From the NCBI GenBank assembly GCA_016212885.1, contig JACRDO010000162.1:4985-68984 (forward strand): DNA of 64,000 nucleotides, read 5' to 3'. Positions 1 through 64,000 of this stretch are shown here, piece by piece. How positions within the stretch are numbered: the first letter of the stretch is position 1; every line of letters starts with the position of its first letter. The stretch is from Elusimicrobiota bacterium (GTDB lineage: Bacteria; Elusimicrobiota; Elusimicrobia; UBA1565). Made by a program: the position numbers and the translations under genes. The notes beneath the pieces are model-generated. The model saw only the letters and a program-made list of their open reading frames with translations, was not told where the DNA came from and did not search any database.

Positions 1-293
1 CGGTCGAAGCCCTTCAGGTCGACCTGGGTGAAATAGACCTTAAGCGGCGGCAGGAACGGCAGGCGGATGCCCCACCAGCGCTTGGCGGGCTGCCCAGGCC
101 CCAGGAGCCTGAAGCCTCGAGCGCCGAACGCCATGAAGAAGCCCGGGAGGCCGAAGATGAGGCCGAGGAGGAGGATGGCCTGCAGGGCGTCCGGGCCGGG
201 GAATACGATCGGCGTGGCGGTGACCGCTGACAGGCACGCCCCGAACACGCGGACGGGTTTGGGCGCGTATTGAGGCAGATCGAGGGGCTCCAT
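1..293 (-). CDS. partial membrane protein (3' end outside window); function unknown
   Basis: Not in the ORF track because it runs off the window edge. Minus-strand translation from an ATG (complement of 291-293) gives MEPLDLPQYAPKPVRVFGACLSAVTATPIVFPGPDALQAILLLGLIFGLPGFFMAFGARGF... with hydrophobic stretches and GC3-rich codons typical of this genome. Its ATG overlaps the TGA of a 36-codon upstream ORF (TGATG). Confidence 0.35.
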   Translation of the reverse strand, partial: MEPLDLPQYAPKPVRVFGACLSAVTATPIVFPGPDALQAILLLGLIFGLPGFFMAFGARGFRLLGPGQPAKRWWGIRLPFLPPLKVYFTQVDLKGFD

Positions 294-840
294 CACGCGA
301 GGCTTTTCCTGTCCACGGCGAAATCCAGGCCGGCGCTGCGGTAGACGGCGAGGATCACGGGGAGGTCGATTTCGGCGGCTTCGCGGATTTGGGGTTTGCG
401 CATTAGTTTTCCTCAACGGCTGAATCCGATGTTCGGCGATCCCGCTCAGTCACTTCCCACCTCACCGAAGTGTGATTCCTCCAGTAATAACGCAGAGGAA
501 GATCATGATTGCCAGACTAGCAAAAGACGCACACGATAGGATCGCCGCGAATAGACTTCGCGATTGCACCGCTTTGATGAGCGATGAGAGGCCGAATCCG
601 ATCTCCGCCATTCTTGCTGTTCCTTCTTGGCCGTCATGTCCGTTTTGCCGTGCCCAGTCGTGATAGCTTCAGCTGTTGTTTTCTCTTCGCTGCTTCTTAA
701 GCTGTCCTGTTCCCCTCTTTACCTCCTGGCCTCAGTCGATGGCCACGATTCCGCGCGAGTATATCAACGTGACGCTCTGCTGCCGGCGCAAGCGTGCGAG
801 CGCCGGTCAGCAGAAGCGCGGGGTTAGGTGGTGCTACTCA

Positions 841-1146
841 TCATTTTTCTGGCGTCTTGAGTCGGGATTTCCATGAGTCTGGATGTTTGTGGAGATGCAT
901 GACCGCCACGATGAGAATCGTTTCTTTCCTGACTTGGTAAATAATCCCATAGGGAAACCTGTTGGTGCGACATCGACGAGTACGTTCCGATAGTAGAGAC
1001 CAAGCATCCGGATACTGAATAATCCGTCCGAGCGTTCTTTTGACCTCAGCGGCAAATTCATAGCCCAACCCTTCGCTTTGCAGGTTGTAGTAGGTTATGG
1101 CATCGACAAACTCAGCCTCAGCCGGTTGAAGGAAGTCGACATTCAT
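841..1146 (-). CDS. type II toxin, RelE/ParE family
   Basis: 101 aa product with the ...YGIIYQVRKETILIVAVMHLHKHPDSW pattern typical of ParE/RelE toxins. Its start overlaps the upstream antitoxin stop by 4 nt. It lies in a lower-GC stretch. Confidence 0.7.
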   Translation of the reverse strand: MNVDFLQPAEAEFVDAITYYNLQSEGLGYEFAAEVKRTLGRIIQYPDAWSLLSERTRRCRTNRFPYGIIYQVRKETILIVAVMHLHKHPDSWKSRLKTPEK

Positions 1147-1376
1147 GGAGTTCTTCGTTTATCGATTTTGTCGAACACCTTACTGGCAGGCGTCGCCTTG
1201 ATTGTCTTTTGATCATAGGCGTTGATACGGGCCTCTGCCTCTTTCTCCCACAAAGCGTCAATGTCCCCCCGTGAAGGGAACTCGAAGCTTGAGAGAATCT
1301 GTTCCACTAGCTCCGCCCGCTCTATAGGGGGCAAGGTCAACGCTCCTTTGAGAACCTTTTTGGCTTCTACCGTCAT
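1143..1376 (-). CDS. antitoxin, putative addiction-module component partner of the ParE/RelE toxin
   Basis: Small acidic protein (MTVEAKKVLKGALTLPPIERAELVEQILSSF...) upstream of and overlapping the toxin. The start was moved to the internal ATG at 1376, which is preceded by GGAGGT; the track ORF extends to 1412. Confidence 0.6.
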   Translation of the reverse strand: MTVEAKKVLKGALTLPPIERAELVEQILSSFEFPSRGDIDALWEKEAEARINAYDQKTIKATPASKVFDKIDKRRTP

Positions 1377-1542
1377 CTGTATACCTCCATGTTGCCTTAA
1401 GTAGTATAGCAATCCTTTCCCAAGGCCACCTAACGAAGCTGTAGAAAAATGCCGCGGCTTTTCAAATACTCCAGCAGCTCCGGGCAGACGCGGGGATAGA
1501 CGCGCAGGAGGACAGCGACAGCTGGTACGACGATTACTTGAA

Positions 1543-3210
1543 CTACCTGGCCTGCAAGTCCAACCCCGCGGCCTGCATGCCGTCGAAGTGAGCTAGGAGC
1601 CTCTCGAACCTCCGGTCAGAGGCGTTGAGCTTGGCTGCTTTCCGAAGGCATTCGACGGCTTCGTCTTTCCTGCCCTGGATCAGCAGGAACTCCCCCAGCT
1701 CGCCCCACAGCCGGCCGTTGAGCCGGTCCAGAGCGGCCGCGGCTCGCTGAAGCGAGACGGCCTCTTCAATGTCCTTCGGGTCGAGAGAAGAACGGTGGCG
1801 GATGAAATAAGCTTTGGCTAAGCCCCGCCGGGCTTCGACGCAGCGGCGGTCCATGCCCGCGGCGGAACGGAACTCCGCCATCGCGCCTTCCAAGGAGCCT
1901 GAAGCCAGCAGTTCCTCGCCGTGGACGCACTTGCGGCTCGCCAGAAGCGGCGAAACCAGCCAGGGCACAGCCGCCAAGGCCAAAACCGCCAGGAAGACCG
2001 CGGCAGCTTTGGGCGGCTTGAGGCCTGTCTTGATCGTCGGCGCCGCCGCAATGCCCATGAAGGCCGCCGCGGTCAGAAGGTTGACGAGGTATTCCATGCT
2101 CAGGCTGATGAGCCCGTAGGCCAGGAACAGCAGGAGCCCCAGCAGGAAAGGCCACCGGCTTTCGGCCCAGTCCCATCGCGAGCGGATGCGCGCCAACAGC
2201 CAGGCGACGAGCGCCAGCGCGCTCAAGAACCCCAGCAGTCCGGTCTCGGCGAGCAATCCCACGATGGAGCTGTGGGCGTAAAGGGTGTGCTGGACCGCTC
2301 CGGTCTTGTAGGCCAGGTAGGCGCTCGGGAAGTTCCCTGTCCCGACCCCGAGCCACGGATGGTCCGCGAACATCCTCAGCCCGCTCAGCCACCAGGACAG
2401 GCGCGAAAGCGACTCTCCCAGAGGGACCGGCGCGCCGTCCATGTCCATGGCGTGGAGGAGCTTCCAGGCGACCAGGGCGCAGCCTCCGGCGAGAAGAAGA
2501 ACGGCGGCCCCTGCCGCCTGTTTCGGGCGGCTGCGGACACGCTCTGCAAAGCTTCGTGGGCCGGCCAGCAGGGGCAGGCTCAGCACGAGGCAGAGCACAG
2601 CCCAGATGCTGTTGAGCAATAGCAGGCTCAGCAGGACGCAGAGCAGGCCGGAGGCCCAGAACCAGCGGGAGCGTGCGCGCCCTCTGTCCATGACGCGGCT
2701 CAGAAGCGGGGGGAACCAAAAGATCAGGAAGGCCGCAAGCAAGGTCGAGTTGACGAGGGTCCCGGGCGCCTGCGCCGCAAGGAAGTGCACGTGTTCGCAT
2801 CTCTGGCGGAGGATCAGGGGCAGCTCCAGCCAAAAGACCGGCACGACGGCCGAAAGGAATACGTCGGCCGCTTCCTCGGCGCGGAACGCGCTCAGCGCCG
2901 CGAGGAAGACCGCCGAAGCCGCGAGCCAGTCCATCCAGCCCAGCCGCGACTCGGCCGGGTGCACGGAGCCGAAAAACGAGAGGGAGAAAGCTGCCGCGAC
3001 GCCTCCAATGGGGGCCAGGAAATCGGCCGGGAAGTCCCGGCCCGAGGAATATGCGGAGCGCAAGATGAGCCCCGCGAGAATGGCCAGAGCCGCCAGGTAG
3101 ACGAGCGTCGCTGCCCAAAGGTCGTGGGCCCCGCGGGCCAGGGCGGAGAAAGCGACCAACAGTCCGAGGGTCCCGGCGAGGAGGCGGCCGCGGGGATAAG
3201 CTGCGGTCAT
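1543..3210 (-). CDS. O-antigen ligase-like (Wzy_C domain) polytopic membrane protein with C-terminal TPR repeats
   Basis: Many TM helices plus a Wzy_C-like periplasmic loop region, then a C-terminal TPR-like soluble tail (KAYFIRHRSSLDPKDIEEAVSLQRAAAALDRLNGRLW...). The start was set at MTAAYPRG (ATG at 3210), because the longer track ORF 1543..3546 would overlap the acyltransferase gene. Confidence 0.65.
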   Translation of the reverse strand: MTAAYPRGRLLAGTLGLLVAFSALARGAHDLWAATLVYLAALAILAGLILRSAYSSGRDFPADFLAPIGGVAAAFSLSFFGSVHPAESRLGWMDWLAASAVFLAALSAFRAEEAADVFLSAVVPVFWLELPLILRQRCEHVHFLAAQAPGTLVNSTLLAAFLIFWFPPLLSRVMDRGRARSRWFWASGLLCVLLSLLLLNSIWAVLCLVLSLPLLAGPRSFAERVRSRPKQAAGAAVLLLAGGCALVAWKLLHAMDMDGAPVPLGESLSRLSWWLSGLRMFADHPWLGVGTGNFPSAYLAYKTGAVQHTLYAHSSIVGLLAETGLLGFLSALALVAWLLARIRSRWDWAESRWPFLLGLLLFLAYGLISLSMEYLVNLLTAAAFMGIAAAPTIKTGLKPPKAAAVFLAVLALAAVPWLVSPLLASRKCVHGEELLASGSLEGAMAEFRSAAGMDRRCVEARRGLAKAYFIRHRSSLDPKDIEEAVSLQRAAAALDRLNGRLWGELGEFLLIQGRKDEAVECLRKAAKLNASDRRFERLLAHFDGMQAAGLDLQAR

Positions 3211-3341
3211 CGCCGGCGCGCGAGGATGGGCCGGCCGCCTTCCCCGCCGCACATGAGGCGCCGGAAGATCGGGCCGGACTCCTGCGGGAATAAAGAGACA
3301 ATTATGGCAGGGATCCTGCTCCTTCGCGCGTTTTTCACACC

Positions 3342-4187
3342 CTAATCGCCACCCCCCAGATTCAGTTTCTTCTCGTAGTATCGGCGGACGGCGGCGCTCA
3401 GCTTTCTCGCCGCGATCGTCGGGCTGTCCGTAGGTTCGAAGAATTCGTGAACCTGCATAGGCTTGTCGAACGAAAAGACCCATTGAGGCCGCCGAGGCGA
3501 GACCTCGCAGAGGCCCTCGCCCTTCATCAGACTCGGGGGATCGCACCGGATCGTGACCGGCAGCATGGGGCAGCCCGCCCGCGCCGCGATCTGGGCGAAG
3601 CCGCGGCTGAACGGGCCCAATCCGCCCCTCGGCGACCGGGTCCCCTCGGGGAAGAGGAGGATCGAGCGCCCGCGTTTGATGCGGAGGACCCCTTCCTCGA
3701 CGATGCCCGCCCCCCCGTCATTCGGCATGTAGCCCGCGGACCGCACGATGCCGCGCATGAAAAAGTTGTTCCAGAGATCCTTCTTGACGACGCAGTCGAC
3801 GCGCGGCATGCAGGAGATGAGGGCGACGACGTCGATGAGGGTGGGGTGGTTCGCTATGACGAGGGCGGGCGCGCAGCCGTTGAGATGCCCCAGGTTCTCG
3901 AAGCGCGGCTTCTCGGTCACGCGCACGAAATGCATGAACCATATGAAGAACCGGAAGGAATGATGAATCGCCCTCTGGATGCGGTCGGCCTTCTGGTCCC
4001 TCGTCCCGGGGAACATCCGGCAGGCCGGGAACACGCCGAAGCTCAGCATCAGGCTGCCTATGCCGAACATCGCGAAGGACAGGACTTTTGCGAAAACTCG
4101 CCAGCCCATCTCGAGTCTATCAATCACCTGGGATAGCCAGTCGCCTGATGTCCGGATATCCGCCTCGCTGAAAGCGGATTTTAACAT
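3342..4187 (-). CDS. 1-acyl-sn-glycerol-3-phosphate acyltransferase family (PlsC/LPLAT) protein
   Basis: HxxxxD-type motif (NHPTLIDV) and a FPEGTRS acceptor-binding motif. N-terminal TM anchor. Confidence 0.75.
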   Translation of the reverse strand: MLKSAFSEADIRTSGDWLSQVIDRLEMGWRVFAKVLSFAMFGIGSLMLSFGVFPACRMFPGTRDQKADRIQRAIHHSFRFFIWFMHFVRVTEKPRFENLGHLNGCAPALVIANHPTLIDVVALISCMPRVDCVVKKDLWNNFFMRGIVRSAGYMPNDGGAGIVEEGVLRIKRGRSILLFPEGTRSPRGGLGPFSRGFAQIAARAGCPMLPVTIRCDPPSLMKGEGLCEVSPRRPQWVFSFDKPMQVHEFFEPTDSPTIAARKLSAAVRRYYEKKLNLGGGD

Positions 4188-4249
4188 AATTCAAACGCGA
4201 CCGTTCGTCCGCCCGTGGGAGCTTGGGGAGCCGCTAAAAGGGTACAATT

Positions 4250-5752
4250 ATGCCGTCCTCTCGGACCCAAATGCTGGACAAGAACAAGATCCTCCTGGTC
4301 CATCCCCTCGGCTACCGCGCGGATGCCGCGGGCACGGACATATCGCGCCTCGCCAACATCATGCCCCCGCTGGGGCTGGCCAGCATGGCGGCCTATCTCG
4401 GCCAACGGGGGATCCGCGCCGATATAATCGACTGCTACGCGCGGCCGGATTCGGACAGCCGGATCCGCGGCCATCTCCTGGCCGAACAGCCGGCCTTCAT
4501 CGGACTGAGCTGCACCACGTCCAGCTTCCACGACGGCGTGCGCATCGCCGAGTTGGCCCAGCAGGCGCTGCCGGGCATCAAGAACGTTTTCGGCGGGGTG
4601 CATGTCTCCGCCATGAAAGAGCAGGCCCTCCGGGATTTCCCAGCCGTCGATTTCGCCGTGATCGGCGAGGGTGAGGCGACCCTGACGGAGCTGGTCCAAC
4701 GGGGGGCCGACGATCCCGCCGGGATCAAAGGGCTCGTCTACCGGGACGGGGATGCCCGAAACATCCGGTTCACGGGCCACCGGGACGGCGGGATCGCCCT
4801 GGACACCCTCCCCTTCCCGGCTTACGAGAAGCTCCCCGGGTTTCCCGACGCCTATCGGCTCCCCATCTTCAACTACCCGCGGGTCCCCAACACCAGCTGC
4901 ATCTCGAGCCGAGGCTGCCCCTACGCCTGCTCCTATTGCGACCGCTCCGTCTTCCGCCGCGGTTTCCGCTGCAACTCCGCCGAATACCTCTACGCACACC
5001 TGCGCTACCTGAAGGAGCGCTTCGGAATCCGCCATATCAATTTCTACGACGACCAGTTCACCTTCAACCGCGCCCGGGTGGAGGAGTTCGCGGGGCTGAT
5101 GATCGAGCGCCCCTTGGATATGACCTTCAACTGCGCCGCGCGGGCCGAACACATCGACCTGGACATGCTTCGGCTGATGAAGGCGGCCGGCTGCTGGATG
5201 ATGAGCCTGGGCATCGAAAGCGGCGATGAGCGGCTCCTGGCGCAGCACCGCCAGAACGTCCATCTGGACCTCCTGGCCGAGAAGATACGGCTCATCAAGC
5301 AGGCGGGGATCCGGACAAAGGGCCTGCTGATGATCGGACTGCCGGGGGAGACGGAAGGGAGCATCCGCCGGAGCATGGACTACGTGTTCTCGCTGCCCAT
5401 CGACGATTTCAATCTGGCGAAGTTCACCCCTTTCCCCGGCTCGCCGATCTACGAGCATATCCATGAACTGGGGGAGTTCGACGAAGATTGGGAGAAGATG
5501 GACTGCATGCACTTCCTCTTCGTCCCCAAAGGGATGAGCCGCGACCGTCTGGAGGAGCGGTTCAAGGCTTTCTACCGCGCCCACTTCGCGCGGCCGAAGG
5601 TGCTCTGGGGCTATGTCGCCATGCTGTGGCGCTCGCCGGACAGTTGGCTGCGCTTCCTCCGCGGCCTGTCCGGCTTCCTCCGGTACACCCGGACGACCCA
5701 GCGCTACACGGAGTCGCAACCGCGCGTCCGCAGCCTACGGACCAGGCAGTAG
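4250..5752 (+). CDS. B12-binding domain radical SAM protein (class B rSAM)
   Basis: N-terminal cobalamin-binding Rossmann-like region (KILLVHPLGY...DIIDC...), then a radical-SAM core with CxxxCxxC (SSRGCPYACSYCD). About 500 aa. Confidence 0.8.
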   Translation: MPSSRTQMLDKNKILLVHPLGYRADAAGTDISRLANIMPPLGLASMAAYLGQRGIRADIIDCYARPDSDSRIRGHLLAEQPAFIGLSCTTSSFHDGVRIAELAQQALPGIKNVFGGVHVSAMKEQALRDFPAVDFAVIGEGEATLTELVQRGADDPAGIKGLVYRDGDARNIRFTGHRDGGIALDTLPFPAYEKLPGFPDAYRLPIFNYPRVPNTSCISSRGCPYACSYCDRSVFRRGFRCNSAEYLYAHLRYLKERFGIRHINFYDDQFTFNRARVEEFAGLMIERPLDMTFNCAARAEHIDLDMLRLMKAAGCWMMSLGIESGDERLLAQHRQNVHLDLLAEKIRLIKQAGIRTKGLLMIGLPGETEGSIRRSMDYVFSLPIDDFNLAKFTPFPGSPIYEHIHELGEFDEDWEKMDCMHFLFVPKGMSRDRLEERFKAFYRAHFARPKVLWGYVAMLWRSPDSWLRFLRGLSGFLRYTRTTQRYTESQPRVRSLRTRQ

Positions 5753-8415
5753 GTGAGGAACGCCGCGAAGGTTCCGACAACCGGCCCGACGACCAGGGCG
5801 CCGAGGAACCACTCCCATAGCCGATGATGGACTTCCCCCAGCAGGGTCTGGCGGTTGAAGTCGGTCCAGAACCTGCCGAAGAGGAAGAGATGGCCCGCCT
5901 CGATGCAAAGGAGCGGCATGAACGGGGCGACGCATACGTTGCTGGCGCCGATCCCTGCGAGCTTGTTTAGGTGGAGCTTGTGGTTCGCGTAGAGGATCGT
6001 CGCCAGGCCGAACGGGATGATGGGAAGCGCGCCGATGCAGATGCCGACCCAGACCGCCGCGGCGAGCTCGCCCGCGCCGGCGTGCTCCTGGCTGATGCGC
6101 CGGAAGAACTGGAGTGGGCTCGTGAACTTGGGCACGATGCTCGTTTTCTCCGCCGCCCCGTACATGCAGCGATGCGGCCAGGGGAGCAGGGGACGGGCCA
6201 CCAGCCATGCATGGAGGCAGCTCAGGCGCAGATTGTCCTTTAGCGGATGGAAGTGGGACGCCCGTCCGTCCCCAGCCGGATAGCAGACTGAGACCGGAGT
6301 CGAGACGACCGGGAGTCCGGCCCACACCGCGCGGACTAAGACCTCCACCTCGAACGGATAGCGCTCGGAGATGAATTCTCCCGAGGTCAGGTATCCGACG
6401 GGATAGAGACGATAGCCGCTCTGTGTGTCCGGGATGGTCTGCCCGCACTCGATCCTGACCCAGAAATTGGAGAAATCCCTTCCGAAAACGCTGGACCGGG
6501 GCGCGTTGCCCGATTCCATGCGCCTGGCGCCGATGATGACGGCGGGCCAGTTGGACGCGGCAATCTCCAGAAGGCGCCGCCCATCGGCGGGGTCGTGCTG
6601 GCCGTCCGCATCGATGGTCAGGATGGCGTCATAACCGAGCTGCTTTGCGGCGGCCGCGCCCGCAAGGATGGCGGCCCCCTTTCCCCGGTTGACCGAGAGC
6701 CGGCGGCGCTCGATGGGAAGGCCGGCCACGGCATCGAGGCTTCCGTCCGTGCTCGCATCATCCACGACCATGACCGGGTACCCCTCGGCCAGAGCCCGTT
6801 CGACGACGCCCCGGACCATCCGGGCATGGTTGTAGACCGGTATCACCAGCAGGGTCTTCGGCGGGAGAGCTCCCGCCTGGGCCGCGCCCGCCGTCCCCGC
6901 CGTCGCCGGGACGGACTCGGGCGCGTGATCGTCCCGGCGGGCCGCCACCTCCAGCAGGATCCCGCCGGAGAACCAGGACTTGAAGAGATGCGTGGTGATC
7001 TCCCGCGGTTCGAACCCGGCGGCCCGCAGCATTGATTCGATCTCCCCGCCGGTGTAGGCCTTCAGCCAGATCCCCTGCCGCATGGCGTTGCCGATCCGCG
7101 CAAACAGCCGGATCAGGGAACGCCGGGCGGTGATGAAATAGAGGGTGCCGCCCGGCTCCACATGCCCGGCCAGGCGCCGGAGCAGGGCGGGGAGGTCAAA
7201 GACGTATTCGAAGCATGAGAAGGCGCAGACTACGGGGAATGTCCCCTCCAGTTCGATGTCTTCCAAGTCCCCGGCGACGGTCTTGATGTTGGAGAGTCCC
7301 GCCGCCGCTGACTTCTGCTGCAGGATGCGGAGCATGTTGCGGGAGATGTCCACGGCCACGATCTCGCGGCAGCGTCGCGCGATCGGAAGCGTGAAGATAC
7401 CCGTGCCGGCGCCCAGCTCCAGGACCCGGTCGGCCCCGGTGAAGAGCTCGGGGACGCGGGCGGTGAACAGCTCCAGCTCCTTGCGCCGCGCGATGGACAC
7501 GCCTGAGTCGAACTGCTCGCGGTCGTAGGCGCCGGCCAAGCCGTCGTAGAATAGTTCCGCCGCGTCCGGGCCCGGCGCCGGCTCGCCCGTCCGCATCACC
7601 TCTTTGCCGATGAGCCGGTCGAGGGGGAGTATCTCCAACCCCTTCGCCCGGAGTCCGGCGAGCAGCGCCGCGAACTCCCCCAGGAGCGCCGCGACGTTGC
7701 CCGTCCGCGGCGGGACGTCGTGAAGCAGAATGATGTCCCCAGGGGCCGCCTTGGCCAGCAGATGGGCTGAGAGTCCGACGACCCGCCGGTTGCCCATGTC
7801 GAAGGCGCGGCAGCTGAAATTGACGCAATAGAGACCCTCCTGGAGCAGGACCCGCCAGAGATGCGGGCTCGTGATTCCTACGGGAGGCCTGAAGGCGCGC
7901 GGCGTGACGCCGAACCGCTTCAATACGCGCTGAGCGGAACTCACCTCCGCCTCCAGGACGGACCTGCCCTTGATCATCAGGAACGGGGAGTGGCTGTAGG
8001 AGTGGTTGCCGATTGAGTGGCCGCGGGCGAGTATGTCCCGCACGATGTCGGGGTAGCGTTCGGCATTGACGCCGGTCATGAAGAAGGTCGCGCGCACGCC
8101 GTGCCTTTCCAGAAGGTCGAGCAGGAGCGGGGTCACCTGCGGATCCGGGCCGTCGTCGAAGGTGAGGGCCACGCCCCGCCGCCCATGACCCCGGGTGATG
8201 ATGGGCAGATAGAAGCTGAATCTCGGAAGGAACGAGGCCAGAAAGGACAGAAGGATGGCCGCCAGCAGCGGCACAAACGCCAGCTTGACGTTGAAGGGGA
8301 GCAGCAGCGCGAAGAGCTGCAGAGCGCCCAGCGCGACGAGATGAGCGGGCGCCAGCGGGCAGATCATCGAGCGCCTGCGTTCCTCGCGCCCTCTTGGCCC
8401 GGACCCGACGCTCAC
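5704..8415 (-). CDS. multidomain membrane enzyme: TM anchor, polysaccharide deacetylase (CE4/NodB), class I SAM methyltransferase, GT2 glycosyltransferase, DUF2062-like C-terminal TM region
   Basis: In N->C order: TM helices; NodB motifs (ALTFDDGPDP, HSYSH); SAM-binding VLELGAGTGIF; GT2 motifs (LLVIPVYNHARMV, VVDDASTDGS, DADGQHD); then a hydrophobic DUF2062-like tail. It is one continuous 903-codon frame. Its 3' end overlaps the convergent rSAM gene by about 49 nt. Confidence 0.7.
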   Translation of the reverse strand: MSVGSGPRGREERRRSMICPLAPAHLVALGALQLFALLLPFNVKLAFVPLLAAILLSFLASFLPRFSFYLPIITRGHGRRGVALTFDDGPDPQVTPLLLDLLERHGVRATFFMTGVNAERYPDIVRDILARGHSIGNHSYSHSPFLMIKGRSVLEAEVSSAQRVLKRFGVTPRAFRPPVGITSPHLWRVLLQEGLYCVNFSCRAFDMGNRRVVGLSAHLLAKAAPGDIILLHDVPPRTGNVAALLGEFAALLAGLRAKGLEILPLDRLIGKEVMRTGEPAPGPDAAELFYDGLAGAYDREQFDSGVSIARRKELELFTARVPELFTGADRVLELGAGTGIFTLPIARRCREIVAVDISRNMLRILQQKSAAAGLSNIKTVAGDLEDIELEGTFPVVCAFSCFEYVFDLPALLRRLAGHVEPGGTLYFITARRSLIRLFARIGNAMRQGIWLKAYTGGEIESMLRAAGFEPREITTHLFKSWFSGGILLEVAARRDDHAPESVPATAGTAGAAQAGALPPKTLLVIPVYNHARMVRGVVERALAEGYPVMVVDDASTDGSLDAVAGLPIERRRLSVNRGKGAAILAGAAAAKQLGYDAILTIDADGQHDPADGRRLLEIAASNWPAVIIGARRMESGNAPRSSVFGRDFSNFWVRIECGQTIPDTQSGYRLYPVGYLTSGEFISERYPFEVEVLVRAVWAGLPVVSTPVSVCYPAGDGRASHFHPLKDNLRLSCLHAWLVARPLLPWPHRCMYGAAEKTSIVPKFTSPLQFFRRISQEHAGAGELAAAVWVGICIGALPIIPFGLATILYANHKLHLNKLAGIGASNVCVAPFMPLLCIEAGHLFLFGRFWTDFNRQTLLGEVHHRLWEWFLGALVVGPVVGTFAAFLTYCLVRRLRTRGCDSV

Positions 8416-8502
8416 TTGGCAAGGATAGCAAAATTCCCGGCCGGGCTTCGTGCTGCTGCCTGCGCCTCTCAGGGCGCCAGGGTCACGGTGACGGAGTTGG
8501 AT

Positions 8503-10269
8503 TCAAAACCGGGGGCATCCCCTGCAGGCCTCGGGCGGGTCCGCTCCGAGCATGCGGCTGCGATGCTCGGTCATGGTCTGAGCGTTCCAGATCTCCGCGA
8601 AGGGTCGCCTCAGGAGGTTCCCGATCGGGACATTCGGCTGGCAATCGCAGAGAGTCACATCGCCGCGCACGCCGATCGGGACCGTCTGCCAAGGGGAGAA
8701 GCACCAGGCGTGCCGGCTCGAGCGGCTGTAGAGCTGGCTCGGCGGCAGGAGCAGGAATTCATCGTAGCGCTTCCAGAGGCCGAACTCCTCGATCCCGCGC
8801 ACGGACAGCACGGGCATGCCCGCCCGGAACGCTCTCGAGATTCCGCGGCGGATCGCGGCGGAAACGCGCCTGTTATGGTTGCGCCACAACGTTTTCGGCT
8901 CATTGGCCGCGAAATTGAGGTCCGTCAGCATCAGCCCCTGCACGCCGAGCCCGGCGATCAAATCGAGCAACTCTTCGAAATACGGCACGGTCGCCGCGGA
9001 CACCGCGGAGAACACCGCGGTGGATATCGGGCGCGAGCCTCGCGACGCTGAGACGAAGGCTTTGATGTTCTTGATCACCCGCTCCAGGTCGGTGCCCGGC
9101 CGAACCTCCGACGCGCTGCGCGGGTCCGGCGCGTCGATGCTGAAGGTAATGGACTCCAGGCCGGCCTGCAGGAGTCCGCGCGCCAGGGACGGCTCCAAGA
9201 GCATGGCATTGGTCACGAGCGATGTCCTGCGTCCCTGCGCCGCAGCCGCGGCCACCAGATCCACGACCTGCGGATGCAGGAGCGGTTCGCCCAGGCCCAC
9301 CAGCGTTATACGGTACGCATGCGGCAACAGGCCTAGGACCCTGCCGAACGTCTCACGGTCCATGTCCACGCCCTCCGGCCCGGCCGCGAGAGTGCGCGCG
9401 CAGTAGGCGCAGCGGAGATTGCAGCGGGTCGTGATCTCGACATTGGCGAAGACCGGTTCGTTATCCGCGACGGGCGTCAATCCCGGCCGCATGCCGGCGG
9501 CCCTCTGCGCGCTCGGACAGCGCGCCATGTGCCGGCAAGACGACGGAGAAAGCGTCAGGAACCGCGCCGCGTCGGGCTCGACCGCGGCGAGAGCCCCCAG
9601 GGCGCGTTCTTCATCGGGCGTCTGCGCGTGCACTGCGTCCGCAACGGCGCGAATGACCAGGTCCACGGCCAACGCATGGTTCTCCCCCCGGAACAGATCG
9701 TGTCCGGCGGACGGGACGATCGCAGCGCGTCCAGGCCGCTCGAACCCGTCCCGAGCCCAGGCGAAAGCCTCTTCGCTCGGGACCAGGTCGTCGTCAGCGC
9801 CGTGCAGGACGACGACGGGGAACTTCCCCGCGGCGCGTCGGGAGCCTACGGCGTTGATCAGCGAGACCATCTGCGCGACGGAGAGGAAGGAGATGCCGCT
9901 TCTCTTGGGCCGGTGCCTGGCCCAGCGTTCGAGGTGCGAGGGACCGATCGTCTTCGGCACGGACGCGAGGATCAACAGGGCGGGCTTGAAGGCCGAGTCC
10001 GCGAGCGCCTCGAGCGCCAGGATGCCGCCCGTGGAATGCCCCAGGAGGACGAGGGCGCGTCCTTCCCGCCGGTATCCCTCGACGGCATCGGCGATCGCCT
10101 TGATGAAGCCGGCCTGATCGAAGGACGGGGTCTGGCCGCCGCCGTGGCCTGGCAGACGGAGCCGGGTGACCGAATCATCCCCGTGGACCGCCGCCAACTT
10201 CCGCGACAGCGGCAAGAGGTCGTCGGGCGAGCCCGAGAAGCCGTGCACCAGGACGATGCCGGCGGACAT
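8503..10269 (-). CDS. fusion protein: N-terminal alpha/beta-hydrolase fold, C-terminal radical SAM with SPASM-type auxiliary cluster domain
   Basis: N-terminal VLVHGFSGS and GHSTGG (GxSxG nucleophile elbow). Then an rSAM CxxxCxxC (TTRCNLRCAYC) and a C-terminal Cys-rich SPASM-like tail (TLCDCQPN...ACRGCPRF). Confidence 0.75.
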   Translation of the reverse strand: MSAGIVLVHGFSGSPDDLLPLSRKLAAVHGDDSVTRLRLPGHGGGQTPSFDQAGFIKAIADAVEGYRREGRALVLLGHSTGGILALEALADSAFKPALLILASVPKTIGPSHLERWARHRPKRSGISFLSVAQMVSLINAVGSRRAAGKFPVVVLHGADDDLVPSEEAFAWARDGFERPGRAAIVPSAGHDLFRGENHALAVDLVIRAVADAVHAQTPDEERALGALAAVEPDAARFLTLSPSSCRHMARCPSAQRAAGMRPGLTPVADNEPVFANVEITTRCNLRCAYCARTLAAGPEGVDMDRETFGRVLGLLPHAYRITLVGLGEPLLHPQVVDLVAAAAAQGRRTSLVTNAMLLEPSLARGLLQAGLESITFSIDAPDPRSASEVRPGTDLERVIKNIKAFVSASRGSRPISTAVFSAVSAATVPYFEELLDLIAGLGVQGLMLTDLNFAANEPKTLWRNHNRRVSAAIRRGISRAFRAGMPVLSVRGIEEFGLWKRYDEFLLLPPSQLYSRSSRHAWCFSPWQTVPIGVRGDVTLCDCQPNVPIGNLLRRPFAEIWNAQTMTEHRSRMLGADPPEACRGCPRF

Positions 10270-10270
10270 G

Positions 10271-11506
10271 TCAGCGCGCCTCCAATAGGCCGGCGATCGT
10301 CTCCGCCCCCCGGTATCGCCGGATGGTCCTGCCGATCTCCGCCAGGCGGGTCTTGATCGAGGGATCCCGCACGATGCGGGATATCTTCGACCCTATCTCC
10401 TCGTCGCTCATGCGGTCGAGGGCTTTGGCGTAGACGCCCGGATGGCCTTGGAAGAGCTGAGACGCGATCAGGCGCGCTCCGCAGCCCAGACGTTCCAGAC
10501 AGACGCCGTTGTGCGCCTGTTCCGGCTGGAAAGGCATCACGACCACGGGGACCTCGTACTGCAGGGCTTCGAACACGGTCATCTGCCCGCCGTGCGTGAC
10601 CAGCACGGATGCGCTTGGCCATATCGCCGGGAGCGGCGCGAACGAATAGGCGATGACCCGCGGATCGTCCGGCATGACGGCGAGGAATTCCTTCTGTCCG
10701 CCCGCGGCCAGCGCCACACGGTACCCCCGGTCGACCAGGACCTTGATGATCCTCCTTATGGAAGGCAGGCATTTCGTACAAGTGCCGAACGCCGCGACCG
10801 CGAGCGGGCGGCCGCCATCGAGCCGGGCTTGTGGGTCGAACGCGTCATAGGGCCAGCGGTTCCAGGCGATCGGTCCCACATGGAAGAGGTCCGGTCTTCG
10901 CGGCAGGGGCGCGAACTCCGGGAAATCCCACAGGAACGTCCGCTCTCCCTTGAGCATGTGCCGGATATCGCCGCGGCTGCTCGGCAGGCCGCAGGCCGCG
11001 GCCGCATCCCCGACCTTGGCCCCCGCGTAGCGGTAAAAGCCTTCGAGATCGGCCCGCTGCGCCTCCCGGCCGGGATCGCCGGCGTCGTATCCCAGGACCT
11101 CCTCGGAATCGGGCGTCATGCACCCGCAGATGAGGGAATCATAGGGGATCCCGGCGATCCGAGCCGAAGCCTTGAGCGTGAAGCGGAACACCCCGAGAAC
11201 GCGGTCCGGCCGGTGCGCCCTCAGCAGATCGACTTCCGCCCGGATGCAGTCAATTATCGTCCGGGGCCGCCGGAACCACTCCACGGACGGGAACACGGAT
11301 TCGTCGGACTCCTGGATGTCGGGCAGGATCAGATGTTCGATGGCGAGCTGGCGGAGGAAGAGCGAATGATTGCTGCCGACGGCGACCTGCGCCTCCTGGC
11401 CTCGCTTTGCGAGCGCTTCGCCGACCGCCAGGCATTTGACGACGTGCGAGAGCGAGTTGTTGCCGGGGATCAACAGATATCTCTTGCGGACGGCCGATCC
11501 CATCAT
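10271..11506 (-). CDS. GT1-family (GT-B, MGT/UDP-glycosyltransferase-like) glycosyltransferase
   Basis: C-terminal donor-binding signature VTHGGQMTVFEALQYEVPVVVMPFQPEQAHNG. 411 aa. Confidence 0.75.
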   Translation of the reverse strand: MMGSAVRKRYLLIPGNNSLSHVVKCLAVGEALAKRGQEAQVAVGSNHSLFLRQLAIEHLILPDIQESDESVFPSVEWFRRPRTIIDCIRAEVDLLRAHRPDRVLGVFRFTLKASARIAGIPYDSLICGCMTPDSEEVLGYDAGDPGREAQRADLEGFYRYAGAKVGDAAAACGLPSSRGDIRHMLKGERTFLWDFPEFAPLPRRPDLFHVGPIAWNRWPYDAFDPQARLDGGRPLAVAAFGTCTKCLPSIRRIIKVLVDRGYRVALAAGGQKEFLAVMPDDPRVIAYSFAPLPAIWPSASVLVTHGGQMTVFEALQYEVPVVVMPFQPEQAHNGVCLERLGCGARLIASQLFQGHPGVYAKALDRMSDEEIGSKISRIVRDPSIKTRLAEIGRTIRRYRGAETIAGLLEAR

Positions 11507-12076
11507 CTATTCCCCCTCCTCGCTTTCCTGCAGAGTGTGGATCTTCATGCGGTACCCCAAGCCGAGGTGCTCGAACTCCAGGTCGCTATGGAGCCGGTCC
11601 GCGCCGCCGTAGCGGATGCGCACCACCGCCTCTCCGTCCTTGAGCAGGGTCCGTTCGGAGCCCGTGTCCTGAAGATTCCAGGCCGGACCTGGGAGCGCGG
11701 CTTGGACCGCGGCGGCCGGCCAGGAGGCGAGCTGGACGTCGCGCAGGATGAGCTTCAGCGCAAGCCCCTTGGGGATGGAGCGGTCCCGCTCTTCGATGAG
11801 CTTCTCGCCGTCCCATCTCAGGGAGAGCATGCGGGTGCCGAAGGGACTCAATCCGACCAGCACCACCTCGGTCGTGGAAACCTCCACGAGGGCGGTGCTG
11901 TCGAAACGCGTCGTTCCTCTCTCGAAGGACACCTCCTGGGTCATGCTCGCCTCGAAGCCGGCTTCGGACGGCGCAAGGAGGAAGAGCCCGGGGTCGAGCC
12001 GGCGCCTGGCGGTCGCGTCGCAGCCGGGCAGAAGCAGCGCCAAGCCGAGCAGAACGAAGGCGTTGTTCCCTTTCAT
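11507..12076 (-). CDS. lipoprotein (ApeN/DUF3261-like position in the export module)
   Basis: Signal peptide with lipobox (LLLPGCD). The start was set at MKGNNAF (ATG at 12076); the track ORF 11507..13267 is an out-of-frame read-through. Assignment is by position after the MMPL exporter. Confidence 0.5.
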   Translation of the reverse strand: MKGNNAFVLLGLALLLPGCDATARRRLDPGLFLLAPSEAGFEASMTQEVSFERGTTRFDSTALVEVSTTEVVLVGLSPFGTRMLSLRWDGEKLIEERDRSIPKGLALKLILRDVQLASWPAAAVQAALPGPAWNLQDTGSERTLLKDGEAVVRIRYGGADRLHSDLEFEHLGLGYRMKIHTLQESEEGE

Positions 12077-14418
12077 GAAGTCTCGTTCCCCCGGAAGCAC
12101 GGCCCCAGCAGCCACGACAAACCGATGCCCAGGAGCATGCTGAGGCCGAATGTGTGCAGAGCCGGGGTCCGGCTGAGCGCCAGCAGCCCGAAGGACAGCA
12201 GCGTGGTCATGGCGGCCAGCGAGGAACTCAGCAGGGCGACCCGGTGGTCGCCGGCGCGGCGGTCCTGGAGGAATATCCCATAATCGATCCCCGTGCTCAG
12301 AACGAGGGCCAGCCCCAGGATGCAGAACAGGTTCGAGTTCTGCCCGGTCAGGCCGAAAATGCCGAGCGTATAGAGCGACGCGAGCATCGTGGGGGCGACC
12401 ACCCTCCATGTCCGGCGCCGGTACGTCGCGAAGAGGCAGGCGGCCACCAGCAGATGGCCCAGGACCAGAAGCCGGCCGATGCCGATGCGCAAGCCCCGCA
12501 TCATCTTCGAAAGGTCGAAGAGGTGGTCCACGAAGACCGTCCCCGGCTGGCGCCCCGCCAGTTCCTTGAGCGCCTCTACGGACCGCGGCCCGCCGACACC
12601 GCTGAGAGTGACCGCCGCAGACCAGCCCTCCGCGGTCCGCCCCATCCACAGCGAACGGAAAGGCTCCGACAGCGGCGAATCCAGCCATGTCCGGGGCGTC
12701 AGGGGCGCTGGCGGCGGAACCTCGGCCTGGCGGCGGGCCAGCAGGGCCGCCTCGGGCGAACCCAGGCCGCCGAACAGCTTGGACGCCAAGGCGCCGTCCC
12801 GGTATATCCGCCGCCACATCAGCGCGCGATCGGCTTCCTGCCGTCGCAGCGAAGGCACGAACTGCGAGACGGACTGGAAGTCCGCGATATGCCCTTGCCG
12901 CCGGGCCGCCTCGAGGCCCTCGGCCAAGGTCTCCGAGCGCTCGAGCAGGGTCTGCTCGTCGGGCGCGCTCAGCAGGAAGAATTGGCCGGCCCCCGGCAGG
13001 CGCATGAGCCTTTCCACGCGTTCCTGTTCGCGCATCAGCTCCGAGGAAGGGATGAAGAGCCGGCGCACATCGTCGTCCGGGCGCAGCCGGGTCATGCCCC
13101 AGAAGGACAGGCCCAGCAGCCCCGCGATCGCCGCCATCATGCCCCAGCCGCGGTCCAGGCTCGGCCAACGGGCATGCGCCCGCTCGAGAAAACCGGGCAG
13201 GGGTCCTAGATGGACATCGGGCATGCGGCGGCTGAGCCCGGGCAGCCAAGCCGCGACGCTCAGCCACGCGCCGCCCAGGCCCAGGATGCTGAAGACAGCC
13301 ATCTCCCTGAGGATGGGGAACGGCAGGGCCGCCAGTACCGCATAGCCGACCAGGCTCGTCGTCAGTGCCATCCCCAGCGTCGGCAGGATGCCCTTAATCC
13401 GCGCCCCGGCGTCCCAGACCCGGGTTGGATCGGCGCAGCCCGATACGTAAAGGATGCCGTAGTCCACGGCCACGCCGATGACGCTCGTTCCGAAGACGAA
13501 AGTCAGAAGATGCAGACGTTCGAAGAACATCCGGCTCAGGCCCATGGCGAGGAGACAGCCGACGCCGATGGGAAGCATGACGAGGGCCAGGGGCTTGAAG
13601 GAGCCGAACGTCAGGAGCATCAGGAGGACGATCCCGAGCAGCGAGCCCACGGCGATTGTGGACATCTCACGCTGGGCCTGCCGGGAGGCTCGGGCGCTGT
13701 GCAGGACGAATCCGGCGCGCAGGACATCCTCGGCGCCCGCCTGCTTCGCCGCGCGCACGGCGGCGTCGAGCGCGTTCGAGAGAGCCTGCTGCTCGGCGAT
13801 GGAGGCTGGATGGCCGGACAGCTCCACGAACACGACCACCCATGCGCCGCCCCCCTCCGGGATCGTGAGCCGGTCTCCGGTTGCGCTCAGGGAGCTCCGG
13901 GACGCCGCTTCCAGCAGGTTCTCGGTGAACAAGCCGAAGGGATCGGATTCCAGCGGGGCCAGGCGCGGCGGCCCGATCGGGCTGTAGAGGCTCTGCGTGG
14001 CGCGTGAGAGCAGGGCCGAATCGGGCTCCTGGCGCAGACGCTCGCGCTGGGCCGGGGTGAGCAGGCGGTAGCGCCAAGGGAGATAGAAATCCCGGGCCGC
14101 GCCGAAGACGTCAGCCTCCAGCCGGGACATGACGTGCGCGATGCCGGCCCGGCCCTTGAGCGCGTCGGAACAGGCATCCGCGGCCCGGCCGGCCGCCTCT
14201 ATGTCCCGGTGCCGCAGCAGCACCACAACACGGCGGGACCCGGCCTCGGCCATGCGCCCGACCGCCTGACTCACCAGCGGGCGCCGGCTGTCGGTGGGCA
14301 GCAGGGCCATGAGGTCCGTCTCATAGCCCGTGCCGCGGGCGCGACTCCAAAGCAGGAGCCCCCCGGCCAGGGCGGTCAAGGCCGCGAGGATGAAGGGGAG
14401 TATCCGCGGCCTATTCAA
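12073..14418 (-). CDS. MMPL/RND-superfamily predicted exporter (ApeM/HpnN-like)
   Basis: 781 aa with two blocks of TM helices separated by large periplasmic loops, the typical RND/MMPL topology. Sits next to a LolA-like gene, as in APE clusters. Confidence 0.75.
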   Translation of the reverse strand: MNRPRILPFILAALTALAGGLLLWSRARGTGYETDLMALLPTDSRRPLVSQAVGRMAEAGSRRVVVLLRHRDIEAAGRAADACSDALKGRAGIAHVMSRLEADVFGAARDFYLPWRYRLLTPAQRERLRQEPDSALLSRATQSLYSPIGPPRLAPLESDPFGLFTENLLEAASRSSLSATGDRLTIPEGGGAWVVVFVELSGHPASIAEQQALSNALDAAVRAAKQAGAEDVLRAGFVLHSARASRQAQREMSTIAVGSLLGIVLLMLLTFGSFKPLALVMLPIGVGCLLAMGLSRMFFERLHLLTFVFGTSVIGVAVDYGILYVSGCADPTRVWDAGARIKGILPTLGMALTTSLVGYAVLAALPFPILREMAVFSILGLGGAWLSVAAWLPGLSRRMPDVHLGPLPGFLERAHARWPSLDRGWGMMAAIAGLLGLSFWGMTRLRPDDDVRRLFIPSSELMREQERVERLMRLPGAGQFFLLSAPDEQTLLERSETLAEGLEAARRQGHIADFQSVSQFVPSLRRQEADRALMWRRIYRDGALASKLFGGLGSPEAALLARRQAEVPPPAPLTPRTWLDSPLSEPFRSLWMGRTAEGWSAAVTLSGVGGPRSVEALKELAGRQPGTVFVDHLFDLSKMMRGLRIGIGRLLVLGHLLVAACLFATYRRRTWRVVAPTMLASLYTLGIFGLTGQNSNLFCILGLALVLSTGIDYGIFLQDRRAGDHRVALLSSSLAAMTTLLSFGLLALSRTPALHTFGLSMLLGIGLSWLLGPCFRGNETS

Positions 14419-15010
14419 AAGACGCGCTCTCGGCTCCGCTCAACTCCGCGCCCAGCTTCACGTCGCTGAAATCGATCACGGTGCGGTCGCCGTTGGCTTC
14501 CGATATCTCGATCTTTTCCAGGGTCTTGCCGCCCTGCAGGCGGATCTGGGCGACGACCTTGGCCACCAGGGCCTCCTTGGGCTTCAGCTCGGCCTTCCAG
14601 CGGCCCTCGACCAGCGGCGGCCCCGTGATGTCGAAATGCCGCTTGAGCTCGCCCACGTCCGCGGAGAAGACCGCGAAGAGGACCTTGCTGATCAACCGGA
14701 GAGCCGGCTGGTCCTCGGCCCGCATCCGGAAGCCCACTTTGCCGTCCTTGATCTGCGCGACCTCGACGGCAGTGATCTTTATGGCGCTGAGCGCCGGCTT
14801 GAGCGTGCGCCAGAGCGCGCCCTTGTCCTTCGCCAGCACGAAATCGCCCGAGGAACGCAGGGGCCTCTTGATGATTTTGATGGTTTTGACCTGTTGGAAG
14901 CGTCCCCGCAGGACGGTGAAGGGGGTCAACTGCTTCTGGATGTCCTCGACGATGCCTGGATGCGCCGTCGCGGGAAGAATGACCAGCAGGATTGCGAGCA
15001 GGGCCTTCAT
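14411..15010 (-). CDS. LolA-like outer-membrane lipoprotein carrier family protein (ApeL-like)
   Basis: Signal peptide (MKALLAILLVILPATAHP). About 200 aa beta-rich periplasmic protein. Overlaps the exporter start by 8 nt. Confidence 0.6.
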   Translation of the reverse strand: MKALLAILLVILPATAHPGIVEDIQKQLTPFTVLRGRFQQVKTIKIIKRPLRSSGDFVLAKDKGALWRTLKPALSAIKITAVEVAQIKDGKVGFRMRAEDQPALRLISKVLFAVFSADVGELKRHFDITGPPLVEGRWKAELKPKEALVAKVVAQIRLQGGKTLEKIEISEANGDRTVIDFSDVKLGAELSGAESASFE

Positions 15011-15145
15011 GGTTCATGATGTTACACAACCGTTCTTCTGCCGTCAAACCCTGCCTTGCCCCCGGCAGGCTATCTCTTAATGACCCATTTTGTTAAACTA
15101 AAAACTCGTCCGTCAACGACGAGCCAAACATCCGCGCGATCCGGC

Positions 15146-17767
15146 ATGAAGATCAAGCTCATCTATCCGAAGTGGCCGAAACTGGCGCGGCAGACGGAGT
15201 TTCATCTGCCGCCGCACGGCCCGGTCTGCTTCGCAGCCACCGTGCCCGCCGAAGACGAACTCGTCTTCACCGATGAGAACCTGGAGGCCATCGACTTCGA
15301 CGACCAGGCCGACCTCATAGCCATCTCCTGCCTGCTGACCTGCCAGATGCCGCGGGGTTGGGAGATCGCGGACCGCTTCCGCGCGCAGGGCGTCCCCGTC
15401 ATCTTCGGCGGCATCGGGACCATGCTGCATGCCGCGCAGACCCTGCAGCATGCGGATTCGGTCTTCCTGGGAGAGACCGAAGGCCGCTTCGGAGAGGTCA
15501 TCGCAGACATGAAGCGCAAGAGCCTCAAGAAGGCGTATGACTTCCAGCACGATTTTCCCGACATAAGGATGGTGGGGCCGGCGCGGCGGGACATACTCAA
15601 CCGGAAGCTGTACAACTACCGCGGCGTGCAGATGGTCGACCTCCTCCACGCCTCGCGCGGCTGCCGGTTCGACTGCTACCCCTGCTGCGCGAGATTCCTG
15701 GGCGGCCGCTCATTCAGGCCGCGGCCGATCGACCAGGTGCTCCGGGAAGTCGAATCCATCGACAACAACCGTCTATTCTTCGTGGACAACTCGATGGCCC
15801 AGAACGACCAGTGGGAGAAGAACCTGTTCCAGGCCCTGGCCCCGCTCAAGAAGCATTGGATCTGCCATCCCATCAAGGACGACGACGAGATCCTGGACCT
15901 TGCGGCCCGAGCGGGCTGCTGGTATGTCTACCAGGCGATATTCGACGTCTCCGAGCGCATCCGCAGCCGCGTCAAGCGCCTGAAGGAGCGCGGCATCGGC
16001 GTCGAAGGGACGATCCTGCTCGGCCTTGACGAGCAGGACGAGGACGACATCAAACGGCTCGTCGACTTCCTGCTCGATATCGAGCTGGACCTGGCCGAGT
16101 TCACCGTCCTGACGCCGTTCCCGCACACCCCGGCCCGCGAAGCCCTGGCAAAGGCGGGCCGCATCCTGAGCGACGACTGGCGGCGCTACACCGGCGGGGA
16201 GGTTGTGTTCCAGCCGGCGCGGATGTCCCCGGCGAAGCTCCAGGAGCTCTACCACTACGCCTGGGACGCCTTTTACCCGAACAACAGCCAGAACCTGGCG
16301 ATGGCCAAGCTCTTCATGAAGGTCGTCGGGAAGGAACGGGGCGAGGGGACGTATCGCCGGCCGCAGCTGCTCTCAGCGGGATGGGAGGCGAAGCGCCGCC
16401 GTCGCGCAATGAAGATCCTGCTGATCTCGCCGAACCTGACGCTGTCCCCCTATCCGGTCTACCCCCTCGGCATGGGCATGATCGCCGCGGCCCTGCAGGA
16501 CGCCGGCCACGAGGTCCGGCAGCTCGATCTCCTGCAGCTGGGCCCCGGTCTCGACGCCGTGGCGCGCGAGGTCCGGCGGTTCAAGCCAGGCCTCGTCGGG
16601 CTCTCGGTGCGCAACATCGACAACGTCAACCTCCTGAACGAACAGCACTACATCCGGAACATCCGGGCCGTCGTTGCCAAGGTCCGGGAGGCCACGGACG
16701 CGCGGGTGCTGCTCGGCGGCGCCGGGTTCTCGCTGATGCCGGAGCTCATCCTGCGGGAGGTCGGGGCGGATTACGGCATCGTCGGAGAGGGGGAGGCCCT
16801 GGCGGTCGAGTTCGCGCGCAACGCCCAGGCGGGGACGTTCCCCGCGGAGCCCATCATCCGCTCGGACGGCTGGATCCCCGGCGGCCGGATCGGCCCGGCG
16901 CTCTACGACGAGAGCCTGCTCCCGTTCTACCTGAGCAGGGGCCGCATCGCCTCGGTCCAGACCAAGAGGGGCTGCGCCTCCCGGTGCGTGTACTGCACCT
17001 ATCCCCTGCTCGAAGGCGCGCGCCTGCGCGCGAGGGAGCCCCGGTCCGTCGTGGACGACATCGTGCGCCTGCGCGACCGGCACCAGGCGAAGCACATCTT
17101 CTTCGTGGACTCGGTCTTCAACGACGACGAAAAGACCTATCTCGCAGTCGTCGCGGAGATGGAGCGCCGAGGCGTCTGCATGCCCTGGACCGGCTTCTTT
17201 AAGCCTGGCGGCCTCGACGATGAGACCGTCGCGCGCATGAAGCGCACGGGCTTCGCGGCGGCCGAGATCGGCGCGGACGCCGCGTGCGACACGACGCTCC
17301 TCAGGCTCGGGAAGGATTTCACATTCCGCGAGGTCAGGGAATGCAACGACCTCCTCGCGCGCCACGGGGTCGCTGCGGCCCACTACTTCATGTTCGGAGG
17401 CCCCGGCGAGACGCCGGAAACCGTGCGGGAGGGCATACGGAACGTCCTGGGGCTCAAAGACTGCGTGGCCGTCATCTTCATGGGAATCCGCATCCTGCCC
17501 GATACGCCGCTGGCTCGGCTCGCGGTCAAGGAGGGCGTCATCGCTCCCGGCCAGGGGCTCCTGGACCCGGCCTACTATGTATCCCCGGGCGTAGACCGGG
17601 AATGGCTCGAGCGCGCTTTGACCGAGGCCTTCGCAGGGGTGCGCCGCTGCGTATTCCCCCCCGACTCCCTGGACGGCCATGTCATGGCCTTCCACAAGAT
17701 GGGCTACACGGGCCCCCTGTGGGAGATGCTCCTCCCCCGCAGAAGTCTTAGAAGAAGAAGACCTTGA
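15146..17767 (+). CDS. tandem B12-binding radical SAM protein (two complete class-B rSAM modules in one polypeptide)
   Basis: Module 1: MKIKLIYP... B12-like domain plus CxxxCxxC (SRGCRFDCYPC). Module 2 begins at MKILLISPN..., with a second B12-like domain plus CxxxCxxC (KRGCASRCVYCTYP). There is no stop between the modules. Alternative starts are at 15056 and 15083. Confidence 0.75.
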   Translation: MKIKLIYPKWPKLARQTEFHLPPHGPVCFAATVPAEDELVFTDENLEAIDFDDQADLIAISCLLTCQMPRGWEIADRFRAQGVPVIFGGIGTMLHAAQTLQHADSVFLGETEGRFGEVIADMKRKSLKKAYDFQHDFPDIRMVGPARRDILNRKLYNYRGVQMVDLLHASRGCRFDCYPCCARFLGGRSFRPRPIDQVLREVESIDNNRLFFVDNSMAQNDQWEKNLFQALAPLKKHWICHPIKDDDEILDLAARAGCWYVYQAIFDVSERIRSRVKRLKERGIGVEGTILLGLDEQDEDDIKRLVDFLLDIELDLAEFTVLTPFPHTPAREALAKAGRILSDDWRRYTGGEVVFQPARMSPAKLQELYHYAWDAFYPNNSQNLAMAKLFMKVVGKERGEGTYRRPQLLSAGWEAKRRRRAMKILLISPNLTLSPYPVYPLGMGMIAAALQDAGHEVRQLDLLQLGPGLDAVAREVRRFKPGLVGLSVRNIDNVNLLNEQHYIRNIRAVVAKVREATDARVLLGGAGFSLMPELILREVGADYGIVGEGEALAVEFARNAQAGTFPAEPIIRSDGWIPGGRIGPALYDESLLPFYLSRGRIASVQTKRGCASRCVYCTYPLLEGARLRAREPRSVVDDIVRLRDRHQAKHIFFVDSVFNDDEKTYLAVVAEMERRGVCMPWTGFFKPGGLDDETVARMKRTGFAAAEIGADAACDTTLLRLGKDFTFREVRECNDLLARHGVAAAHYFMFGGPGETPETVREGIRNVLGLKDCVAVIFMGIRILPDTPLARLAVKEGVIAPGQGLLDPAYYVSPGVDREWLERALTEAFAGVRRCVFPPDSLDGHVMAFHKMGYTGPLWEMLLPRRSLRRRRP

Positions 17768-18302
17768 CCTGCGCGAGCAGCGTAACGACGTTGGCGCTAT
17801 AGTCGATGTAGGCGCTCGACATCGCGGTGTGGTCCCACCGCAGTTCCGGGCCGATCGCGATGCGCTCCTTGACGAAGAAGTCCGCCCCGCCGTTGAACCC
17901 GAAGCCGACGATGCCGATGGAATCCGTGCCCGTCATCGTGATGCCTCCGACGGTAAATCCCGTCCCCACGTACGGGACGACCTTCGGGTTCGGGAAGAAG
18001 TGCCATTTCACGAACGGCGCCACTGAGGTGTAGGTCAGGGTAGTGCCGCCGGATTTCATCCCCGTCACGAAGAACGCGGTGCCGACCTCGAGGGGCTGCG
18101 TGATGAAGTACCCGACCCCGCCTCCCAGAAGCGACTGGCTCGATGACCCCCCCTGACTGGGAGATGTCTTCGAGTAGGAGCCCAGGAGGCTGAGTTCCAG
18201 GTTCCCTTTCGATATGAAATCGTCCAAGGCCGACGCCGGGACGAACGGCGCCGTCATCGTGGCCACGAGCAGCAAGAGCCCGACGGTCTTCTTCGTCGTC
18301 AT
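17748..18302 (-). CDS. outer-membrane beta-barrel protein (OmpW/OmpA-like small porin family)
   Basis: Signal peptide, alternating amphipathic beta-strand pattern and a C-terminal ...VKVFFF (terminal Phe). Preceded by AGGAGGG. Confidence 0.65.
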   Translation of the reverse strand: MTTKKTVGLLLLVATMTAPFVPASALDDFISKGNLELSLLGSYSKTSPSQGGSSSQSLLGGGVGYFITQPLEVGTAFFVTGMKSGGTTLTYTSVAPFVKWHFFPNPKVVPYVGTGFTVGGITMTGTDSIGIVGFGFNGGADFFVKERIAIGPELRWDHTAMSSAYIDYSANVVTLLAQVKVFFF

Positions 18303-18370
18303 TGCACCCTCCTATAATACATTACAATCCTGCGGCGGATATTAGCATATCTGTGCGCAGCTTGGGTCTC

Positions 18371-20233
18371 CTACCGGAGGGTGACGGTGAGATCGGAGTC
18401 GAAGGTGGGGGTCTGCTCCCGGTTCTGGCGGCGGGCTTCGTCCTGTACGCGGGGCTGCAGGTACTCGAAGAGGCTCTTGGTGGTGATCCGGCCCGACGCA
18501 TCCTTGGCCTCGCCATTCAATCCCTTGAGGAGGAAGTAGGTGAATATCCCGTGGGACGCCTCCTTGTAGGTCGTCGTGATCTCGTCGGCCGAGGCCGCCG
18601 TCAGGAGGGACAGCTTGCCGCCGTGCCTCTTCTCGATGTCCACCCGGGTGACGAGCGGCCGCGCGCCTTGGGCCAGCACGGACCGGCCGCCCGCGCCCGA
18701 GAAGCAGGCGTCGAGCAAGATCACGACCTCACCCGCCTGGAGCGCGGCCAGAGCGTTGTAGAGCCGCTTGACCGGGTAGGCTGTGTCCGAGAGGAAGCCC
18801 GGGTCCCCGTCCCAGGGGACCAGGAAGGCCTCCCCCGTCTTCGGGTCCGGCGCGCCGTGCCCGGAGTAATAGAAGAACACGCGGCTCGAGGGCTTCACGT
18901 TGCGCGGCAGCCAGGACTCGAGGTACTTCTTGAACGACGCGAAGCCCGCCTGCGCGCCGGCGAGGTGGATGATGTTGCGCCGCGGGACGCCCAGCGCCTC
19001 GATATGGGAGAGGACGGCCCCCGCGTCCCGCTCCGCGAAATCAGCCTTGGGGATGGTCGAGTAGCCCTCTATCCCGATCACCAACGCGAAGTCGTCTTCG
19101 CGCGGGGCGGCCTTGTATGCCGCAAGGACGGGTGAGGGCGCCGGCGGCGCCGGACGCTCCTCCGCGCGCGGCGCGTCGGCGCGCTGCCTCGCGGCCGATG
19201 CGACGGCGGCGGGCGGGGGCAGGCCGCGAATCCGCCAGGCGGAGATCTTTCCGTCATTGCCCGCCGCCGCAAGCCACTGCCCGTCGCGGCTGAGCGCGAC
19301 CGAGACGACCGCCGAGTCCTGCGGGAGGGCCGTGATCTCCGCCTTCCGGCCGACGTCCCAGAGGTGAACGGTTTTGTCCGGGCCGCCCGACGCGGCCAAA
19401 CGTCCGCCGTCGTCCAAGGCGACGGAGACGACCTCCTGCATGTGGCCGGAGAAGACGGCGAGCTCCTCGCCGGTCGAGGCGCTGCGCAGCTTCACGAGGT
19501 GGCTCCAGACGGGCGCTCCGGCGCGCGCGCGCCGGCTGCCTTCCCGGCTCTTGACTTCGGTGAGTCCCATCGCGAAGATGTCGGACCCCGCCGAGAAGGC
19601 GACGGAAACGACCTCCCCGTACCGGCTCGCGGACTCGCTCAGGGTCCTGCGCTCCTTCCTCCCGGCCACATCCCACAGGCGGACCGTCTTGTCGCCGCTC
19701 GCCGAGATGAGGCCCTGGCCGTCCGGAGTGAAGGTCAGCGCGAGGATCTTCCCCTCATGGCCCGTCAGCCGGCCCTGGCTCTTGCCGAACTTGACGTTCC
19801 AGAGCTCGATGGTCCCGCCGTCGTCCCCTGAGGCGACGGTCGCGCCGTCCGGGCTGAAGGCCACGGCCCCGACCGATTTGGAGAGCCCCGTGATCGACTG
19901 GACGGCCCGTCCGCTCGCGACCTCCCAGAGCATGACGGTCCGGTCGTCGGCTCCCGTGGCCAGCGTCCGCCCGTCGGGAGCGATCGCCGCGGCGCGGACA
20001 CGGCTTCGGTGCCCCTGGAGGGCGGCAAGCCGGGTCCCCTTATCGAGGTCCCAGACGGATATCGTTTTGTCGTCCCCGATGGACACGAGCCCGCCGGCGG
20101 GGCCGAACGCGAGCCCCCGGATGCCCCTGCCGGCCATCAGGACGTGCTGAAGGTCGCAGGAGATCGCGGACTCCTGCGAACCCAACGGGGCGGGGAGGCT
20201 TAGGGCGGCGAGGACCAGCCATACGGCGATCAT
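18371..20233 (-). CDS. secreted WD40-repeat / caspase-like (peptidase C14) fusion protein
   Basis: Signal peptide. About 7 WD40 repeats (GH...WD/WN/WE motifs). The C-terminal caspase fold has a His-Cys dyad (FFYYSGHGAPD ... VVILLDACFSG). Confidence 0.75.
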   Translation of the reverse strand: MIAVWLVLAALSLPAPLGSQESAISCDLQHVLMAGRGIRGLAFGPAGGLVSIGDDKTISVWDLDKGTRLAALQGHRSRVRAAAIAPDGRTLATGADDRTVMLWEVASGRAVQSITGLSKSVGAVAFSPDGATVASGDDGGTIELWNVKFGKSQGRLTGHEGKILALTFTPDGQGLISASGDKTVRLWDVAGRKERRTLSESASRYGEVVSVAFSAGSDIFAMGLTEVKSREGSRRARAGAPVWSHLVKLRSASTGEELAVFSGHMQEVVSVALDDGGRLAASGGPDKTVHLWDVGRKAEITALPQDSAVVSVALSRDGQWLAAAGNDGKISAWRIRGLPPPAAVASAARQRADAPRAEERPAPPAPSPVLAAYKAAPREDDFALVIGIEGYSTIPKADFAERDAGAVLSHIEALGVPRRNIIHLAGAQAGFASFKKYLESWLPRNVKPSSRVFFYYSGHGAPDPKTGEAFLVPWDGDPGFLSDTAYPVKRLYNALAALQAGEVVILLDACFSGAGGRSVLAQGARPLVTRVDIEKRHGGKLSLLTAASADEITTTYKEASHGIFTYFLLKGLNGEAKDASGRITTKSLFEYLQPRVQDEARRQNREQTPTFDSDLTVTLR

Positions 20234-20263
20234 AGCGCCCGGCCTCTTTCTGATGCGCGCGCC

Positions 20264-20823
20264 CTACGGAATGATCGCGCCAATATACTCGGCGATGATC
20301 CTTCCCATGTCGGAGGGCAATGTGCGGTCGCTGCTGCCCATCGTCCACGCGGCGCCCATGGCATTGTTGGCCGTCGAGAGCAGCTTTTCGCGCACCACCT
20401 CTCCGGTGGCGGCATCGGTGAGCGTCAACTGCACGCTCATGTCCGAACTGCCCACCATGGCCCCGAGCCAGAGCCGCGCGCCGCCGCTCACGATCCTCAT
20501 GTTGACGACCGAGCCTTTCAGGAGGAGGGCATTTTTGTAATTCGCGCCGGCCTTCGCCTTCGTCACCGTATCGAAGAGCCTTTTTGATATCAAGGCCGAC
20601 ATGGCGGAGCTCTCGCATTCAGACACCGCCTTGGGGTAGTCCGTCGCGAGCTTCGGATCTATCTCGAAATCCTGGAAGACGAGCTTCGAATACCGCTGCG
20701 TCAGGGGAACCTCTTTTTCCTGCACCCTGAGGGCCCGATTGCCCCCGCAGGCGGACAAGACCATCGCTCCCAACAGAACGGCCGCGGACAGGACCAGATT
20801 TCCGAATGAAGTCCTTGTATTCA
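20264..20823 (-). CDS. lipoprotein, function unknown
   Basis: Start at MNTRTSF (ATG 20823) preceded by GGAGGAG. Lipobox LSACGG. Confidence 0.55.
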
Positions 20824-20867
20824 TGATAAGGCTCCTCCCCATTTTGGCCAGACGTACCGCGCGCAGC

Positions 20868-21530
20868 TCAATAATAATCCCCATCCCCGCCCCTAAATAA
20901 CCTGAAGGCGACGCCCAATTGGACCATCAAGCCGCTGAAATCCAGTTCATTGCGGTTCGCGACCCAGCCGTGATGGGTCGTCACCTTCAGGGGCGGCATG
21001 GCAAGATAGTCCAAGCTCGCCTGGAAGGAACACGTCTTCCCGACATTGAAGACCACGCCAAGCATGGGGCCCGTCCCGGGCTCGATGCTCACGTCGCCGG
21101 AATCGGATGATATCCCGGTCCATTGGGGCCTGATGTTCACGACGCTCAGATGCGGGCCGAGGGTGACGACCCGGCCGAGCTTGAACTTCAACGCCGCATC
21201 GCCGAAATAGAGGGGCCCGTAAAATGCCCCGACGAATCCGCCGGCGCCGCCGGTCAAGTCCAGGTAGGCGAAAGGCATCTCGATGCCCACCCCGATCTTC
21301 GTTGTCGGGGACCAGCTCATCCCGCTATTGACCGTATCCGTATAGCTATAGGAATACCACCCCCCATAGTACGACTTGCTGACATTGAAGCCCGTGAGAT
21401 TACTGCTGTTCAGGAAGTTCCCCGGCATGATGTCGAAGACCATGTTCACGCCCGCGAACGCCCTGCACGGAACAAGACATGCGGCCAGAGCGAGCGCGGA
21501 GATCGCCCAGGCTTTGTTGATCGCTTTCAT
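20868..21530 (-). CDS. secreted beta-rich protein, possible outer-membrane protein
   Basis: Signal peptide MKAINKAWAISALALAACLVPCRAFAG. Gly/aromatic-rich amphipathic strands. Preceded by AGGGAGAG. Confidence 0.5.
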   Translation of the reverse strand: MKAINKAWAISALALAACLVPCRAFAGVNMVFDIMPGNFLNSSNLTGFNVSKSYYGGWYSYSYTDTVNSGMSWSPTTKIGVGIEMPFAYLDLTGGAGGFVGAFYGPLYFGDAALKFKLGRVVTLGPHLSVVNIRPQWTGISSDSGDVSIEPGTGPMLGVVFNVGKTCSFQASLDYLAMPPLKVTTHHGWVANRNELDFSGLMVQLGVAFRLFRGGDGDYY

Positions 21531-21603
21531 TTTGCTCTCCCTTTAATAAGCACTCTGAGCCGAGGCCTGAGGCTGCGTGTCGCGCCATGCTACACAATTT
21601 CGC

Positions 21604-22839
21604 TCATTTATGCCATCTCTTGAAGATGAGAGAAGTGTTCACGCCGCCGAACGCGAAGTTGTTGGTCATCAAGTACTCGACCTGGAGCTCGCGGGGGGCG
21701 CCGATGACGTAGTCCAGCTTCCCGCAGCGCGGATCCACGTTCTTCAGATTGAGCGTGGGAGCGACCCATCCCTCCCGCATCATATGGACGGATATCCAGG
21801 CTTCCAGCGCGCCGCACGCGCCCAGCGTGTGCCCCATGTAGCTCTTCAAGGAGCTGATCGGCAGGCGCTCGCCGAATATCCGCTGCGTGGCCTGGCTTTC
21901 CGCGATGTCGCCGAGCTCCGTAGCGGTGCCGTGCGCGTTGACATAGCCGACGGCCGAAGGATCCAGCCGGGCATCCTCCAAGGCCAGGCGCATCGCCCGC
22001 TCCATCCCCTCGCTTGAGGGGTTCGTCATGTGCACCCCGTCGCAGTTGGTGGCGTAGCCTGCCAGCTCGGCGAGGATGGCCGCACCTCGGGCTTTGGCAT
22101 GGTCAAAGTCCTCCAGAACCAGAGTGGCCGAACCTTCGCCCACCACCAGGCCGTCCCGTTCCACGTCGAAGGGCCGCGGCGCGCAATGAGGCGTCTCGTT
22201 CTTGGTGGAGGTGGCGTACATGATGTCGAACACCACGGCGTCAATCACATGGAGTTCCTCCGCGCCGCCGCCCACCATGACGGCTTGTTTGCCGTACTTC
22301 ACGGACTCGTAGGCGTACCCGATGCCCTGGCTCCCGGCCGTGCAGGCCGAGCAGGTGGGGATCACCCGGCCCTTGATGCCGAAAAACTGGCCGAGGTTCG
22401 CGGCGCAGGTGTGGCTCATCAGTTGGATGTAGGTGACCGGCGAGACGCCCTTGACGCTCTTGTTGACATAGATCAGCCGGCAGTATTCCTCCATCGCGGG
22501 CGGGGAGCCGGAGGTGGACCCGAACGAGATCCCGGTCGATCCGTCGCTCAGGATGGGAGAATCCAGCAGCTTCGCTTCCATCAGCGCGAGCTCGGTGGAG
22601 CGCGCCGCCATCAGGGCCACCCGTCCCATGGTGCGGATCTTCTTGCGCGGGTAGTGGTCCGGCGCGGCGAAATCCGCCACCCGGCCTGCCAGCCGGGTCA
22701 GCATGCCCTCGACCCCGCCCCAATCCGGCATCGCGACGATGCCGGACTTCATCCCCCGCAGGTTCTCCCGCACCGTCGGCCAATCCTGCCCGAGCGGGCA
22801 GAGCCCCGCCATCCCAGTCACGACGACCCGTTTGGTCAC
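21604..22839 (-). CDS. fabF: beta-ketoacyl-ACP synthase (KAS I/II family)
   Basis: Active-site Cys in IPTCSACTAGS; His motifs (YVNAHGTAT, KSYMGHTLGACG); C-terminal NNFAFGGVNTSLIF. GTG start at 22839 overlaps the fabG stop (ATGTTGTGA). Confidence 0.8.
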   Translation of the reverse strand: MTKRVVVTGMAGLCPLGQDWPTVRENLRGMKSGIVAMPDWGGVEGMLTRLAGRVADFAAPDHYPRKKIRTMGRVALMAARSTELALMEAKLLDSPILSDGSTGISFGSTSGSPPAMEEYCRLIYVNKSVKGVSPVTYIQLMSHTCAANLGQFFGIKGRVIPTCSACTAGSQGIGYAYESVKYGKQAVMVGGGAEELHVIDAVVFDIMYATSTKNETPHCAPRPFDVERDGLVVGEGSATLVLEDFDHAKARGAAILAELAGYATNCDGVHMTNPSSEGMERAMRLALEDARLDPSAVGYVNAHGTATELGDIAESQATQRIFGERLPISSLKSYMGHTLGACGALEAWISVHMMREGWVAPTLNLKNVDPRCGKLDYVIGAPRELQVEYLMTNNFAFGGVNTSLIFKRWHK

Positions 22840-23561
22840 AACATGCCCCCGTTCACGGAGATGCACTGGCCCGTAATATAGGCCGCTCCTTGAGAGAAGA
22901 GGAAGGCGACGGCGGCGGCCACCTCCTCCGGCTGGCCCACGCGATGCAGCGGGATGGCCTTCACGATTGAATCCAGCGGCAGCCCATCGATCATCTCGGT
23001 CTCGATGAGGCCCGGTGCGACGCAGTTGACGGTGATCTGCCGCTTCCCCAGCTCCCTGGAGAGCGCCTTGGCCGCGCCGATGATCCCCGCCTTGGCCGCG
23101 CTGTAGTTGACCTGGCCGCGGTTGCCCGCGATCCCGGACAGCGATGACATGGCGACGATGCGCCCGCCCTGCTTTGCGCGAACCATTTCCATGGCGAGCG
23201 GCGAGAGGACGTTGAAGAACCCGTCGAGGTTCGTCCGCAGGACTATGTCCCATTGCTCGCCGGTAAGCGCGGGGAACGGCGCGTCCGCGATGGCGCCGGC
23301 GTTGCACACGACGCCCCAGAAGACGCCGCGGCGCTGGATGTCTTCGGCCAGCGCACGACGCGTCCCTGGGCGGTCGCAGACGTCGAAGGGCAGGAGACTC
23401 CCGGAACCGCCGCCGGCCAGGATGCGCGCGAGAGCCTCGTTCGCCGCGGCCTGGCTGCTCTTGTAGTTGACCGCCACATCGAATCCGTCGGCCGCCAAGC
23501 GCAGGGCGGTGGCGAGCCCGATGCCGCGGCTTGCGCCCGTGACCAGAACTCTTCTCTTCAA
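22836..23561 (-). CDS. fabG: 3-oxoacyl-ACP reductase (SDR family)
   Basis: TGASRGIG cofactor motif and a YSAAK catalytic motif. 241 aa. Confidence 0.85.
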   Translation of the reverse strand: MKRRVLVTGASRGIGLATALRLAADGFDVAVNYKSSQAAANEALARILAGGGSGSLLPFDVCDRPGTRRALAEDIQRRGVFWGVVCNAGAIADAPFPALTGEQWDIVLRTNLDGFFNVLSPLAMEMVRAKQGGRIVAMSSLSGIAGNRGQVNYSAAKAGIIGAAKALSRELGKRQITVNCVAPGLIETEMIDGLPLDSIVKAIPLHRVGQPEEVAAAVAFLFSQGAAYITGQCISVNGGML

Positions 23562-24025
23562 AGCTCGCTCTCCTCAAGGAACCGCTCGATCTCCTTGGGC
23601 CGATACAGGTTCAACTGAGCGGCGACGAGCGTCCGCCGGGTTACGGCGTCCTGAACCGAACAATCGAAGACGAACAACTCCCCCTCCCCCCAGACGCGCC
23701 GCGCCGACACGTGCAGCGTCTGCCCCGGGGTGAAGCCCCGCGTCCGGATGTCGACGCGCCGCGAACCCAGCAGAAAGCCGACACTGGGCCCTACGCCGCG
23801 GGCCCGGTCGGCCATCCCGGCGTGGGCGGCCACGGCCTGCGCCATGTATTCCAGGCCGACCCAGGCCGGGACTTCCCCGTCCTCCAGGAACATCGACTCC
23901 GGGGTGAGAACCGCATCGCAGACGGTCCCCTGCGCGTCATGGCTGATGACGCGGCGCAAGAGCACCATGCGGCCGGAATGCGGCACGACGTCCCTTGCCT
24001 CTACCGGGGGTGTAAGAGTGTCCAT
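23558..24025 (-). CDS. hotdog-fold 3-hydroxyacyl-ACP dehydratase (FabZ/FabA-like, ApeI-like)
   Basis: About 150 aa with an FabZ-like core (GRMVLLRRVISHD ... AWVGLEYMAQ). Lies between the KS-like gene and fabG. Confidence 0.6.
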   Translation of the reverse strand: MDTLTPPVEARDVVPHSGRMVLLRRVISHDAQGTVCDAVLTPESMFLEDGEVPAWVGLEYMAQAVAAHAGMADRARGVGPSVGFLLGSRRVDIRTRGFTPGQTLHVSARRVWGEGELFVFDCSVQDAVTRRTLVAAQLNLYRPKEIERFLEESEL

Positions 24026-24780
24026 TGCCAGCGCCTTTGCCCGATGCGCATCTCAAGCGCGTCCTGCCCGCCGACGTGCCAGCGCAGGAAGTCCAGCGCG
24101 GGTATCCCGATCGTCCCGTCCGACCCTGCGCCGTCTCCGCCTGCCGGCCCGCCGAATCCCAGGGCGACCCGGCCTGAGCCCGGCTCCCCTTCGGCCTCCA
24201 GGAGCAGGGCCACGGAATACGGGATGCAGCGCCCTCCGACCAGTCCGTTGAACGGTTCCGGGAGGACGTCCTCCACGGCGACGAGCAGGACCGGCCGGGC
24301 CGGGTCATGCCTCAACATGCCGGCCGCGTCCAGGAAACCGTAGCAGAACGAGGCCTCGCCTCCGGCGATGGACCGGGAGGCCTGGCGGTTCTTCGCCACG
24401 AGACCCCAGTACCCGGCAGCGGTGTGATGCACCGAATTGGTGAAATCGGCAGGCAGGAGCGTGTCTTTCTCGCTGAGCGCCTTCAAGAGGCGCGCCATCA
24501 CCGCCATGTCTCCATGCCGGGATGCGACGACCAGGCGCACCGCGTCGCAGGGCGCCCCCGCGTCCCGGCAGCACGAGTAGGCGGTGTTGAGCGCCATGCG
24601 GTTGAAGCGGCTCATGCGGCGGCCCAGCATGGGGGCGATGAACCCCACGTCGGGGGCGCCGTCGAGCGGGATTTCCCCGGGGGACTTCAGGAACCCGAGC
24701 CATTTCGACTTATCGCTCAGACCAGGCGCCCAGGCGGCCCACTCACGCACTGAGACCGGGGGGACGCCCGCAGCTACCAC
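24001..24780 (-). CDS. beta-ketoacyl synthase N-terminal-domain-like protein (chain-length-factor-like partner)
   Basis: About 259 aa resembling only the N-terminal half of a KS (APMLGRRMSRFNRMALNTAYSC...). GTG start at 24780 is preceded by GGGAGG and overlaps the upstream KS stop (GTGGTAG). The track reports only the wrong-frame composite 24001..26043. Confidence 0.5.
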   Translation of the reverse strand: MVAAGVPPVSVREWAAWAPGLSDKSKWLGFLKSPGEIPLDGAPDVGFIAPMLGRRMSRFNRMALNTAYSCCRDAGAPCDAVRLVVASRHGDMAVMARLLKALSEKDTLLPADFTNSVHHTAAGYWGLVAKNRQASRSIAGGEASFCYGFLDAAGMLRHDPARPVLLVAVEDVLPEPFNGLVGGRCIPYSVALLLEAEGEPGSGRVALGFGGPAGGDGAGSDGTIGIPALDFLRWHVGGQDALEMRIGQRRWQWTLLHPR

Positions 24781-25994
24781 CGTTGCCTCCCTATGACCAC
24801 TGAGCAGTTGCTGCCGCCGAAGCCGAACGAATTGCTCATGAACGCGCGTCCCGCGCCGGTCTCGAGGAATTGGCCGGGCTTCGTCAGGGCGAGCGCGCAG
24901 AGGGCCGAGTCTTTCTCGCCGTCCCAGCAATGGGGCGGCAGGAGGATCTTCCCGTCGATGGGACTGGCCAGGGCGAGCCAGCAGAAACCGACCTCCATGG
25001 CGCCGGCTGCCCCCAGCGTATGCCCGATCAGCGGCTTGGTCGAACTCGCCGGCACTCCGGGCAGTATCCGTGAGACCGCCTTGCTCTCCATCTTGTCGTT
25101 GAGCTCCGTCCCCGTCCCATGTAGGTTGATGTAGTCGATGGCGCCGGCCTCCAAGCCCGCGTCCGCCAGCGCGGCGGCCATGGCCGCCGCCGCGCCGACC
25201 CCTTCCGGATCGGGGGCGGACATATGGTGGGCGTCGGAGGACTCTCCGACGCCCAGGAGCTGGATCCCGCCTTCGGCTCGGGTTAGAAGGAACAGCGCCG
25301 CCCCCTCCCCGACGTTGAACCCGCGGCGGTTGCGGCTCATGGAGTTGCACGGCGACTGCGAAGTCGCCTGCAGGGAGCCGAAGCCCTGGACGGTCAGCCG
25401 GCATAGGGAATCCGCGCCCCCCGTCATGACCGCGTCGCAGAGCCCCATCTCCAGCAGCGCCTGCGCGCAGGAGAAGACCTTGGCGCTGGAGGAACAGGCG
25501 GTCGAGAGGGTATAGGCCGGGCCCGAGACCCCGCAGCACTCGGCCAGGAAGAGCGCCAGTCCGCCCAACTCGTGCTGGGAGTAGGAGTAATCCGCGGGCG
25601 CCAGCCCCGTCTCCCGCCACGACGCATAGGCGGCCTCCGAGGCCGCGACTCCCGATGTGCTGGAGCCCATGACCACGCCGACGCGGGCGGGCCCGTGCTC
25701 CCGGACCGCGGCGCGCACCTCCGCCTCGATCTGCCGCAGCGCGCACAGGGCGAGCGAATTGTTGCGGCAGCGATAGCGCCTCAGGCCGTCCGGCACCTGG
25801 GGAAGCGCGGCGTCCACCCGTCCGACGCGGACCGACTGGCCGGGGAAGAGTTCCTCGTCCATGACCAGGGAGCCCTGGTCGCCTTGCGCCAGCCGGGTCC
25901 AGATCGTCCTGGTGTCCGACCCCAGCGAGTTCACCATCCCAAGGGCGGACAAGCGGCTGATGCCGCGCCCCGTCGCTTCCGTCCTGGGCCTCAC
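24774..25994 (-). CDS. beta-ketoacyl-ACP synthase (ApeO-like KS)
   Basis: Active-site Cys (TLSTACSSS); His motifs (INLHGTGTELND, KPLIGHTLGAAG); FGFGGSNCSVVI C-terminus. Start overlaps the lyase stop by 4 nt. Confidence 0.8.
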   Translation of the reverse strand: MRPRTEATGRGISRLSALGMVNSLGSDTRTIWTRLAQGDQGSLVMDEELFPGQSVRVGRVDAALPQVPDGLRRYRCRNNSLALCALRQIEAEVRAAVREHGPARVGVVMGSSTSGVAASEAAYASWRETGLAPADYSYSQHELGGLALFLAECCGVSGPAYTLSTACSSSAKVFSCAQALLEMGLCDAVMTGGADSLCRLTVQGFGSLQATSQSPCNSMSRNRRGFNVGEGAALFLLTRAEGGIQLLGVGESSDAHHMSAPDPEGVGAAAAMAAALADAGLEAGAIDYINLHGTGTELNDKMESKAVSRILPGVPASSTKPLIGHTLGAAGAMEVGFCWLALASPIDGKILLPPHCWDGEKDSALCALALTKPGQFLETGAGRAFMSNSFGFGGSNCSVVIGRQRW

Positions 25995-27556
25995 GGCCGC
26001 CCCCCCTCGTAGAGCCTCCAGGACTTGGCCCGCGCCTGCTCAAGGAGCCAGCGCAGATCCTCGTCCATGGGGCGATCCTCTTCGAGGAAGGGGACGTTCC
26101 GGCGCACCGCGGCGCTGAGTTCGCGGGCCTCTTCCGACAGCAGGCCCGGATCCAACTCGGCCCTCCGGGTCCGGATGTCCAGCCCCTGCAGGGCGCCCAG
26201 CAGCGCGGCCACCGCCACCTGCTCGCAAAGATCGAGGACGCGCAGACAGTCCCGGGCGGCGATGGTCCCCAGGCTGACCTTGTCCTGGTTATGGGACTCG
26301 GTCGAACGCGAGAAGACGCTGGCGGGCATGGCCAGCTTCAGGGCCTCGGCGGCCCAAGCGGAGGTTCCGATCTGCAGGGCTTTGAAGCCGTGATTGATGG
26401 GCGCCCGCTCGGCGGATGCCCCCGAAATGTTCGGCGGCAGGCCGTGGCTGGTCCGCGGATCGACCAGGAGCGCCATCTGGCGGTCCATAAGGTCAGCCAG
26501 GTTCGCCACAGCGGTCTTCATGCAGTCCATGACGAAGGCGATATGCCCGCCGTAGAAATTTCCCCCATGCAGGATCGTCCGGTTCGGGCCGTCGACGATA
26601 GGGTTGTCGTTGACGCTGTTGAGCTCCGTCTCGATCTGCCGGCGCATCCAGGGCATCGCGTCCGCCAGCACGCCGATGATGTGAGGCGCGCATCGGATAG
26701 AGTAGCTGTCCTGAAGCCGGCGGCCAGCGGCTTCGCCGCCCTTGTCGAGGCAGCGCTGCAGGTCCGTCCGGATCCACGCCGCGACCTGGGCCGGGCCCGG
26801 GTGGCCCTTCAGCTCGAAGAGACGCGCGTCGAACTGACCCGGGTTCCCCTTCAGGGCGATGGCGGCGAAGGCCGTGATCCGGCTCGCCAAGCGAGCGAGG
26901 TAGGAGGCCCGGTCGAAGGCGAGGCAGGCCAGGGCGGTCATCACGCTCGTCCCGTTCATGACTGCCAATCCTTCCTTGGGCGCGAGCTTCAGCGGCTGCC
27001 GCCCTATCTCCCGATGGACGTCGGCCGCGCTCCGGCGCCGGCCCTCATAGACCACATCGCGTTCGCCGATCAAAGCCGCGGCCACGTAGGACAGGGGCGT
27101 CAGGTCCCCGCTGGCGCCCACCGAGCCTTCCTCCGGGATCAGGGGCAGGATCGGCCGGTTGATGAAATCCGCCAGGCGCTCGAGGAGCACCCAGCGCACC
27201 CCGGAATAGCCCCGGGCGAGGGAGGCGAGCCTGGCCGCGAGGATGGCCCGGGTCGCGGGCTCGTCGAACATCCGCCCCAGCCCGCAGCCGTGATACCGCG
27301 TTATTTGCCGCGGCAGCTCCTCCACGAGCGCGTTGGGGATCCTGCGGTCCAGGGAAAAGCCGTACCCCGTGTTCACCCCGTAGACGCTCGCGTTCCCCCG
27401 CCACAGGTCGTCGACGAACTCCACCCCGCGGTCCACCCGCTCGCGCCACTGCGGGTCGTCGGAGAGCGACACCCGGGCGCCCCCCGTGGCCAAGGCCAGG
27501 ATGTCTTCTATCGTCCAACTCCCGCCGCCGGCGATGACGTCGCGCTCCGAACTCAC
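25991..27556 (-). CDS. aromatic amino-acid ammonia-lyase (HAL/TAL/PAL family)
   Basis: Ala-Ser-Gly MIO-forming triad in GSVGASGDLTPLS. 521 aa, typical family length. Confidence 0.85.
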   Translation of the reverse strand: MSSERDVIAGGGSWTIEDILALATGGARVSLSDDPQWRERVDRGVEFVDDLWRGNASVYGVNTGYGFSLDRRIPNALVEELPRQITRYHGCGLGRMFDEPATRAILAARLASLARGYSGVRWVLLERLADFINRPILPLIPEEGSVGASGDLTPLSYVAAALIGERDVVYEGRRRSAADVHREIGRQPLKLAPKEGLAVMNGTSVMTALACLAFDRASYLARLASRITAFAAIALKGNPGQFDARLFELKGHPGPAQVAAWIRTDLQRCLDKGGEAAGRRLQDSYSIRCAPHIIGVLADAMPWMRRQIETELNSVNDNPIVDGPNRTILHGGNFYGGHIAFVMDCMKTAVANLADLMDRQMALLVDPRTSHGLPPNISGASAERAPINHGFKALQIGTSAWAAEALKLAMPASVFSRSTESHNQDKVSLGTIAARDCLRVLDLCEQVAVAALLGALQGLDIRTRRAELDPGLLSEEARELSAAVRRNVPFLEEDRPMDEDLRWLLEQARAKSWRLYEGGRP

Positions 27557-28554
27557 GTTCGTCCACCCCAGAAATCATAGAAATTGAACCACTGATAAGG
27601 CGCTTTGCGGCAGTAGAACTCCAGCCGCAGGGCATACCGCCGCAGGAGATAGTCGAGCCGCTCATCGCGCGACCGGCGCGGCAGCACGATGCGGTCGGCA
27701 AACTCCTCCGCGTAGAGTTCATATGTCCGGTCTCCGGTCCGCAGCCCGAAGGTCAGCATGACCGGGCACTCCAGCAGACTCGCCAGGATCAACGGGCCCT
27801 GGGGGAAGGCGGCCTCCCGCCCCAGGAAGGGGATCCAGGATGTCCGCTCATGCCTCCCTCCGCTCTTGGGTCCGACCCGATCTCCGTGTATGGCGATCAA
27901 TTCGCCTCGCCGGATGCATTGCAGGAGCTCGAAGACCGTCTCAACGCTGGAGGGAGCGTATTCCACGATGCGGATGTTCCCCTGGCTGTGAAGCCGCTTG
28001 AGCTCGGTGGAGATGTTCCGGGAATTGCCGCGGAACATCAGGGCGTTGATGGTGATCCCCAGCCTCTCCGCGAGGATCCGCATGACGTCGATGCTGCCCA
28101 GATGCGCGCCGAGCAGAACCGCTCCCCGCTTCTCGCGCGCCAGACGTTCCAGCAGGTCGTGCCCATGTCGGGAGAACACGTAGTCGCGGGTCTCGCCGCT
28201 GATGATGGCCGGCCGGTCCAGGATCATCCGCGCGAACTCCAGGAAATGCCTGAAAACGTGCCGCCAGGTGGGCGCTCCGGGGCCGGGCATCGAGTCGGGG
28301 TGCTCCAATCTCAGACGCAGGAAATAATCCAGGGAAGCGCGGCGTTCCCGGGCATGCCGCAGGAAGAAATACGCCACGATGGGATAGAGCAGCGCCGCAG
28401 CGACGCGCCGGCCGCAGAGGCGGTAGGTCCACAACATGAAGGTTATTCCCCACCGGGAGCCCTTCTCTCCCAGATGGTACCATCGCGGCGCCTGGCCCGC
28501 GCGGGTCTGCGCAGCCGACTTCGACCTCGGCTCGCCGCTCAGGGTGGCGGTCAT
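27553..28554 (-). CDS. LpxL/HtrB-like lipid A biosynthesis acyltransferase family protein (ApeD-like LPLAT)
   Basis: N-terminal hydrophobic anchor. Family-typical length (333 aa) and sequence pattern. Positioned as in APE clusters. Confidence 0.65.
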   Translation of the reverse strand: MTATLSGEPRSKSAAQTRAGQAPRWYHLGEKGSRWGITFMLWTYRLCGRRVAAALLYPIVAYFFLRHARERRASLDYFLRLRLEHPDSMPGPGAPTWRHVFRHFLEFARMILDRPAIISGETRDYVFSRHGHDLLERLAREKRGAVLLGAHLGSIDVMRILAERLGITINALMFRGNSRNISTELKRLHSQGNIRIVEYAPSSVETVFELLQCIRRGELIAIHGDRVGPKSGGRHERTSWIPFLGREAAFPQGPLILASLLECPVMLTFGLRTGDRTYELYAEEFADRIVLPRRSRDERLDYLLRRYALRLEFYCRKAPYQWFNFYDFWGGRT

Positions 28555-28603
28555 GACCGCCTCCTTATGGCCCGGTCACAGCCATCCCTTCCGCCAGGCT
28601 CAG

Positions 28604-30532
28604 TCATGCGCCGCCCGCTGCGGCCTGCGGGGACGGTTCTCCGAGAATGAACCGGCCCGAGGAGAACAGGACGTCCCCGTCGGCGAACTCATAGAAGAGC
28701 TTCTCCTCGCCCCCGGTCCGCTTCACAACCACACGCAGCGAGAACTCGCGTCCGGGCAGGAGCAGTTCCCTGAACTTCACCGCCTCCATCTCTTTGAGGG
28801 CCGGGACCCGGCCCAGAAGCTCGGAGGCCGCCATCCACGCCCATTTCGTCTGGACCACGCCGGGCACGACCGGAAATTCCGGGAAATGCCCATCCAGATA
28901 TCCCAGATCGGGAGGGACGCGCAGGCGCAGCGTGATCTTATCCGATGTCCGGACGCGTTCCAGGCGCTCCGGCTGCGTCACCGCCGGGTCGTAGGGTGGA
29001 TGAAAGAGCCGCTTGAGCGCCGGCGCGGTCGTCTTGCCTTGGGCATCCATCGGGAACGCGTCCACATAGCGGAAGTGTCTCGGCAGCGTAACGGGCTCGA
29101 AATGTCGCCGCAGATGCTCCCGGAGGGTTCGGCTGATCGAACCTAAGCCGTTTGGAAAGTTCGATGCGCCGTTCGGAAGTTCGGGACGCCCCGGCTTCAG
29201 GAGCTGCCGCTGAGCGGACGCCTTCAGCACCACGACCGCTCCCACGAAATCGCGCGCGGGCCGCCCGGCGCCCTGAAGGATGACCAACCTCGCATGGGCC
29301 ACCCAGGGATGGGCCTGGAGCCGGCGTTCCATCTCATCGAGCGAAAACCTCTCCTCGGCGATCTTGGCGATCCGGTCCACGCGGCCGAAGACCCGGAACC
29401 GCCCGTCCTCCAGGACCGCGCCGCGATCCCCCATCATCTGGGCGGGGGAGTCCTTGCCGGCCTCGGCGAACGGCGAGCGCACTTGCAGCTGGTCCGGGCC
29501 GGCGCCGGCCCCCGCGATGGAGACGCTCACCCCTTCGAGAGGCCTCCAGTCGGCGCCGGCCCCCTCGCCGCATTGCCGGCGCCAGCCTACGCCGCCGGTT
29601 TCGGTGGAACCGAACACCTCGATAGGCGCGCAGCCCGTCCGCGCCAAGACGGCTTCGGACGAGGAGAGCTTCAGGAGACATCCGGAGGAGAAGATCGCGC
29701 GGCACCCCAGGCCCCCGGGCGGCACATCCGACGCCTGGTCGATACGGTCCAGATGGACCGGCGAGCTGATGATGCATCCGGCCGCTTGTCGGCGCATCGC
29801 GGCGAAGATCTCCTCCCAGAAGAAGAACGTTTGGGCATGGAAAGGCCGCCCCGCGCATAGGGGCCAGAGCAGCCGGAACAGCATGCCGTAGATGTGCTGA
29901 TGGGAAACGGTGGCGAACACCGAACACGCCCCCAGGCGCTCTCCGAAAGTCCGCTCCAAGACGGCCACTTCCTCTTCGAGCTGCGCCACGGCCTTGACGA
30001 CCCGCTTGCTCTCCCCGGTCGAACCGGACGTGAACAACTCGACGCACTTCCTGGACGGGTCCAGCCGCCGCCAGTGGAAGGAGCCCGTCCCTCCGGCCGC
30101 GGGCTTAAGCCACCGCTGTCCGGTGGCCCGGGGCGCGATGTCGCCGATCCCGCCCTCCAGAGTCCCCAGGCACTCCGCGATGCTGCCGGGCCGGAGGTTG
30201 GGAGGCAGGACAGCAACGTTGTCAGTCTGCCACAGAGCGCACAGCCCCACCGCGAAAGAATAGCTCGATCCGCAGGCCAGCAGCCATCGGCCGTTCCGTT
30301 CTCCCCCGAGGCGGATGCACATGTCCGCGACCGCGCCGCGGAAACCGCGCCAATCCACCGGCCGGTCATGGTCGAAGGCGACCAAACCGTCCGGGGGGCG
30401 CTCCTGAGTCAGAAGATCCGACAGACGCGAGAAGCGCAGTCGTTGAGTCATGCGCGCAATCCCGGCCCGGGGCGCATCGGCGGCGGCCTCCGGAAAGTCT
30501 GGAACGTCTCCGGCCTCAGGGAACCCGGGCAT
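28604..30532 (-). CDS. AMP-dependent ligase (acyl/aryl-CoA or ACP ligase) with fused C-terminal hotdog dehydratase domain
   Basis: AMP-binding P-loop TSGSTGESK. The C-terminal roughly 130 aa carry FabA/Z-like DGHFPEFPVVPGV. Confidence 0.75.
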   Translation of the reverse strand: MPGFPEAGDVPDFPEAAADAPRAGIARMTQRLRFSRLSDLLTQERPPDGLVAFDHDRPVDWRGFRGAVADMCIRLGGERNGRWLLACGSSYSFAVGLCALWQTDNVAVLPPNLRPGSIAECLGTLEGGIGDIAPRATGQRWLKPAAGGTGSFHWRRLDPSRKCVELFTSGSTGESKRVVKAVAQLEEEVAVLERTFGERLGACSVFATVSHQHIYGMLFRLLWPLCAGRPFHAQTFFFWEEIFAAMRRQAAGCIISSPVHLDRIDQASDVPPGGLGCRAIFSSGCLLKLSSSEAVLARTGCAPIEVFGSTETGGVGWRRQCGEGAGADWRPLEGVSVSIAGAGAGPDQLQVRSPFAEAGKDSPAQMMGDRGAVLEDGRFRVFGRVDRIAKIAEERFSLDEMERRLQAHPWVAHARLVILQGAGRPARDFVGAVVVLKASAQRQLLKPGRPELPNGASNFPNGLGSISRTLREHLRRHFEPVTLPRHFRYVDAFPMDAQGKTTAPALKRLFHPPYDPAVTQPERLERVRTSDKITLRLRVPPDLGYLDGHFPEFPVVPGVVQTKWAWMAASELLGRVPALKEMEAVKFRELLLPGREFSLRVVVKRTGGEEKLFYEFADGDVLFSSGRFILGEPSPQAAAGGA

Positions 30533-30543
30533 TACCCCGCCTT

Positions 30544-30786
30544 CTAAGTCCTCTTGAAGATGACTTCAACGACGTCCTGGACAGTCCGGATGGACCGCAG
30601 CTCGGATTCCACCAGCTTGATCCCGGTCTCGGTCTCCAGCTTGACCGCCAAGTCGATGGCATCGATGCTGTCGAGATCCAGATCCTCGAATAGTTTGGCG
30701 TCGGGCTTGACGGCTTCCCTGTCGATTCCAAACTCCTTTACGAACACGTCGGTGATCTTTTGAGTTATCTGTTCTTTGGTGCCCAT
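30544..30786 (-). CDS. acyl carrier protein
   Basis: 80 aa with the phosphopantetheine-site motif DLDSID. Confidence 0.8.
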   Translation of the reverse strand: MGTKEQITQKITDVFVKEFGIDREAVKPDAKLFEDLDLDSIDAIDLAVKLETETGIKLVESELRSIRTVQDVVEVIFKRT

Positions 30787-30795
30787 GCCCTTGCT

Positions 30796-31095
30796 CTACC
30801 CACCCAGCGGAGGCTTCGGCGTGTCGCGGCGGTTCTCAGCGACGAACACGGCCAGGTTCCGCACGCTTGCGAAATGGTGTATGTTCATCGAGACGTCGCC
30901 GTCCATCTGGATCCGGTATTTCTTCCCGATCACGATCGCCAGTTCCAGAGCGTCGATGGAATCGAGGCCGAGCCCCTCCACGAACAGAGGCTGCGTGCTG
31001 TCTATGTCTTTGGGCTGGATGTCCGGAAGTTCCAGCGCCTCGATCAGCAGTCCTTTGAGTTCCGACTCAAGGGCGGAAAGGTCATGATCCTGCAT
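30796..31095 (-). CDS. acyl carrier protein (second, tandem)
   Basis: 99 aa with GLDSIDALEL. Tandem ACPs are characteristic of APE-type clusters. Confidence 0.75.
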   Translation of the reverse strand: MQDHDLSALESELKGLLIEALELPDIQPKDIDSTQPLFVEGLGLDSIDALELAIVIGKKYRIQMDGDVSMNIHHFASVRNLAVFVAENRRDTPKPPLGG

Positions 31096-31186
31096 GGCTC
31101 AGCCGGCCGTGTTCCGAATCATATTGCGTTCCTCCGCGAAACCTCTTAACTTTCCACGTTTGATTTTACCTTAATTCCAGCTATTT

Positions 31187-31939
31187 TTGCATTCCATGCG
31201 GCCAACCGGATTTGACCCGCCGATGGCGTGTTGTCTAATATTGATCTCGATGCGATATTCAACCGCAGGTTTTCCATTTAGCCGCCGGCTCGGGCGCTGC
31301 TGCCTCATCGGCTTCCTGCTGTCCGGCGGCGGCTGCCTTCCGGTCATGAAGGACTATGCGGGGCACCGGGTATTCAACCCAATGTACCTCTTCTATCTGG
31401 AGTGGGGATTGCGCGATAAGTGGCAAAAGCCCGACGAGGTGATCACCGCCCTGGAGCTGCCGCCCTCGGCCGTGGTGGCAGACATCGGGGCCGGCGGCGG
31501 CTACTTCACCGAGAAGTTCTCCGCCGCGGTGGGGCCCTCCGGGCGCGTCTACGCTACGGACGTGCAGGAGGTCATGATCAAGCGGCTCGGCAAGCGGGTG
31601 GGGCGGCGCGGCCTCGGGAACGTCTCGGTGGTCCGCGGAGGGTTCCACGACACGATGCTTCCCGAGTCCTGCTGCGACCTGGCGTTCTTTTCAAGCGTCT
31701 ACAAGGAAATCGACGCCCGGATCAGCTACATGAGGAATGTCCGCAGGATCCTCAAGCCCGGCGGTCGGGTGGCGATCCTCGAATACCGCCGGGACGTCGA
31801 CGCGCCGGGCCCGGAGCCGGGATCGCGCCTGGCGCAGGAGCAGGTGATCGACGAGATGCAGTCGGCGGGCTTCGTGCTCCTCAAGAGCCTCGATTTCCTG
31901 CCGCGGGAGTACTTCCTGGTCTTCGGCGCGGCCCCTTGA
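31187..31939 (+). CDS. class I SAM-dependent methyltransferase (ApeB-like position)
   Basis: SAM-binding VADIGAGGGYFT. The start is uncertain: internal Met candidates are MRYSTAG, preceded by a hydrophobic stretch that could be a signal peptide, and MKDYAGHR. Confidence 0.65.
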   Translation: MHSMRPTGFDPPMACCLILISMRYSTAGFPFSRRLGRCCLIGFLLSGGGCLPVMKDYAGHRVFNPMYLFYLEWGLRDKWQKPDEVITALELPPSAVVADIGAGGGYFTEKFSAAVGPSGRVYATDVQEVMIKRLGKRVGRRGLGNVSVVRGGFHDTMLPESCCDLAFFSSVYKEIDARISYMRNVRRILKPGGRVAILEYRRDVDAPGPEPGSRLAQEQVIDEMQSAGFVLLKSLDFLPREYFLVFGAAP

Positions 31940-32029
31940 CGCCGACGACGAGGTCTGCGCGCGCTGCAGGGCCGTCTTGGAGAGCGTGCCTCTCCGGCAT
32001 TGCCGGCGCCGCGGGATCGAAGGCCGCCT

Positions 32030-32962
32030 TCAAGGGCCTTGCTTGGGCGGCGCTTCGCCAGAGGCCGGGGCAGGCTGTTCGCCTAAATGGGCCGCCTTGA
32101 CCCGGCCGACGATGTGGGCCGGTATCACGACTCCGGCGGAAACCGCGTAGCTTACCCAGGTCGGCACGACCATGAACAGGGAAGGCCACCTCAGCGACTC
32201 GCCGGCCGCGTAAGTGCAATAGGCGGGGTAAAGGATCTTGTAGCCGCTCTTCTCATCCTCGATTTCCCTCTTGTCTCGGTAGTACCCGAAAACATCGCCT
32301 GAGGCTTGGGCTTCCACGTAGAGGGGGAGCAGGGGCAGCCCGCCGAGAAAGGCATAGGTGCCCTTGTGCTTTCTTGGGGCGAAGTCCTTGGCATGACCGG
32401 CCTCATGCAAAGCGATGGCCGGGTGGTCGGAATAGACATGCAGGGTGTTCGTGTAAGGATTGTAATGGTCGCCGGCGCTCATGGGCAGGAGGCTGCCGAA
32501 AACTCTTCCGGGGAAGGCTGAGTACATGGCGACGCTCAGGATTCCCAGAGTGTAGCGCCAGCCGGCGCCCACGGTTCTATTGCGGAAGAGACGGCGCCAT
32601 TCCGAGCCCGGGGCGTATTGGTTCAAGCGGACCTTCACGTTGCGCAGGTCATTATCCTCCAAGTAATGTTTGAGCTTCTCCTCCGTCTCCGGGGAGATGT
32701 TATGGTTCTCGATCTTCCAGTTCCAGAGAACCAGTTTGGATGGGAGGGATGAAACGTAATGCCCGAGGCCGTCCAGAAGCCATTGCGGCCTGCCCCTTTC
32801 CACTTGAGGTTCCCCCGGCTCCAAGGCCGAGCCCGGAGATTCGAGGTTGCGCCCGTAGTGGTAGGGCGCCGTGGCGCAGCCGCACGCAAGCAAACCGCCC
32901 AGGGCCAGAGGGAAAAGCAGGCGAATGAATCCCCGCGAGGCCGGTTTCATGCGCTGATTCAC
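32030..32962 (-). CDS. lipoprotein with HExxH zinc-metallopeptidase-like motif
   Basis: Lipobox LLACGC. ALHEAGHAKD motif. Confidence 0.45.
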   Translation of the reverse strand: MNQRMKPASRGFIRLLFPLALGGLLACGCATAPYHYGRNLESPGSALEPGEPQVERGRPQWLLDGLGHYVSSLPSKLVLWNWKIENHNISPETEEKLKHYLEDNDLRNVKVRLNQYAPGSEWRRLFRNRTVGAGWRYTLGILSVAMYSAFPGRVFGSLLPMSAGDHYNPYTNTLHVYSDHPAIALHEAGHAKDFAPRKHKGTYAFLGGLPLLPLYVEAQASGDVFGYYRDKREIEDEKSGYKILYPAYCTYAAGESLRWPSLFMVVPTWVSYAVSAGVVIPAHIVGRVKAAHLGEQPAPASGEAPPKQGP

Positions 32963-33042
32963 CTCGGCTCCAGCGAAATCCAGGCCGAAAAGCGCATCAT
33001 GAGATTATATATTATTGTAAAAATTATAGAATAACCGCCGGC

Positions 33043-33663
33043 TTGACCCGCTTCCTGGCCGAAGGATTCTCCCTGGGCCTCTCGACTGGGCCGTACTGCC
33101 TGAGCGCGTGCGCGCCCCTGCTCGTCCCCTTCATGCTGGCGGACGGACGGGGCACTTGGAGAGGAAATGCCCTGCTCCTGGCAGAGTTCATCGCCGGCCG
33201 CCTGGCGGCCTACCTGCTTTTCGGGCTCGCTGCCGGAGCCATAGGCTCGGCATTCGCGGGCCGCCTGCCTCCCCGCCTCTTGTACGCGGCGATGGCCTTC
33301 TCCGGGCTCCTGATGCTGGCAATCATGGCGCTGAAGACCGCCCCCCAGCTCTCGCTCTGCGCATGGGCCCTGCGCTCGCGGGGCCTCAAGCGCCTCCCCT
33401 TCGCCTTGGGTTTTGTCGTGGGCGTCAACGTGTGTCCGCCTTTCGTGGCTGGCTTGGCGCAGGCCCTGCGGCTCGCGTCCCCCTCAGCTGGGGCCTCGTA
33501 CTTCCTGGCCTTCTTCATCGGCACGACCCTGTACATGCTGCCGCTGTTCGCGATCGTCCCGCTCGCCTTCATGAAGCGCCTGCAGGACATCGGAGCCATC
33601 GCCTGCGGGCTGACGGGCTTGTGGTTCACCGGCTTGGGTCTGCATGGGCTATTCAAGGGTTAA
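33043..33663 (+). CDS. integral membrane protein, DsbD_2/CcdA-like (paired-Cys TM helices)
   Basis: About 6 TM helices. Cys pairs in TM1 (CLSAC) and a later TM (VNVCPPF). Family assignment is tentative. Confidence 0.4.
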   Translation: MTRFLAEGFSLGLSTGPYCLSACAPLLVPFMLADGRGTWRGNALLLAEFIAGRLAAYLLFGLAAGAIGSAFAGRLPPRLLYAAMAFSGLLMLAIMALKTAPQLSLCAWALRSRGLKRLPFALGFVVGVNVCPPFVAGLAQALRLASPSAGASYFLAFFIGTTLYMLPLFAIVPLAFMKRLQDIGAIACGLTGLWFTGLGLHGLFKG

Positions 33664-33725
33664 AATAAAATCGGGCCCTCAGCCGTTATATCCAGCAGGG
33701 GCTCTCGAACGCCGGGTGGGCTAGA

Positions 33726-34289
33726 GTGGACAGCGAAGAAGAACTCTGCCGAAGACTGAAAGCCGGGGACCCCCAAGCGTTCAAAGAGCTGGTGCGGGAA
33801 TATGAAACGCCGATCTACAGCTTCCTCTGCCATCGCCTGCGGGAGAGGGCCGCGGCCGAGGACGCATTCGCGGAGGTCTTCGTGAGGGTCTGGCGCGGCA
33901 TCGGGAGCTACCGTCCGCAGGGCCGGCTCAAGGCCTGGCTCTTCACCATCGCCCATAGGCTTTCGCTCGACCTGGCGGAGAAGGCCAGCCGGCGCGAGCA
34001 GTCCCTGGACGCGGAGGACGCGCAAGGGCGGCCGCTCTCGGAAACCGTGGCCGGCCCCGAGCCCGGGCCGGAGCGCGAGGCCATTGGGCAGGAGACCCGC
34101 GTGCGCATAGAGGCCGCGCTCGCCTCCCTGCCCGAAGAGCAGCGGCAGGTCTTCCTTCTGCGCGAGTACGGCGATCTGAGCTTCGCAGAGATCGCGCTCG
34201 CCATGGACTGCCCGCTTTCGACCGCGCTCTCGCGCATGCGCTACGCGGTCCGCAGGCTGCGGGGAGAACTGGAGGGCCTCGATGCATAG
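33726..34289 (+). CDS. ECF-type RNA polymerase sigma-70 factor
   Basis: Sigma-70 region 2 (FAEVFVRVWRGIGSYR) and region 4 (LPEEQRQVFLLREYGDLSFAEIA). Confidence 0.8.
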   Translation: MDSEEELCRRLKAGDPQAFKELVREYETPIYSFLCHRLRERAAAEDAFAEVFVRVWRGIGSYRPQGRLKAWLFTIAHRLSLDLAEKASRREQSLDAEDAQGRPLSETVAGPEPGPEREAIGQETRVRIEAALASLPEEQRQVFLLREYGDLSFAEIALAMDCPLSTALSRMRYAVRRLRGELEGLDA

Positions 34290-34776
34290 CGACGAGCACG
34301 ATGACCGCTGCCTCCTCTATCATTCCGGGGAGCTGGCCCCTGAAGACCGGGCCGCGTTCGAGGCTGAGCTGGCCGCCTGCGAAGGCTGCCGGGAGTTCCT
34401 GGCTTCCCTGCGCAAGGCTTCCCGGCTGGCGGCCGAGGCCGCGGTGGAGCCGCCTCATGGCCTGGCGGAGCGGACATCGGAAAGGGTCCTGGCCGAGCGC
34501 GGGATGGAGAGCCCCCCGCTGTTCACTCGGCGCTCGCTGGGCTTCGCCCTGGCTTTCGCGGCCCTGGCGATCGCGGTCTACGTCTTCGGCCCCCGTCGTG
34601 CAGGAGAGCAGTCCCTCAATTGGACCAACGGGATCGAGCGGGACCTAGCCCGGACGGAGAGGAAGCTGCAGGCGCTTTCGCGGGACATCGCGGTCGGGAC
34701 GGACCCGGCGGAGATCGACTCGGATTTGCGCGGGCTCGAGGAATCGGCAAGGAAGCTGGAAAAGCAGCTGCTCTGA
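34282..34776 (+). CDS. anti-sigma factor, Cys/His zinc-binding N-terminal domain, single TM
   Basis: Overlaps the sigma stop (ATGCATAG). N-terminal CLLYH...CEGC Cys/His cluster. One TM helix (LGFALAFAALAIAVYVF). Confidence 0.6.
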   Translation: MHSDEHDDRCLLYHSGELAPEDRAAFEAELAACEGCREFLASLRKASRLAAEAAVEPPHGLAERTSERVLAERGMESPPLFTRRSLGFALAFAALAIAVYVFGPRRAGEQSLNWTNGIERDLARTERKLQALSRDIAVGTDPAEIDSDLRGLEESARKLEKQLL

Positions 34777-34793
34777 AAGAGCGGGAGGCGGAC

Positions 34794-35390
34794 ATGGCGT
34801 CTAGGAGAGCGTGGGCGGTGCTGTGCGGAGCAATTCTAATTCCGGCGTTGGCGGCGGCCGCGTGGGCGCAGAAAGGCCCAGGGCCCGGCCGGGAGCCGGG
34901 GGGGCCTCCTCCCGGGATGGAGGACGAGCGGGACTTCCCGCCGGGGCCGCCCGAGGGCGAGGAGAAGGCCATGGAATTCGCCCGGGAAAGCTTCCCGCCC
35001 GAGATGGTCAAGGATATCGAGCGTCTGCGGCAGGAGAATCCGGACAAGTTCCGCCGCAGACTGCACGACATGGCGCCCATCTTGCGCGACCCCGAGGCGC
35101 GGGAGATGATGAAGCGCAACATGAAGGCGGAGTTCGCGGTGCGCCGGCTGGCCCAGGGCATCAAGAAGGCCCAAGGGGCGGAAAAGGATGCCCTGAAGAA
35201 GGACCTCGAGAAGGCCCTCGCCGAGGAGTTCGACGCGAAGCTGGCAGGCCACGAGCTGAAGCTGAAGAAGATGCAGGAGGAGATATCGAACCTCAAAGCC
35301 CGCATCGAGAAGCGCAAGGGGCTCAAGGACAAGATCGTCCAGAAGCGCCTGGGCGAGATGACGGGGGAAGTCGAGACCTGGGATTGGTGA
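34794..35390 (+). CDS. periplasmic coiled-coil protein (Spy/CpxP-like envelope-stress protein)
   Basis: Start at MASRRAWAVLCGAILIPALAAAAWAQ (ATG 34794) after GGGAGG; the track ORF begins upstream at 34620. Signal peptide, Pro/Gly-rich linker and a Lys/Glu-rich helical C-terminus. Followed by a terminator hairpin. Confidence 0.5.
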   Translation: MASRRAWAVLCGAILIPALAAAAWAQKGPGPGREPGGPPPGMEDERDFPPGPPEGEEKAMEFARESFPPEMVKDIERLRQENPDKFRRRLHDMAPILRDPEAREMMKRNMKAEFAVRRLAQGIKKAQGAEKDALKKDLEKALAEEFDAKLAGHELKLKKMQEEISNLKARIEKRKGLKDKIVQKRLGEMTGEVETWDW

Positions 35391-35401
35391 GCTCAGGGTC
35401 A

Positions 35402-35446
35402 AGCGGGGAGCGGCCTGGATAGGAAGGGGCGCTCCCCGCTGCTTTT
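35402..35446 (+). terminator. Rho-independent terminator downstream of the periplasmic-protein gene
   Basis: 11-bp GC-rich stem (AGCGGGGAGCG / CGCTCCCCGCT), 17-nt loop, followed by TGCTTTTG. Confidence 0.55.
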
Positions 35447-35576
35447 GACGAGGGACCCTTGACAGAGTTGCGTTTCCTGTTGATTCTTGTAGAGTCATGT
35501 TGCTTGGTCATGCCCGGAGCCGGCGCATCCTATTGGGGCTTTTGATGTTTATAGGCCTGGGGGGGGCGTTTGCCTC

Positions 35577-37442
35577 TTGCATAGGGCTTTTGCCGGCGAT
35601 CAAGCCGGGAATTCCAAGCTTCTGGCCTTAAGTTCGTTGCTTCCGGATATCGCCGACGGCCAGGCATTGAAGGTCAAGGTCGCCGAAGCTCATCGCATCG
35701 TTCTGCAATTGGACAAAGAAACTCTGGCCGAGAAGTTGAAGCTTCCGAACGTGAATGGAGTATTCGACCCCATCAATTTGGGGCTGGCAAAGCCGGCCAA
35801 GCCAAATGAGTATGGCGGCGGCATGTCGTCTCGCCTGGAATTCATCGAGAAGAATCTGGCGAAGAGCCTTCATGACCTCGCCAAGCTGCCCTCGGCTTGC
35901 GACGCTGCGCATCAGGCCCAATGGAAGGCCGCTTCGGCAAGCCTTCAGCTTCTGCTCAAGACCATCACCCAGGCGAAGCAGGCGCGGGTGCAGGCGACTT
36001 GGACAGCCAAAGAATCGGACAAGCTGATACAAGCCGCCCTGGCGCGCTTGCGGGGAGCAAACGACAAGGCGTCCGTTCGGGAATTGGAGAGCTACAACAA
36101 GAAACTGCAAGACGGCCTTGATGCGGCTGCAAAGGCTCTGGGCAAGGGACTTGCGGGGAAGAGCTTGGACAAGAAGGTCATGCCGAAGCTGGGCGGCAAG
36201 TGCGGAAGTGTTCAGGCGATAGAGCTTCCAACCCAGAAGGAAGCCGGCATGCAGCTTGCGGGCAAGGGCAGCACGAAGGCAGCCGGGTCCGCCCGTATTG
36301 CGGCGAAAAGTGATGTTGTGTTTGCATCTGCGGATACTTCGAAAAATGCTCTATCCAAGCCGGAATCGACCAAACTGGATGTAGCGACTCAAAGTGCTCG
36401 GGGTGGTGAATCTTATATTCAAAAAGGCTCAACTGTCTCGCTCGCTGTCGAGAAAGGAAGACCGAATCCTCATCAGCGCGCATTTGCGGCCTTGGCTGCG
36501 GCTATCGGAAGCCCCATGGCCCCTGCAGCGTCATGGTGCGATTTGGATGACCTGAACTACAAGATCGCAAAAGCGAGCGAGACTATCGGAAAAATAGAAA
36601 AGAATATCATCATGTTAGGAAGGGAACCCGATTGCTGGACAGATTGTTTAGATCTTATAAAGGCACAGGAGAACTTCAAGAACGGGCAGCAAAGGTACTT
36701 GAATAGCCTGCTGGCGGAAAAAAGGAAATGCGAAGGGCCCACTTGCGCGGAGAGGGGGATTGGAATCGAAGGGCCTGCTGACTTAATACTATTTAAGCCG
36801 TCCGGGAAATCGCCAACCCAATCCTTCCGAGTAACGGCGAAAGTGGGTTCCATTACGAAAGTCCAGTGGTCAACATCCAGCAACAAGGTGACCGTGCAGG
36901 GTAGAACCGACCAGACGACAGTCAAGATTCGCCCTTCTTTGGAGAGTGGTCGCGCAGGCGATGTAGCCGTTGCCGTGGACGTGGACGGGTGCTCTGCTCA
37001 GCGGAAACTGACGGTGAGACGTCCGGCAAGTTTGGAGCATGGGACTTTGAAGTATGGTAGATTTCAGAAAAAACGGTTGATATTCTTCAACATACTGTAC
37101 GGAGGAACTGATGGTAAGTTCATATGGACTTTGAAGGATCAGTTATCGAAGCCTTTGGGCGGCACCGAAGTAATCGAAAGCGTTTGGTGCGACCAAGAGG
37201 CAAGCAACGTGAATTGCCGCACAGCTGGCTTTCTCTGGCCGTTTTCTCCCTGGCCAGAGCACCAAAAGACGGATAGTGCTGGCCTATTGGGTGATACATA
37301 TGGAATCGCGCTTAGTGATCTGCCTCCAACCCATAAAGTCACACTGCACCAAAAATTGATATCCAATGGTTACAACGGAACAACTGATGTCGTAATTACA
37401 GAGTCCAGCGTCGTTGGGACAAGTCCCGTGGAGCTAAAATAG
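35577..37442 (+). CDS. hypothetical protein (621 aa) in a low-GC island
   Basis: Long ORF with about 50% GC and atypical codon usage. Lys-rich helical N-terminal half, beta-rich Cys-containing C-terminal half. No recognisable motif. Confidence 0.45.
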   Translation: MHRAFAGDQAGNSKLLALSSLLPDIADGQALKVKVAEAHRIVLQLDKETLAEKLKLPNVNGVFDPINLGLAKPAKPNEYGGGMSSRLEFIEKNLAKSLHDLAKLPSACDAAHQAQWKAASASLQLLLKTITQAKQARVQATWTAKESDKLIQAALARLRGANDKASVRELESYNKKLQDGLDAAAKALGKGLAGKSLDKKVMPKLGGKCGSVQAIELPTQKEAGMQLAGKGSTKAAGSARIAAKSDVVFASADTSKNALSKPESTKLDVATQSARGGESYIQKGSTVSLAVEKGRPNPHQRAFAALAAAIGSPMAPAASWCDLDDLNYKIAKASETIGKIEKNIIMLGREPDCWTDCLDLIKAQENFKNGQQRYLNSLLAEKRKCEGPTCAERGIGIEGPADLILFKPSGKSPTQSFRVTAKVGSITKVQWSTSSNKVTVQGRTDQTTVKIRPSLESGRAGDVAVAVDVDGCSAQRKLTVRRPASLEHGTLKYGRFQKKRLIFFNILYGGTDGKFIWTLKDQLSKPLGGTEVIESVWCDQEASNVNCRTAGFLWPFSPWPEHQKTDSAGLLGDTYGIALSDLPPTHKVTLHQKLISNGYNGTTDVVITESSVVGTSPVELK

Positions 37443-37444
37443 TC

Positions 37445-37981
37445 ATGAGATTGAAGCACGCAATGATTTTTCTCACCATCATCTTGTCAGCGACTCTGGT
37501 GCTCGACGTTGAGTCTTTCGTGGATTTGACTCGTTTTTCCCATCTCCGGCATCTCTCTCCGGGCTATACACCTTTGATTGACGGGGATTTTTTCAACGGC
37601 CGCAGTGTCTTCTCTGCGTTCACTGACATGCTTTCCCTAATCATCCTTGTCGTAATGATTGTGATGATTCGACGGGCCTATACTGGCCGTTTGAATAGGC
37701 TGCTGCGTGTCGCTGTGCCAATTCCTTTTGCGCTCCTAATTCATTGCTTACTTGATAATCAAATAGATACCTATATTTATGAGCGGAACTTTTCCGGCGT
37801 TCTTGGAATCTTTTCCTGGACTCTGCTGTATGCAATCCCTGGATATTTGATAATAGGCCTGATCCTGTTTCTTTTGATAATGCTTACCTGCTATCCGGCG
37901 GGAATTTTGATGGACAAACTCCTGCTGTACGTGACATGCAGGATGAGCAAACGGTGCGCCGACACCGTTGAGCTGAAATAG
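37445..37981 (+). CDS. hypothetical polytopic membrane protein in a low-GC island
   Basis: Start 3 nt after the upstream stop. About 4-5 TM helices. GC about 45%. Confidence 0.4.
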   Translation: MRLKHAMIFLTIILSATLVLDVESFVDLTRFSHLRHLSPGYTPLIDGDFFNGRSVFSAFTDMLSLIILVVMIVMIRRAYTGRLNRLLRVAVPIPFALLIHCLLDNQIDTYIYERNFSGVLGIFSWTLLYAIPGYLIIGLILFLLIMLTCYPAGILMDKLLLYVTCRMSKRCADTVELK

Positions 37982-38022
37982 CTAAGCCACTCCCCGCTTA
38001 TAATGTTAAAATCTCCTTCAGG

Positions 38023-40227
38023 ATGCCCTCGCGAATCCTTGGCCGCCTCTTCCTTCCCTTCGCCCTTTGCGCCGTTCTGAGCGGCACCGCCGCTCCTGAG
38101 AACGGCACCAGCCGGCAGGTCGATGGCATGTTGGTCAAGCCCGAGACCCCTGTCCAGGAGAAACGGTCCAAGACCCCTGACCCCGCCGACGCGAAGAAGC
38201 AGATATCGGATTACATGGGGAGCCGGAACCCGGCGAAGCTGGATGCGCTGGTCCCGGCTCTGATCGAATGGGCCTCCACGCCGGAAGGGCAGAAGATGAT
38301 CTCCAGCGTCCTCAACGGGATGGCGAAGGAGTGGGCGAAATCCGGGCGGGATGGGAGCCCGAACGAGTTCTTCGCCCGGGAGATGATCAACCGGTCCCCG
38401 GAGGGCGACGCCGGCTACCGCCTCCTGGCCGAGGCCCTGGCGAACCGCGGGGACCCCGAAGGCACCATCGAGGCGGCCAGCAAGGCCATGGAGTACGGCG
38501 GGCCCGACCACAAGCTCTACGTTCTCAGAGGAGTCGCTTCCTCGAAACTCGGCGACTACCAAGCGGCTCACGGCGACGCGGCCGACGCTTTGAGGCTCAA
38601 TCCCAGCGACGCTGCGGCGATGTCCCTCTTCAAGCTGAGCGAGTCGAGGCTCCTTCAAGTCCCCGCGCAGAGCGCGGGCGGCTCCGGCGAGGAGGGCGCA
38701 GGCGGGCGCGGCGCGCCGGCCCCGCAGGGCGGCAACCCCGCGGCCCAGTCCGCGGCCCTGACCAGCGAGGCCGCGGCTGCCCTCAAACTCGGCGATGCCT
38801 GGGCCGCGATCGCCAAGGCGGGGGCCGCCATCAGCCTCAACCCGAACAACGCCCAGGCCTACAACCTGCGCGCCACGGCCGAGACCAAGCTCTCCAAGAA
38901 CATCGCGGCCGTCGAGGATGCCACCAAGGCCCTGGAGCTGGCTCCAGGCGGCCCCGCGGCTCTGACGACCCGCGCCTGGGCCCTGGGCCGCCTGGGCTCT
39001 TTCTCGAAGGCGCTCTCGGACGCGACCCTGGCCGCGCAGGGCAGCCCCGCAGACGGGGCCGCGCATTTTACGCGCGCCTTCGCCCTGAGCGGCCTCGGGC
39101 GCCGCGGCGAGATGCTCGATGAGCTCAAGGCCGCGGCGGAGCTCCAGCCCGCGTTCCAAGGCGTCTACGCCGCGGCGGTCCAGCTCCCGGCCTCCGCGGA
39201 CTCCATGCTGCTCTTCTCCGGGATGGAGCCGGCCAGGGCCGCGGCACTGCAGAGGCCGATCGAGCCCCGGCGGCGCTCCAGCCTGACGATCATCCTGGCC
39301 ACCCTCATCGGCGGCTTCCTCATCGCGCTGGGGCTTCTCCAGAACGCGGCGGGCTTGCGCAGTTGGACCCAAAGGATGCTCAAGCGCGCCTCCCCGGCCG
39401 CCGCGCCGGAGGCCGGGGGCGCCGGCGCGTTTTGGAGGCGCTTCGCACAGGTCAGGGAGATCGGAGAGGGAGGCATGGGCGTCGTCTATGAGGCCGTGGA
39501 CGTGGGCCTGAAGCGGAAGGTGGCGGTCAAGAAGATGCGCGAGGGGATACGTTCCAGCGAGCGCGAGCGGGCGAGGTTCCTCGAGGAGGCCCGCATCGTG
39601 GCCTCTCTCAAGCACCCCGGCATCGTGGAGATCCACTCCATCGAGGAGGAGGGCCTGGACGTCTATCTCGTCTTCGAGTTCGTCGAGGGGTCCACGCTGG
39701 AGCAGCTGGTCCGCGAGCGCGGGACCCTGAAGTTTGCCGAAGCGCGCCGGATCTTCCAGGGCGTCTGCGAGGCGCTCGATGCGGCGCACGAGCGGGGCGT
39801 CATCCATCGGGACCTCAAGCCGGCGAACATCCTCATCACCCCGCAGGGCCTGCCGAAGGTGATGGACTTCGGCTTGGCGCGCTCCATGGAGGCCGCTGTC
39901 CGGATGACGACGAACACGATCTGGGGCTCGCCGTCCTACATGGCGCCCGAGCAGGAGGAGGGCGAGGCCTGCGTCCAATCGGATATCTACTCGCTCGGGA
40001 TCTGCCTCTACGAGGCTCTGAGCGGGCAGCTGCCGTTCACGGGCTCTCCCGCGAAGGCGTTCCTCAACAAGAAGGAGGGGAGATTCACCGCGCCTAGCCG
40101 GGCCCTTGCGGGCCTGCCTCCGGACTTAGACCGGCTCATCGGGAAGGCTCTCGAGCCCATGCCTGAGCGGCGTTTCCCGTCCGCCCGGGCTTTCTCCGAG
40201 GCATTGGATCAGCTCGTTCCGTCATAG
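38023..40227 (+). CDS. transmembrane Ser/Thr protein kinase with periplasmic TPR-repeat domain
   Basis: Signal peptide, TPR repeats and a TM helix (LTIILATLIGGFLIALGLL). Hanks kinase motifs (GEGGMGVVYEA, VAVKKM, HRDLKPANILI, DFGLA, SPSYMAPE). Confidence 0.85.
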   Translation: MPSRILGRLFLPFALCAVLSGTAAPENGTSRQVDGMLVKPETPVQEKRSKTPDPADAKKQISDYMGSRNPAKLDALVPALIEWASTPEGQKMISSVLNGMAKEWAKSGRDGSPNEFFAREMINRSPEGDAGYRLLAEALANRGDPEGTIEAASKAMEYGGPDHKLYVLRGVASSKLGDYQAAHGDAADALRLNPSDAAAMSLFKLSESRLLQVPAQSAGGSGEEGAGGRGAPAPQGGNPAAQSAALTSEAAAALKLGDAWAAIAKAGAAISLNPNNAQAYNLRATAETKLSKNIAAVEDATKALELAPGGPAALTTRAWALGRLGSFSKALSDATLAAQGSPADGAAHFTRAFALSGLGRRGEMLDELKAAAELQPAFQGVYAAAVQLPASADSMLLFSGMEPARAAALQRPIEPRRRSSLTIILATLIGGFLIALGLLQNAAGLRSWTQRMLKRASPAAAPEAGGAGAFWRRFAQVREIGEGGMGVVYEAVDVGLKRKVAVKKMREGIRSSERERARFLEEARIVASLKHPGIVEIHSIEEEGLDVYLVFEFVEGSTLEQLVRERGTLKFAEARRIFQGVCEALDAAHERGVIHRDLKPANILITPQGLPKVMDFGLARSMEAAVRMTTNTIWGSPSYMAPEQEEGEACVQSDIYSLGICLYEALSGQLPFTGSPAKAFLNKKEGRFTAPSRALAGLPPDLDRLIGKALEPMPERRFPSARAFSEALDQLVPS

Positions 40228-40254
40228 GTAGGAATGCCTTAATATTTCTTATAC

Positions 40255-41934
40255 TTGTCATCCATACCTATGGCTTGGGACAAGATCCTTTGCTTCGTCG
40301 GCGGAGGCCTCGGGCTGTTCATGTACGGGATGGCCTTGGCCAGCGAGGCGTTTCAGAAAGTCGCGGGAAGGCGCCTGCGCATCCTTCTGGAGCTCCTCAC
40401 CGCCAACCGCTTCCTGGGGGTTGGGGCGGGGATCTTCGTGACGGTATGCACCCAGTCCAGCAGCGCGACCACGGTGCTCCTGGTGAGTCTCGCCAACTCC
40501 GGGCTCATCGTGCTCTCGCAGAGCCTCGGCGTCATCCTGGGGGCGGACATCGGCACCACGGTGACGATCCAGATCATCGCCTTCAAGGTCATGGACTACG
40601 GCCTGCTTATGGTCGCCCTGGGGGCCGCCCTCCAGCTGATGAGCCGCTACGAGAGGCCGAAGAACCTCGGCCAGGTGCTGATGGGCTTCGGGTTCCTCTT
40701 CTACGGCATCTCGCTGATGCAGGAGGGGATGGCGCCCCTGCAGCAGAGCGTCTGGTTCAAGGAGCAGCTGCTCCTGTTCGGGGCGCATCCCATGAGGGCC
40801 CTCCTCGTTTCGGCGCTGTTCACCGCCCTGGTCCACTCGAGCGCGGCCACGATCGCCGTGGCCCTGGCCTTGGCTTCCCAGGGGCTGCTCGGGTCCACTC
40901 CGGAGAGCAGCCTGACCGCCTCGGTCCCCATCATCCTGGGCGCGAACATCGGCACCTGCGCCACGGCCCTGCTCTCCAGCGTCGGCACGAACACCGAGGC
41001 CCGGCGCATCGCCCTCGCACATCTGCTGTTCAAAGTGGCGGGCGCGGCCGTCTTCTTCCCGCTGATCGGCCCGTTCTCGAGGCTCATCTTCCAGGCTTCG
41101 ACCGCCCTGACGCCGGATGTCGGGCCCGCGAGGCTTCTGGCCAACGCGCACACGGTTTTCAACCTGGCGATCACGGTCCTTTTCATCGGCTTCACCGGGG
41201 CCTTCGCCCGCATGATCGCGAGGCTCGTTCCGCATCGGGCGGACAAGGACCTCCAGCGCCTGGGCCTGCTGCCGCTCGCCATCGCCGAATCGGCCGAGCC
41301 GGCCCTGCGCTCGGCCGAGACCGCGCTGGAGCGGATGGCCTCCTTCATGCTGGAGATGTTCAAGGACTCCGCGCGCGTCCTGAAGAAGTACGACGCGCGT
41401 CTGCTCGAGGACGTGCGGCGCAAGGACGAAAAGCTGGACTTCATGCAGCGCCGCATCTCGGAGTACCTCGTCGCCCTCATGCGCCGCGAGGACCTCGGCG
41501 AGAAGGGCGAGCGCAGGTGCAGGATGCTTTTCATCGCGGCCAGCAACCTGGAGAAGATCGGCAATCTCATCAGCCGCAGCCTCATGGACGCCGCGTACGT
41601 GAAGCTGGCCAAGGACATCGAGTTCTCCATCGAGGGGCACAAGGAGTTCGAGGAGATGCTGTCCATGCAGGAAGCCCTGCTCGCGGAGCTGCTTGAGGCC
41701 CTCGGCCTCGACCCCGCCCGGGCCGAGAACGTGCGCTCGCTCCGGAAGAAGATCCTGGCCCAGAAGCTGGCCTTGGAGAGCGCGCACATCCGGAGGCTGC
41801 GCAAAGGCCTGCGCGACTCAAGCGAGAGCAGCTGGTGCTTCCTGGAAATGATCAACATCCTCGATTCGATCAGCTACCGGGCGATGTCCGTTGTCCACGC
41901 GGTGCAAGGGACGGACTTGGCGGAGAATTATTAG
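40255..41934 (+). CDS. Na+/phosphate symporter (NptA/YjbB family) with PhoU-like C-terminal domain
   Basis: Duplicated Na/Pi-cotransporter membrane repeats (QSSSATTVLLVSL..., HSSAATIAVALAL...). Helical cytoplasmic tail. Confidence 0.75.
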   Translation: MSSIPMAWDKILCFVGGGLGLFMYGMALASEAFQKVAGRRLRILLELLTANRFLGVGAGIFVTVCTQSSSATTVLLVSLANSGLIVLSQSLGVILGADIGTTVTIQIIAFKVMDYGLLMVALGAALQLMSRYERPKNLGQVLMGFGFLFYGISLMQEGMAPLQQSVWFKEQLLLFGAHPMRALLVSALFTALVHSSAATIAVALALASQGLLGSTPESSLTASVPIILGANIGTCATALLSSVGTNTEARRIALAHLLFKVAGAAVFFPLIGPFSRLIFQASTALTPDVGPARLLANAHTVFNLAITVLFIGFTGAFARMIARLVPHRADKDLQRLGLLPLAIAESAEPALRSAETALERMASFMLEMFKDSARVLKKYDARLLEDVRRKDEKLDFMQRRISEYLVALMRREDLGEKGERRCRMLFIAASNLEKIGNLISRSLMDAAYVKLAKDIEFSIEGHKEFEEMLSMQEALLAELLEALGLDPARAENVRSLRKKILAQKLALESAHIRRLRKGLRDSSESSWCFLEMINILDSISYRAMSVVHAVQGTDLAENY

Positions 41935-42000
41935 CTCTACTGTGCCGCACCGGCAAATTCCGGTGAGAAAGCGACACGGTAGAGTTAGGAGGCAAAACAC

Positions 42001-42660
42001 GTGACCAGATCCTTCGGGGGGATGTTCGGACGCTCGATGTTCACGCCGATCCTGGAGCACATGATCAAGGCGCTCGACTGCATGGAGGCCTTGCGCGAGC
42101 TCATCGGCCGCTTCGTGGAGAAGGATTACGACGCCTTGAAGAACCTCTCCCAGCGCATCGCGAAGCTCGAGCACGACGCGGACATCATCAAGGAGGAGTT
42201 CCGCGACGGCTTCTCCAAGAGCCTCCTCATGGCGGTCAACCGCTCCGACATGCTGACCCTCATCAAGGCCCAGGACGGGATCAGCGACGAGTGCGAGGAC
42301 ATCGCGAAGCTCGCGTCCATCCGCGAGACCGCCTTCACCGAGGAGCTCAAGGCCATATTCGTCGAGCTGACCTCCAAGGTTTACGAGTCGGTCAAGTCGC
42401 TCAAGGACCTGGAGGAGTTCATCGAGACCTCCTCCGGCGGGGACCCCGAGAAAATCGAGGAGATGATCAAGATCGTGCAGGTCAAGGAGTGGGAATCCGA
42501 TCAGCTCCAGCTCAAATTCATGAAGACCCTCTTCTCGCAGGAGAAGCAGATCGACACGGTCTCGCTCTTCATTTTGAGGGACCTGTGCAACATGGTCGGG
42601 AAGATCGCCAACCACGCCGAGAACGTCGGCGACTGCCTGCGCCGCATCGTAGCCCGCTGA
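42001..42660 (+). CDS. DUF47 / TIGR00153-family phosphate-transport-associated regulator-like protein
   Basis: GTG start preceded by GGAGG. PhoU-like helical-bundle sequence pattern. Confidence 0.65.
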   Translation: MTRSFGGMFGRSMFTPILEHMIKALDCMEALRELIGRFVEKDYDALKNLSQRIAKLEHDADIIKEEFRDGFSKSLLMAVNRSDMLTLIKAQDGISDECEDIAKLASIRETAFTEELKAIFVELTSKVYESVKSLKDLEEFIETSSGGDPEKIEEMIKIVQVKEWESDQLQLKFMKTLFSQEKQIDTVSLFILRDLCNMVGKIANHAENVGDCLRRIVAR

Positions 42661-42670
42661 TGCGTTTTTT
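42643..42670 (+). terminator. putative Rho-independent terminator
   Basis: 6-bp stem (CGCATC / GATGCG) spanning the stop codon, followed by TTTTTT (42665-42670). Confidence 0.4.
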
Positions 42671-42823
42671 CAGGAAGCCCGCAGGCGGGGATTCAACCTC
42701 GCCTGGAAGTTCCGGTTGTTCTGTGAGGGCGCATAGTTGACAGACAACAATTAGGAGGTCTAGTATATGGTCGCGGAGGAACGAGCGCGCTTTTTCAGGG
42801 CTTAGCATGAAAAGTAAGGGGGA

Positions 42824-44086
42824 TTGGCAGTGGAAAGAGTGGTAACCGTAATAATGGCGGGGGGAGCAGGGGATAGACTGCAGCCCTTGACTAAAGGACG
42901 TTCTAAGGCCGCCGTTCCCTTTGGCGGCAAGTTCCGGCTCATCGACTTCACGCTGAGTAATTGCGTCAATTCCGGCATTCGCAAGATTTTTGTGCTTACC
43001 CAGTACAGGTCAGGCTCGCTCAACATACATATCCAAGAAGGCTGGAGCATCTCAAGTTCCAGGTTAGGCGAATTTATATATTCCATACCCGCCCAGCAGA
43101 AACTCGGCGCCGATTGGTACCGCGGTACGGCCGATGCCGTACGGCAGAACCTTGACCTACTCGGGAGAGCGGATATCAAGGATGTTTTAATCCTGTCCGG
43201 AGACCACGTCTACAAGATGAACTACCTCCAATTGCTGGCCTATCATCGGGCGAAGAACGCTGGGTTGACGATATCGGCCGTCAGGGTGAGGATGGAGCAG
43301 GCTGCCAATAGGCTTGGGGTGCTGGAAGCGGACCAAGACTATAGGATGGTCGGCTTTGAGGAAAAACCGGCGCAGCCGAAGACGATTCCGAATGCCCCGG
43401 AGTATGCTTTCGCTTCAATTGGCGTCTATATGTTTAGATTGGATGTCTTGATGGAAGCATTGCGAGAGGAGGGACAAGACTTCGGTAAAGACATTATTCC
43501 CGGGATGATGGGAAAAGGCTCAGGCATCTTCGTTTATGACTACGAGAAAGAGAACAAGATAGAGGATTTCATGGTCGAGGTAAAAGAGGGCACAAGAAGC
43601 AAGGTTCTACTTGATAGAACCGGTGATTCCTCCTATTGGAGAGATGTCGGCACGATCGATTCATATTACGAAGCGAGCATGGACCTTGTGGGTGTAGCTC
43701 CACTGTTTAATCTCTATGGAGAGAAGTGGCTCTTAAGGACGTATCAGAGGACACTTCCGCCGAGCAAGTGCGTCCTCGGAGGGGGGATATCGGAGTCTAT
43801 TGTGTGCGACGGCTGTATCATCAGCGGCGGGAGGGTGTGGCGCTCGATATTGTCTCCAGGTGTGGTTGTCGAGAGAGGGGCTTCGGTTGATGAATCGATC
43901 GTATTTGATGATGTTATCATAGAGCCAGGCGCCAGAATAAGGCGAGCTATCATCGATAAAGAAGTCAGGATCCGCGCCGGTGTTTCTATTGGCTACGACT
44001 TGGAGGCGGATAGGAGAAGGAACTATGCGGTTTCAGATTCAGGCATAGTAATTCTCCCTAAGGGGATGGACGTCAGGCCCCTGTGA
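42824..44086 (+). CDS. glgC: glucose-1-phosphate adenylyltransferase
   Basis: N-terminal VIMAGGAGDRLQPLTKGRSKAAVPFGGKFRLIDFTLSNCVNSGI, a close match to the GlgC consensus. About 420 aa. This region has noticeably lower GC than its neighbours. Confidence 0.9.
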   Translation: MAVERVVTVIMAGGAGDRLQPLTKGRSKAAVPFGGKFRLIDFTLSNCVNSGIRKIFVLTQYRSGSLNIHIQEGWSISSSRLGEFIYSIPAQQKLGADWYRGTADAVRQNLDLLGRADIKDVLILSGDHVYKMNYLQLLAYHRAKNAGLTISAVRVRMEQAANRLGVLEADQDYRMVGFEEKPAQPKTIPNAPEYAFASIGVYMFRLDVLMEALREEGQDFGKDIIPGMMGKGSGIFVYDYEKENKIEDFMVEVKEGTRSKVLLDRTGDSSYWRDVGTIDSYYEASMDLVGVAPLFNLYGEKWLLRTYQRTLPPSKCVLGGGISESIVCDGCIISGGRVWRSILSPGVVVERGASVDESIVFDDVIIEPGARIRRAIIDKEVRIRAGVSIGYDLEADRRRNYAVSDSGIVILPKGMDVRPL

Positions 44087-44091
44087 TTCAT

Positions 44092-46563
44092 CTACCGCGT
44101 CGGTACGCCCCAGATGTCGCGGGCGTACTCGCGGATGGTGCGGTCGCTCGAGAACCGGCCGGATTTGGCCACGTTGACGATGGAGGAATTAGTCCAAGCG
44201 GTCTGATCCTTGTAGCGCTTTTCCGCCTCATCCTGGGCCCGGACGTAATCCTCGAAATCCGCAAGGATCATGAACGGGTCGCTGTGGGTCACCGCGTCGA
44301 GGATCGGGGTGAAGATCCCCGGCTCCACATGGGAAAAGAAGTCCAGCCTGATCAGCCGGAAGACCTCCTGAAGCGCCGGGGATTTGCCCAGGTACTCCTC
44401 GGGCCGGTAGCCCTTCCCTTTGAACTCCGCCACCTCGTGGGCCTTGAGGCCGAAAATGAAGATGTGTTCGGGCCCGACCTCTTCTGCGATCTCGATGTTC
44501 GCCCCGTCCCAGGTTCCGAGCGTCAGGGCTCCGTTCATCATGAACTTCATGTTCCCGGTGCCGGAAGCCTCGGTGCCGGCGGTGGAAATCTGCTCCGAGA
44601 TGTCGGCCGCGGGAATGACCCGCTGCGCCAGCGTTACCCTGTAATCCTCCAGAAACACCACCTTCAGGCGGCCGCGCAGGCTCTTGTCGCCGTTGATCAC
44701 TCCGGCGATTGAGTTGATGAACTTGATGATGAGCTTGGCCATGGCGTAGCCGGGCGCGGACTTTCCGCCGAAGAAGGCCGTGCGGGAGACGTAATCGCCG
44801 TTCGGGTCGCGCTTCAAGCGCAGGTAATGGTGGATGAGGAATAGGGCGAAGAGCGCCTGCCGCTTGTACTCGTGGATCCTCTTGACCTGCATGTCGAAGA
44901 TGGACTCGGGGTCCACGGCGATTCCAGTCGTCTTCTTGACGTGGGCGGCGAAGATCTTCTTGTTCTCATGCTTGACCGCCTGCCAATCCTTCCGGAAGGA
45001 GGCATCCTCCCTGAGCGGCAGCAGCTTCTTGAGCTCCCCGAGATTCGTGGTCCATGAGTCGCCGATCGCGCGGGTGATGAGTCCGGCGAGGAGGGGGTTT
45101 GCGTCTAAAAACCAGCGCCTCGGGGTGACGCCGTTCGTCTTGTTGTTGAAGCGCTCGGGGAACATCCCGTAGAAGTCCGCAAACAGCGTCTTCTTCAGCA
45201 GGCTCGAGTGCAGCTCCGAGACGCCGTTGACGGAGTGGCTGCCGATGATGCTCAGGTGAGCCATGCGGACCCGCTTTACATCCCCCTCCACAATGAGCGA
45301 CATCCGGCGCAGCCGGTCCACGTCGGCGATCCAGTGGTTGGCCACATCCCGCATGAAGCGGGCGTTGATCTCGTAGATGATCTCGAGGTGCCGGGGAAGG
45401 AGCTTCCCCAAGAGCGGTGCCGGCCAGGTCTCCAAGGCTTCGGGCATCAAGGTGTGGTTCGTGTAGGCGAAGGTGTTCACCGTGATGTCAAAGGCGCTGT
45501 CCCAGTCGAGGCGCTCCTCATCGAGCAGGATCCTCATCAGCTCGACGATGGCGAGGGATGGGTGGGTGTCGTTGAGCTGGATGGCGACCTTGTTCGGAAA
45601 ATCGCGGATGTCCGGGTTGTGCGCCTTAAAGCGCCGGATGATGTCCGCGAGCGAGGCCGCGCTGAAGAAATACTCCTGCTTGAGCCTCAGCTCCATTCCC
45701 GCGGAGAATTGATCGTTCGGGTAGAGCACCTTCGAGATGTTCTCCGAGGAGATCTTCTTGTCGTAGGCCTTCACGTAGTCGCCGTGGTTGAAGTAGTCGA
45801 GCTCGAACTCCTCGGTTCCTTTCGACGACCACAGGCGCAGGTAGTTGACCACGTCGTTCTTGTAGCCGGGGACCGGGATGTCGTAAGGCATCGCCAGCAC
45901 GTCCTCGGTGTCCGTCCATACCACGCGCAGGCGGCCGCCTTTTTCGAAGAATTGCCGCGTGCGGCCGTAGAAGCGCACGCGTATCGTATACTCGGGCCGC
46001 CCGATGGCCCAGGGGGTGCCCAGTTGCAGCCATTTGTCGGGCAGCTCCACCTGCCAGCCGTTTAAGATCTTCTGGCGGAAGATGCCGTACTCGTACATGA
46101 TGCCGTAGCCGTTGGCCGGCACCCCGAGGGTGGCCATCGAGTCCATGAAGCACGCGGCCAACCGCCCCAGGCCGCCGTTGCCCAAGCCCGCGTCCGGCTC
46201 CTGGTCGCAGACTTCGTCCAAGTCCAGCCCGTAGGCCCTCAGGGCCTGGCGCATCTCACCAGCGATGCCGAGGTTCAGGATGCCGTGCATCAAGAGCCGT
46301 CCGATGAGGAACTCCATGGAGAGGTAGTAGACCCTCTTGAGGTTCTGCTTGTGGTAGCGCTGCTGGGTCTTGATCCAGCGCTCGATCATCCTGTCCCGGA
46401 TGATGAAGGACGCGGTCATGAAGTCGTCGTAGCGCGTCGCCGTGTACTCGTCTTTCGCGATGGAGAACGTCCGGCGGTCCTGGAAGGACTGCTTGAGGTC
46501 ATCGACGCACATTCCGTTGCGGCTCTCCTTGGGGGGAGGAAGGACGTCGCTCTTTTCGCTCAT
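44092..46563 (-). CDS. glgP: glycogen/alpha-glucan phosphorylase
   Basis: 823 aa with the PLP-site motif EASGTGNMKFMMNGALT. Confidence 0.9.
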   Translation of the reverse strand: MSEKSDVLPPPKESRNGMCVDDLKQSFQDRRTFSIAKDEYTATRYDDFMTASFIIRDRMIERWIKTQQRYHKQNLKRVYYLSMEFLIGRLLMHGILNLGIAGEMRQALRAYGLDLDEVCDQEPDAGLGNGGLGRLAACFMDSMATLGVPANGYGIMYEYGIFRQKILNGWQVELPDKWLQLGTPWAIGRPEYTIRVRFYGRTRQFFEKGGRLRVVWTDTEDVLAMPYDIPVPGYKNDVVNYLRLWSSKGTEEFELDYFNHGDYVKAYDKKISSENISKVLYPNDQFSAGMELRLKQEYFFSAASLADIIRRFKAHNPDIRDFPNKVAIQLNDTHPSLAIVELMRILLDEERLDWDSAFDITVNTFAYTNHTLMPEALETWPAPLLGKLLPRHLEIIYEINARFMRDVANHWIADVDRLRRMSLIVEGDVKRVRMAHLSIIGSHSVNGVSELHSSLLKKTLFADFYGMFPERFNNKTNGVTPRRWFLDANPLLAGLITRAIGDSWTTNLGELKKLLPLREDASFRKDWQAVKHENKKIFAAHVKKTTGIAVDPESIFDMQVKRIHEYKRQALFALFLIHHYLRLKRDPNGDYVSRTAFFGGKSAPGYAMAKLIIKFINSIAGVINGDKSLRGRLKVVFLEDYRVTLAQRVIPAADISEQISTAGTEASGTGNMKFMMNGALTLGTWDGANIEIAEEVGPEHIFIFGLKAHEVAEFKGKGYRPEEYLGKSPALQEVFRLIRLDFFSHVEPGIFTPILDAVTHSDPFMILADFEDYVRAQDEAEKRYKDQTAWTNSSIVNVAKSGRFSSDRTIREYARDIWGVPTR

Positions 46564-48794
46564 GTTTGCTCCTGGTATTTTGCGTAGGCGCGCATCGCCC
46601 TGTCAGCTGCGCGGAAGACCGCCAGGCCCCTCTCGTGGGCCAGGCTGGCGTATTCGTCGTAAAGCGGGCCGGAGGCCGCGCAGAACAGGACGGGCTTGGC
46701 CGCGGCCTTCGCCAGCGGCCCGAGCCGCACGGGCAGAGACCGCTTGAGCCCTTCCTCCGGAAGGGTCTTCATCGCGGGCGTCAGGGGCACGGCGGAGACG
46801 ATTGCCGCGTCCACGCAGGCGGAGCTCAGCACCGCCTCGCAGACCTTGAGGATCGCCTCGTCGCTCGCCATCGGCGTAAGATCCAGCGGATTGCGGACAT
46901 CCACGATCCCGTCGAGCTTGAAATCGCGCAGGATGCGCTCGATGTTTCCCCGCAGGGCCGCGTCCGGGGCCGCCGTCTGGAGGAGCCCGGAGGGCAGGAT
47001 GTTGTCCGCCATCCCGGCGGTCTCGAAGCCCGCGTTGCTCAAGGCGAAGACCCTTGGGCCCTTGGGACGGCCCGCGCAGAAGCAGGCGAGCTGGGCGAGG
47101 TCGTTGAATTCGTCGAAGGTTTCGGCGACCAGCGCGCCCGCTCTCGACAGCACGGCCCGCGCGGCCGCGAAGTCCCCAGCGATGGAGGCCGTGTGGCTCA
47201 TGACGGCCTTTTGGCCGACTGGGGTCCTGCCCGCCTTGTAGACCACCACGGTCTTGCCGGCCTTGCGCGCCGCGCGGATGCTGCGCTCAAGCCGCAGCCC
47301 GTCGCCCGGCTTCAAGCCTTCCAGATAGGCCAGGATCACCTTGATGGAGTCCTCTTGGGCCGCAGCCTCGACGTAGTCGCAGACCGTGACGTCCATCTGG
47401 TTGCCGACCGAGACGCAGTAGGCGGGCTTGAGCCAGCCCATGCGGCTTATGACCGAGACGACGAAGGCGCCGCTCTGGCTGATGAAGGCCGTGCGCGCGA
47501 TGGCGGGGTTCTCCTTGGAAGGCATGGCGAGCTTGGCCTTGGGGATGAAGAACGTGTTGACCTTGGCCGGGGCCGAGACGATGCCGAGCGAGTTCCCTCC
47601 GCTGAGGGCGAAATCCGCGTTGAGCTCGCGGCCCTCGCGGATGACCGCGAGGACCTCGTCCTGGACTCCCTCGCTGCCGCTCTTCTCCCCCATGCCGCCG
47701 CTGATGAGGACGACTCCCCGGACTTTGCCGGAGGCCGCCGCCTCCCTCAGGACCCCCGGAACCTCCCCGGAGGGCACCGCCACCACGAACATGTCCACGG
47801 GCTCGGGGAAGGAGGCGCAGTCGCGCACGCAGCGGGCCCCCTCGATCTCGCCCTCGAGATCCTTCAGGACGAAGAGCCTCTTAGCGGGGAAGCCCGCCTC
47901 CACGACGTTGCGCAGGATGATCCTCCCCATGTTCATCTTCTTCTCGCTGACGCCCGCCACCGCGACCGTGGAGGGCTTAAGCAGGGCTAAGACCGCCTTG
48001 GCGCTCGGCGGATCGCGCCGCTCAGGGGCGGCTTGCCGGAATCTCAAGACTCCGTCCAGCGCGACGAGCCTCCCTCCGCTCACGGCGAGCGGGTTGGCCT
48101 CGACCTCGTCGATCATCCAGCGGGACTTCTCGCCGTCGAAATGTCCCAGGAGTTTCGCGAATCCTTCGAGCCATTTGAGCATGGCCTTGTCCTCGGCCAT
48201 GCGCTCGCCTCCCCGGACCCTGCCGGAGACGTACCGCCAGACCCAGGCGCGGTCCAGGAAGTCCTGCCAGGAGCCCGCTTCGCCGAGCAAGGCGATCGGC
48301 ATGATCGCGGGGGTGAGCCCGGGCTTGAGGCTTGCAGTCATCTGCTCCGTGTCGGTCCCCCCCAAGCCAAGGGCCATGAGCGGCCCGAAGCCCGCGTCGG
48401 AGCGCGCGCCCAGGAGCAGTTCCTGGCCCATCGAGAAGACCGCGTGCTCCACGAACTCGCAGACTAAAACGGCCTCCGCATCCGGGAAGGCGCGCTTGAA
48501 GGTGGCGAGCGCGACGCAGGCTTCGCGCTTGACGCAGACCCTCACCCCGCCGGACTCGGTCTTGTGCAGGACCTTGTGCGAGGAGACCTTCAGGACAACC
48601 TTGTCCCCGGGGAAGCCGGAGAGCAGTCGGTCCAGCTCAGTGTCCTTGAGCGGGATCCTATCCAGGGAGATGAGCGCCCGCTTCGGTGCGTCCAAGCCCA
48701 GCTTCTCGAAGACATCGTAGGCCTCGGCTTCCGTGAGGGATTTTCGCCCTTCCTTCCCGGCGCCCTCAAGCAGCAGCTCGATGTCTTCGAACAT
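46560..48794 (-). CDS. acetate/acyl--CoA ligase (ADP-forming) family protein (ATP-grasp then CoA-binding/ligase domains)
   Basis: N-terminal ATP-grasp-like region, then a CoA-binding flavodoxin-like plus succinyl-CoA-synthetase-like region. The start was chosen at MFEDIELL (ATG 48794) to avoid a 49-nt overlap with the next gene; the track ORF extends to 48857. Confidence 0.65.
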   Translation of the reverse strand: MFEDIELLLEGAGKEGRKSLTEAEAYDVFEKLGLDAPKRALISLDRIPLKDTELDRLLSGFPGDKVVLKVSSHKVLHKTESGGVRVCVKREACVALATFKRAFPDAEAVLVCEFVEHAVFSMGQELLLGARSDAGFGPLMALGLGGTDTEQMTASLKPGLTPAIMPIALLGEAGSWQDFLDRAWVWRYVSGRVRGGERMAEDKAMLKWLEGFAKLLGHFDGEKSRWMIDEVEANPLAVSGGRLVALDGVLRFRQAAPERRDPPSAKAVLALLKPSTVAVAGVSEKKMNMGRIILRNVVEAGFPAKRLFVLKDLEGEIEGARCVRDCASFPEPVDMFVVAVPSGEVPGVLREAAASGKVRGVVLISGGMGEKSGSEGVQDEVLAVIREGRELNADFALSGGNSLGIVSAPAKVNTFFIPKAKLAMPSKENPAIARTAFISQSGAFVVSVISRMGWLKPAYCVSVGNQMDVTVCDYVEAAAQEDSIKVILAYLEGLKPGDGLRLERSIRAARKAGKTVVVYKAGRTPVGQKAVMSHTASIAGDFAAARAVLSRAGALVAETFDEFNDLAQLACFCAGRPKGPRVFALSNAGFETAGMADNILPSGLLQTAAPDAALRGNIERILRDFKLDGIVDVRNPLDLTPMASDEAILKVCEAVLSSACVDAAIVSAVPLTPAMKTLPEEGLKRSLPVRLGPLAKAAAKPVLFCAASGPLYDEYASLAHERGLAVFRAADRAMRAYAKYQEQT

Positions 48795-48808
48795 TTGGGG
48801 AGCGTATT

Positions 48809-50200
48809 CTACCAAGAAACCCCATTGATGTACCGTGCAAAGCGCCGGACCACCCAAGGGTGGATGAGCGCCTGCGTCAGGTTGTACGCGGGCCAGGGCA
48901 TCGCGGGGCGGTAATCGTGTATGGCCACCAGGAGGCAGGAGCCTCCCAGCGCCTCACGGAACTCGAGGCGCGCGCGCCGCGTCTGCCTCCGGTCGGTCCT
49001 CGTCAGAAGGCCGCGGGTGATGTAGAAGACCTGGCGGTCCGAGGCTTCGCTGCGCTCCTGGGCGAAGAGGTGCTCCAGCAGGAGCACGCGGGGGAAGCGG
49101 AGATATATGCGGACGTTCTTGCCGGGGTCCCTCTCGGCCGCGATGAGGGCCTTAAACAGGCGCGGGAGCCAGTCGCTGTACTGCTCCGCGGCCCAGCGCG
49201 CGGTCTTGCCGGGGGGGAGCGGGATCCTTTGCACGGAGCGGACGTTGTGCTGGGGCCTAGCGTTGCGGCGCCGTGGTGGGAGGTGTTCCTCGGCTCTCTC
49301 CTCGTCCAGGGCTTTCATGACCGCGGCATCGAAGCCAAGGCCCGGGACCCCAGCCTCTTCATGAAGACGCCTCTCTTTCGCCACCATAGGGGATCTCATG
49401 CTCTCCAGCAGCGGCGCCACAAGCTCCATGGGGGCTCCGGTGACGAGCGAGATCCAATGGCGGCACCAGAAGGCGCCCTTGAAGGGCAGGTCCACGAACC
49501 TGCGCCTGAGGCCCAGGAGCCCCGCCGCGCGCTCGAGCATCTGCCGGTAGGAGAGGACCTCGGGGCAGCCGACGTCGAAATGCCGGTTCTCGCAGGAGGG
49601 ATGGTCGAGGCAGTAGGCGAGCAGGGCGAGGATGTCGGAGAGGGCGATGGGCTGGGACGGGGTCCGCGCCCAGGGAGGGCAGGGGATGAGGGCCAGGCGC
49701 CGGACGATCCGCATGAGCATCCCGAAGGACGAGCCGCCCGCTCCCACGATGAGCCCGGCGCGGAGCGCGGTGACCGGGACCTCGCGGGAGCCGAGGGTGC
49801 GCTCGACCTCCAGGCGGCTCCGGAGGTGGTCAGAAAGATCGGGGATGTCGGGGACCAGGCCGCCGAGATAGACGATCTGCTTCACTCGCGCCTGCGCCGC
49901 GGCCCGGGCGAAGTTGTCGGCCATGATGAGGTCCATGTCCTGGAAGGAGCCTTGCGTGAGGTGCGCGGAGGGGAGCATGGAGTGGACCAGATAGAAGGCA
50001 GAGTCGGCGCACTCCAAGGCCTTTTCGCACTGGAGGAGGGAGAAGAGGTCGCAGCTGCGCCATTCGATCCCGTCGTAGGGCGGGGGGGATTCCGGCCCGC
50101 GGGTCAGTCCGACGATTCTCCAGCGGTTCCGTAGGCGCTCGGCCAAGGCCCGGCCCACAAAGCCAGTCGCGCCGGCGATGACGACGGTGGGTGGGGCCAT
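48809..50200 (-). CDS. NAD(P)-binding (SDR/epimerase-like) protein with C-terminal DUF2867-like domain
   Basis: N-terminal IAGATGFVGRAL Rossmann motif. 463 aa. Confidence 0.6.
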   Translation of the reverse strand: MAPPTVVIAGATGFVGRALAERLRNRWRIVGLTRGPESPPPYDGIEWRSCDLFSLLQCEKALECADSAFYLVHSMLPSAHLTQGSFQDMDLIMADNFARAAAQARVKQIVYLGGLVPDIPDLSDHLRSRLEVERTLGSREVPVTALRAGLIVGAGGSSFGMLMRIVRRLALIPCPPWARTPSQPIALSDILALLAYCLDHPSCENRHFDVGCPEVLSYRQMLERAAGLLGLRRRFVDLPFKGAFWCRHWISLVTGAPMELVAPLLESMRSPMVAKERRLHEEAGVPGLGFDAAVMKALDEERAEEHLPPRRRNARPQHNVRSVQRIPLPPGKTARWAAEQYSDWLPRLFKALIAAERDPGKNVRIYLRFPRVLLLEHLFAQERSEASDRQVFYITRGLLTRTDRRQTRRARLEFREALGGSCLLVAIHDYRPAMPWPAYNLTQALIHPWVVRRFARYINGVSW

Positions 50201-50323
50201 GATTGCGGTAGTCTAGCCAGGAGGGCGGGGAAGGTCAAGAGAAGGAATCGCGCCTTATCAGAGGTTCCGGAGTTGCCCTTCGCAGATGGCTGGGCCTGGT
50301 AACTCTCCAAAAAGGGATATGCA

Positions 50324-50572
50324 CTACTTGAGCTTCAACTCGCTACCATCCCCAAACTTGAGGTACTGAATCTCTGAGGTCATTCGGAGCTTTTCCTGTG
50401 GGGCCGAAAAAAGCCACATCGCATCTTTGTCAATCATGCTGACGTTCTGTTGCCATGAGATGGTTGCTGTTTTCCCAGACGGTATCGGTTTCGGCGAACC
50501 TGCCGTGTTTATGACCGACAACACTTTCCCATCCCCGGATTTGATGGATAATTGACTCAGCTTCCAGTTCAT
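50324..50572 (-). pseudogene. possible frameshifted 3' continuation of the upstream hypothetical gene
   Basis: An 82-codon ORF overlaps the last 143 nt of the 50430..51665 CDS in another frame. Both frames read as plausible protein. Confidence 0.25.
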
Positions 50573-51665
50573 TAACCTGCTTCATCAGGTCGGGGAAGTT
50601 GGAGATTTCGGCAATTTGCCGGTAGTCACCCTTGTCCCGCATCTTTAGATCTAACACCAGGGTCTTGTCATAATCCTCGCGATAGAACCCCAGTCCGACG
50701 TAAGCGATCTTGCCTTCTTTTTTGACGTACTGGACACCCTTGAACCCATTTTTTCCACCGGCGATGTTGCCGTACACTTCCCTAATAGGAATTGAGGGTG
50801 GTTGGCCTTGGGAAGCCTTCTCGGCATTTTCAAATTCGCCATTTTCGATGTAACGTTCAATCTGTTCTTTCGCGTTCTCTACCATGCGGGGCTTTATCAT
50901 CCCTACGAAACCTTTGGCAAGAGCCGCTCCGATCTGCCCCCAGACGCTGGTCGCCTGATCAGCATTCCGCGTCGTTTGCTCCATGATTTGATCCATGAAT
51001 CTGCTGATCAATCCATCGACATCGGCATATTTCTCGAACGTTGTAATATCGTGCTGTTTGATGGCCTTCACCGTTACCCACAAAGAGTACTGGGGGCTTC
51101 TTGTGTAATTCCAGTACCAAATACCCGCCACCGCTATACCGATCACGATTGGAATCGCAAAAATCAGACCCGTCTTCGTCCTTGGGCCGATGCTTCGCAT
51201 TCCGCTATCATCGAGGAATGAGTTCTCTTTGAGATCGCTTCGTTTACGTGCCAGCAAAGCAATCATGGCGATAGCAATCGCGAATAGCCCTCCAAGCACC
51301 CCAGCGATAATTCCAAAGTGGTGCGCGCTTTTCGAACTGTCACTTTGTTGCGCGCGTGGTACTGACTTCCCTTTAGCCGTTACCTCTGGAAGCCGGAGAT
51401 CCACGCCAAGCGGAGCGGCAAATGGTATGAGCCTGGGCACCGTGTTTCTGACGAGATCTTCCTCGGGAGCCAGTCGAAGAGCTTCCTTGGCATCGGAAAC
51501 TGCCTCTACAATGTGGTTCTGCATCAGCCTCATGAGTGCGCGTCCGACCAGTGCCCCTGCTCGTTCAACTGGTCCTGACGCCACGTCTAGCGCGCGGGTC
51601 CATGCACTTTCCGCATCCCGGTGCAACTTGACGTCCTGAAGCACCAAGGCCAACTTCAATTGCAC
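50430..51665 (-). CDS. hypothetical membrane protein (helical/TPR-like N-terminus, 2 TM helices) in a low-GC island
   Basis: GC about 48%. TM helices HHFGIIAGVLGGLFAIAIAMIALL and GLIFAIPIVIGIAVAGIWYW. The C-terminus continues out of frame into ORF 50324..50572. Confidence 0.45.
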   Translation of the reverse strand: MQLKLALVLQDVKLHRDAESAWTRALDVASGPVERAGALVGRALMRLMQNHIVEAVSDAKEALRLAPEEDLVRNTVPRLIPFAAPLGVDLRLPEVTAKGKSVPRAQQSDSSKSAHHFGIIAGVLGGLFAIAIAMIALLARKRSDLKENSFLDDSGMRSIGPRTKTGLIFAIPIVIGIAVAGIWYWNYTRSPQYSLWVTVKAIKQHDITTFEKYADVDGLISRFMDQIMEQTTRNADQATSVWGQIGAALAKGFVGMIKPRMVENAKEQIERYIENGEFENAEKASQGQPPSIPIREVYGNIAGGKNGFKGVQYVKKEGKIAYVGLGFYREDYDKTLVLDLKMRDKGDYRQIAEISNFPDLMKQVNELEAESIIHQIRGWESVVGHKHGRFAETDTVWENSNHLMATERQHD

Positions 51666-51714
51666 CGAATAATCGCTGGGCCATCGCTTAGCCGTTTCTT
51701 GGGCTTCTCAGAAA

Positions 51715-51764
51715 TATACGCTGGGGCGTATAAAACACCCCGACTTTATACGGCTGGGCGTATA
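51715..51764. promoter_or_regulatory. two copies of an inverted-repeat operator-like motif TATACG-N6-CGTATA (51715-51732, 51747-51764)
   Basis: Seen directly in the sequence. Centre-to-centre spacing is 32 nt. Located in the promoter region of the minus-strand gene starting at 51665 and just downstream of the RelE toxin gene. Confidence 0.4.
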
Positions 51765-51855
51765 TTTTGGGAAGCGGTTCGCGGAGCGCCTATAGAGAGC
51801 CCACGTAAAATGGGGGGCGCAAGGGGTGGCGAGGGGTGGCGAGAGAGAGGTTGCC

Positions 51856-52176
51856 TCAAGTCGCCAGCAAGCCCATCCGGATGAGCTTTTTGGCCAGTTC
51901 GTAGATGTCCCGGCGGTCGCCTTCTTCGCGGACGCCCACCGCGAGGATGATCACGGTGACGATCCTCCGGTTGACGGTGTAGATGATGCGGTAGCGCTGC
52001 CCGGCGGCCCTCAGGCTGCGCAGGCCTGAGAGTTCGCCGATCAGGGGTTTCCCCTGCAGCTCGGGATTATGGGCGAGGCCGTCGATGCGCTTGGCGATCT
52101 GTTCGCGGATGCGGCGGTCCGTGATGGCTGCGAGCATGCGCGCGGCGGCGGGCGTGCTGCGGACGGAGCAGGTCAC
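51856..52176 (-). CDS. relE: type II toxin, RelE/ParE family
   Basis: YRIIYTVNRRIVTVIILAVGVRE... pattern. ATGA overlap with the upstream antitoxin. Confidence 0.7.
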   Translation of the reverse strand: MTCSVRSTPAAARMLAAITDRRIREQIAKRIDGLAHNPELQGKPLIGELSGLRSLRAAGQRYRIIYTVNRRIVTVIILAVGVREEGDRRDIYELAKKLIRMGLLAT

Positions 52177-52439
52177 AGGCCGACATTCCGCTTGGCTTGG
52201 TCCCAGGGAATCGTTTTGCCGCGCCGCAGCTCGTCGACGCTTCGGCGCAGTTGAGACATCAAGCCGGGGTCTGAGAGGATCTCCATGGTTTCCATGATGC
52301 TTTCATACAGCTCGTAGGGGAGGATGGCCAGCACCGCTTTGCCGCGGTGCGTCACTTCAGCCACGTGCGGGCCGCCCTGCGCGAGCTCCTTCGGCATGGC
52401 TAAGAGCTTGTTGCGCGCCTGGGTGATGTTGATGGTCAT
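52173..52439 (-). CDS. type II antitoxin, Phd/YefM family
   Basis: 88 aa (MTINITQARNKLLAM...GKAVLAILPYELYESIMETMEILSD) with the canonical Phd/YefM N-terminus. Confidence 0.7.
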   Translation of the reverse strand: MTINITQARNKLLAMPKELAQGGPHVAEVTHRGKAVLAILPYELYESIMETMEILSDPGLMSQLRRSVDELRRGKTIPWDQAKRNVGL

Positions 52440-52526
52440 GGCGCCTCCGCCGGCGATTACTGGATAATGTACATGATAGTGTACATGTCGATGCCCATTG
52501 CGTCAAGGGGGGAGTCGCGAGACGGA

Positions 52527-53450
52527 TCAGCCGGCCGACTTTTTGCGGCGCTTCGCCCGGTACATCCGGCTGTCGGCCCGGCGGAGGAGGTCGTTGAGGG
52601 AGTCCGAGGGCCTGAGCGCGGCGGCGCCGATGCTCAGGCCGACGAGCTTGGCGAAGGGCTTCTTGGCCGCGGCCGCGGCGATGCGCTCGGCCACGGAGCG
52701 GGCCGTCTTCTCGCCGAGGCCCGGGAGGATGACCACGAACTCGTCTCCGCCGTAGCGGAAGGCCATGTCCACGTCGCCCCGGATGCAGGAGCGGATGGCG
52801 CGGGCCGTTCCCTGGAGGATGCGGTCGCCCTCCAGGTGGCCCCAGAGGTCGTTGGCCCGCTTGAAATGATCGAGATCGATGACGAGCAGGGAGAACTTCT
52901 CCCCCTGCCGCTTCGCCCGGCGGAGCTCGGCGCCGGCGACCTCGTGGAAGTGACGCTGGTTGTAGAGCCCCGTCAGATCGTCGGTGATGGACAGCTCGCG
53001 CAGGCGCTCTTCGAGCTCGATGCGGCGGCTGATGTCCTTGGAGATGGCCAGAGTCCCGATGATGGTCCCACTGCGGTCCTTGAGCAGGGCGGCCGACATG
53101 CTGACGCGGACCTTGCTCTTGTCCGCCCTCAGCAGGACGGTCTCGTGCTCCGCGAGGCTCCCCTGCGCCAGCAGGTGCCGGTGGATGCGGCTCGCCTCCA
53201 GGCGGCCTCCGGCGAAGAAGCCGGCGGCGCTCTGGGCGAAGGCCTCGCGCAGGCTGCGGCCGAGCATCTTCTCGGCGCCTGGGCTGAAGTAGATGATGCG
53301 GCCGGAGAGGTCGGTCGTCCAGATGGCGTCCGAGGTCGAGGCGACGATAGCCTCCAGGTACTCCTTCGCGCGGATGAACTCGGTCGAAAGGTAGATGAGC
53401 GGGGCGCTGTCGTCCCGGATCGGGGTGTAAAGCTGGGAGGTTTGGCGCAT
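52527..53450 (-). CDS. PAS-domain diguanylate cyclase (GGDEF)
   Basis: N-terminal PAS. C-terminal GGDEF domain with RYGGDEF. Confidence 0.85.
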   Translation of the reverse strand: MRQTSQLYTPIRDDSAPLIYLSTEFIRAKEYLEAIVASTSDAIWTTDLSGRIIYFSPGAEKMLGRSLREAFAQSAAGFFAGGRLEASRIHRHLLAQGSLAEHETVLLRADKSKVRVSMSAALLKDRSGTIIGTLAISKDISRRIELEERLRELSITDDLTGLYNQRHFHEVAGAELRRAKRQGEKFSLLVIDLDHFKRANDLWGHLEGDRILQGTARAIRSCIRGDVDMAFRYGGDEFVVILPGLGEKTARSVAERIAAAAAKKPFAKLVGLSIGAAALRPSDSLNDLLRRADSRMYRAKRRKKSAG

Positions 53451-53529
53451 GGGCCTTCGCCCATAGGATAGAACCCTCCCCGTCGGCGGGCCAGGGGCAA
53501 AGGCCTACCGGGTCCTTGGGCCTAAAGGC

Positions 53530-54768
53530 CTACCTAATCTTCTCGAACCGGGGGACAGAAATCGTGAATCGCGACCCCTTTCCCGGGCCGTCGCTCGCGG
53601 CTTCGATGTAGCCGCTGTGGTTGTGGAGGATGCGCTGGGCCGCACAGAGCCCCAGGCCGCTGCCGCTCCTGTTCTTGGTGGTGAAGAACGGCTCGAACAG
53701 CCGCCTCTGGGCCTTCGCGCCGAAGCCGCCGCCGGTGTCGGCGACGATCAGCTCGAAGAAGTCCAGCGCCTCTCCCGGTAACGACCACCAGGCCCGCTTG
53801 CCGACGGCCCGCAGGCGCAGCTCCAGGCGGCCGCCCTTGGGCATGGCTTCCACGGCGTTCTGGAGGATCGAGAAGACGGCCTCGTGGAGGAGCGAGTGGT
53901 CGCCGATGATCTGCGCCGGCCTGCCGAGGCCCTTCAGGCGCAGGCGGATCTTGTGGCGGATCAGCTGCGGGCGCGCGCTGTCGATCGCGGAGCGCACCGG
54001 CTCGCGCAGGTCCAGCTGCTGGAAGACCGTCTCCTCGATGCGGCCGATGCGGAGCAGCTTCTTGAGGATCTCGCGGCAGCGGAGCGCCTCCGAGCAGATA
54101 TCCCCCAGCTCCGACTGCAGCGCCCGCGCGCCGTGGCGTCTCTGAAGGACCTCGGCGGTGACGAGGATGGAGGTCAAGGGGCCCTTGATGCGGTGGGCCA
54201 CCTCGGCCGCCATCTGGCCCAGCGACGCCAGCTTCTCCATCTGAAGGAGCTGGCCTTGGAACGCCCGCTCGCTCTCTCTGCGGATCTGCTGGGCGTCCTG
54301 CGAGAGGAGGGCCGCGAGGAAAGCCATGACCCAAAGGAACGGCAGGCGCAGCCAGAAGGCGGGATCGCGCGCAAGCCCCTGGGCCGGGGTCCAGGACGAG
54401 AAGACGTAGAAGACGGATGCGGCGACGGCCACGAGGAAGCACTGCGCGAGCTTCCGGCTCAGGGCGGCGCCCAGGATGATCATGAAGTACGTCAGGTAGA
54501 GATCGGACTGCGGGTTCTGCGTCCAGTAGAGCGTCAAGGAGGCGAGGACCGCGTCGCCGAGCAGCAGGCCGCTCTGGATAGGCATCTCGGCCAGGCGCTT
54601 GGCCGGAAGGCCGCGCAGAAGGGCTAGAGCTCCGAGCAGGGTTCCGGTGAGGAAGAAGAATTTCAAAGCCCAGTTTTCAACATCGGTCCTCTGAAAGAGG
54701 AAGAACAGCAGGAGGATCACCGTCAGCAGGCCCTGGAAAGCCAGGTAGGCCTGCCGCCGATCAGGCAT
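53530..54768 (-). CDS. membrane sensor histidine kinase
   Basis: TM N-terminus. H-box (AHRIKGPL). HATPase_c G-boxes (ADTGGGF, GSGLGL). Confidence 0.8.
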   Translation of the reverse strand: MPDRRQAYLAFQGLLTVILLLFFLFQRTDVENWALKFFFLTGTLLGALALLRGLPAKRLAEMPIQSGLLLGDAVLASLTLYWTQNPQSDLYLTYFMIILGAALSRKLAQCFLVAVAASVFYVFSSWTPAQGLARDPAFWLRLPFLWVMAFLAALLSQDAQQIRRESERAFQGQLLQMEKLASLGQMAAEVAHRIKGPLTSILVTAEVLQRRHGARALQSELGDICSEALRCREILKKLLRIGRIEETVFQQLDLREPVRSAIDSARPQLIRHKIRLRLKGLGRPAQIIGDHSLLHEAVFSILQNAVEAMPKGGRLELRLRAVGKRAWWSLPGEALDFFELIVADTGGGFGAKAQRRLFEPFFTTKNRSGSGLGLCAAQRILHNHSGYIEAASDGPGKGSRFTISVPRFEKIR

Positions 54769-55456
54769 CCGGAGCGGCGAAGCGGTAGCCGCGCTTGGGG
54801 ATCGTCTCGATGAGCGCGGCGCCGGAGCCCAGCTTCCTGCGGATGTTCTTGATGTGCGTATCCACGCTGCGGGTCGGGACCGCCATGCCGTAGGTCGAGG
54901 CGTTCTCGATGAGGTAGGTCCGCGTCAGCACGCGGCCGGGCTGGGAGGCCAGGAGCCTGAGGACCTCGAATTCGCGCGGCTGGAGCTTCAGAGCCTTCCC
55001 CTTGTAAGCGGCTTCTCCGCTCGCGGGATCCAGCCTGAGCCCGGCGACCGTAAAGGCGTCCGTCTTGGAAGCCGCCGGATGTCGGCTGAAGCGCCGGAGG
55101 ACGGCCTGAATGCGGGCGAGCAGCTCCATGGCTCCGAAAGGCTTGGTGACGTAGTCGTCGGCGCCAAGCGACAGCCCGAGGACCTTGTCCCCTTCGCTGG
55201 AGAGCCCGGTCAAAAGGATGACGGGGACCGAGGCCGTGGCCGGGTCTTCCTTCAGGGACTTCAGGATGAGCCGGCCGTCCGTGCCGGGCATGAGGATGTC
55301 AAGGAGGATGATGTCCGGCTTCTGCGCCTGGACCGCGGCGAGGGCCTTCTCCGGTTGGGGGAGATGGATCAGCTCGTACGCCTTGTCCAGGGTCAGGGTT
55401 TTGCGGACCGAGGAGACGATGGCCGGGTCGTCTTCGATGATCAGGATTCTCGGCAT
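54761..55456 (-). CDS. OmpR/PhoB-type response regulator
   Basis: Receiver domain (ILIIEDD, DIILLDILMPG). Winged-helix trans_reg_C C-terminus. Confidence 0.85.
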   Translation of the reverse strand: MPRILIIEDDPAIVSSVRKTLTLDKAYELIHLPQPEKALAAVQAQKPDIILLDILMPGTDGRLILKSLKEDPATASVPVILLTGLSSEGDKVLGLSLGADDYVTKPFGAMELLARIQAVLRRFSRHPAASKTDAFTVAGLRLDPASGEAAYKGKALKLQPREFEVLRLLASQPGRVLTRTYLIENASTYGMAVPTRSVDTHIKNIRRKLGSGAALIETIPKRGYRFAAPDA

Positions 55457-55530
55457 GGACCTGGGACAGCGGAGATTATAAAGAATTCACAACTTCCCCA
55501 CAATGCGAACACGCATAATCCATCGTCCTC

Positions 55531-57207
55531 TTGCATCCTATGCATGATATGAAGCTCAAGCTCCTGCGCGGGCGGAAAGGCTCGGTCCTCCTGGAGACGG
55601 TCGTTTCCATCGTCATCATGACCGTGGTGTCGCTGGCCCTCATCGGCATGGTGCAGAAGGCCATGATCGTATCCTTCAAGGCGCGGGAGCAGATGACCTG
55701 CGAGCGCATGTCGCAGGCGTCGTTCTCGCGGCTGAAGAACATCGACTTCTACTTTCTTTTCGCGGCGGACAGCTCCCAGGCGAACTACGGCCTTTGGGCC
55801 GCCTACCCCTATAAGGCCGCGCTCGACGGGATCCTGGGCGCCTTGCGCGCCTCCAAGTTCGATCGCTTGCGCGTGACGGTCAAGTTCATGCGGCGCGATG
55901 CCTCGGACGCGAACGCCGACGGGCTGACCTCGGACCTCATCGAGTTCGCGGACAACAACGGCGACAAGATCGACGACTACGACTCAAACATCAAGTATTA
56001 TGACCAGAACGCCGACAGCGACTTCTATGATGCCTATACCTCGGGCGGGCGCTTGGTGGCCGAGCAGCCCGACACCCACATGAAGAGGGTCACCGTGGAT
56101 ATATTCCGTGGAAGCCGGCTCGCCTGCTCGCACACGGAGCTCATCTCTCTGGAGCAGTTCACCGGGGCCCCGAACCCGTCGAGCGAGGCCGCTTTGAACC
56201 TGCTGGTCTCGACTCCAACGAACAACGCCTATCTCTACCAGGCGCTGAGCGCGGCGCAGATCGCGGCCCTCGCCCTGGCCATCGCGAAATCCTATCCGCC
56301 GGAAATCCGCCAATTCCGGGCCGACACGGGGGGTTCCCTGGCCATCGCCGGCGAGACGGACCCGCTCGCCACGGTCAATTTCTACGTGGGGGGCTCCGGG
56401 ATTCTGGCCAGCGCGGCTGCGGACGCGTCCGGCGTCTTCTCAAGCAACCCCCCGGCGGTGACCGCCGCTTTCGTGGAGGGAGAGAACACGCTGACCGCGC
56501 AGGCGGCCAAAGACGGCTACATCTCCCCGATCACCCGCCGCAGCCTCCTTTTGGATATCCAAGCGCCGGTCGCCTCCGGAGCGGTCCCCGCGGGCACGGT
56601 CAACACGCTGTCGCCCTACGTGGCGGTGACGCTGAGCGACCCCGGCGCGTCCACCACAACGACGAGCGGCATCTGCCCCGACGTCATCACGCTCAAGCTC
56701 AACGGCCAAACCGCCAACCATCAGTTCAACGCTTCCGCCGGGGCCGTGGTCCTCATCGACTCGGTGACCGAGACCGTGCCGGTGCTCAGCACCGGCGCCT
56801 ACACGGCCGTGGTCGAGGCCGGCGACTACGCCGGATACAAGACGAGCGCGGCCTGGACTTTCACCGTGGCCCTTCCGGGGACGGACCACTCGGCTCCCAG
56901 CGTGGCGAACAAGTCCCCCATCGGCATGGCGCCCTCCCAGCTTCCGGAGATATCGGTGCGGGTCTTCGACAACCAGACTGGCATCATCACCTCGAGTATC
57001 CTCATGAAGGTGGACGGCTCCGTGGTCGTCAGCTCCGCCAACGTCGCCTCGGCCTACGACCCCTCCGACGGCACGGTCTCCTACACGCCGCCCTCGCCGT
57101 TCAATTCCGGCAGCGACCACACGGTGGAGATCCAGGCCAGCCACTGGGCCACGGATCCTGCGGACAAGATCGCGTCCATCGACACCTGGGGCTTCAGCGT
57201 CCCATGA
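55531..57207 (+). CDS. large type-IV-pilin-like (prepilin N-terminus) protein with Ig-like repeats
   Basis: Prepilin-like N-terminus RKG|SVLLE (Glu at +5) followed by a hydrophobic helix. Beta-rich C-terminal repeats. Confidence 0.55.
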   Translation: MHPMHDMKLKLLRGRKGSVLLETVVSIVIMTVVSLALIGMVQKAMIVSFKAREQMTCERMSQASFSRLKNIDFYFLFAADSSQANYGLWAAYPYKAALDGILGALRASKFDRLRVTVKFMRRDASDANADGLTSDLIEFADNNGDKIDDYDSNIKYYDQNADSDFYDAYTSGGRLVAEQPDTHMKRVTVDIFRGSRLACSHTELISLEQFTGAPNPSSEAALNLLVSTPTNNAYLYQALSAAQIAALALAIAKSYPPEIRQFRADTGGSLAIAGETDPLATVNFYVGGSGILASAAADASGVFSSNPPAVTAAFVEGENTLTAQAAKDGYISPITRRSLLLDIQAPVASGAVPAGTVNTLSPYVAVTLSDPGASTTTTSGICPDVITLKLNGQTANHQFNASAGAVVLIDSVTETVPVLSTGAYTAVVEAGDYAGYKTSAAWTFTVALPGTDHSAPSVANKSPIGMAPSQLPEISVRVFDNQTGIITSSILMKVDGSVVVSSANVASAYDPSDGTVSYTPPSPFNSGSDHTVEIQASHWATDPADKIASIDTWGFSVP

Positions 57208-58004
57208 GATGGAGCCGCGGGTGGACTCTGACCGAACTCCTGGTCGGCATGGCGATCATGGCCGTTGCGTGCGCCGCGTTCGCCTCGCTGCTCAAGTACG
57301 TGATGCGCGCGACCACGGGGGTCCGCGCGCAGGGCGAGGCGCAGGAGGAGGCGCGCCAGGCTCTTATGAAGGTGGAGGAGGCGCTCGCGCACGCCAACGA
57401 GATCCGGGTGGCTTCGAATACGTTCGTCGAATTCGTCGTGGACTTGGATCAGTCGCCGAACTACAACCCGGACGGCGACATGGACGGCGACGGGATTCCC
57501 GACTACCGCGACGCGGACCGCGACAGCGACGCGAGCCTGCTGATGCCGGCGACCGCGCAGTGGCGCGCCGGGTTCAATCTCCAGGACGACGACGAGGACG
57601 GCGACGGGAAGATCGACGTCATGAGGAGGCTCTGGTGGGACAAGCCGGAGCGCAAGCTCTACCTGGACATGAGCCTCGACGAAGAGGCTTGGGGCGGGCG
57701 GCGGCAACTCGCGGCGCAGAACGTCTCGACCTTTACGCTGACCTATTTCGGCAGCAAAGCCAACGCGCTCGGCCGCCTCATCGACTTAAACGGGGATGGC
57801 GACGTCGCCTTCGACGAGATGGACCGCGCCGTTCCGACGACAGGCATGGGCAACAACAACGGCGCACTGGACCTGGCGAACGAACGGAGATATATTACCT
57901 ATGTCCGCATCTATCTCGGCATGGACAAGAACCGGGACGGGAAAAACGAGTATGTGGTGGAGACCGATGTCTATCCTCCGCTCTTGCCGCTCAAGAGCCG
58001 CTAA
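57204..58004 (+). CDS. pseudopilin/minor pilin with Asp-rich calcium-binding-like repeats
   Basis: Class III signal RG|WTLTELLVGMAIMAV. Motifs DGDMDGDGIPDYRDADRDSD, DDDEDGDGKIDV, DLNGDGDVAFDE. Confidence 0.65.
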   Translation: MRWSRGWTLTELLVGMAIMAVACAAFASLLKYVMRATTGVRAQGEAQEEARQALMKVEEALAHANEIRVASNTFVEFVVDLDQSPNYNPDGDMDGDGIPDYRDADRDSDASLLMPATAQWRAGFNLQDDDEDGDGKIDVMRRLWWDKPERKLYLDMSLDEEAWGGRRQLAAQNVSTFTLTYFGSKANALGRLIDLNGDGDVAFDEMDRAVPTTGMGNNNGALDLANERRYITYVRIYLGMDKNRDGKNEYVVETDVYPPLLPLKSR

Positions 58005-58020
58005 CGGGCAGGCGCTGGTC

Positions 58021-59226
58021 ATGGCGCTGATGCTCCTGCTGGTCTCCCTGCCGGTCGGGATCTACTTCTACAAGTACGCGAGCCAGCTGATCAAGTCGAC
58101 CATGGCGGAGCGCCGGCAGAAGACCGCCGCGGAGATCGCCAACAGCGCGCTGACCGACTACTTCCGCCAATTCTCCCAGGATCCCTACAACGGCCACTAC
58201 GACACGGACTCTCTCAGCCGTCCCGAGACCTTTTACTCGGCCGGCTATTCCACGGTCACCTTCATCCCGGACCAGGTCAACCGGACCCTCTATCTCAAGG
58301 CCAAGGGGGTCTACGGCACGCCGAGCCGGCCGCTCACCACGAAAATCCTGGAAGCGCTGGTCCAGTTCTCCTCGGACCTCGTGCAGTACGGCACGATGGT
58401 CAACGGGGCGTTCACCGTCAGCGCGAGCAACGTGACCTACCTCGGAGGCTTCTACACGAACGGGAACCTTTCCGTGACCGGCGCCAACGTCCGTTTCAAT
58501 GGAGGCCCGGTCGTGGTCAACGGCAACCTCTCCGGGGCCGCCACGGTCGTCATCGACGGGGACCTCTTTTACAGCGGGACCAGCGCAGGGAGCGTCACCG
58601 TTCTGGGCAACAAATACAACTACATCCCGGCCGTGGCCTGGCCGGCCCTGAACTTCCAGTATTACGACGCGCACTACACCTACAAGACCACCACGGCCCA
58701 GACCATCGTGCTGAACTCGACGGGCACCTTCACCGTGGTCGGCGGGGCGACCTACGCGATCCCGGCCAACGGCGCCATCATCTACGGAGAGAACACGAAC
58801 CTCACGGTGCGCGGGATCGTCAGCGGGCGCGTGAGCGTCGTGGCGGGCGCCTCCTCGACCGGGAACTGCTCCTCCGGCACGGGAAAGATCACCGTAAGCG
58901 ACAACCTCTATTACGTCGGCGCCAGTTCCATCGCGGCGAGCCCCACGGCGTCCTTTGCCGCGCTCGCGCGCAATTGCGTCAGGTTCTCCAAGACCGGCGC
59001 GAACCTGCTGGTTGCGGGCACCTACTTCGTGGAGCAGGGCACGACAAACATGCAGCTGAGCGGCTCCACGGGGATGAAGTTCTGGCTCTACGGGGTGCGG
59101 ACCCAGGGCATCTCGGTCTCGGGATTTACGGGCGGCATCTACCTCACCTACGACGTCAACCTGCGTTCCTACCAGCCTCCGGGCCTGCCCGAGAAGGCTC
59201 TGCTGGTCGATTGGAATCTGCACTAG
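58021..59226 (+). CDS. membrane-anchored beta-helix-like protein (PilX-like minor-pilin position)
   Basis: Start at MALMLLLVSLPVGIY (ATG 58021); the track ORF begins at 57796. N-terminal TM helix, repetitive NG/VT-rich beta segments. Confidence 0.45.
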   Translation: MALMLLLVSLPVGIYFYKYASQLIKSTMAERRQKTAAEIANSALTDYFRQFSQDPYNGHYDTDSLSRPETFYSAGYSTVTFIPDQVNRTLYLKAKGVYGTPSRPLTTKILEALVQFSSDLVQYGTMVNGAFTVSASNVTYLGGFYTNGNLSVTGANVRFNGGPVVVNGNLSGAATVVIDGDLFYSGTSAGSVTVLGNKYNYIPAVAWPALNFQYYDAHYTYKTTTAQTIVLNSTGTFTVVGGATYAIPANGAIIYGENTNLTVRGIVSGRVSVVAGASSTGNCSSGTGKITVSDNLYYVGASSIAASPTASFAALARNCVRFSKTGANLLVAGTYFVEQGTTNMQLSGSTGMKFWLYGVRTQGISVSGFTGGIYLTYDVNLRSYQPPGLPEKALLVDWNLH

Positions 59227-59304
59227 TATACACGACAGTAAGTTCGCCAATGGTTTTTGAGGCATCAAAATCATGACCCGAAACGCATTCTGCCCCCAAC
59301 AGAT

Positions 59305-59360
59305 CGACCGGACCCCGCGGGGGTCCGGTCGTTGCGCCTCGCATGCGACCGCGAGGCGCT
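59305..59360 (+). terminator. tandem GC-rich hairpins (candidate terminators) between convergent genes
   Basis: CGACCGGACCCC-GCG-GGGGTCCGGTCG (12-bp perfect stem), then GCGCCTCGC-ATGCGACC-GCGAGGCGC (9-bp stem) followed by TTTG. The U-tracts are weak. Confidence 0.35.
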
Positions 59361-59867
59361 TTGACGGCAAGATGGATTCCAGTTAGCGAACGATGCTGCC
59401 TTTGAAGTTCCTAATGGCGTATCGAACTTCCCAGACGACGTAGGTTCGATACGTCCAAACCTACGCCGTTTGGAAAGTTTGGACGACTTGTCGACAGAAA
59501 AGACCTGTTCCCATCAGCGCTTTTTCACATTTCACTTGCAGCGCTGAAGGTCCGAACAAATAAAGCCTGAAATAATCGTCACTTTTCTTCAAACAGGTCG
59601 CCATCTCCCCAGTGGCAATCCGCACAAAACCAGAAGCTGATTGAGCGCATCGAATTTCAGCCCGACTTTTTTGAGGCTGACATACACGGCAATGAATTCG
59701 CCGCGGTTTTTGAGTCATGAAAGCGAGCTTCGCGGTCGCATAGCGAACGCGAAGCCCCGGCGTCCTCCCCACGGGGGGACGCCGGTTCCGTGGGGGGATG
59801 ACTGTGGGCGCAGTTCTCCGGAATTGGTTCGATCATGAAACTGTCGGCGAACTTACCGCCGCGTATG

Positions 59868-61490
59868 CTAGAAAAGGTAGTCCGTGTTCAGGAAGCGCGA
59901 GTGCCTGCCGCGGATTATCTCCCGGACGAGCGCGACGTTCTCAGGGGTCTCCTTGGCCGCCACGATGGTCCTGATGGAAAAGACCCTCAAGGCGTCGGTG
60001 ATGGACAGCGTCCCCTCGGCGGAATCCTTCCTGCCTCCGAAAGGATAGGTGTCCGGGCCGCGGCGGCATTGGCTGTTGACGTTGACCCGGCAGACTTGGT
60101 TGACCATGGCGTCCACGAGCCGGCCCGTCGCCTTGGGGTCTTTGCCGAAGATCGAGGCTTGCTGGCCGTAGGGCGATTCGGCAAGGTAATCGAGCGCCTC
60201 GTCGGGCTCGTCATATGGAGCGATGGCCACGATCGGGCCGAACTGCTCCTCTTCCCAGAGCCTCATGCCTTTCTTGACCGGGTAGACGACGGCCGGATGA
60301 AAGTAGGTATGGTCGGATTTCCCGCCTCCGGCGTTGCGCACGCGGGCGCCTTTGGCGAGCGCATCCGCGACGTATTCGGATATCCTTTCGACTTCCCTCA
60401 TCTCGGGCAGCGGGGTCAGGAAGGTTTTGTCCATGAAGGGCATGCCGCGGGGCAAGGCGTTGACCGCCTCGCAGACGGCCGACACGAATTTCTCGGCCAT
60501 GGGCCGGTGAACGAAGATGATCTTGAGGGCGGTGCAGCGCTGGCCGTTGAATGTGAGCGCGCCTGCGACGATCTCCCTCACGGTCGGTTCCATGTCCGCG
60601 TCCGGGAGCACGACTGCCGGATTTTTGGCGCCCAAGCCCAGGATGCAGCGCAGCCTGTTGGCCTTGGGATGGGCTTTTTTGAGGATGTTGGCGACCTTGG
60701 GCGAGCCGATGAATGCGAGCAAATCCACCTTGCCTGACTGGATTATGGGCGTCACCACGGTCGCCCCGTCGCCGCCTATGATGTTGACCACCCCGGGCGG
60801 GAAAGACTGCGCGAATGCCTCCAGCAGGGGCAGGTTGCACAGCATGCCCAGCCTTGGAAGCTTTACGATGACGGTGTTCCCCATTATCAGCGCGGGAAGA
60901 AGCGTCGTGAATGTCTCATTGAACGGATAGTTGTAGGGCCCCATGCACAGCGCCACCCCGTAAGGCGAACGCCGTATCTGCGCCAAAAAGCCCGAGTTGA
61001 GAGCGAAGCGCGATGCGTCGCGGTCCAGGTTTTTGAGCGCCGCGACCGTGTCGCGGCCGTAGGCAACGGTGCGGTCGTACTCGGCCAGGGAGTCTTCCCA
61101 TGTTTTTCCGATTTCCCAGCACAAAAGCCTGCCGGCCTCTATTCTTTTTTCCTCCATCCGTTTGAGGAAAGTCTCAACGCACCTGATGCGGTCGGTTACG
61201 CCGGCGGTCGGCCATTCCCCCCGGCCGGCGTCGTAGGCTTTGGCCGCGGCCTCCACGGCCTCTTTAGCCGCGTCTGCGCTCAGGAGAGCGAATTTCCCGA
61301 GGTTCCTGGGTTCAAGTTCCGCGCCGGCGCGTTCATGCACGGGGGAGAGGACGTCGCAATTCGTCCCCTTCCATCCCCTTACTTCGCCTGCGACAAGATA
61401 GCGGAGCCCGCCGTTGTAGACTCCCGGATCGCGATCTCTCGGGGCCGGGGTCCACTCGATTGCCGCCGCGTCTTGTTCCTTTGCGATCAT
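59868..61490 (-). CDS. gapN: NADP-dependent non-phosphorylating glyceraldehyde-3-phosphate dehydrogenase-like aldehyde dehydrogenase (GapN-like)
   Basis: ALDH superfamily with catalytic Cys in FNGQRCTALK and LGLGAKNP. The start was set at MIAKEQ (ATG 61490); the track ORF extends to 61571. Confidence 0.65.
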   Translation of the reverse strand: MIAKEQDAAAIEWTPAPRDRDPGVYNGGLRYLVAGEVRGWKGTNCDVLSPVHERAGAELEPRNLGKFALLSADAAKEAVEAAAKAYDAGRGEWPTAGVTDRIRCVETFLKRMEEKRIEAGRLLCWEIGKTWEDSLAEYDRTVAYGRDTVAALKNLDRDASRFALNSGFLAQIRRSPYGVALCMGPYNYPFNETFTTLLPALIMGNTVIVKLPRLGMLCNLPLLEAFAQSFPPGVVNIIGGDGATVVTPIIQSGKVDLLAFIGSPKVANILKKAHPKANRLRCILGLGAKNPAVVLPDADMEPTVREIVAGALTFNGQRCTALKIIFVHRPMAEKFVSAVCEAVNALPRGMPFMDKTFLTPLPEMREVERISEYVADALAKGARVRNAGGGKSDHTYFHPAVVYPVKKGMRLWEEEQFGPIVAIAPYDEPDEALDYLAESPYGQQASIFGKDPKATGRLVDAMVNQVCRVNVNSQCRRGPDTYPFGGRKDSAEGTLSITDALRVFSIRTIVAAKETPENVALVREIIRGRHSRFLNTDYLF

Positions 61491-63388
61491 TGTTTGAGCC
61501 TCCGCGCGAAATGTTCCGCGATAGCGGCGCCGCAGCGTCCTGTCGCGTAAAGCGCCCAGCGTTTTTGCCAAAGGTTGGATTCCTCGAAGCTCAATGTGTG
61601 CGCCGAGTAGCGCATCTGCCCTATCAAGAGCTGCAGGCTGTCCCGGTCCGAGTGTATCAGCTCCGGATAGAAGGAGCGCAGCATGCGGATGGCCTCATAA
61701 GCCCGCTGGAATTGCCGGTTTTTGAAGCGCGCGGCCGGTTGTTTGGCCGGCGGCTTGCCGATGTCCTCGACGGCCATCAGATGATCGCTCAGACGCGCAG
61801 CCTCGCCCAATTCCGCCGCGGACCGGACAGGCGTAAAGATGTAGAGCAGGTCGTTTTCGAGCTTTATCAAATCCTTGAGTATGTGCCCCCTGTGGGTGTG
61901 AAAAAAGTCGATGAGCCAGACGTTTTCGCGCGAGTCGATGATGATGTTGGCGCCGTTCAAGTCCCCGTGGACATAGGCGAAGCGGGCCGCGCCCTGGGCG
62001 ATGGGGAGGAGCCTTTCCAGATCGCGCACGTAAAAATGATAGGGGTTCGGGCATCGTACGCCGCCCGGGAGCTTGAGCTCTTTTGCGGCCGCGTCTTCGC
62101 CGACAAGCTCCTTCGCGCACGTCTTGATCCTTGCCGCCATGTCGGGCCTGAATCCGTAGTACTCGAGGAGATTGCATTTCTCCGTCTTGCCTGCCTGGTA
62201 GAGCCTGCCCAGCTGTTCATGGAAAACCGCTTCGAGGTAGGCGCGGATTTTGGACAAGGGAACGCCGGCGCAGTAGATCTTTTGGAAAGTCGTTGATTTC
62301 CCGGGCCCCATGGCCGCGTATCTGTATTTGATGGCTCCCCTATCCGCGAAATCCGCGTAATCGGCGATCCTTGGCGCGCTGTTGCCGAGGACGGATTCGA
62401 TCCTCTCGAAAGAGGCGCGCTCCCTGCCTATTGGCGCGTGCGGGCCGATTTTGACTACGTGCGGAGCCTGGGCATGGCCGTGGATGTCGGTGCTCTCGGC
62501 GCCCAGGACGACATTTCCTGAGAACCCGCCGTCCAGGGGCCTGCAGCGAAGCTCCTTGGCGTCGCGGAAAAGGTAGCGCAGAAGCCGCGTATCGGCGCCG
62601 GAAAGGCTTGCGGCGCCTTCCATGCAAATCTTCAAGCGCGTCTCCTCGAACGTCCCCAGGGGCAGGGAGCCGGAGTCTCCTCCCAGGAACTCCACGAACT
62701 CGCCGATAGACGCCGCGATCCTGACTCCCAGGATGTTCCGCAGCTGGTCCAACGCCATGAAATGCTGCGCGCGAGACGAGCTCGCCGTCAGGGCGGAGCA
62801 GACCGCTATGTCGAAGTCGGGATATCTGGCCCGCAAATCATAGGCCAGAAAGGTGATTTTGGCCTCTGTCCAGACGCCTATCAAGCCCACCCTGGCCGGT
62901 TTGCCGCGATACGGCTCCAGAACGGATGAGATCCTCGTCCCGATGAAATCGTTGAGGGACATCGAATCCATGATCTCGACGCTTCCGGGCCTGGGCTTGG
63001 GCTCCTGGAATGCGAAATCCGCTCCCCAGGTCAAGGCCAGGCAGTGCTCGCCGAACTGCCGCATGTGCGCCTGCTGTTCGGGGTCCTGCGCATCGTGCCA
63101 GTCGCGGATGTGAATGATCTTAAGCCTGGGCACCTGGCCGTAGGCCCACTGCATCATCCTCACCACCGGCCCTTCAGGGGGATTCTCGCCCATCAGGCGG
63201 GCGGATTCCTCATGGCCTACGTGCAGAAGGTTGGGAAGAGGCTCGAACCTCGCGATGGGCTTTACGAAATCGTTCTGCAGGCATTGGGTGATGAGGATGG
63301 CGGGGATGCCCCCGCCGGCCCGCAGCCGCTTCTCCACGCCAGAGTTATACCGCTTGAGGCTTGGAGTCGTCAAGGGCTGGGTTGACAA
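61487..63388 (-). CDS. fusion: N-terminal isochorismatase-family hydrolase, C-terminal APH/choline-kinase-like phosphotransferase
   Basis: N-terminal IPAILITQCLQNDF (isochorismatase-like). C-terminal HGDLNGANIIID (Brenner-type kinase motif). The ORF starts with TTG; an alternative GTG lies at 63337. Confidence 0.6.
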   Translation of the reverse strand: MSTQPLTTPSLKRYNSGVEKRLRAGGGIPAILITQCLQNDFVKPIARFEPLPNLLHVGHEESARLMGENPPEGPVVRMMQWAYGQVPRLKIIHIRDWHDAQDPEQQAHMRQFGEHCLALTWGADFAFQEPKPRPGSVEIMDSMSLNDFIGTRISSVLEPYRGKPARVGLIGVWTEAKITFLAYDLRARYPDFDIAVCSALTASSSRAQHFMALDQLRNILGVRIAASIGEFVEFLGGDSGSLPLGTFEETRLKICMEGAASLSGADTRLLRYLFRDAKELRCRPLDGGFSGNVVLGAESTDIHGHAQAPHVVKIGPHAPIGRERASFERIESVLGNSAPRIADYADFADRGAIKYRYAAMGPGKSTTFQKIYCAGVPLSKIRAYLEAVFHEQLGRLYQAGKTEKCNLLEYYGFRPDMAARIKTCAKELVGEDAAAKELKLPGGVRCPNPYHFYVRDLERLLPIAQGAARFAYVHGDLNGANIIIDSRENVWLIDFFHTHRGHILKDLIKLENDLLYIFTPVRSAAELGEAARLSDHLMAVEDIGKPPAKQPAARFKNRQFQRAYEAIRMLRSFYPELIHSDRDSLQLLIGQMRYSAHTLSFEESNLWQKRWALYATGRCGAAIAEHFARRLKQ

Positions 63389-63426
63389 GTATATGATATC
63401 ATTGGGCTCGGCATCGGAGGATGATC

Positions 63427-64000
63427 ATGGCAGCGAAAACGATCGGCGGGAAAGGGGTCGTCTGGGCGCCGTTCGACTTGATGGAGCGCTTCATGGCGGA
63501 CGTCTTCAAGGGGGTCGGGGTGCCCGAGGAGGACGCGAAGGTCTGCGCGGAGGTGCTCATCACCTCGGACAAGCGCGGCATAGACTCGCACGGCGTGGCG
63601 CGCATGAAGGCGTTCTACTACGACCTCATCAAGGCGGGCATCCAGAAGCCGGTCACGGATTTCGAGGTCGTCCGGGAAGGCCCGACCACAGCGGTCATCG
63701 ACGGCCACAACGGCATGGGGCACTTGATCTCCAAGAAGGCCATGCAGATGTGCATCGACAAGGCCCGCAAGTACGGCATGGGCATGGCCGCTGTGCGCAA
63801 CTCGACGCACTACGGCATCGCGGGCTATTACGTCCTGATGGCCGCGGATGCCGGCATGATCGGCATGACCGGCACCAACGCCCGGCCCTGCGTGGCCCCG
63901 ACCTTCGGCGTCGAGAACATGTTCGGCACAAACCCATTGACCTTCGGCCTGCCCACGGACGAGGAATTCCCCTTCGTCATCGACTGCGCGACCTCGCTGA
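63427..64000 (+). CDS. malate/L-lactate dehydrogenase family (Ldh_2) oxidoreductase, 5' partial (runs off window)
   Basis: Not in the ORF track because there is no stop within the window. GGAGG lies 6 nt upstream of the ATG. Translation MAAKTIGGKGVVWAPFDLMERFMADVFKGVGVPEEDAKVCAEVLITSDKRGIDSHGVARM... matches the Ldh_2 N-terminal G-x-DSHG-x-x-R signature. Confidence 0.7.
   Translation, partial: MAAKTIGGKGVVWAPFDLMERFMADVFKGVGVPEEDAKVCAEVLITSDKRGIDSHGVARMKAFYYDLIKAGIQKPVTDFEVVREGPTTAVIDGHNGMGHLISKKAMQMCIDKARKYGMGMAAVRNSTHYGIAGYYVLMAADAGMIGMTGTNARPCVAPTFGVENMFGTNPLTFGLPTDEEFPFVIDCATSL

Follow-up and report, generated by a model that had tools for sequence, protein, structure and literature searches.

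Radical-SAM and sugar-tailoring genes interleaved with an aryl-polyene-type lipid locus in an Elusimicrobiota bacterium: a candidate integrated envelope-lipid pathway

Introduction

Do radical-SAM (rSAM) and sugar-tailoring genes that lie among aryl-polyene (APE) genes serve the same envelope lipid, or are they neighbours of a separate origin? The locus considered here lies in a 64 kb stretch of Elusimicrobiota DNA, referred to as the window. The preliminary description of this DNA had held rSAM-containing APE clusters to be undescribed, which was overstated: bioinformatic work on Kuenenia and Desulfotalea had set out a cluster of this kind in 2009 (PMC2649909), a model of its own exists (TIGR04072), and many non-anammox phyla contain clusters that antiSMASH surveys list as ‘ladderane’ or ‘aryl polyene-ladderane’ (PMC9902471, PMC8277422). 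The Kuenenia/Desulfotalea ‘ladderane/PUFA’ cluster is the closest described relative. The gene list given for Kuenenia kuste3335-3352 (PMC4790861) resembles the present locus in its adjacent rSAM pair, aryl-CoA-type ligase, three FabF proteins, two ACPs, FabG, FabZ, glycosyltransferase, CE4-like protein and methyltransferases. Most loci of the rSAM family lack the aryl-starter genes (lyase and ligase), whereas the window has both. Judged from sequence comparison, we consider it probable (about 70%) that the interval encodes one integrated APE-type type II PKS/FAS envelope-lipid pathway belonging to the TIGR04072, or ‘ladderane-like’, B12-rSAM family.

Organisation of the locus

Table 1. Genes and blocks of the interval, with window positions and the matches on which each annotation is based (percentages are identities to E. 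coli CFT073 Ape proteins).
Feature	Position	Strand	Annotation	Support
Interval	1543-31939 (~30 kb)	mixed	25 genes, g1-g25	
Minus-strand blocks	31095-17748, 15010-5704, 4187-1543	-	run split by two plus-strand B12-rSAM genes	
g1	1543-3546	-	Wzy_C (O-antigen-ligase-like) polytopic membrane protein, C-terminal TPR	Wzy_C 40 bits; TPR
g2	3342-4187	-	PlsC-type acyltransferase, ApeD counterpart	PF01553 80 bits; 35%
g3	4271-5752	+	B12-binding rSAM enzyme, BchE/HpnJ-like clade	PF02310, PF04055
g4	5704-8415	-	membrane-anchored CE4 deacetylase + class-I methyltransferase (MT) + GT2-DUF2062	Pfam
g5	8503-10269	-	alpha/beta-hydrolase (GHSTG) + rSAM + partial SPASM/twitch	Pfam
g6	10271-11506	-	GT1-family glycosyltransferase, paired with g5	Pfam Glyco_tran_28_C/UDPGT
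g7	11507-12076	-	DUF3261 lipoprotein, ApeN counterpart	PF11659 110 bits; 26%
g8	12073-14418	-	MMPL/RND exporter, ApeM counterpart	PF03176; 29% over 733 aa
g9	14411-15010	-	LolA-like periplasmic carrier, ApeL counterpart	PF19574/PF03548; 31%
g10	15146-17767	+	fusion of two B12-rSAM enzymes	two B12-binding and two Radical_SAM stretches (Pfam)
g11	17748-18302	-	small outer-membrane beta-barrel protein	PF13505; signal peptide
g12	18371-20233	-	WD40 propeller + caspase (Peptidase_C14) protein	Pfam/NCBIfam
g13	20264-20884	-	DUF4410 lipoprotein	PF14366; lipobox
g14	20868-21530	-	secreted beta-rich protein	no Pfam family
g15	21604-22839	-	ketosynthase (KS), ApeR counterpart	Pfam KS N and C domains; 53%
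g16	22836-23561	-	3-ketoacyl-ACP reductase (FabG), ApeQ counterpart	adh_short_C2 176 bits; 56%
g17	23558-24025	-	ApeP-type hotdog dehydratase	PF22817 56.6 bits; 30%
g18	24001-24780	-	chain-length-factor (CLF)-like KS partner, ApeC counterpart	PF13723 (Ketoacyl-synt_2) 144 bits; 28%
g19	24774-25994	-	ketosynthase, ApeO counterpart	Pfam; 42%
g20	25991-27556	-	MIO-type aromatic amino-acid ammonia-lyase	PF00221 519 bits; ASG/MIO motif
g21	27553-28554	-	LpxL-like acyltransferase, ApeJ C-terminal counterpart	PF03279
g22	28604-30532	-	ApeH-like adenylating ligase fused to ApeI-type dehydratase	PF00501, PF22818
g23	30544-30786	-	ACP, ApeF counterpart	PF00550; 47%
g24	30796-31095	-	ACP, ApeE counterpart	PF00550; 46%
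g25	31187-31939	+	class-I SAM methyltransferase, divergent from ACPs	Pfam

Pfam and NCBIfam searches recovered every domain that had been named for the locus, but four genes, g11 to g14, had been overlooked (Table 1). The genes had also been taken for a single coupled minus-strand run. Coupling is indeed tight inside the blocks, with 4-nt overlaps and gaps of 9-50 nt, but the run forms at least three blocks interrupted by g3 and g10, and two of the three rSAM genes lie on the plus strand: Pfam matches to g3 and g10 came from plus-strand frames only, the overlapping minus-strand ORFs gave no Pfam match when both frames were searched, and GC3 frame analysis also places both genes on the plus strand. 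These two B12-rSAM genes overlap the 3′ ends of their neighbours in antisense, an uncommon arrangement. The interval is a rearranged mosaic, the cassettes of which form co-directional operons elsewhere.

The true cluster is smaller than the interval 1543-31939, since conservation in relatives does not extend to g1, g11, g12, g13 and g25. The membership of g1, which probably starts at the ATG at 3210 and has a homologue in at most one of about 72 large related loci, is doubtful. No homologue of g11 was found in related loci; it is lineage-specific, with an uncertain role in the cluster, and g13 is likewise lineage-specific and absent from related loci. The g12 gene, absent from the syntenic locus L012 and with one weak phmmer match among the 72 large related loci, is probably an unrelated insertion. 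The methyltransferase assigned to the APE set has its domain in g25, but this gene matches no ApeB by BLASTP or phmmer and has no homologue in related loci, leaving its membership uncertain. An orthologue of g14, probably an outer-membrane protein, is found at the same position in L012 (45% identity).

The aryl-polyene-type core

The characterised cluster of E. coli CFT073, with 18 Ape proteins, served as reference (BLASTP and phmmer). By BLASTP, 14 window genes match 15 of the 18 at 26-56% identity, which bears out the APE-type assignment of the core; ApeA, ApeB, ApeG and ApeK have no homologue in the whole 64 kb window. The PlsC and GT2 functions, previously counted as an expansion beyond APE, instead match APE proteins, g2 corresponding to ApeD (35%) and the GT2 part of g4 to the N-terminal part of ApeJ (37%), while g21 aligns with ApeJ residues 250-549 (39% over 311 aa, BLASTP). 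The Cys/His/His triad of g15 and the active-site residues of g19 are present. The two parts of g22 are each 29% identical to their counterparts ApeH and ApeI (BLASTP), and a similar ligase–dehydratase fusion is found in L085. The start of g7 (ATG 12076), which carries the lipobox LLLPGC, abuts the MMPL stop codon.

The claim of an ammonia-lyase for an aryl starter stands as far as the lyase domain of g20 is concerned; the protein scores below the NCBIfam cut-offs of the HAL, TAL (BagA, FlxA) and PAL models, and because it fails every equivalog cut-off the aryl starter is putative. Its Tyr-His pair, aligned by eye, occupies what we take to be the selectivity position. Supply of the aryl starter by g20 is probable. 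A lyase or ligase lies within 10 kb in 1 of 50 genome-set loci and in 2-7 of 22 metagenome-set loci; as most family members lack both at this distance, the rSAM chemistry cannot depend on an aryl head group.

Radical-SAM and sugar-tailoring genes

The Pfam and NCBIfam searches confirmed one B12-rSAM enzyme, one tandem B12-rSAM enzyme and one hydrolase–rSAM(SPASM) fusion, and the CxxxCxxC motif is kept in all four rSAM domains. The C-terminal half of g10 is a full-score member of TIGR04072 (623.5 bits, cut-off 360), the NCBIfam/TIGRFAM model ‘lipid biosynthesis B12-binding/radical SAM protein’ with the short name rSAM_ladder_B12, and its N-terminal half is an N-type B12-rSAM enzyme without a family name. 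In 91 of 94 related loci the two halves are encoded by separate genes that lie side by side. The g3 protein (motif CPYACSYC) scores 182 bits against BchE and 171 bits against HpnJ (E 3e-50), both under the NCBIfam cut-off, which for HpnJ is 577.6 bits. It has one 100% match (P0174), and its relatives at 71-79% identity fall into at least 120 protein clusters, among them those of the cultured Geomonas paludis and Geomonas sp. RF6. The g3 gene lies directly downstream of a gene of the g10 C-half type in 31 of 35 loci.

The g5 fusion has no NCBIfam equivalog, and fusions of its type always stand beside a GT1 gene in L005, L011, L014, L016, L055, L089, L154 and L157, across which g6 is 44-67% identical. 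All motifs of g4 are intact (TFDDG, HSYSH, VLELGAGTG and DADGQH); it is 67-71% identical to the fusion in L086 and 57-63% to the split genes of L087 and L089, and the nearest solved relatives of its MT domain are N-methyltransferases.

Conservation in related loci

Relatives are present in no fewer than 573 species genomes from many non-anammox phyla, mostly in lineages known as anaerobes. The usual order is rSAM-N, rSAM-C, (a third B12-rSAM), GT2-DUF2062, LpxL-like acyltransferase, ACP and KS. Neighbours were counted in 50-52 genome loci of at least 15 kb, with a separate metagenome set (n = 22). In the genome loci the rSAM-N partner was found in 50/52, GT2-DUF2062 in 48/50, the LpxL-like acyltransferase in 49/50, ACP in 46/50, MMPL in 44/50, an ApeK-like thioesterase in 46/50 and an ApeP-like dehydratase in 32/50. 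A FabG-type ketoreductase (KR) lies within 10 kb in just one of 50; not every member of the family is therefore polyene-type.

Both the CE4-MT-GT2 genes and the pair of GT1 and hydrolase–rSAM genes recur with the rSAM set. The rSAM and glyco-tailoring genes are accompanied in about 165 related loci by FAS/PKS, acyltransferase and export genes of the kinds found here, and are interleaved with them, as expected of one cluster retained in relatives rather than of two adjacent operons. In L089 a single operon, flanked by GT2-DUF2062, CE4-MT and PlsC, holds GT1, hydrolase–rSAM, rSAM-N, rSAM-C, g3, LpxL, ACP, KS and CLF genes. That of Geomonas paludis (L087) comprises ligase, lyase, ApeP, LolA, MMPL, ApeI, thioesterase, KS, g3, ACP, KS and CLF genes, with CE4-MT and GT2-DUF2062 nearby. 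The locus of the Elusimicrobia MAG GWA2_69_24 (L012, L085) is syntenic, with identities of 45-90%, and retains the two antisense arrangements, LolA(-)/rSAM pair(+) and PlsC(-)/g3(+)/CE4-MT-GT2(-); its PlsC gene is 74% identical to g2 and likewise divergent from g3. The GT1 plus hydrolase–rSAM pair was not found within the GWA2_69_24 sequence examined.

Alternative explanations

It is unlikely that the interval holds two pathways with two products joined by rearrangement, an APE pigment (lyase, ligase, KS/CLF, KR, DH and ACPs) and a separate rSAM lipid (the rSAM trio, GT1 plus hydrolase–rSAM, CE4-MT-GT2). The absence of lyase and ligase from most rSAM modules would fit such a division, as would the antisense transcription units of the B12-rSAM genes, the three KS-type genes and two ACPs that could serve two chains, and the different affinities of g10, g5 and g6 (Nitrospirota/Geobacteraceae type, 60-77%) and of g3 and g4 (Geobacter type, 57-79%). 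Yet the LpxL-like acyltransferase, GT2-DUF2062 and KS/CLF set that every rSAM module carries are present in a single copy each in the window, and the two gene sets are interleaved, not juxtaposed, as they are again, with lyase and ligase, in GWA2_69_24, Geomonas and L157. Moreover, a canonical APE cluster alone puts two polyenoyl chains on one lipid, the known product being APE-GalNAc-phosphate-glycerol with a second polyenoyl chain (bioRxiv 10.1101/2020.12.19.423268).

Somewhat more plausible, though still fairly unlikely, is that g3, and possibly other rSAM enzymes, modifies the sugar head group instead of the acyl chain; together with the GT2 and CE4 parts of g4 it would make a rearranged or C-methylated amino-sugar anchor. 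The precedent is hopanoid tailoring, where the B12-rSAM enzyme HpnJ carries out ring contraction to the cyclitol ether (PMC9204698). HpnJ is the second-best NCBIfam match of g3, after BchE, g3 is followed directly by GT2-DUF2062 in many operons, and the PlsC/g3/CE4-MT-GT2 block keeps its orientation in the window and GWA2_69_24. Schmerk and colleagues are said to have reported in 2015 that HpnI (GT2) adds GlcNAc, which HpnK deacetylates; HpnK, however, is a deacetylase of the YdjC family, distinct from CE4. The g3 score is also far under the HpnJ cut-off, g3 mostly lies between the rSAM pair and LpxL-ACP-KS, and CE4-MT is within 10 kb of it in only 5 of 22 g3 loci.

From the antiSMASH label, or from the model's short name (rSAM_ladder_B12), one might expect ladderane (concatenated cyclobutane) lipids, and both the full TIGR04072 membership of the g10 C-half and the Kuenenia parallel are in keeping with this. 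We nevertheless give it next to no credence. To our knowledge ladderanes occur solely in anammox Planctomycetota, while the present family extends across many other phyla; the locus has aryl-starter genes but neither an enoyl reductase nor a phytoene-desaturase-like gene, and recent anammox work favours another cluster, kustE3603-3608. Desulfotalea psychrophila has a syntenic cluster yet no ladderanes (PMC2649909). An assembly or binning artefact, or decay of the rSAM genes into remnants, is very improbable, even though the contig (P0174) was assembled from a metagenome and antisense genes with overlapping 3′ ends are out of the ordinary: all ORFs and motifs are intact with native GC3 (0.81-0.91), orthologues are 70-79% identical, both antisense arrangements recur in the GWA2_69_24 MAG contig, and the PlsC/g3/g4 side appears again, at identical gene coordinates, in a metagenome contig from JGI.

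A proposed pathway

If the interval does encode a single APE-type lipid pathway, g20 would form an aryl-acrylic acid, most likely p-coumarate, which the ligase of g22 would load onto ACP g23 or g24. Extension would proceed by KS/CLF g19/g18, KS g15, KR g16 and the dehydratases g17 and g22 (C-terminal domain), and because an enoyl-reductase domain is absent from every gene of the interval (Pfam) the predicted product is a conjugated polyenoyl-ACP. The ApeD-like g2 and the together ApeJ-like g21 and GT2 of g4 may join the acyl chain(s) to an anchor, presumed to be a hexosamine-containing glycerolipid or glycolipid on the model of the Xenorhabdus APE lipid; the CE4 domain would de-N-acetylate the sugar, the fused N-methyltransferase-like domain could methylate the freed amine, and g6 might attach a second sugar. 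Oxygen-independent C-H chemistry is expected of the four rSAM domains (g10N, g10C, g3 and g5): they might C-methylate the ACP-bound chain or form C-C bonds on it, or rearrange the amino sugar in the manner of HpnJ; the substrates of all four are guesses. Transport to the outer membrane would fall to g8, g9 and g7.

The rSAM/CE4-MT-GT2 set is 57-79% identical to that of Geomonas and L089, compared with 24-36% for the PKS-type genes, and from these identities the former may be better read as the most conserved part of the system and the latter as its variable part.

Gene content and layout of the cluster

At a G+C content of ~66%, long spurious ORFs are common in the window; genes were called from codon-position GC and then confirmed with Pfam and NCBIfam. 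Every domain named in the preliminary description was recovered in the interval with these libraries, and four genes missing from it were added, encoding an outer membrane beta-barrel, a WD40 plus caspase protein, a DUF4410 lipoprotein and a secreted beta-rich protein. The CxxxCxxC motif is kept in all four radical SAM (rSAM) domains, and the motifs of the multidomain protein g4 are intact (TFDDG and HSYSH in CE4, VLELGAGTG in the methyltransferase and DADGQH in GT2). The placing of both B12-dependent rSAM genes within the minus-strand run has to be corrected: g3 and g10 lie on the plus strand, and the minus-strand ORFs that overlap them have no Pfam match, which identifies the two genes as antisense inserts. 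They split the minus-strand run into at least three blocks, and their 3′ ends converge on and overlap those of g4 and g11, respectively. The g3/g4 overlap is also kept, at 11 nt (11448-11458 of locus L085), in the MAG 'Elusimicrobia bacterium GWA2_69_24', and read-through of the minus-strand operon would yield RNA antisense to the rSAM genes.

A sigma-70 and terminator scan of 1200-19000 gave a promoter-like count not above chance; this range holds only two sigma-70-like sites, each of them within the 135 bp that separate the divergent LolA-like gene and g10. No cobalamin or SAM riboswitch was found upstream of the rSAM genes in the Rfam scan, and tRNA and Rfam scans of the whole window returned no match.

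Directly to its left the cluster is bordered by a ParE/antitoxin pair overlapping by 4 nt, and to its right by a lipoprotein gene, beyond which come DsbD_2, an ECF sigma factor and a Ser/Thr kinase; this gene content indicates that the outer limits first proposed are about right. The lipoprotein, encoded directly beside the cluster, has a lipobox (LLACGC) and a HEAGH zinc-protease-like motif, with no Pfam family and no homologue in the related loci. Elsewhere the window contains a 633-aa TCAD9 protein and three stretches of low G+C (0.51-0.55 vs ~0.66), in the first and third of which the ORFs have no Pfam match.

Features of the cluster and its surroundings, with counterparts in the E. coli CFT073 ape locus
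Gene	Feature	Position	Strand	Evidence	Ape counterpart (identity)
	ParE toxin	841-1146	-		
	'Unstab_antitox' antitoxin	1143-1412	-		
	Wzy_C/TPR protein		-	Pfam/NCBIfam	
g2	PlsC acyltransferase		-	Pfam/NCBIfam	ApeD (35%)
g3	Single B12-rSAM	4271-5752	+	Pfam matches in + frame	
g3/g4	Convergent overlap, 49 nt	5704-5752			
g4	CE4-methyltransferase-GT2-DUF2062 fusion		-	Pfam/NCBIfam	ApeJ, GT2 domain (37%)
g5	Alpha/beta-hydrolase-rSAM-SPASM/twitch fusion		-	Pfam/NCBIfam	
g6	GT1		-	Pfam/NCBIfam	
g7	DUF3261 protein		-	Pfam/NCBIfam	ApeN (26%)
g8	MMPL protein		-	Pfam/NCBIfam	ApeM (29%)
g9	LolA-like protein		-	Pfam/NCBIfam	ApeL (31%)
	Two sigma-70-like sites	15019-15116	-		
g10	Tandem B12-rSAM	15146-17767	+	Pfam matches in + frame	
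g10/g11	Convergent overlap, 20 nt	17748-17767			
g11-g13	OMP beta-barrel; WD40-propeller + Peptidase_C14 caspase protein; DUF4410 lipoprotein	17748-20884	-		
g14	Secreted beta-rich protein				
g15	KS		-	Pfam/NCBIfam	ApeR (53%)
g16	FabG		-	Pfam/NCBIfam	ApeQ (56%)
g17	ApeP-like dehydratase		-	Pfam/NCBIfam	ApeP (30%)
g18	Ketoacyl-synt_2 partner (CLF)		-	PF13723, 144 bits	ApeC (28%)
g19	KS		-	Pfam/NCBIfam	ApeO (42%)
g20	Aromatic ammonia-lyase		-	519 bits	
g21	LpxL-like acyltransferase		-	Pfam/NCBIfam	ApeJ (39%)
g22	AMP-ligase/ApeI-dehydratase fusion		-	Pfam/NCBIfam	ApeH and ApeI (29% each)
g23	ACP		-	Pfam/NCBIfam	ApeF (47%)
g24	ACP		-	Pfam/NCBIfam	ApeE (46%)
g25	Methyltransferase	31187-31939	+		
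	Lipoprotein	32030-32962	-		
	Low-GC stretches	35577-37442; 42700-44000; 50430-51665			
	TCAD9 protein (ternary-complex-associated domain 9), isochorismatase-like and APH-kinase-like regions	61487-63388	-	TCAD9, 209 bits	

Comparison with characterised aryl polyene clusters

When the proteins of the E. coli CFT073 ape locus were compared with those of the window by BLASTP and phmmer, 15 of the 18 had counterparts, at 26-56% identity. The aryl polyene (APE) core set of Grammbitter et al., i.e. KS apeO/R, ACP apeE/F, CLF apeC, DH apeI/P, KR apeQ and transporter apeM, is present in full as KS, CLF, tandem ACPs, dehydratases, reductase and transporter; the catalytic Cys/His/His residues are present in g19 and g15, and PF22817 and PF22818, the ApeP- and ApeI-type dehydratase families, score above cut-off. 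Pfam detected no enoyl reductase domain in any gene of the interval, which fits a predicted conjugated polyene product. For ApeA, the ring methyltransferase ApeB, ApeG and the thioesterase ApeK, phmmer gave no match at E<=0.01 when all frames of the 64 kb window were searched; these four are accessory and lie outside the core set, and the plus-strand methyltransferase g25 is not ApeB-like. The PlsC and GT2 functions, at first counted among the expansions of the locus, match ApeD and ApeJ and are therefore canonical APE parts. ApeJ itself is split in the window, where its GT2 and LpxL-like parts are separate and GT2 is fused to CE4-MT; in two related loci, L003 (3551-5338) and L004 (4094-5932), they form one protein of 595-612 aa, as in E. 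coli ApeJ.

The window thus shares with the APE loci of E. coli CFT073 and Xenorhabdus doucetiae (PMC8253772; bioRxiv 10.1101/2020.12.19.423268) the ACP tandem, a second KS besides the KS/CLF pair, the acyltransferase/GT2 anchoring set, MMPL/LolA/DUF3261 export and the lack of an enoyl reductase. It differs in having rSAM, CE4, GT1 and ammonia-lyase genes, none of which is in the annotated E. coli gene list, in its starter supply, which is probably an ammonia-lyase rather than 4-hydroxybenzoate, and in its carriers, window-type clusters occurring mostly in lineages known as anaerobes and APE clusters in Proteobacteria and Bacteroidetes. The APE literature searched does not discuss rSAM enzymes.

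The B12-dependent radical SAM proteins

The C-terminal half of g10 (residues 453-893) reaches 623.5 bits (cut-off 360) on the NCBIfam model TIGR04072, named 'lipid biosynthesis B12-binding/radical SAM protein'. Of 94 related loci, 93 have the N-type rSAM next to the C-type, split in 91 and fused in two (L003 and L004), and two further proteins (P0001 and P0002) are fused tandems; g10 is a fusion of two enzymes usually encoded by separate adjacent genes. A full HMMER scan returned 1312 representative proteins at E<=1e-30. The genome scan, based on an alignment of C-half rSAM sequences (a mixed alignment of full- and half-length sequences had no conserved block), found relatives in at least 573 species genomes, including Nitrospirota, Geobacterales, Desulfobacterota, Omnitrophota and Planctomycetota.

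Neighbours were counted within 10 kb in 50-52 genome loci of at least 15 kb. The rSAM-N partner was present in 50 of 52 and KS in 48-49 of 52, alongside an LpxL-like acyltransferase (49/50), GT2-DUF2062 (48/50), ACP (46/50), an ApeK-like thioesterase (46/50), MMPL (44/50) and an ApeP-like dehydratase (32/50); the GT2-DUF2062, LpxL-like, ACP and KS members of this set are all present in the window. The single protein g3 is remarkably well conserved, with at least 120 protein clusters at 71-79% identity, including those of the cultured Geomonas paludis and Geomonas sp. RF6, and 496 relatives in the metagenome scan. It lies immediately downstream of the C-type rSAM gene in 31 of 35 loci, and the usual order in 22 g3 loci of at least 14 kb is rSAM-N, rSAM-C, g3, (GT2-DUF2062), LpxL, ACP, KS.

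A search of PDB sequences gave only distant relatives (AprD4, TokK, TsrM and CysS), so that no function can be transferred to the rSAM domains. The next-best named relatives of the C-half of g10 are BzaD and TsrM, which are B12-dependent methylases of aromatic sp2 carbon. For g3 they are BchE and HpnJ, enzymes of ring chemistry, and g3 falls below both equivalog cut-offs (182.5 bits against 481, and 171.3 against 577.6). Literature searches on TIGR04072, and on Geobacter with aryl polyene and radical SAM, found no papers.

Conservation and rearrangement in related loci

The rSAM and glycolipid-tailoring genes could have formed an unrelated operon beside an APE cluster, or else have made the window a unique 'expanded' APE locus, as it was first described. 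Against the former, the rSAM genes proved to be conserved with the APE-type core in relatives. In L089, on a contig of 3.47 Mb, a single operon contains GT1, hydrolase-rSAM, rSAM-N, rSAM-C, g3, LpxL, ACP, KS and CLF, and GT2-DUF2062, CE4-MT and PlsC adjoin it; the Geomonas paludis locus (L087; CP096574.1, around 5.163-5.185 Mb) has ligase, lyase, ApeP, LolA, MMPL, ApeI, thioesterase, KS, g3, ACP, KS and CLF, together with CE4-MT, GT2-DUF2062 and LpxL; and L157 has CE4-MT-GT2, rSAM-C, g3, LpxL, GT1, hydrolase-rSAM, ACP, ligase, ApeI, lyase and LolA. Five MAG loci from Nitrospirota, Geobacteraceae and Thermodesulfovibrionia (L005, L011, L014, L016 and L055) carry GT1 (60-67% identical) with the hydrolase-rSAM fusion (47-67%) next to it in the same operon. 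The cluster is therefore real and integrated, and the rSAM genes are part of the lipid system. A unique locus is ruled out by the genome and metagenome scans; the cluster belongs to a widespread, long-flagged family and is neither unique nor categorically new. Two other related loci, L001 and L002 (ENA ERZ25039549 and ERZ25039513), contain many broken cluster genes, with rSAM, KS and GT2 in fragments; they look like frameshift-rich assemblies, and their gene calls are accordingly unreliable.

Synteny, at 45-90% identity, is seen with the closest relative, GWA2_69_24 (L012 and L085, on one contig), where both antisense arrangements recur, as LolA(-) / rSAM-N, rSAM-C(+) / g14, KS...(-) and as ACP, ACP, PlsC(-) / g3(+) / CE4-MT-GT2(-), and where the PlsC/g3/g4 block adjoins the ACPs. 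The GWA2_69_24 locus has a PMT_2-like protein downstream of DUF3261 and an extra AMP-binding gene between MMPL and LolA; no GT1/hydrolase-rSAM pair was seen beside the locus in the sequence examined. An ApeK-type 4HBT thioesterase lies between its KS and lyase genes (L085 3693-4100), whereas the window (cf. 24774-27556) has no such thioesterase anywhere but does have the hydrolase-rSAM fusion; given this reciprocal pattern (n=2), chain release in the window may fall to the g5 hydrolase domain in place of ApeK.

The genes g11-g13 are absent from the GWA2_69_24 locus and have no convincing homologues in the related loci (one weak WD40 match in 72 large loci), and they have the look of an insertion specific to this lineage, perhaps with a role in conflict or signalling. 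The WD40 plus caspase protein is also matched by the 'caspase, EACC1-associated type' and PADLOC caspase models. The adjacent g14 was considered as a PagL- or MipA-type outer-membrane enzyme and shows no similarity to either. Such genes do occur in related clusters, PagL-like lipid A deacylases in L087 (14351-15040) and L002 (19671-20252) and MipA in L001 (14969-15784), which hints that the lipid anchor may be lipid A-related.

Relative to Geomonas and L089, g3 is 73-75% and the g4 domains 57-63% identical, and g10N is 64% identical to that of L089; the KS genes are 30-36% and LpxL 27-29% identical to both, and identity to Geomonas is 33% for the lyase and 24% for MMPL. The rSAM and head-group enzymes are thus the conserved signature, while the PKS-type genes drift. 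With g10, g5 and g6 closest to the Nitrospirota/Geobacteraceae type and g3 and g4 closest to the Geobacter type, the cluster looks like a rearranged mosaic. Its variant traits are the predicted aryl priming, the fused tandem rSAM, the triple CE4-MT-GT2 fusion and the flipped rSAM genes.

Relationship to flexirubin, hopanoid and ladderane-type clusters

An aromatic ammonia-lyase beside APE-type KS/CLF/KR/DH is shared with flexirubin clusters (FlxA plus APE-type PKS) and by analogy implies a cinnamate-type aryl starter. Flexirubin clusters, however, have FlxA and DarA/DarB, and g20 scores 318 bits on the FlxA tyrosine ammonia-lyase model NF053541 (cut-off 700), with the HAL subfamily as best model (407 bits, cut-off 524), and Pfam found neither a KSIII nor a type III PKS domain of dialkylresorcinol (DarA/DarB) type in the interval; to our knowledge flexirubin clusters have not been described with rSAM genes. 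Within 10 kb of the rSAM genes, a lyase occurs in one of 50 genome loci and 3-7 of 22 g3-selected loci, and a ligase in one of 50 and two of 22, which makes the aryl-starter genes a minority trait of the family. That the lyase of the window and GWA2_69_24 is only 33% identical to that of Geomonas suggests that it was recruited more than once. The neighbouring genes g4 and g3 combine GT2, a de-N-acetylase and a BchE/HpnJ-clade B12-rSAM, which echoes the hopanoid enzymes HpnI, HpnK and HpnJ; the window deacetylase is of CE4 type, hopanoid genes are absent and g3 is far below the HpnJ cut-off, and the likeness is an analogy only.

The 'ladderane/PUFA' clusters of Kuenenia (kuste3335-3352) and Desulfotalea psychrophila (DP1853-1860) come closer. 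Rattray et al. (2009, PMC2649909) reported synteny between the two, Desulfotalea being without ladderanes, and the gene list given for the Kuenenia cluster by Javidpour et al. (2016, PMC4790861) comprises an adjacent pair of rSAM enzymes, three FabF with FabG, FabZ and two ACPs, a phenylacetyl-CoA-type ligase, a glycosyltransferase, two methyltransferases and a deacetylase-like protein; heterologous expression gave no product, and the rSAM proteins were not detected. The window has in common with these clusters an adjacent rSAM pair in a FASII-like cluster and several KS of FabF type, one of them non-canonical, together with FabG, a hotdog dehydratase and two ACPs. Also shared are a ligase of aryl-CoA type, SAM methyltransferases, a glycosyltransferase and a polysaccharide-deacetylase-like protein. 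The putative orthology of g10N and g10C to Kuste3342 and Kuste3343 is based on the TIGR04072 short name and published gene lists. The window adds a third, BchE/HpnJ-like B12-rSAM, the hydrolase-rSAM fusion, the ammonia-lyase and a complete set of Ape export genes. Pfam found no phytoene-desaturase-like oxidoreductase in 1543-32962; L003 has one. Surveys with antiSMASH report 'ladderane' clusters of no known function from many phyla other than that of the anammox bacteria (PMC9902471), as well as hybrids called 'aryl polyene-ladderane' (PMC8277422). This kind of cluster is thus known at the bioinformatic level.

Proposed pathway and significance

In the pathway proposed here, g20 would supply an aryl-acrylate, which the ligase would load on ACP, and KS/CLF, KR and the two dehydratases would extend it to a polyenoyl-ACP. 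By analogy with the Xenorhabdus APE lipid, the ApeD-like and ApeJ-like enzymes would attach acyl chains to a hexosamine-phospho-glycerol-type anchor, from which CE4 would strip the N-acetyl group; the fused methyltransferase, whose closest relatives of solved structure are N-methyltransferases acting on phosphoethanolamine and on peptides, would then methylate the amine. GT1 would add a sugar, and the MMPL/LolA/DUF3261 set would export the lipid. For the B12-rSAM trio (g10N, g10C and g3) we tentatively propose, at a probability of roughly 0.3, a chemistry new for ketoacyl lipids, perhaps C-C ring closure or sp2 C-methylation on the growing conjugated polyenoyl-ACP, which would yield an outer-membrane lipid of a new class, common among anaerobes. 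Oxygen-sensitive, B12-dependent tailoring would fit the carrier lineages, which we take to be largely anaerobes.

Radical-SAM modification of fatty-acid/polyketide-type lipids is almost unexplored, and we know of no demonstration of B12-rSAM lipid chemistry for either ladderanes or jawsamycin. These two are the only ketoacyl lipids named as proposed rSAM-modified in a 2026 review (PMC13459092). The comparison made here shows three or four rSAM domains as a fixed part of a putative APE-like envelope-lipid pathway in hundreds of species, drawn mainly from lineages known as anaerobes, namely Geobacterales, Nitrospirota, Desulfobacterota, Omnitrophota and Planctomycetota, and it serves as a warning that antiSMASH 'ladderane' calls outside anammox bacteria are mostly of this TIGR04072-type family and not ladderanes. 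The aryl-polyene versions have a built-in chromophore and are present in cultured Geomonas; the aryl-primed ones, in the window and Geomonas paludis, should give a coloured product, by which the loss of each rSAM gene would be easily read out. If this is true, the aryl-polyene versions would be the first tractable system for 'ladderane-type' rSAM function, since anammox clusters contain the same rSAM family.

Follow-up and report, generated by a model that had tools for sequence, protein, structure and literature searches.

A serine hydrolase fused to a predicted Twitch radical SAM enzyme, with a conserved glycosyltransferase partner, in aryl-polyene-type lipid clusters of anaerobes

We analyzed a fusion gene from a metagenome-assembled genome of an Elusimicrobiota bacterium, together with the 64,000-nucleotide stretch of DNA around it (the window) and homologous loci from other assemblies, and found that it encodes a genuine bifunctional enzyme, an esterase/lipase-type alpha/beta-hydrolase joined to a radical SAM enzyme of predicted Twitch type. 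The fusion unites two activities of a conserved module that has the order GT1 glycosyltransferase, serine hydrolase and Twitch radical SAM enzyme and is found in aryl-polyene and "ladderane-type" lipid clusters of anaerobes. We are highly confident of this architecture, that of the fusion as well as that of the module. As a whole, the observations are best explained by a module that tailors a glycosylated lipid head group, to which we assign a probability of roughly 45%; what the fusion probably does is remodel a lipid that carries a sugar, not release a pigment chain.

Few biosynthetic gene clusters are predicted more often in bacterial genomes and metagenomes than aryl-polyene and "ladderane-type" clusters. 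To our knowledge, only in a few Proteobacteria have their products been fully established, and we know of no chemistry assigned to the radical SAM genes of the versions found in anaerobes. Our literature search in the contexts of aryl polyenes, ladderanes and radical SAM enzymes returned no description of a hydrolase–radical SAM fusion or of the glycosyltransferase module. The module is compact, conserved and portable and gives lipid chemists a handle on the products of these clusters, and the fusion is a target for radical SAM enzymology, as a predicted two-cluster enzyme with a built-in hydrolase.

Domains of the fused enzyme

The fusion gene occupies positions 8503..10269 of the window on the minus strand, starts with ATG and encodes 588 aa, in which an alpha/beta-hydrolase, a linker, a radical SAM core and a Twitch-type domain follow one another. 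The original prediction of one continuous 588-codon frame joining a hydrolase to a radical SAM enzyme was borne out by the ORF itself, by Pfam, by the recurrence of the full-length protein and by structure prediction. The DNA of the window has a GC content of 67%, and several antisense ORFs of 200–600 aa overlap the fusion; because long ORFs occur by chance at this composition, we based the gene call on homology and not on length. Three Pfam models matched above their gathering scores: Abhydrolase_6 (residues 5–196, E 2.3e-10), Radical_SAM (residues 277–408, E 2.7e-21) and SPASM (residues 523–586, E 4.8e-12). The AlphaFold (AF2) model was confident, with pLDDT of 91.3 and pTM of 0.91. The halves are connected by a helical linker (residues 206–271; 9457..9654, minus strand), with the helices at 198–257 modelled at pLDDT >90; its residues, among them E231, H247, P252 and P272, are conserved in the alignment of the main family, and the linker is shorter in a second fused subfamily.

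The hydrolase domain (residues 1–205; 9655..10269, minus strand) contains the oxyanion motif H9-G10, the nucleophile elbow G77-H-S79-T-G-G (residues 77–82, with the Ser79 codon at 10033–10035), Asp160 and His190. The Ser79/Asp160/His190 triad is invariant in the alignment and in canonical order, and with the GxSxG elbow, the oxyanion HG and the fold all in place, the domain is predicted from its conserved residues to be catalytically intact. Its best matches were feruloyl/cinnamoyl esterases and monoacylglycerol lipases (Hydrolase_4/Abhydrolase_6), and a feruloyl esterase and a monoacylglycerol lipase were also the closest folds; these enzymes cleave aryl-acryloyl-sugar esters and acyl-glycerol esters, respectively. 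Like them, the domain has a Ser-Asp-His triad, an oxyanion HG and a small helical cap, but those enzymes stand alone, are often secreted, serve in catabolism and are 16–22% identical to the fusion, and the conserved cap motif R115-W116-x-x-H119 is the fusion's own. The fold also resembled type II and related thioesterases (RifR, DcsB and RhlA), and the Pfam Thioesterase model (PF00975) gave a weak match (E 9e-5) that at 23.2 bits stayed below the cut-off of 26.4; by both HMM and fold, thioesterases were outscored by esterases and lipases.

The radical SAM core (residues 272–520; 8710..9456, minus strand) carries the C283xxxC287xxC290 motif, reading CNLRCAYC at residues 283–290 (codons at 9400–9423), and a G325-L-G-E-P SAM-binding motif. 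The three cysteines are invariant in 38 aligned sequences and across the three lineages described below. With an HMM score above the curated cut-off, a partial TIM-barrel fold and the GGE-type SAM motif added to CxxxCxxC, we consider the protein a predicted member of the radical SAM superfamily.

The C-terminal domain (residues 521–588; 8506..8709, minus strand) has five cysteines, C523, C541, C543, C582 and C585, that are invariant in all three lineages; their codons run from 8701–8703 to 8515–8517, and the protein ends in ...TLCDCQPN...ACRGCPRF-stop. The GHSTGG, CxxxCxxC and CDCQPN...CRGCP motifs of the fusion are all present as originally noted, but the reading of the tail as SPASM-like did not hold, as the seven-cysteine pattern on which it turned is absent. 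SPASM domains bind two auxiliary [4Fe-4S] clusters, whereas Twitch domains, as in enzymes of the BtrN, MoaA and SkfB types, are truncated SPASM domains in which a cysteine pair on a beta-hairpin and a CX2C suffice for one. In the tail pattern C-x12-G-x4-C-x-C ... C-x2-C-P-R-F-stop, the first SPASM half-motif (CX9-15GX4C) is present and invariant as C523-x12-G536-x4-C541, but of the second (CX2CX5CX3C plus a distal cysteine, for seven to eight cysteines in total) only C582-x2-C585 is found, and the protein terminates three residues past this CX2C (P-R-F, stop). Five cysteines are too few for two clusters, and the tail is thus a predicted Twitch domain, which would bind a single auxiliary [4Fe-4S] cluster where SPASM binds two. 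The NCBIfam twitch-domain model N_Twi_rSAM matched residues 521–585, and a profile alignment placed C523 and C541 onto the hairpin cysteines of the Twitch domain of BtrN. The Pfam SPASM model was covered end to end by the short tail segment, so this match cannot separate the two domain types; the label "SPASM" is a common annotation trap, and here it denotes a predicted Twitch domain.

For the radical SAM half, the best sequence match in the PDB was BtrN, spanning the core and the hairpin, and the best fold match was BlsE. BtrN, the 2-deoxy-scyllo-inosamine dehydrogenase of butirosin biosynthesis, is the archetypal Twitch radical SAM enzyme; it differs from the fusion (identity ~22%) as a stand-alone protein of ~250 aa that has no hydrolase, whereas the fusion has a fifth invariant cysteine (in the C-x-C) and more inserted sequence separating the Twitch domain from the core, and is found in lipid clusters. 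BlsE, a cytosylglucuronate decarboxylase, and DesII, a TDP-sugar deaminase/dehydrogenase, likewise lack a fused hydrolase, belong to nucleoside and deoxysugar antibiotic pathways and are 17–20% identical to the fusion.

A glycosyltransferase partner and three arrangements of one module

Upstream of the fusion lies a GT1 glycosyltransferase of the macrolide/natural-product type (411 aa; 10271..11506, minus strand), recognized by Pfam and by the MGT family of NCBIfam, with OleD, CalG and YjiC as relatives in the PDB. Conserved in every lineage, it is the most informative feature of all, and the original prediction had missed it. The junction in the window reads TGA-c-ATG, with the glycosyltransferase stop one nucleotide before the ATG of the fusion and a GGAGG 9 nt upstream of this ATG; the two genes are translationally coupled. 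A homolog of the glycosyltransferase was present in 26 of 27 loci, and in all 25 main-family loci with upstream sequence it was located directly upstream of the fusion, mostly within 48 nt. It also lies directly upstream in six loci of the second fused subfamily and the split lineage (L086, L088, L089, L090, L091 and L092). The catalytic motifs, a His21/Asp101 dyad and the donor motif PxQPEQxxNG, are invariant. Across the loci examined that have upstream sequence, the glycosyltransferase partnership is obligate in both the fused and the split form.

The glycosyltransferase–fusion pair is self-contained. Its neighbours in L017 are housekeeping genes, and no PKS gene occurs within 10 kb of it there; it also stands alone in L026, and in L025 and L086 it is accompanied only by an LpxL-like acyltransferase, in both cases directly upstream of the glycosyltransferase.

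The full-length fusion is shared by at least 120 sequence clusters from independent assemblies and many phyla, at 48–65% identity and lengths of 568–604 aa (~587 aa), and reduces to ~45 representatives at 50% identity clustering. The second fused subfamily is 31–36% identical to the main family. In a third, unfused lineage, found also in cultured Desulfobulbales, glycosyltransferase, hydrolase and radical SAM enzyme are encoded by three consecutive genes; the split hydrolase and radical SAM genes adjoin in L087, L089, L090, L091 and L092 and keep the triad motifs, and the split form has hosts that are in culture and have been fully sequenced, namely Desulfosediminicola flagellatus (CP050698.1, ~5.53 Mb) and Desulforhopalus singaporensis. 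In total, at least nine phylum-level groups have the module of GT1, serine esterase and Twitch radical SAM enzyme. The fusion is genuine and ancient, and the unit comes in three arrangements, of which it is one.

Aryl-polyene-type surroundings

The original prediction had placed the gene among lipid and polyketide enzymes of aryl-polyene (APE) type, and the neighbourhood agreed with this. Downstream, 87 nt after the fusion stop, a single ORF of 903 aa (5704..8415, minus strand; Pfam, NCBIfam) combines a polysaccharide deacetylase, a SAM methyltransferase, a GT2 and a DUF2062, with the GT2/DUF2062 part being ApeJ-like; a deacetylase directly precedes the glycosyltransferase in L088. Beyond it lies a BchE/HpnJ-like B12-binding radical SAM gene (4250..5752, plus strand; Pfam, NCBIfam) whose product is 66% identical to the B12-dependent enzyme beside the split trio in Desulforhopalus, and such genes were found in 16 of the 27 loci. 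An ORF at 4181–5719 on the minus strand was rejected as a gene: it had no Pfam match, and tblastn and Pfam identified the antisense B12 radical SAM gene as the real one.

On the other side, beyond the glycosyltransferase, lie an export set (11507..15010, minus strand; Pfam) consisting of DUF3261 (ApeN-like), MMPL (ApeM-like) and LolA-like (ApeL-like) proteins, and two fused B12-binding radical SAM units (15056..17767, plus strand; Pfam, NCBIfam). With 623.5 bits where the cut-off is 360, the C-terminal unit of the latter belongs fully to TIGR04072, the family "lipid biosynthesis B12-binding/radical SAM protein", and it is a feature in common with the "ladderane-like" clusters. The aryl-polyene core (21604..31095, minus strand) holds KS, KR (22836–23561), an ApeP dehydratase, CLF, a further KS, an aromatic ammonia-lyase, an LpxL-like (Lip_A_acyltrans) acyltransferase (27553..28554, minus strand; Pfam), an AMP-ligase joined with ApeI, and ACP (30796–31095). 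The window thus combines KS, CLF, KR, ApeI/ApeP dehydratases, ACP and an MMPL exporter, the set by which APE clusters are recognized, and the ammonia-lyase and AMP-ligase would supply the aryl starter. Scans of the window with Rfam and for tRNAs gave no matches.

Canonical APE clusters, in which ApeJ is the glycosyl/acyltransferase and ApeK the thioesterase, have the same core of KS/CLF/KR/DH/ACP, LolA, MMPL, DUF3261, GT2-DUF2062 and acyltransferases; as described, the Proteobacterial clusters contain no GT1, alpha/beta-hydrolase–radical SAM or B12 radical SAM genes (10.1101/2020.12.19.423268). The "ladderane-like" FASII clusters of Kuenenia and Desulfotalea are reported to be syntenic in a gene set that includes a "GT" and a "SAM", with no hydrolase mentioned (Rattray et al. 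2009, PMC2649909); in Desulfobulbales, the split module adjoins this set, a block of amine-oxidase, KS, ACP, acyltransferase, AMP-ligase and radical SAM genes. The anammox-specific core cluster studied later is without a glycosyltransferase or hydrolase.

Among the 27 loci, ACP, KS and CLF were found within 10 kb in 14–17, and an LpxL-like acyltransferase, which often joins the pair, in 15. A polysaccharide deacetylase and a BchE/HpnJ-like B12 radical SAM enzyme are likewise common companions of the module. PagL, LpxL-like and PlsC-like lipid enzymes co-occur with the module in sister loci, and BtrH_N-like proteins are found in some, otherwise with no aminoglycoside genes. Using tblastn, we detected in the window no homolog of the PagL, BtrH_N, FAD-oxidoreductase or 441-aa protein of the sister clusters.

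Head-group tailoring and competing explanations

Based on gene neighbourhood and analogy, we tentatively propose a sugar-tailoring mechanism. The GT1 would place a sugar on a hydroxyl of a lipid or pigment intermediate, and the radical SAM domain would abstract a hydrogen from this sugar or from a cyclitol; the outcome could be carbinol oxidation, decarboxylation, epimerization or ring rearrangement, as in BtrN, BlsE, DesII, Cds and HpnJ. On the same head group, the esterase domain would remove or transfer an ester-linked acyl, be it a fatty acyl or an aryl-polyenoyl, and the MMPL/LolA/DUF3261 system would export the finished glycolipid. Such sugar chemistry has precedents: in known aryl-polyene lipids, the polyene is esterified to GalNAc-phosphate-glycerol (10.1101/2020.12.19.423268), and head-group chemistry in which a glycosyltransferase acts before a radical SAM enzyme has been documented for calditol (Cds) and for hopanoids (HpnI, a GT2; HpnK, a deacetylase; HpnJ, a B12 radical SAM enzyme) (PMC13459092). 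The shared logic is to glycosylate the lipid and then remodel the sugar by radical chemistry, and as in the hopanoid system, a GT2, a deacetylase and an HpnJ/BchE-like enzyme lie beside the fusion in the window. However, the Cds and Hpn enzymes are not Twitch–hydrolase fusions, their scaffolds are isoprenoid rather than polyketide or fatty acyl, and the likeness to HpnJ belongs to the neighbouring gene at 4250–5752 and not to the fusion.

A bolder version, which we regard as a long shot, is that the module makes a novel head group or linkage of anaerobe lipids: the radical SAM domain could turn the sugar added by the glycosyltransferase into a carbocyclic cyclitol or a keto or deoxy sugar, or form a C–C or ether bond between sugar and acyl, with the acyl held on Ser79. 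If true, the very widespread "arylpolyene/ladderane-type" clusters would produce a new class of acid- or hydrolysis-resistant polyene glycolipids.

Two observations count against the head-group reading: GDGT-MAS/Tes, radical SAM enzymes acting on lipid chains, were also among the matches of the fusion in sequence and fold searches, and no stand-alone 4HBT thioesterase was found in the window, which leaves room for a role in release there.

The original prediction had favoured such a role, with the fusion replacing the stand-alone thioesterase and coupling release to radical chemistry on the polyene. There, Ser79 would accept the ACP-bound polyene as an acyl-enzyme, the radical SAM domain would perform C–C, C–O or C–S chemistry coupled to release, and the fusion would stand in for ApeK, the APE thioesterase, whose hotdog fold (4HBT) is unrelated to that of the hydrolase. 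We consider this unlikely. An acyl-enzyme intermediate could form on the intact triad, the likeness to RifR, DcsB and RhlA and the weak Thioesterase match point the same way, KS, CLF and ACP are often nearby, and a tblastn search of the window gave no homolog of the 4HBT thioesterases of L004 and L005, a point in favour of the original prediction. However, the Thioesterase score is below the Pfam cut-off and esterase and lipase folds fit best, and a 4HBT thioesterase coexists with the fused or split module in L004, L005 and L091, showing that the two are not mutually exclusive. The pair in L017 has no PKS or ACP genes nearby, and the model leaves the glycosyltransferase unexplained, although this, and not ACP or KS, is the sole invariant partner.

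Quite improbable is a remodelling of membrane-lipid hydrocarbon chains independent of the aryl polyene, in which lipase-like deacylation of a glycerolipid or glycolipid would be followed by the radical formation or alteration of a C–C or ether bond in an alkyl chain, as by Tes/GDGT-MAS. The monoacylglycerol lipases among the best hydrolase matches, the ability of the pair to stand alone (L017) and the co-occurring PagL, LpxL-like and PlsC-like enzymes would fit such a scheme, but Tes-type enzymes have a full SPASM domain with extra clusters whereas the fusion family has five cysteines only, and the Tes match is confined to the generic radical SAM core. Nor does the scheme have a place for the invariant GT1, which is related to enzymes that glycosylate hydroxyls of small molecules.

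We agree with the doubt of the original prediction about peptide or protein maturation, and find it very improbable that the fusion is a RiPP-type SPASM/Twitch enzyme or an anSME-like formylglycine generator. SuiB, ChlB, SkfB, CteB and anSME ranked high as fold matches and Pfam reports a SPASM match, but Pfam found neither an RRE nor another peptide-binding domain, a hydrolase occupies the N-terminus, all NCBIfam maturase models scored far below their cut-offs and the protein has room for one auxiliary cluster only. The nearby genes are for lipids, sugars and polyketides, and the neighbourhoods inspected had no recurring precursor-peptide or sulfatase gene.

Although the source of the window is a metagenome-assembled genome and unfused relatives exist, the idea that two genes were joined by an assembly or frameshift error is effectively refuted by the conserved, structured linker, the AF2 model and the same ~587-aa frame in the at least 120 independent clusters, which rule out a mis-joined frame with more force than the reads of a single assembly could. 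The deposited protein, 100% identical to ours, is MBI5245211.1, "alpha/beta fold hydrolase [Elusimicrobiota bacterium]", an NCBI name that covers the hydrolase half only.

A fused alpha/beta-hydrolase and radical SAM protein

The minus-strand ORF at 8503-10269, for which the original prediction proposed an alpha/beta-hydrolase joined to a SPASM-type radical SAM (rSAM) enzyme, comprises 588 codons from an ATG start and encodes a protein identical to GenBank MBI5245211.1 ("alpha/beta fold hydrolase", from an Elusimicrobiota MAG). At a window G+C of ~67%, long ORFs commonly arise by chance, and this one itself overlaps several antisense frames of 200-600 aa; ORF length alone is therefore no proof of a gene, and the gene is established by homology. 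Three Pfam models matched above their curated cut-offs, Abhydrolase_6 at residues 5-196 (E = 2.3e-10), Radical_SAM at 277-408 (E = 2.7e-21) and SPASM at 523-586 (E = 4.8e-12), in agreement with the predicted domains, and the motifs quoted in support of them (GHSTGG, CNLRCAYC and CDCQPN...CRGCPRF) were all found.

Among 5.8 billion proteins searched, we found at least 120 clusters (90% clustering level) sharing 48-65% identity with the query, each 568-604 aa long and with the same domain order. With the rSAM half as the sole query, an exhaustive HMMER scan recovered ~45 representatives (50% level) above 260 bits, nearly all ~585 aa long and matching the rSAM half at residues ~260-588. Species-representative genomes contained at least 23 full-length copies. 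Among the matches listed, all full-length copies came from MAGs, and the hosts included Nitrospirota, Spirochaetota, Desulfobacterota, Planctomycetota, Methylomirabilota and Elusimicrobiota, as well as Bacteroidales, Beta- and Gammaproteobacteria and "Bacillota" bins. An AlphaFold2 model built from a 38-sequence alignment (pLDDT 91.3, pTM 0.91) contained both expected folded domains, connected by a structured helical linker. The conserved length and domain order, together with this confident model, show that the fusion is genuine and exclude a mis-joined frame.

Across 38 family members, the hydrolase half has an invariant oxyanion motif (H9-G10) and a complete Ser-Asp-His triad in canonical order (G77-x-S79-x-G81-G82, D160, H190). 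C283, C287 and C290 are likewise invariant in the rSAM core, as is the SAM-binding "GGE" motif, G325-L-G-E328. The tail, with the pattern C-x12-G-x4-C-x-C ... C-x2-C-P-R-F-stop, contains exactly five invariant Cys (C523, C541, C543, C582 and C585). Of the SPASM signature, the first half (CX9-15GX4C) is present but the CX2CX5CX3C...C half is missing, because the protein stops three residues past CX2C. As five Cys could ligate only one auxiliary cluster, the tail is by definition a predicted Twitch domain and not the strict SPASM domain first suggested. The Pfam match cannot tell the two apart, since a short tail segment covers the SPASM model end to end (1-67 of 67). An NCBIfam twitch-domain model matched residues 521-585, and a profile search of PDB sequences was topped by BtrN (E = 7e-14), the archetypal Twitch enzyme, aligning in separate stretches over the core and over the Cys hairpin. 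Likenesses in fold assign each half to a superfamily and alone point to no substrate class.

Both halves are of known kinds, a Twitch rSAM and an esterase-type alpha/beta-hydrolase. No curated NCBIfam family came near its cut-off for the fusion, which therefore represents an unnamed family, and the database names of its members are generic. We found no solved structure spanning both halves and no literature description of the fusion or of its glycosyltransferase module. Assignments of the family as strict SPASM, PF00975 thioesterase, or RiPP or sulfatase maturase were rejected.

A module with a GT1 glycosyltransferase

The fusion belongs to an operon on the minus strand. The gene immediately upstream of the fusion, at 10271-11506 (-), encodes a GT1 glycosyltransferase of 411 aa, an MGT-family protein related to OleD, CalG and YjiC. 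Its TGA stop lies one nucleotide from the fusion ATG, which is preceded by GGAGG 9 nt upstream. Comparing all window ORFs with 27 fusion-encoding loci by tblastn, we found the GT in 26 of them at ~50% identity, a conservation equal to that of the fusion itself, and directly upstream wherever upstream sequence exists, usually within 48 nt. Other genes are less constant companions: within 10 kb of the fusion, KS and CLF each occurred in 17 of the 27 loci, a B12-rSAM in 16, an LpxL-like acyltransferase in 15, ACP in 14, the GT2/deacetylase in 13 and MMPL in 8. Locus L017, from a Phycisphaera MAG, has the GT-fusion pair by itself, with 2-oxoglutarate dehydrogenase genes on one side and a sigma-54 activator on the other, and in locus L025 its sole companion is the LpxL-like acyltransferase.

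Two more lineages lie just beyond the main family. A second fused subfamily (~527 aa, 31-36% identity) keeps the hydrolase, the rSAM and the five-Cys tail, and its gene order is flavodoxin, LpxL-like acyltransferase, GT homolog and fusion in L086, and deacetylase, GT homolog, fusion and MMPL in L088. In an unfused lineage (28-37% identity), the GT (455-458 aa), the hydrolase (221-224 aa, retaining HG, GHSLGG, Asp and His) and the rSAM (376-379 aa) are encoded separately, by three genes that lie in succession and overlap. This split trio was found in loci L089 and L090 and in the cultured Desulfosediminicola flagellatus (L091; CP050698.1, 5,524,074-5,545,213) and Desulforhopalus singaporensis (L092; FNJI01000022.1); in L087, the rSAM is unfused, with a separate hydrolase gene upstream. 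In all three lineages, the GT homologs have both the GT1 His/Asp dyad (H21, D101) and the donor motif GG...PxQPEQxxNG. The adjacency of the GT and its conserved motifs point to a three-activity module of GT1, serine hydrolase and Twitch rSAM as the probable unit of selection, of which the window gene is the fused form. We regard the fusion architecture and the module as highly probable.

In the Desulfobulbales, the module adjoins a block of amine-oxidase, KS, ACP, acyltransferase, AMP-ligase and rSAM genes, with PagL and a B12-rSAM close by. The B12-rSAM of D. singaporensis is 66% identical to the window protein at 4250-5752 (+), whereas the GT (25%) and the Twitch rSAM (32%) are far less conserved. 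In both cultured species the amine-oxidase is phytoene-desaturase-like and the block holds a second rSAM-SPASM gene of ~350 aa. Rattray et al. described this gene set as syntenic between Desulfotalea and Kuenenia, with no mention of a hydrolase (PMC2649909); the anammox-specific core cluster of later studies has neither GT nor hydrolase. The family is of interest as its fusion is widespread in uncultured anaerobes and attached to very common clusters, and the cultured hosts of the split form make it experimentally approachable.

Possible function

The remaining region around the operon is an aryl-polyene (APE) cluster, with an aromatic ammonia-lyase, an AMP-ligase + ApeI fusion, ACP, two KS, CLF, KR, ApeP, LpxL-like and PlsC-like acyltransferases, and the export proteins LolA-like, MMPL and DUF3261. 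The export genes suit an outer-membrane lipid. Judged from conserved residues, the hydrolase half appears to be an intact serine hydrolase, the rSAM half has Cys that would suffice for one auxiliary cluster, and the GT1 is an obligate partner with intact catalytic motifs.

With a probability of roughly 0.4, we favor a role in sugar tailoring: the GT1 would glycosylate a hydroxyl of a lipid or pigment intermediate, the Twitch domain would oxidize, decarboxylate, epimerize or rearrange the added sugar, and the esterase domain would remove or move an acyl group linked by an ester bond to the same head group, the fusion holding both steps on one substrate. BtrN, BlsE and DesII abstract H from carbinol carbons of sugars or cyclitols. 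Remodeling of a lipid-bound sugar by an rSAM acting after a glycosyltransferase is described for calditol (Cds) and the hopanoid cyclitol ether (HpnI/K/J) (PMC13459092), and in Xenorhabdus APE lipids the glycosyl/acyltransferase ApeJ esterifies the polyene to C6 of GalNAc-1-phosphate-glycerol (10.1101/2020.12.19.423268).

The main rival, advanced in the original prediction, has the fusion replace the stand-alone thioesterase and couple release to radical chemistry on the chain. It leaves the GT without a role, the Pfam Thioesterase score of the fusion is subthreshold, and no PKS genes accompany the Phycisphaera pair. An alpha/beta-hydrolase can serve as a transacylase, and the replacement claim agrees with the window, where no 4HBT gene (the hotdog-fold type of ApeK in canonical APE clusters) was detected, but not with L091 and the comparison loci L004 and L005, which hold the module together with a 4HBT thioesterase; we consider this reading unlikely. 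Less likely still is a chain-modifying role in membrane lipids, and a peptide-maturase role is highly improbable.

Near the module in the main-family loci L001 and L004, BtrH_N/DUF4872 proteins (of the ACP-to-amine acyltransferase type) recur in a pair with an ABC transporter, and PagL-like lipid deacylases occur in L002, L004 and L092. The BtrH_N, PagL, deacetylase and LpxL-like genes hint at a head group like that of lipid A, an acylated amino sugar.

Other genes of the window

The window cluster is unusually rich in fusions. An ORF of 903 aa at 5704-8415 (-), 87 nt downstream of the hydrolase-rSAM gene, combines polysaccharide deacetylase, SAM methyltransferase, GT2 and DUF2062, which the sister loci L002, L004 and L005 encode separately, and the AMP-ligase and ApeI-like dehydratase share a single ORF at 28604-30532 (-). 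There are three B12-binding rSAM units. Two are fused in another 903-aa ORF, at 15056-17767 (+), with separate adjacent counterparts in L002 and L004; the C-terminal unit is a full member of TIGR04072 (623 bits versus a cut-off of 360), the "lipid biosynthesis B12-binding/radical SAM protein" or "ladderane-type" lipid B12-rSAM. The third, at 4250-5752 (+), was previously masked by an antisense ORF at 4181-5719 (-), which we rejected as spurious; its best partial matches, BchE (182 bits) and HpnJ (171 bits), are both below cut-off. Together with the adjacent GT2/deacetylase gene, it recalls the HpnI/HpnK/HpnJ route to the hopanoid cyclitol head group.

Within the lipid cluster, at 17748-21530 (-), are four genes that described APE clusters lack. 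They encode an OMP beta-barrel protein (17748-18302), a WD40-repeat protein of 620 aa (18371-20233), a protein with DUF4410 (20264-20884) and one of 220 aa that matches no Pfam model (20868-21530). Against a G+C background of ~0.67, dips occur at 36-38 kb (0.51), 42-44 kb (0.54) and 50-52 kb (0.55). Three large ORFs without a Pfam match, at 35577-37442 (+), 50430-51665 (-) and 55531-57207 (+), lie within or near the low-G+C patches and so may be foreign in origin or evolving fast; the dip at 42-44 kb contains an ordinary glucose-1-phosphate nucleotidyltransferase gene beside glycogen phosphorylase. Unrelated to the lipid cluster, a 633-aa protein at 61487-63388 (-) matches TCAD9 (ternary complex associated domain 9), a type of domain described from NTP-dependent conflict systems, and more weakly isochorismatase and APH-like models.

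Follow-up and report, generated by a model that had tools for sequence, protein, structure and literature searches.

The window, which is the whole 64-kb stretch of Elusimicrobia DNA that was analysed, encodes an 873-aa protein with two radical-SAM modules within a cluster for lipid and polyketide synthesis. The genes of this cluster and the fused gene itself are the following (L085 is one of the nearest related loci in other genomes):

3342-4187, minus strand: PlsC-type acyltransferase
4250-5752, plus strand: third B12-binding radical-SAM gene (Pfam B12-binding 81.7 bits, Radical_SAM 80.1 bits)
5704-8415, minus strand: polysaccharide deacetylase, methyltransferase, GT2 and DUF2062 in one ORF
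8503-10269, minus strand: alpha/beta-hydrolase and radical-SAM/SPASM module in one fused protein, which brings the radical-SAM modules of the locus to four
10271-11506, minus strand: GT28-like glycosyltransferase
11507-12076, minus strand: ApeN-like DUF3261 protein, with the listed ORF extended too far upstream
12073-14418, minus strand: MMPL/HpnN-like exporter
14411-15010, minus strand: LolA-like carrier, divergent from the fused gene
15146-17767, plus strand: fused 873-aa ORF with N-terminal radical-SAM module (N-module), linker of ~40 aa and TIGR04072 module (C-module)
21604-22839, minus strand: ketosynthase
22836-23561, minus strand: ketoreductase (SDR)
23558-24025, minus strand: ApeP-like dehydratase
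24001-24760, minus strand: CLF-like Ketoacyl-synt_2 protein, start approximate, with a counterpart in L085
24774-25994, minus strand: second ketosynthase, 74% identical to the L085 ketosynthase
25991-27556, minus strand: aromatic amino-acid ammonia-lyase, predicted to supply the aryl starter
27553-28554, minus strand: lipid-A-type acyltransferase
28604-30532, minus strand: AMP-ligase fused to an ApeI-like dehydratase
30544-31095, minus strand: two acyl carrier proteins (30544-30786 and 30796-31095)
31187-31939, plus strand: SAM-dependent methyltransferase at the cluster edge

Judged by its predicted gene content, this is a complete aryl-polyene-type type II PKS/FAS cluster. As in aryl-polyene (APE) and flexirubin clusters, an ammonia-lyase, an AMP-ligase, two ACPs, a ketosynthase with a CLF-like partner, a ketoreductase and ApeP/ApeI dehydratases occur together with a lipid-A-type acyltransferase, glycosyltransferases, LolA, MMPL and DUF3261 proteins. 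Radical-SAM genes are not known from the classical APE clusters of E. coli, Vibrio and Xanthomonas, whereas the locus in the window has four radical-SAM modules. The preliminary description of this DNA had placed the fused gene divergently from a LolA-like/exporter module and had recognized a third B12-type radical-SAM gene at 4250-5752, and both observations hold. The protein encoded by this third gene resembles BchE and HpnJ, with scores below their cut-offs. Scans with Rfam and for tRNAs found no cobalamin riboswitch or RNA genes in the window, a Pfam survey of the larger ORFs in the 64 kb found no genes for cobalamin synthesis or uptake, and a promoter and terminator scan of 14900-18400 gave weak consensus matches only.

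Within the fused gene the following features were distinguished:

15146-15520, plus strand: N-module Rossmann-type domain, aa 1-125 (Pfam B12-binding 28.9 bits; model pLDDT 91)
15623-16342, plus strand: N-module radical-SAM barrel and C-terminal helices, aa ~160-399 (Pfam; AprD4 fold match)
15662-15685, plus strand: N-module CxxxCxxC motif CRFDCYPC, C173/C177/C180 (aa 173-180), invariant in alignments A1 and A4
16343-16408, plus strand: non-conserved tail/linker, aa 400-421, predicted disordered (pLDDT < 50 for aa 375-418)
16409-16412, plus strand: relic ATGA overlap, with ATG 16409-16411 as the old downstream start and TGA 16410-16412 as the old stop, now out of frame
16412-16810, plus strand: C-module cobalamin-binding domain (predicted), aa 423-555 (Pfam B12-binding 71 bits)
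16964-17767, plus strand: C-module radical-SAM barrel and conserved C-terminal segment (TIGR04072 profile; TsrM fold match)
16973-16996, plus strand: C-module CxxxCxxC motif CASRCVYC, C610/C614/C617 (aa 610-617), cysteines invariant in family alignments

In the ORF listing of the window the plus-strand frame is open from a TTG at 15056 to 17767, and the start codon is ATG 15146 (MKIKLIYPKW), since all homologues share this start. A single uninterrupted frame of 2.6 kb with two radical-SAM modules, as first described, is thus present, and a Rossmann-type domain precedes each module. The GC content of the ORF is 0.88 at codon position 3 versus 0.43 at position 2, and it is coding rather than a chance GC-rich ORF, because its C-terminal half is recognized by the TIGR04072 profile with E 1.5e-187. 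Purifying selection acts on both halves (dN/dS 0.24-0.39), and the catalytic motifs of both modules are all intact. The full-length AlphaFold model (pTM 0.54) has an N-region that is backed by only 5 sequences and a low-confidence arrangement of the modules relative to each other, and it served only to place the domain boundaries, to recognize the disordered linker and to search for folds similar to that of the C-module.

The C-terminal half belongs to TIGR04072 (rSAM_ladder_B12, 'lipid biosynthesis B12-binding/radical SAM protein'): it scores 623.7 bits against a cut-off of 360 and covers profile positions 1-442 of 443 at aa 423-863. It shares with the family both the whole profile and the setting in a lipid/polyketide cluster, but TIGR04072 members are usually stand-alone proteins of ~456 aa, whereas here the module forms the C-terminal half of an 873-aa protein. 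Pfam B12-binding (71.3 bits) and Radical_SAM (57.3 bits) are both recognized. TsrM (6wte) is the top match of the C-module in sequence (E 4.9e-35) and in fold (E 2.5e-27, TM 0.70). Still, the half misses the cut-off of the TsrM family TIGR04428 (145.7 bits against 500) and that of BzaD, its second-best NCBIfam match (TIGR04385, 200.5 bits against 450), as well as those of HpnR (84 against 650), HpnJ (98 against 578), BchE (95 against 481) and PhpK (95 against 600). In the profile search, the fused protein reached no threshold of the characterized families HpnR, BchE, TsrM, BzaD, PhpK, HpnJ and AprD4. In the sequence alignment Arg489 (16610-16612, VRNID motif), nearly invariant among 45 sequences and invariant in an alignment of 50, corresponds to TsrM Arg69, the residue at the lower axial face of cobalamin (PMC12931638). 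The two proteins differ at the cluster: Tyr619 and Val657 of the C-module, the latter nearly invariant in the family, stand at TsrM Glu236 and Glu273, and Glu273 ligates the unique iron, blocks canonical SAM binding and underlies the non-radical mechanism of TsrM (PMC12931638). The cluster site of the C-module is therefore predicted to be open, unlike that of TsrM, and compatible with ordinary radical chemistry.

The N-terminal half is a different kind of protein. Pfam Radical_SAM is recognized (32.7 bits, cut-off 29.5), while the B12-binding score of 28.9 bits stays below the cut-off of 32.1 (E 1e-6) and covers profile positions 49-120 only. The Rossmann-type domain retains S61-x-L63 and G88-G89 of the B12-binding motif, which are conserved columns in the family alignments, and Leu63 occupies the position of the Arg in the TsrM-like family in the profile alignment. 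Profile comparison indicates homology to the domain of the C-family (probability 99.9%). The earlier claim that both modules combine a B12-like N-terminal domain with their own CxxxCxxC motif stands for the two motifs and for the C-half, while the cobalamin signature of the N-half is weak; likewise, the count of three cobalamin-type modules in the locus holds for the C-half and the 4250-5752 gene and is doubtful for the N-half. The top fold match of the N-module is AprD4 (6fd2, E 5e-19, TM 0.76, 17% identity; module pLDDT 91), which is also its sole sequence match in the PDB. Both have a Rossmann-like N-domain and a radical-SAM barrel, but the N-module differs from AprD4 in retaining SxL...GG as remnants of the B12 motif, and it misses the threshold of the AprD4 family NF033070 (29.6 bits against 500). 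In the NCBIfam profile search the N-half reaches no curated family cut-off, and its family, with thousands of members, has no curated model that names them. AprD4 is cobalamin-free (PMC12931638), and judging from this best fold match the N-module may work without cobalamin as well. The label 'B12' is unproven for this module, which calls for caution in its use.

The preliminary description regarded the halves as a tandem of two class-B modules. They were found instead to be two distinct families. An origin within this ORF, through tandem duplication of a single class-B radical-SAM gene, might be suggested by their identical domain order and by their homology over 337 profile columns. However, the halves are only 27% identical over 166 aa, and each has its relatives, at 64-86% identity, in a stand-alone family of its own, the two families being encoded by neighbouring genes in hundreds of genomes. 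Duplication can practically be dismissed, and the comparison marks the halves as distant paralogues, not duplicates. When fused, N-only and C-only proteins were aligned together with MAFFT (A2), the C-family was placed on the N-region because the halves are paralogous; alignments A3, A4 and A5 were used instead.

The best representatives of the two families are a stand-alone protein of 424 aa for the N-family and one of 457 aa for the C-family, and the best 120 N-family matches are all 418-473 aa long, mostly 421-424 aa. None of the best 80 genome loci is fused. In 78 of these there is room downstream of the N-gene, and 50 of the 78 have a TIGR04072 gene directly after it, with an overlap of 4 or 1 nt in 35 of the 50 adjacent pairs. 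Elsewhere the two are hence separate, adjacent and, by their overlaps, apparently translationally coupled genes. At least 541 species-level genomes carry the pair; they belong to Nitrospirota, Desulfobacterota, Omnitrophota, Lentisphaerota, Verrucomicrobiota, Elusimicrobia and further non-anammox groups. Geobacter, Pelobacter propionicus, Victivallis vadensis and Desulforhopalus are among the carriers in culture.

Fused proteins do exist beyond the window. Four 877-aa proteins (P0001-P0004), 81-88% identical to each other, form a fused clade, so the tandem architecture that was first noted here recurs elsewhere although it is absent from the best 80 loci. Their N-halves are nearer to stand-alone N-family proteins than to the N-half encoded in the window, and their junction has lost the ATG as well as the TGA; by these traits their fusion is independent of that in the window, and older. 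P0008 and P0009 and the fragments P0049 and P0114 also span the junction, but they look frameshifted, stem from error-prone assemblies and were not counted as fusions. Gene overlap together with at least two independent fusions is classical evidence for joint action in fixed stoichiometry. A comparable arrangement is FbiC of F420 biosynthesis, a fusion of CofG and CofH with two radical-SAM modules that each have their own CxxxCxxC motif. CofG and CofH are encoded by neighbouring genes in some lineages and form one polypeptide in others, and they catalyze successive radical steps on the same intermediate. The families and the pathway are unrelated and FbiC has no cobalamin domain, so this is an analogy only.

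The junction in the window can be traced to a small change. In DNA alignments with L084 and L087, 5 nt are missing between 16393 and 16394, just upstream of the retained ATG. A net deletion of 5 nt in the upstream gene, within its non-conserved tail, would have brought it into frame with the downstream gene, and ribosomes would then read through a disordered linker of ~40 aa and produce one chain with both modules. The continuity of the 873-codon frame hinges on this 5-nt length difference from the nearest relatives, and the organism could instead make two separate proteins if the fusion were an artefact of the assembly or consensus, or else a disabling frameshift of very recent origin. Several observations fit such an error: the three nearest relatives L084 (86%), L087 and L085 (86-78% identity) are all unfused, the ancestral overlap has left both its ATG and its TGA, the latter out of frame, and the source is a metagenome-assembled genome. 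Moreover, a collection of 5.8 billion proteins contains a 448-aa protein from an NCBI record of an Elusimicrobia metagenome-assembled genome that is identical to aa 426-873. The NCBI-derived set thus appears to list the C-half alone from this genome, and its annotators therefore did not accept the fusion protein; neither the 873-aa product nor an identical N-half was found in that collection. Searches of metagenome contigs with the back-translated junction peptide GWEAKRRRRAMKILLI and with a 27-mer common to the window and L084 gave no match. On the other hand, 5 nt in non-repetitive sequence is no homopolymer slip, the deletion alters only ~8 non-conserved tail codons while the conserved motifs and the purifying selection on both modules are retained, and the P0001-P0004 clade shows that the fusion is tolerated in nature. 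We therefore regard an artefact or disabling frameshift as improbable and the fusion as likely to be real in the organism. The fused state in this Elusimicrobia genome is a recent and minor event, and is by itself no sign of new chemistry.

The genomic setting ties the pair to lipid synthesis. As in the window, TIGR04072 genes lie in lipid or type II FAS-PKS clusters in L001, L085 and 46 larger loci, and in dozens of genomes the pair is found among genes for KS, CLF-like, ACP, ApeP, LolA, MMPL and lipid-A-type acyltransferase proteins. The proposed link to an aryl-polyene-like lipid pathway has accordingly become strong, and the gene in the window is very likely the fusion of a conserved coupled pair within an aryl-polyene-type pathway. 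The GT2-DUF2062 gene is a conserved neighbour of the radical-SAM pair in other loci, orthologues of the 4250-5752 gene (72-76%) directly follow the pair in Geobacter- and Holophaga-type loci, and the closest syntenic locus is that of Elusimicrobia GWA2_69_24. This radical-SAM-bearing variant of the aryl-polyene-type cluster is widespread in anaerobes, and 'ladderane' clusters are reported from many of the same phyla. Clusters with that label have been described in many non-anammox anaerobes (PMC9902471), and literature searches on aryl polyenes combined with radical SAM or ladderane gave genome-mining surveys only.

The NCBIfam short name of TIGR04072, rSAM_ladder_B12, invites the idea that the enzyme builds ladderane-type cyclobutane rings, and radical-SAM enzymes in FASII-like clusters are standing candidates for ring formation (PMC2649909, PMC10139942, PMC13459092). 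The anammox FASII clusters (Kuenenia kuste3335-3352, kuste2803) also resemble the window in combining FASII-like with radical-SAM, methyltransferase and polysaccharide-deacetylase genes (PMC2649909). However, the anammox ladderane host is a planctomycete and the host of the window belongs to the Elusimicrobia, the pair is widespread outside the anammox bacteria as described above, and the cluster in the window has the full aryl-polyene gene set. A syntenic cluster with homologues of the radical-SAM genes is present in Desulfotalea psychrophila, which produces no ladderanes but polyunsaturated compounds that are acyclic (PMC2649909). Kuste2803, the anammox candidate, falls into a group with BchE and HpnJ and not with TsrM (PMC9204698), for which reason its identification with TIGR04072 was rejected; it is more like the third gene of the window (4250-5752) than the fused gene. 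A phytoene-desaturase-like gene was not seen in the window. A role in ladderane formation is thus very improbable.

Taken as a whole, the data are probably best explained by a fusion of two different radical-SAM genes that are coupled elsewhere. The upstream gene would encode a radical-SAM protein of ~423 aa, with an N-domain of the Rossmann type and a fold that as a whole resembles AprD4, from a family without a curated name, and the downstream gene a TsrM-like TIGR04072 protein of ~456 aa. The two modules would act on an ACP- or lipid-bound polyene or acyl chain as a 1:1 complex, whose parts are covalently joined here and in which the TIGR04072 module would use cobalamin, most probably to methylate a carbon, and the N-module would perform a second SAM-radical step. 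No paper was found in a literature search for TIGR04072, and no biochemical function has been reported for the N-family or the TIGR04072 family (PMC12931638, PMC13459092), so that the chemistry of the pair can only be inferred.

C-methylation by the C-module is the best guess, if a tentative one, because of its nearest characterized relatives: TsrM methylates an sp2 carbon, and BzaD is predicted to do the same (PMC12931638). Their contexts differ from that of the C-module: TsrM acts on a thiopeptide precursor and the C-module belongs to a lipid/polyene setting, and the gene context of BzaD (benzimidazole C-methylation in the anaerobic synthesis of the B12 lower ligand) is unrelated. Ordinary SAM methyltransferases are already present in the cluster (5704-8415 and 31187-31939), and methylation therefore does not strictly need a cobalamin enzyme. 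The pair could instead catalyze radical C-C bond formation or cyclization, or could dehydrate, desaturate or oxidize the chain anaerobically, in the manner of BchE, HpnJ, OxsB and AprD4 in their own pathways. Several B12 radical-SAM enzymes indeed catalyze reactions other than methylation (PMC9204698, PMC12931638), the N-module fold is nearest to the radical-SAM 1,2-diol dehydratase AprD4, and two or three consecutive radical-SAM genes suggest a multi-step remodelling. Yet the closest characterized relatives of the C-module remain a C-methyltransferase and a predicted one, C-methyltransferases are found in all groups of B12 radical-SAM enzymes that have been sampled functionally (PMC12931638), and AprD4 matches the N-module at the level of fold only (17% identity). 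We consider it somewhat unlikely that the pair does not methylate.

What is new is that the constant partner of the TIGR04072 enzyme is an unnamed radical-SAM family. For practical work this means that expression and assays of the B12 enzyme should bring the partner along or use a natural fusion. A further-reaching idea, speculative and unlikely to hold in full, is that the N-family and TIGR04072 form an obligate two-enzyme radical-SAM machine with one cobalamin-dependent TsrM-like and one AprD4-like module, which in anaerobes would remodel ACP-bound polyene or acyl chains in two coupled radical steps and lead to an undescribed class of outer-membrane lipids. In that case the rare natural fusions, the gene in the window and P0001-P0004, would be ready-made single-chain forms. 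Heterologous expression of a radical-SAM enzyme from an anammox cluster failed (PMC10139942); single-chain fusions might work there and give access to the chemistry of ladderane-type clusters. The TIGR04072 module is also found joined to other partners, which as read from the sequence are an acyltransferase-like N-terminal region in P0053 and a radical-SAM/SPASM-like module in P0076.

A single open frame on the plus strand of the window extends from 15056 (TTG) to 17767 in the ORF listing. Its start was set at the ATG at 15146 (MKIKLIYPKW...), which agrees with the start of all homologues and gives an 873-aa product. GC content in this gene is 0.88 at the third codon position versus 0.43 at the second, as expected for a genuine gene in surrounding sequence of approximately 65% GC. 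The preliminary description of an uninterrupted 2.6 kb frame with two radical-SAM modules is therefore correct, and each module has its own CxxxCxxC motif:

aa 173-180 (+), CRFDCYPC, motif of the N-module
aa 610-617 (+), CASRCVYC, motif of the C-module

The same description assigned a B12-like domain to each module, for which the evidence is clear in the second module and weak in the first. In Pfam, B12-binding and Radical_SAM were each matched twice across the whole protein. Scanned alone, the C-half matched both clearly (71.3 bits for B12-binding and 57.3 bits for Radical_SAM), but the N-half was slightly above the cut-off for Radical_SAM (32.7 versus 29.5 bits) and below it for B12-binding (28.9 versus 32.1 bits; profile positions 49-120 only). 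The cobalamin signature of the first module is the weak point.

The fused gene represents no new kind of system, but varies a two-gene unit that is common elsewhere. In a search of 1.84 billion cluster representatives, the top matches were a stand-alone protein of 424 aa (64%, query aa 1-405) and another of 457 aa (54%, query aa 422-871), and none of the best 150 matched the 873-aa protein over its full length. At E <= 1e-20, the family of the N-half (N-family) exceeds 6,000 clusters; all top 120 matches have lengths of 418-473 aa, mainly 421-424 aa, and the nearest of them is 86% identical to the N-half. Scanning the N-family alignment against one genome per species gave at least 541 encoded relatives, and the fusion was absent from the best 80 of these loci. 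A gene of the TIGR04072 type, to which the C-half belongs, is located directly downstream on the same strand in 50 of the 78 loci with downstream room. The overlap of the two genes is 4 nt long (ATGA/GTGA) in 22 loci and 1 nt in 13; 11 more loci, chiefly Desulfobulbaceae-type, have the TIGR04072 gene at a distance of a few kb. The hosts are anaerobic lineages, among them Nitrospirota, Desulfobacterota (including Geobacter and Desulfuromonas) and Omnitrophota, and further Lentisphaerota (including Victivallis), Planctomycetota, Verrucomicrobiota, Elusimicrobia and Holophaga. Our literature search found no paper describing this constant pairing.

The fusion in the window is probably real and recent. 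All three of its closest relatives, the loci L084, L087 and L085/L086 (Elusimicrobia GWA2_69_24), are unfused with overlapping stop and start codons. L084 is 86% identical to the window in the N-half, L087 78% in the C-half, and L085/L086 78% and 71% in the N- and C-half, respectively; the latter also matches the window in the divergent LolA arrangement and the KS-KR-ApeP-CLF-KS-lyase block. In the DNA alignment, L084 and L087 have a common tail length, ...GW and 10 codons followed by a TGA overlapping a GTG. The window is 5 nt shorter than both between 16393 and 16394, which moved the upstream frame into the downstream frame. A relic of the overlap is kept, with the old start ATG at 16409-16411 and the old stop TGA at 16410-16412 out of frame. 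Only about 8 codons were altered by the shift, in a non-conserved tail, all invariant residues of both families are retained, and dN/dS versus the unfused relatives is 0.24-0.39 in both halves. A sequencing slip would be an alternative explanation, but a 5-nt gap in non-repetitive sequence is atypical of it. In a 5.8-billion-protein collection, one NCBI protein of 448 aa is identical to aa 426-873, and neither the 873-aa product nor an identical N-half is present. The simplest reading is that no protein was assigned to the N-half in the annotation of the source record, which may for example have treated it as a frameshifted pseudogene.

The fused architecture is rare, with five sequences including the window in a search of this collection. 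The four others (P0001-P0004; from JGI, Logan and NCBI) are 877-aa proteins with 100% query coverage and 59-62% identity, and share 81-88% identity among themselves. The fused architecture is thus not restricted to the window. The N-halves of P0001-P0004 are nearer to stand-alone proteins than to the window (for P0001, 83.6% to P0268 and 73.6% to the window), and the nearest relative of the window is itself a stand-alone protein. Furthermore, both the ATG and the TGA are lost at the junction of P0001-P0004 (CTC AAG in locus L001). These affinities and junction differences indicate at least two independent fusions, one old and maintained and the other recent. Together, steady adjacency, start/stop overlap and recurrent fusion are classical signs that suggest joint action at a fixed stoichiometry. 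The fusion is valuable on two counts: it is evidence for the two enzymes belonging together, and it offers biochemists a practical single-chain form to work with. Attempts to produce the radical-SAM enzyme from the putative anammox ladderane cluster in a heterologous host have so far been unsuccessful (PMC10139942). Read by eye, two other proteins carry the TIGR04072 module behind a different N-terminal part, acyltransferase-like in P0053 (754 aa) and radical-SAM/SPASM-like in P0076 (807 aa), which are further hints as to which enzymes of the cluster cooperate.

As the preliminary description had proposed, the fused gene neighbors an aryl-polyene-type cluster, which is complete within the window:

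minus strand, two ACPs
minus strand, lipid-A-type acyltransferase
minus strand, aromatic amino-acid ammonia-lyase
minus strand, KS, CLF-like protein, ApeP dehydratase, KR and second KS
28604-30532 (-), AMP-ligase fused to ApeI-like dehydratase
31187-31939, SAM methyltransferase

Flanking the fused gene on the side away from the KS block are:

14411-15010, LolA, divergent from the fused gene
12073-14418, MMPL exporter
8503-10269 (-), alpha/beta-hydrolase (thioesterase) domain fused to radical-SAM/SPASM module
5704-8415 (-), polysaccharide deacetylase, SAM methyltransferase, GT2 glycosyltransferase and DUF2062 in one 903-aa ORF
4250-5752, third B12 radical-SAM gene
on the same side, DUF3261 protein, GT28-like glycosyltransferase and PlsC-type acyltransferase

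LolA and the MMPL exporter form the module from which the fused gene was said to diverge, and 4250-5752 indeed encodes a clear B12-binding/radical-SAM protein. This gene content places the conserved coupled pair in a type II polyene/lipid pathway that includes genes for outer-membrane export. The cluster seems prone to gene fusions. In loci L003 and L053, deacetylase plus methyltransferase and GT2 plus DUF2062 are separate genes, which are joined at 5704-8415 in the window. Genes unrelated to the pathway separate the fused gene from the KS block (17748-21530, minus strand); they encode an outer-membrane beta-barrel protein, a 620-aa WD40 propeller protein, a DUF4410 protein and a 220-aa protein. 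The C-terminal part of the WD40 protein has a caspase-like HG...C pattern by eye, without confirmation by Pfam. At this position L085 has only a homologue of the 220-aa protein and a GIY-YIG gene.

The neighbors of the pair were surveyed in 46 loci of at least 15 kb each. Recurrent immediately upstream are KS and a short KS-like gene, and further upstream thioesterase, DUF3261, ApeP, MMPL, LolA, radical-SAM/SPASM, AMP-ligase and PlsC; recurrent downstream are GT2-DUF2062, lipid-A-type acyltransferase and ACP. The short KS-like protein (about 226 aa, with a partial or no match to the ketoacyl-synt N-domain) directly precedes the pair in about 50 of the loci L004-L083; in the window, the divergent LolA takes its place. 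The third B12 radical-SAM gene has orthologues (72-76% identity) that adjoin the pair downstream in Geobacter- and Holophaga-type loci. For part of the family, the three cobalamin-type modules counted previously are therefore a conserved trio, with the weak signature of the N-module as noted. A related cluster (L002, 15700-17106) has a HemN-like radical-SAM gene (Radical_SAM and HemN_C), which is without counterpart in the window; the polyketide cyclopropanases Jaw5 and C10P are examples of HemN-like enzymes.

The C-half belongs to a known family, whereas the N-family has no curated model. Residues 423-863 cover the whole profile of TIGR04072 (rSAM_ladder_B12, "lipid biosynthesis B12-binding/radical SAM protein" in NCBIfam) with 623.7 bits versus a cut-off of 360. 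In the same library the N-half attained no curated family cut-off, its top score being 69 bits to TIGR04072. Scores for the characterised families were all far below the respective cut-offs: BzaD 200 versus 450 bits, TsrM 146 versus 500, HpnJ 98 versus 578, PhpK 95 versus 600, BchE 95 versus 481, HpnR 84 versus 650 and AprD4 73 versus 500. The two halves share only 27% identity across 166 aa and are distant homologues over 337 columns (Rossmann domain and barrel) by profile comparison; a tandem duplication was therefore rejected.

In the B12 radical-SAM network, the C-family appears under the name "Ladderane" with the enzymes whose transformation is classed as other or unknown (PMC12931638). 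The radical-SAM-bearing aryl-polyene variant resembles clusters of unknown function that genome-mining studies call "ladderane" and report from many non-anammox phyla (PMC9902471). Despite this label, a ladderane-forming role in the window is very unlikely, since the pair is widespread outside anammox bacteria, Desulfotalea psychrophila, whose syntenic cluster includes homologous radical-SAM genes, makes no ladderanes (PMC2649909), and the window contains the full aryl-polyene gene set. The anammox candidate Kuste2803 clusters with BchE and HpnJ (PMC9204698), so its equation with TIGR04072 was rejected.

In the confidently predicted model of the N-half (pLDDT 91.4), a Rossmann-type domain with five strands (aa 1-125) precedes a radical-SAM barrel. 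The top PDB fold match of the N-half is AprD4 (E 5e-19, TM 0.76), followed by MgmA, TsrM, MiaB and CysS, and AprD4 was the sole match in the PDB sequence search. AprD4 has a Rossmann-like domain, yet does not bind cobalamin (PMC12931638). The folds are similar, but the N-family retains the SxL...GG of the classical B12 motif, with S61, G88 and G89 invariant. The C-module resembles TsrM in sequence (E 4.9e-35) and in the fold of its predicted model (E 2.5e-27, TM 0.70). Arg69 of TsrM, located under cobalamin (PMC12931638), corresponds to Arg489 in the nearly invariant VRNID motif, whereas Glu273, the ligand of the unique iron (PMC12931638), and Glu236 are replaced by Val657 and Tyr619. From these residues, the C-module looks like a TsrM-type cobalamin binder whose cluster leaves room for SAM to bind in the ordinary way. 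In the full-length model, a low-confidence segment (aa 375-418) links two bodies, and at a pTM of 0.54 their mutual arrangement cannot be read from it. The C-terminal TIGR04072 motif FPPD...L..LHK.GY.G..W (17654-17722, aa 837-859) is nearly invariant and mostly has pLDDT < 50; this segment may serve to dock the partner, the ACP or the cofactor.

We infer that the two modules would form a complex working on chains bound to ACP or lipid. The C-module would most likely methylate a carbon via methylcobalamin, since of its closest characterised relatives TsrM methylates an sp2 carbon on an electron-rich ring and BzaD is predicted to do likewise. Alternatively, the pair may catalyze cyclisation or C-C coupling, or an anaerobic dehydration, desaturation or oxidation, for which BchE, HpnJ, OxsB and AprD4 are precedents (PMC9204698, PMC12931638). 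For methylation, a hydroxyphenyl-polyene would supply the sp2 carbons, and the open iron site of the C-module would also permit the usual radical route. The N-module would carry out a second SAM-radical step.

Elsewhere in the window, a ParE-type toxin and Phd/YefM antitoxin pair (51856-52439, minus strand) is located in a patch of lower GC (50-52 kb, GC 0.55). Two other patches, 36001-38000 and 42001-44000, have a GC of 0.51 and 0.54 versus approximately 0.65-0.69, few or only short ORFs, and no Rfam or tRNA matches. Lastly, 61487-63388 (minus strand) encodes a 633-aa protein with an isochorismatase domain, an APH-like kinase region and TCAD9 (ternary-complex-associated domain 9, 209 bits).
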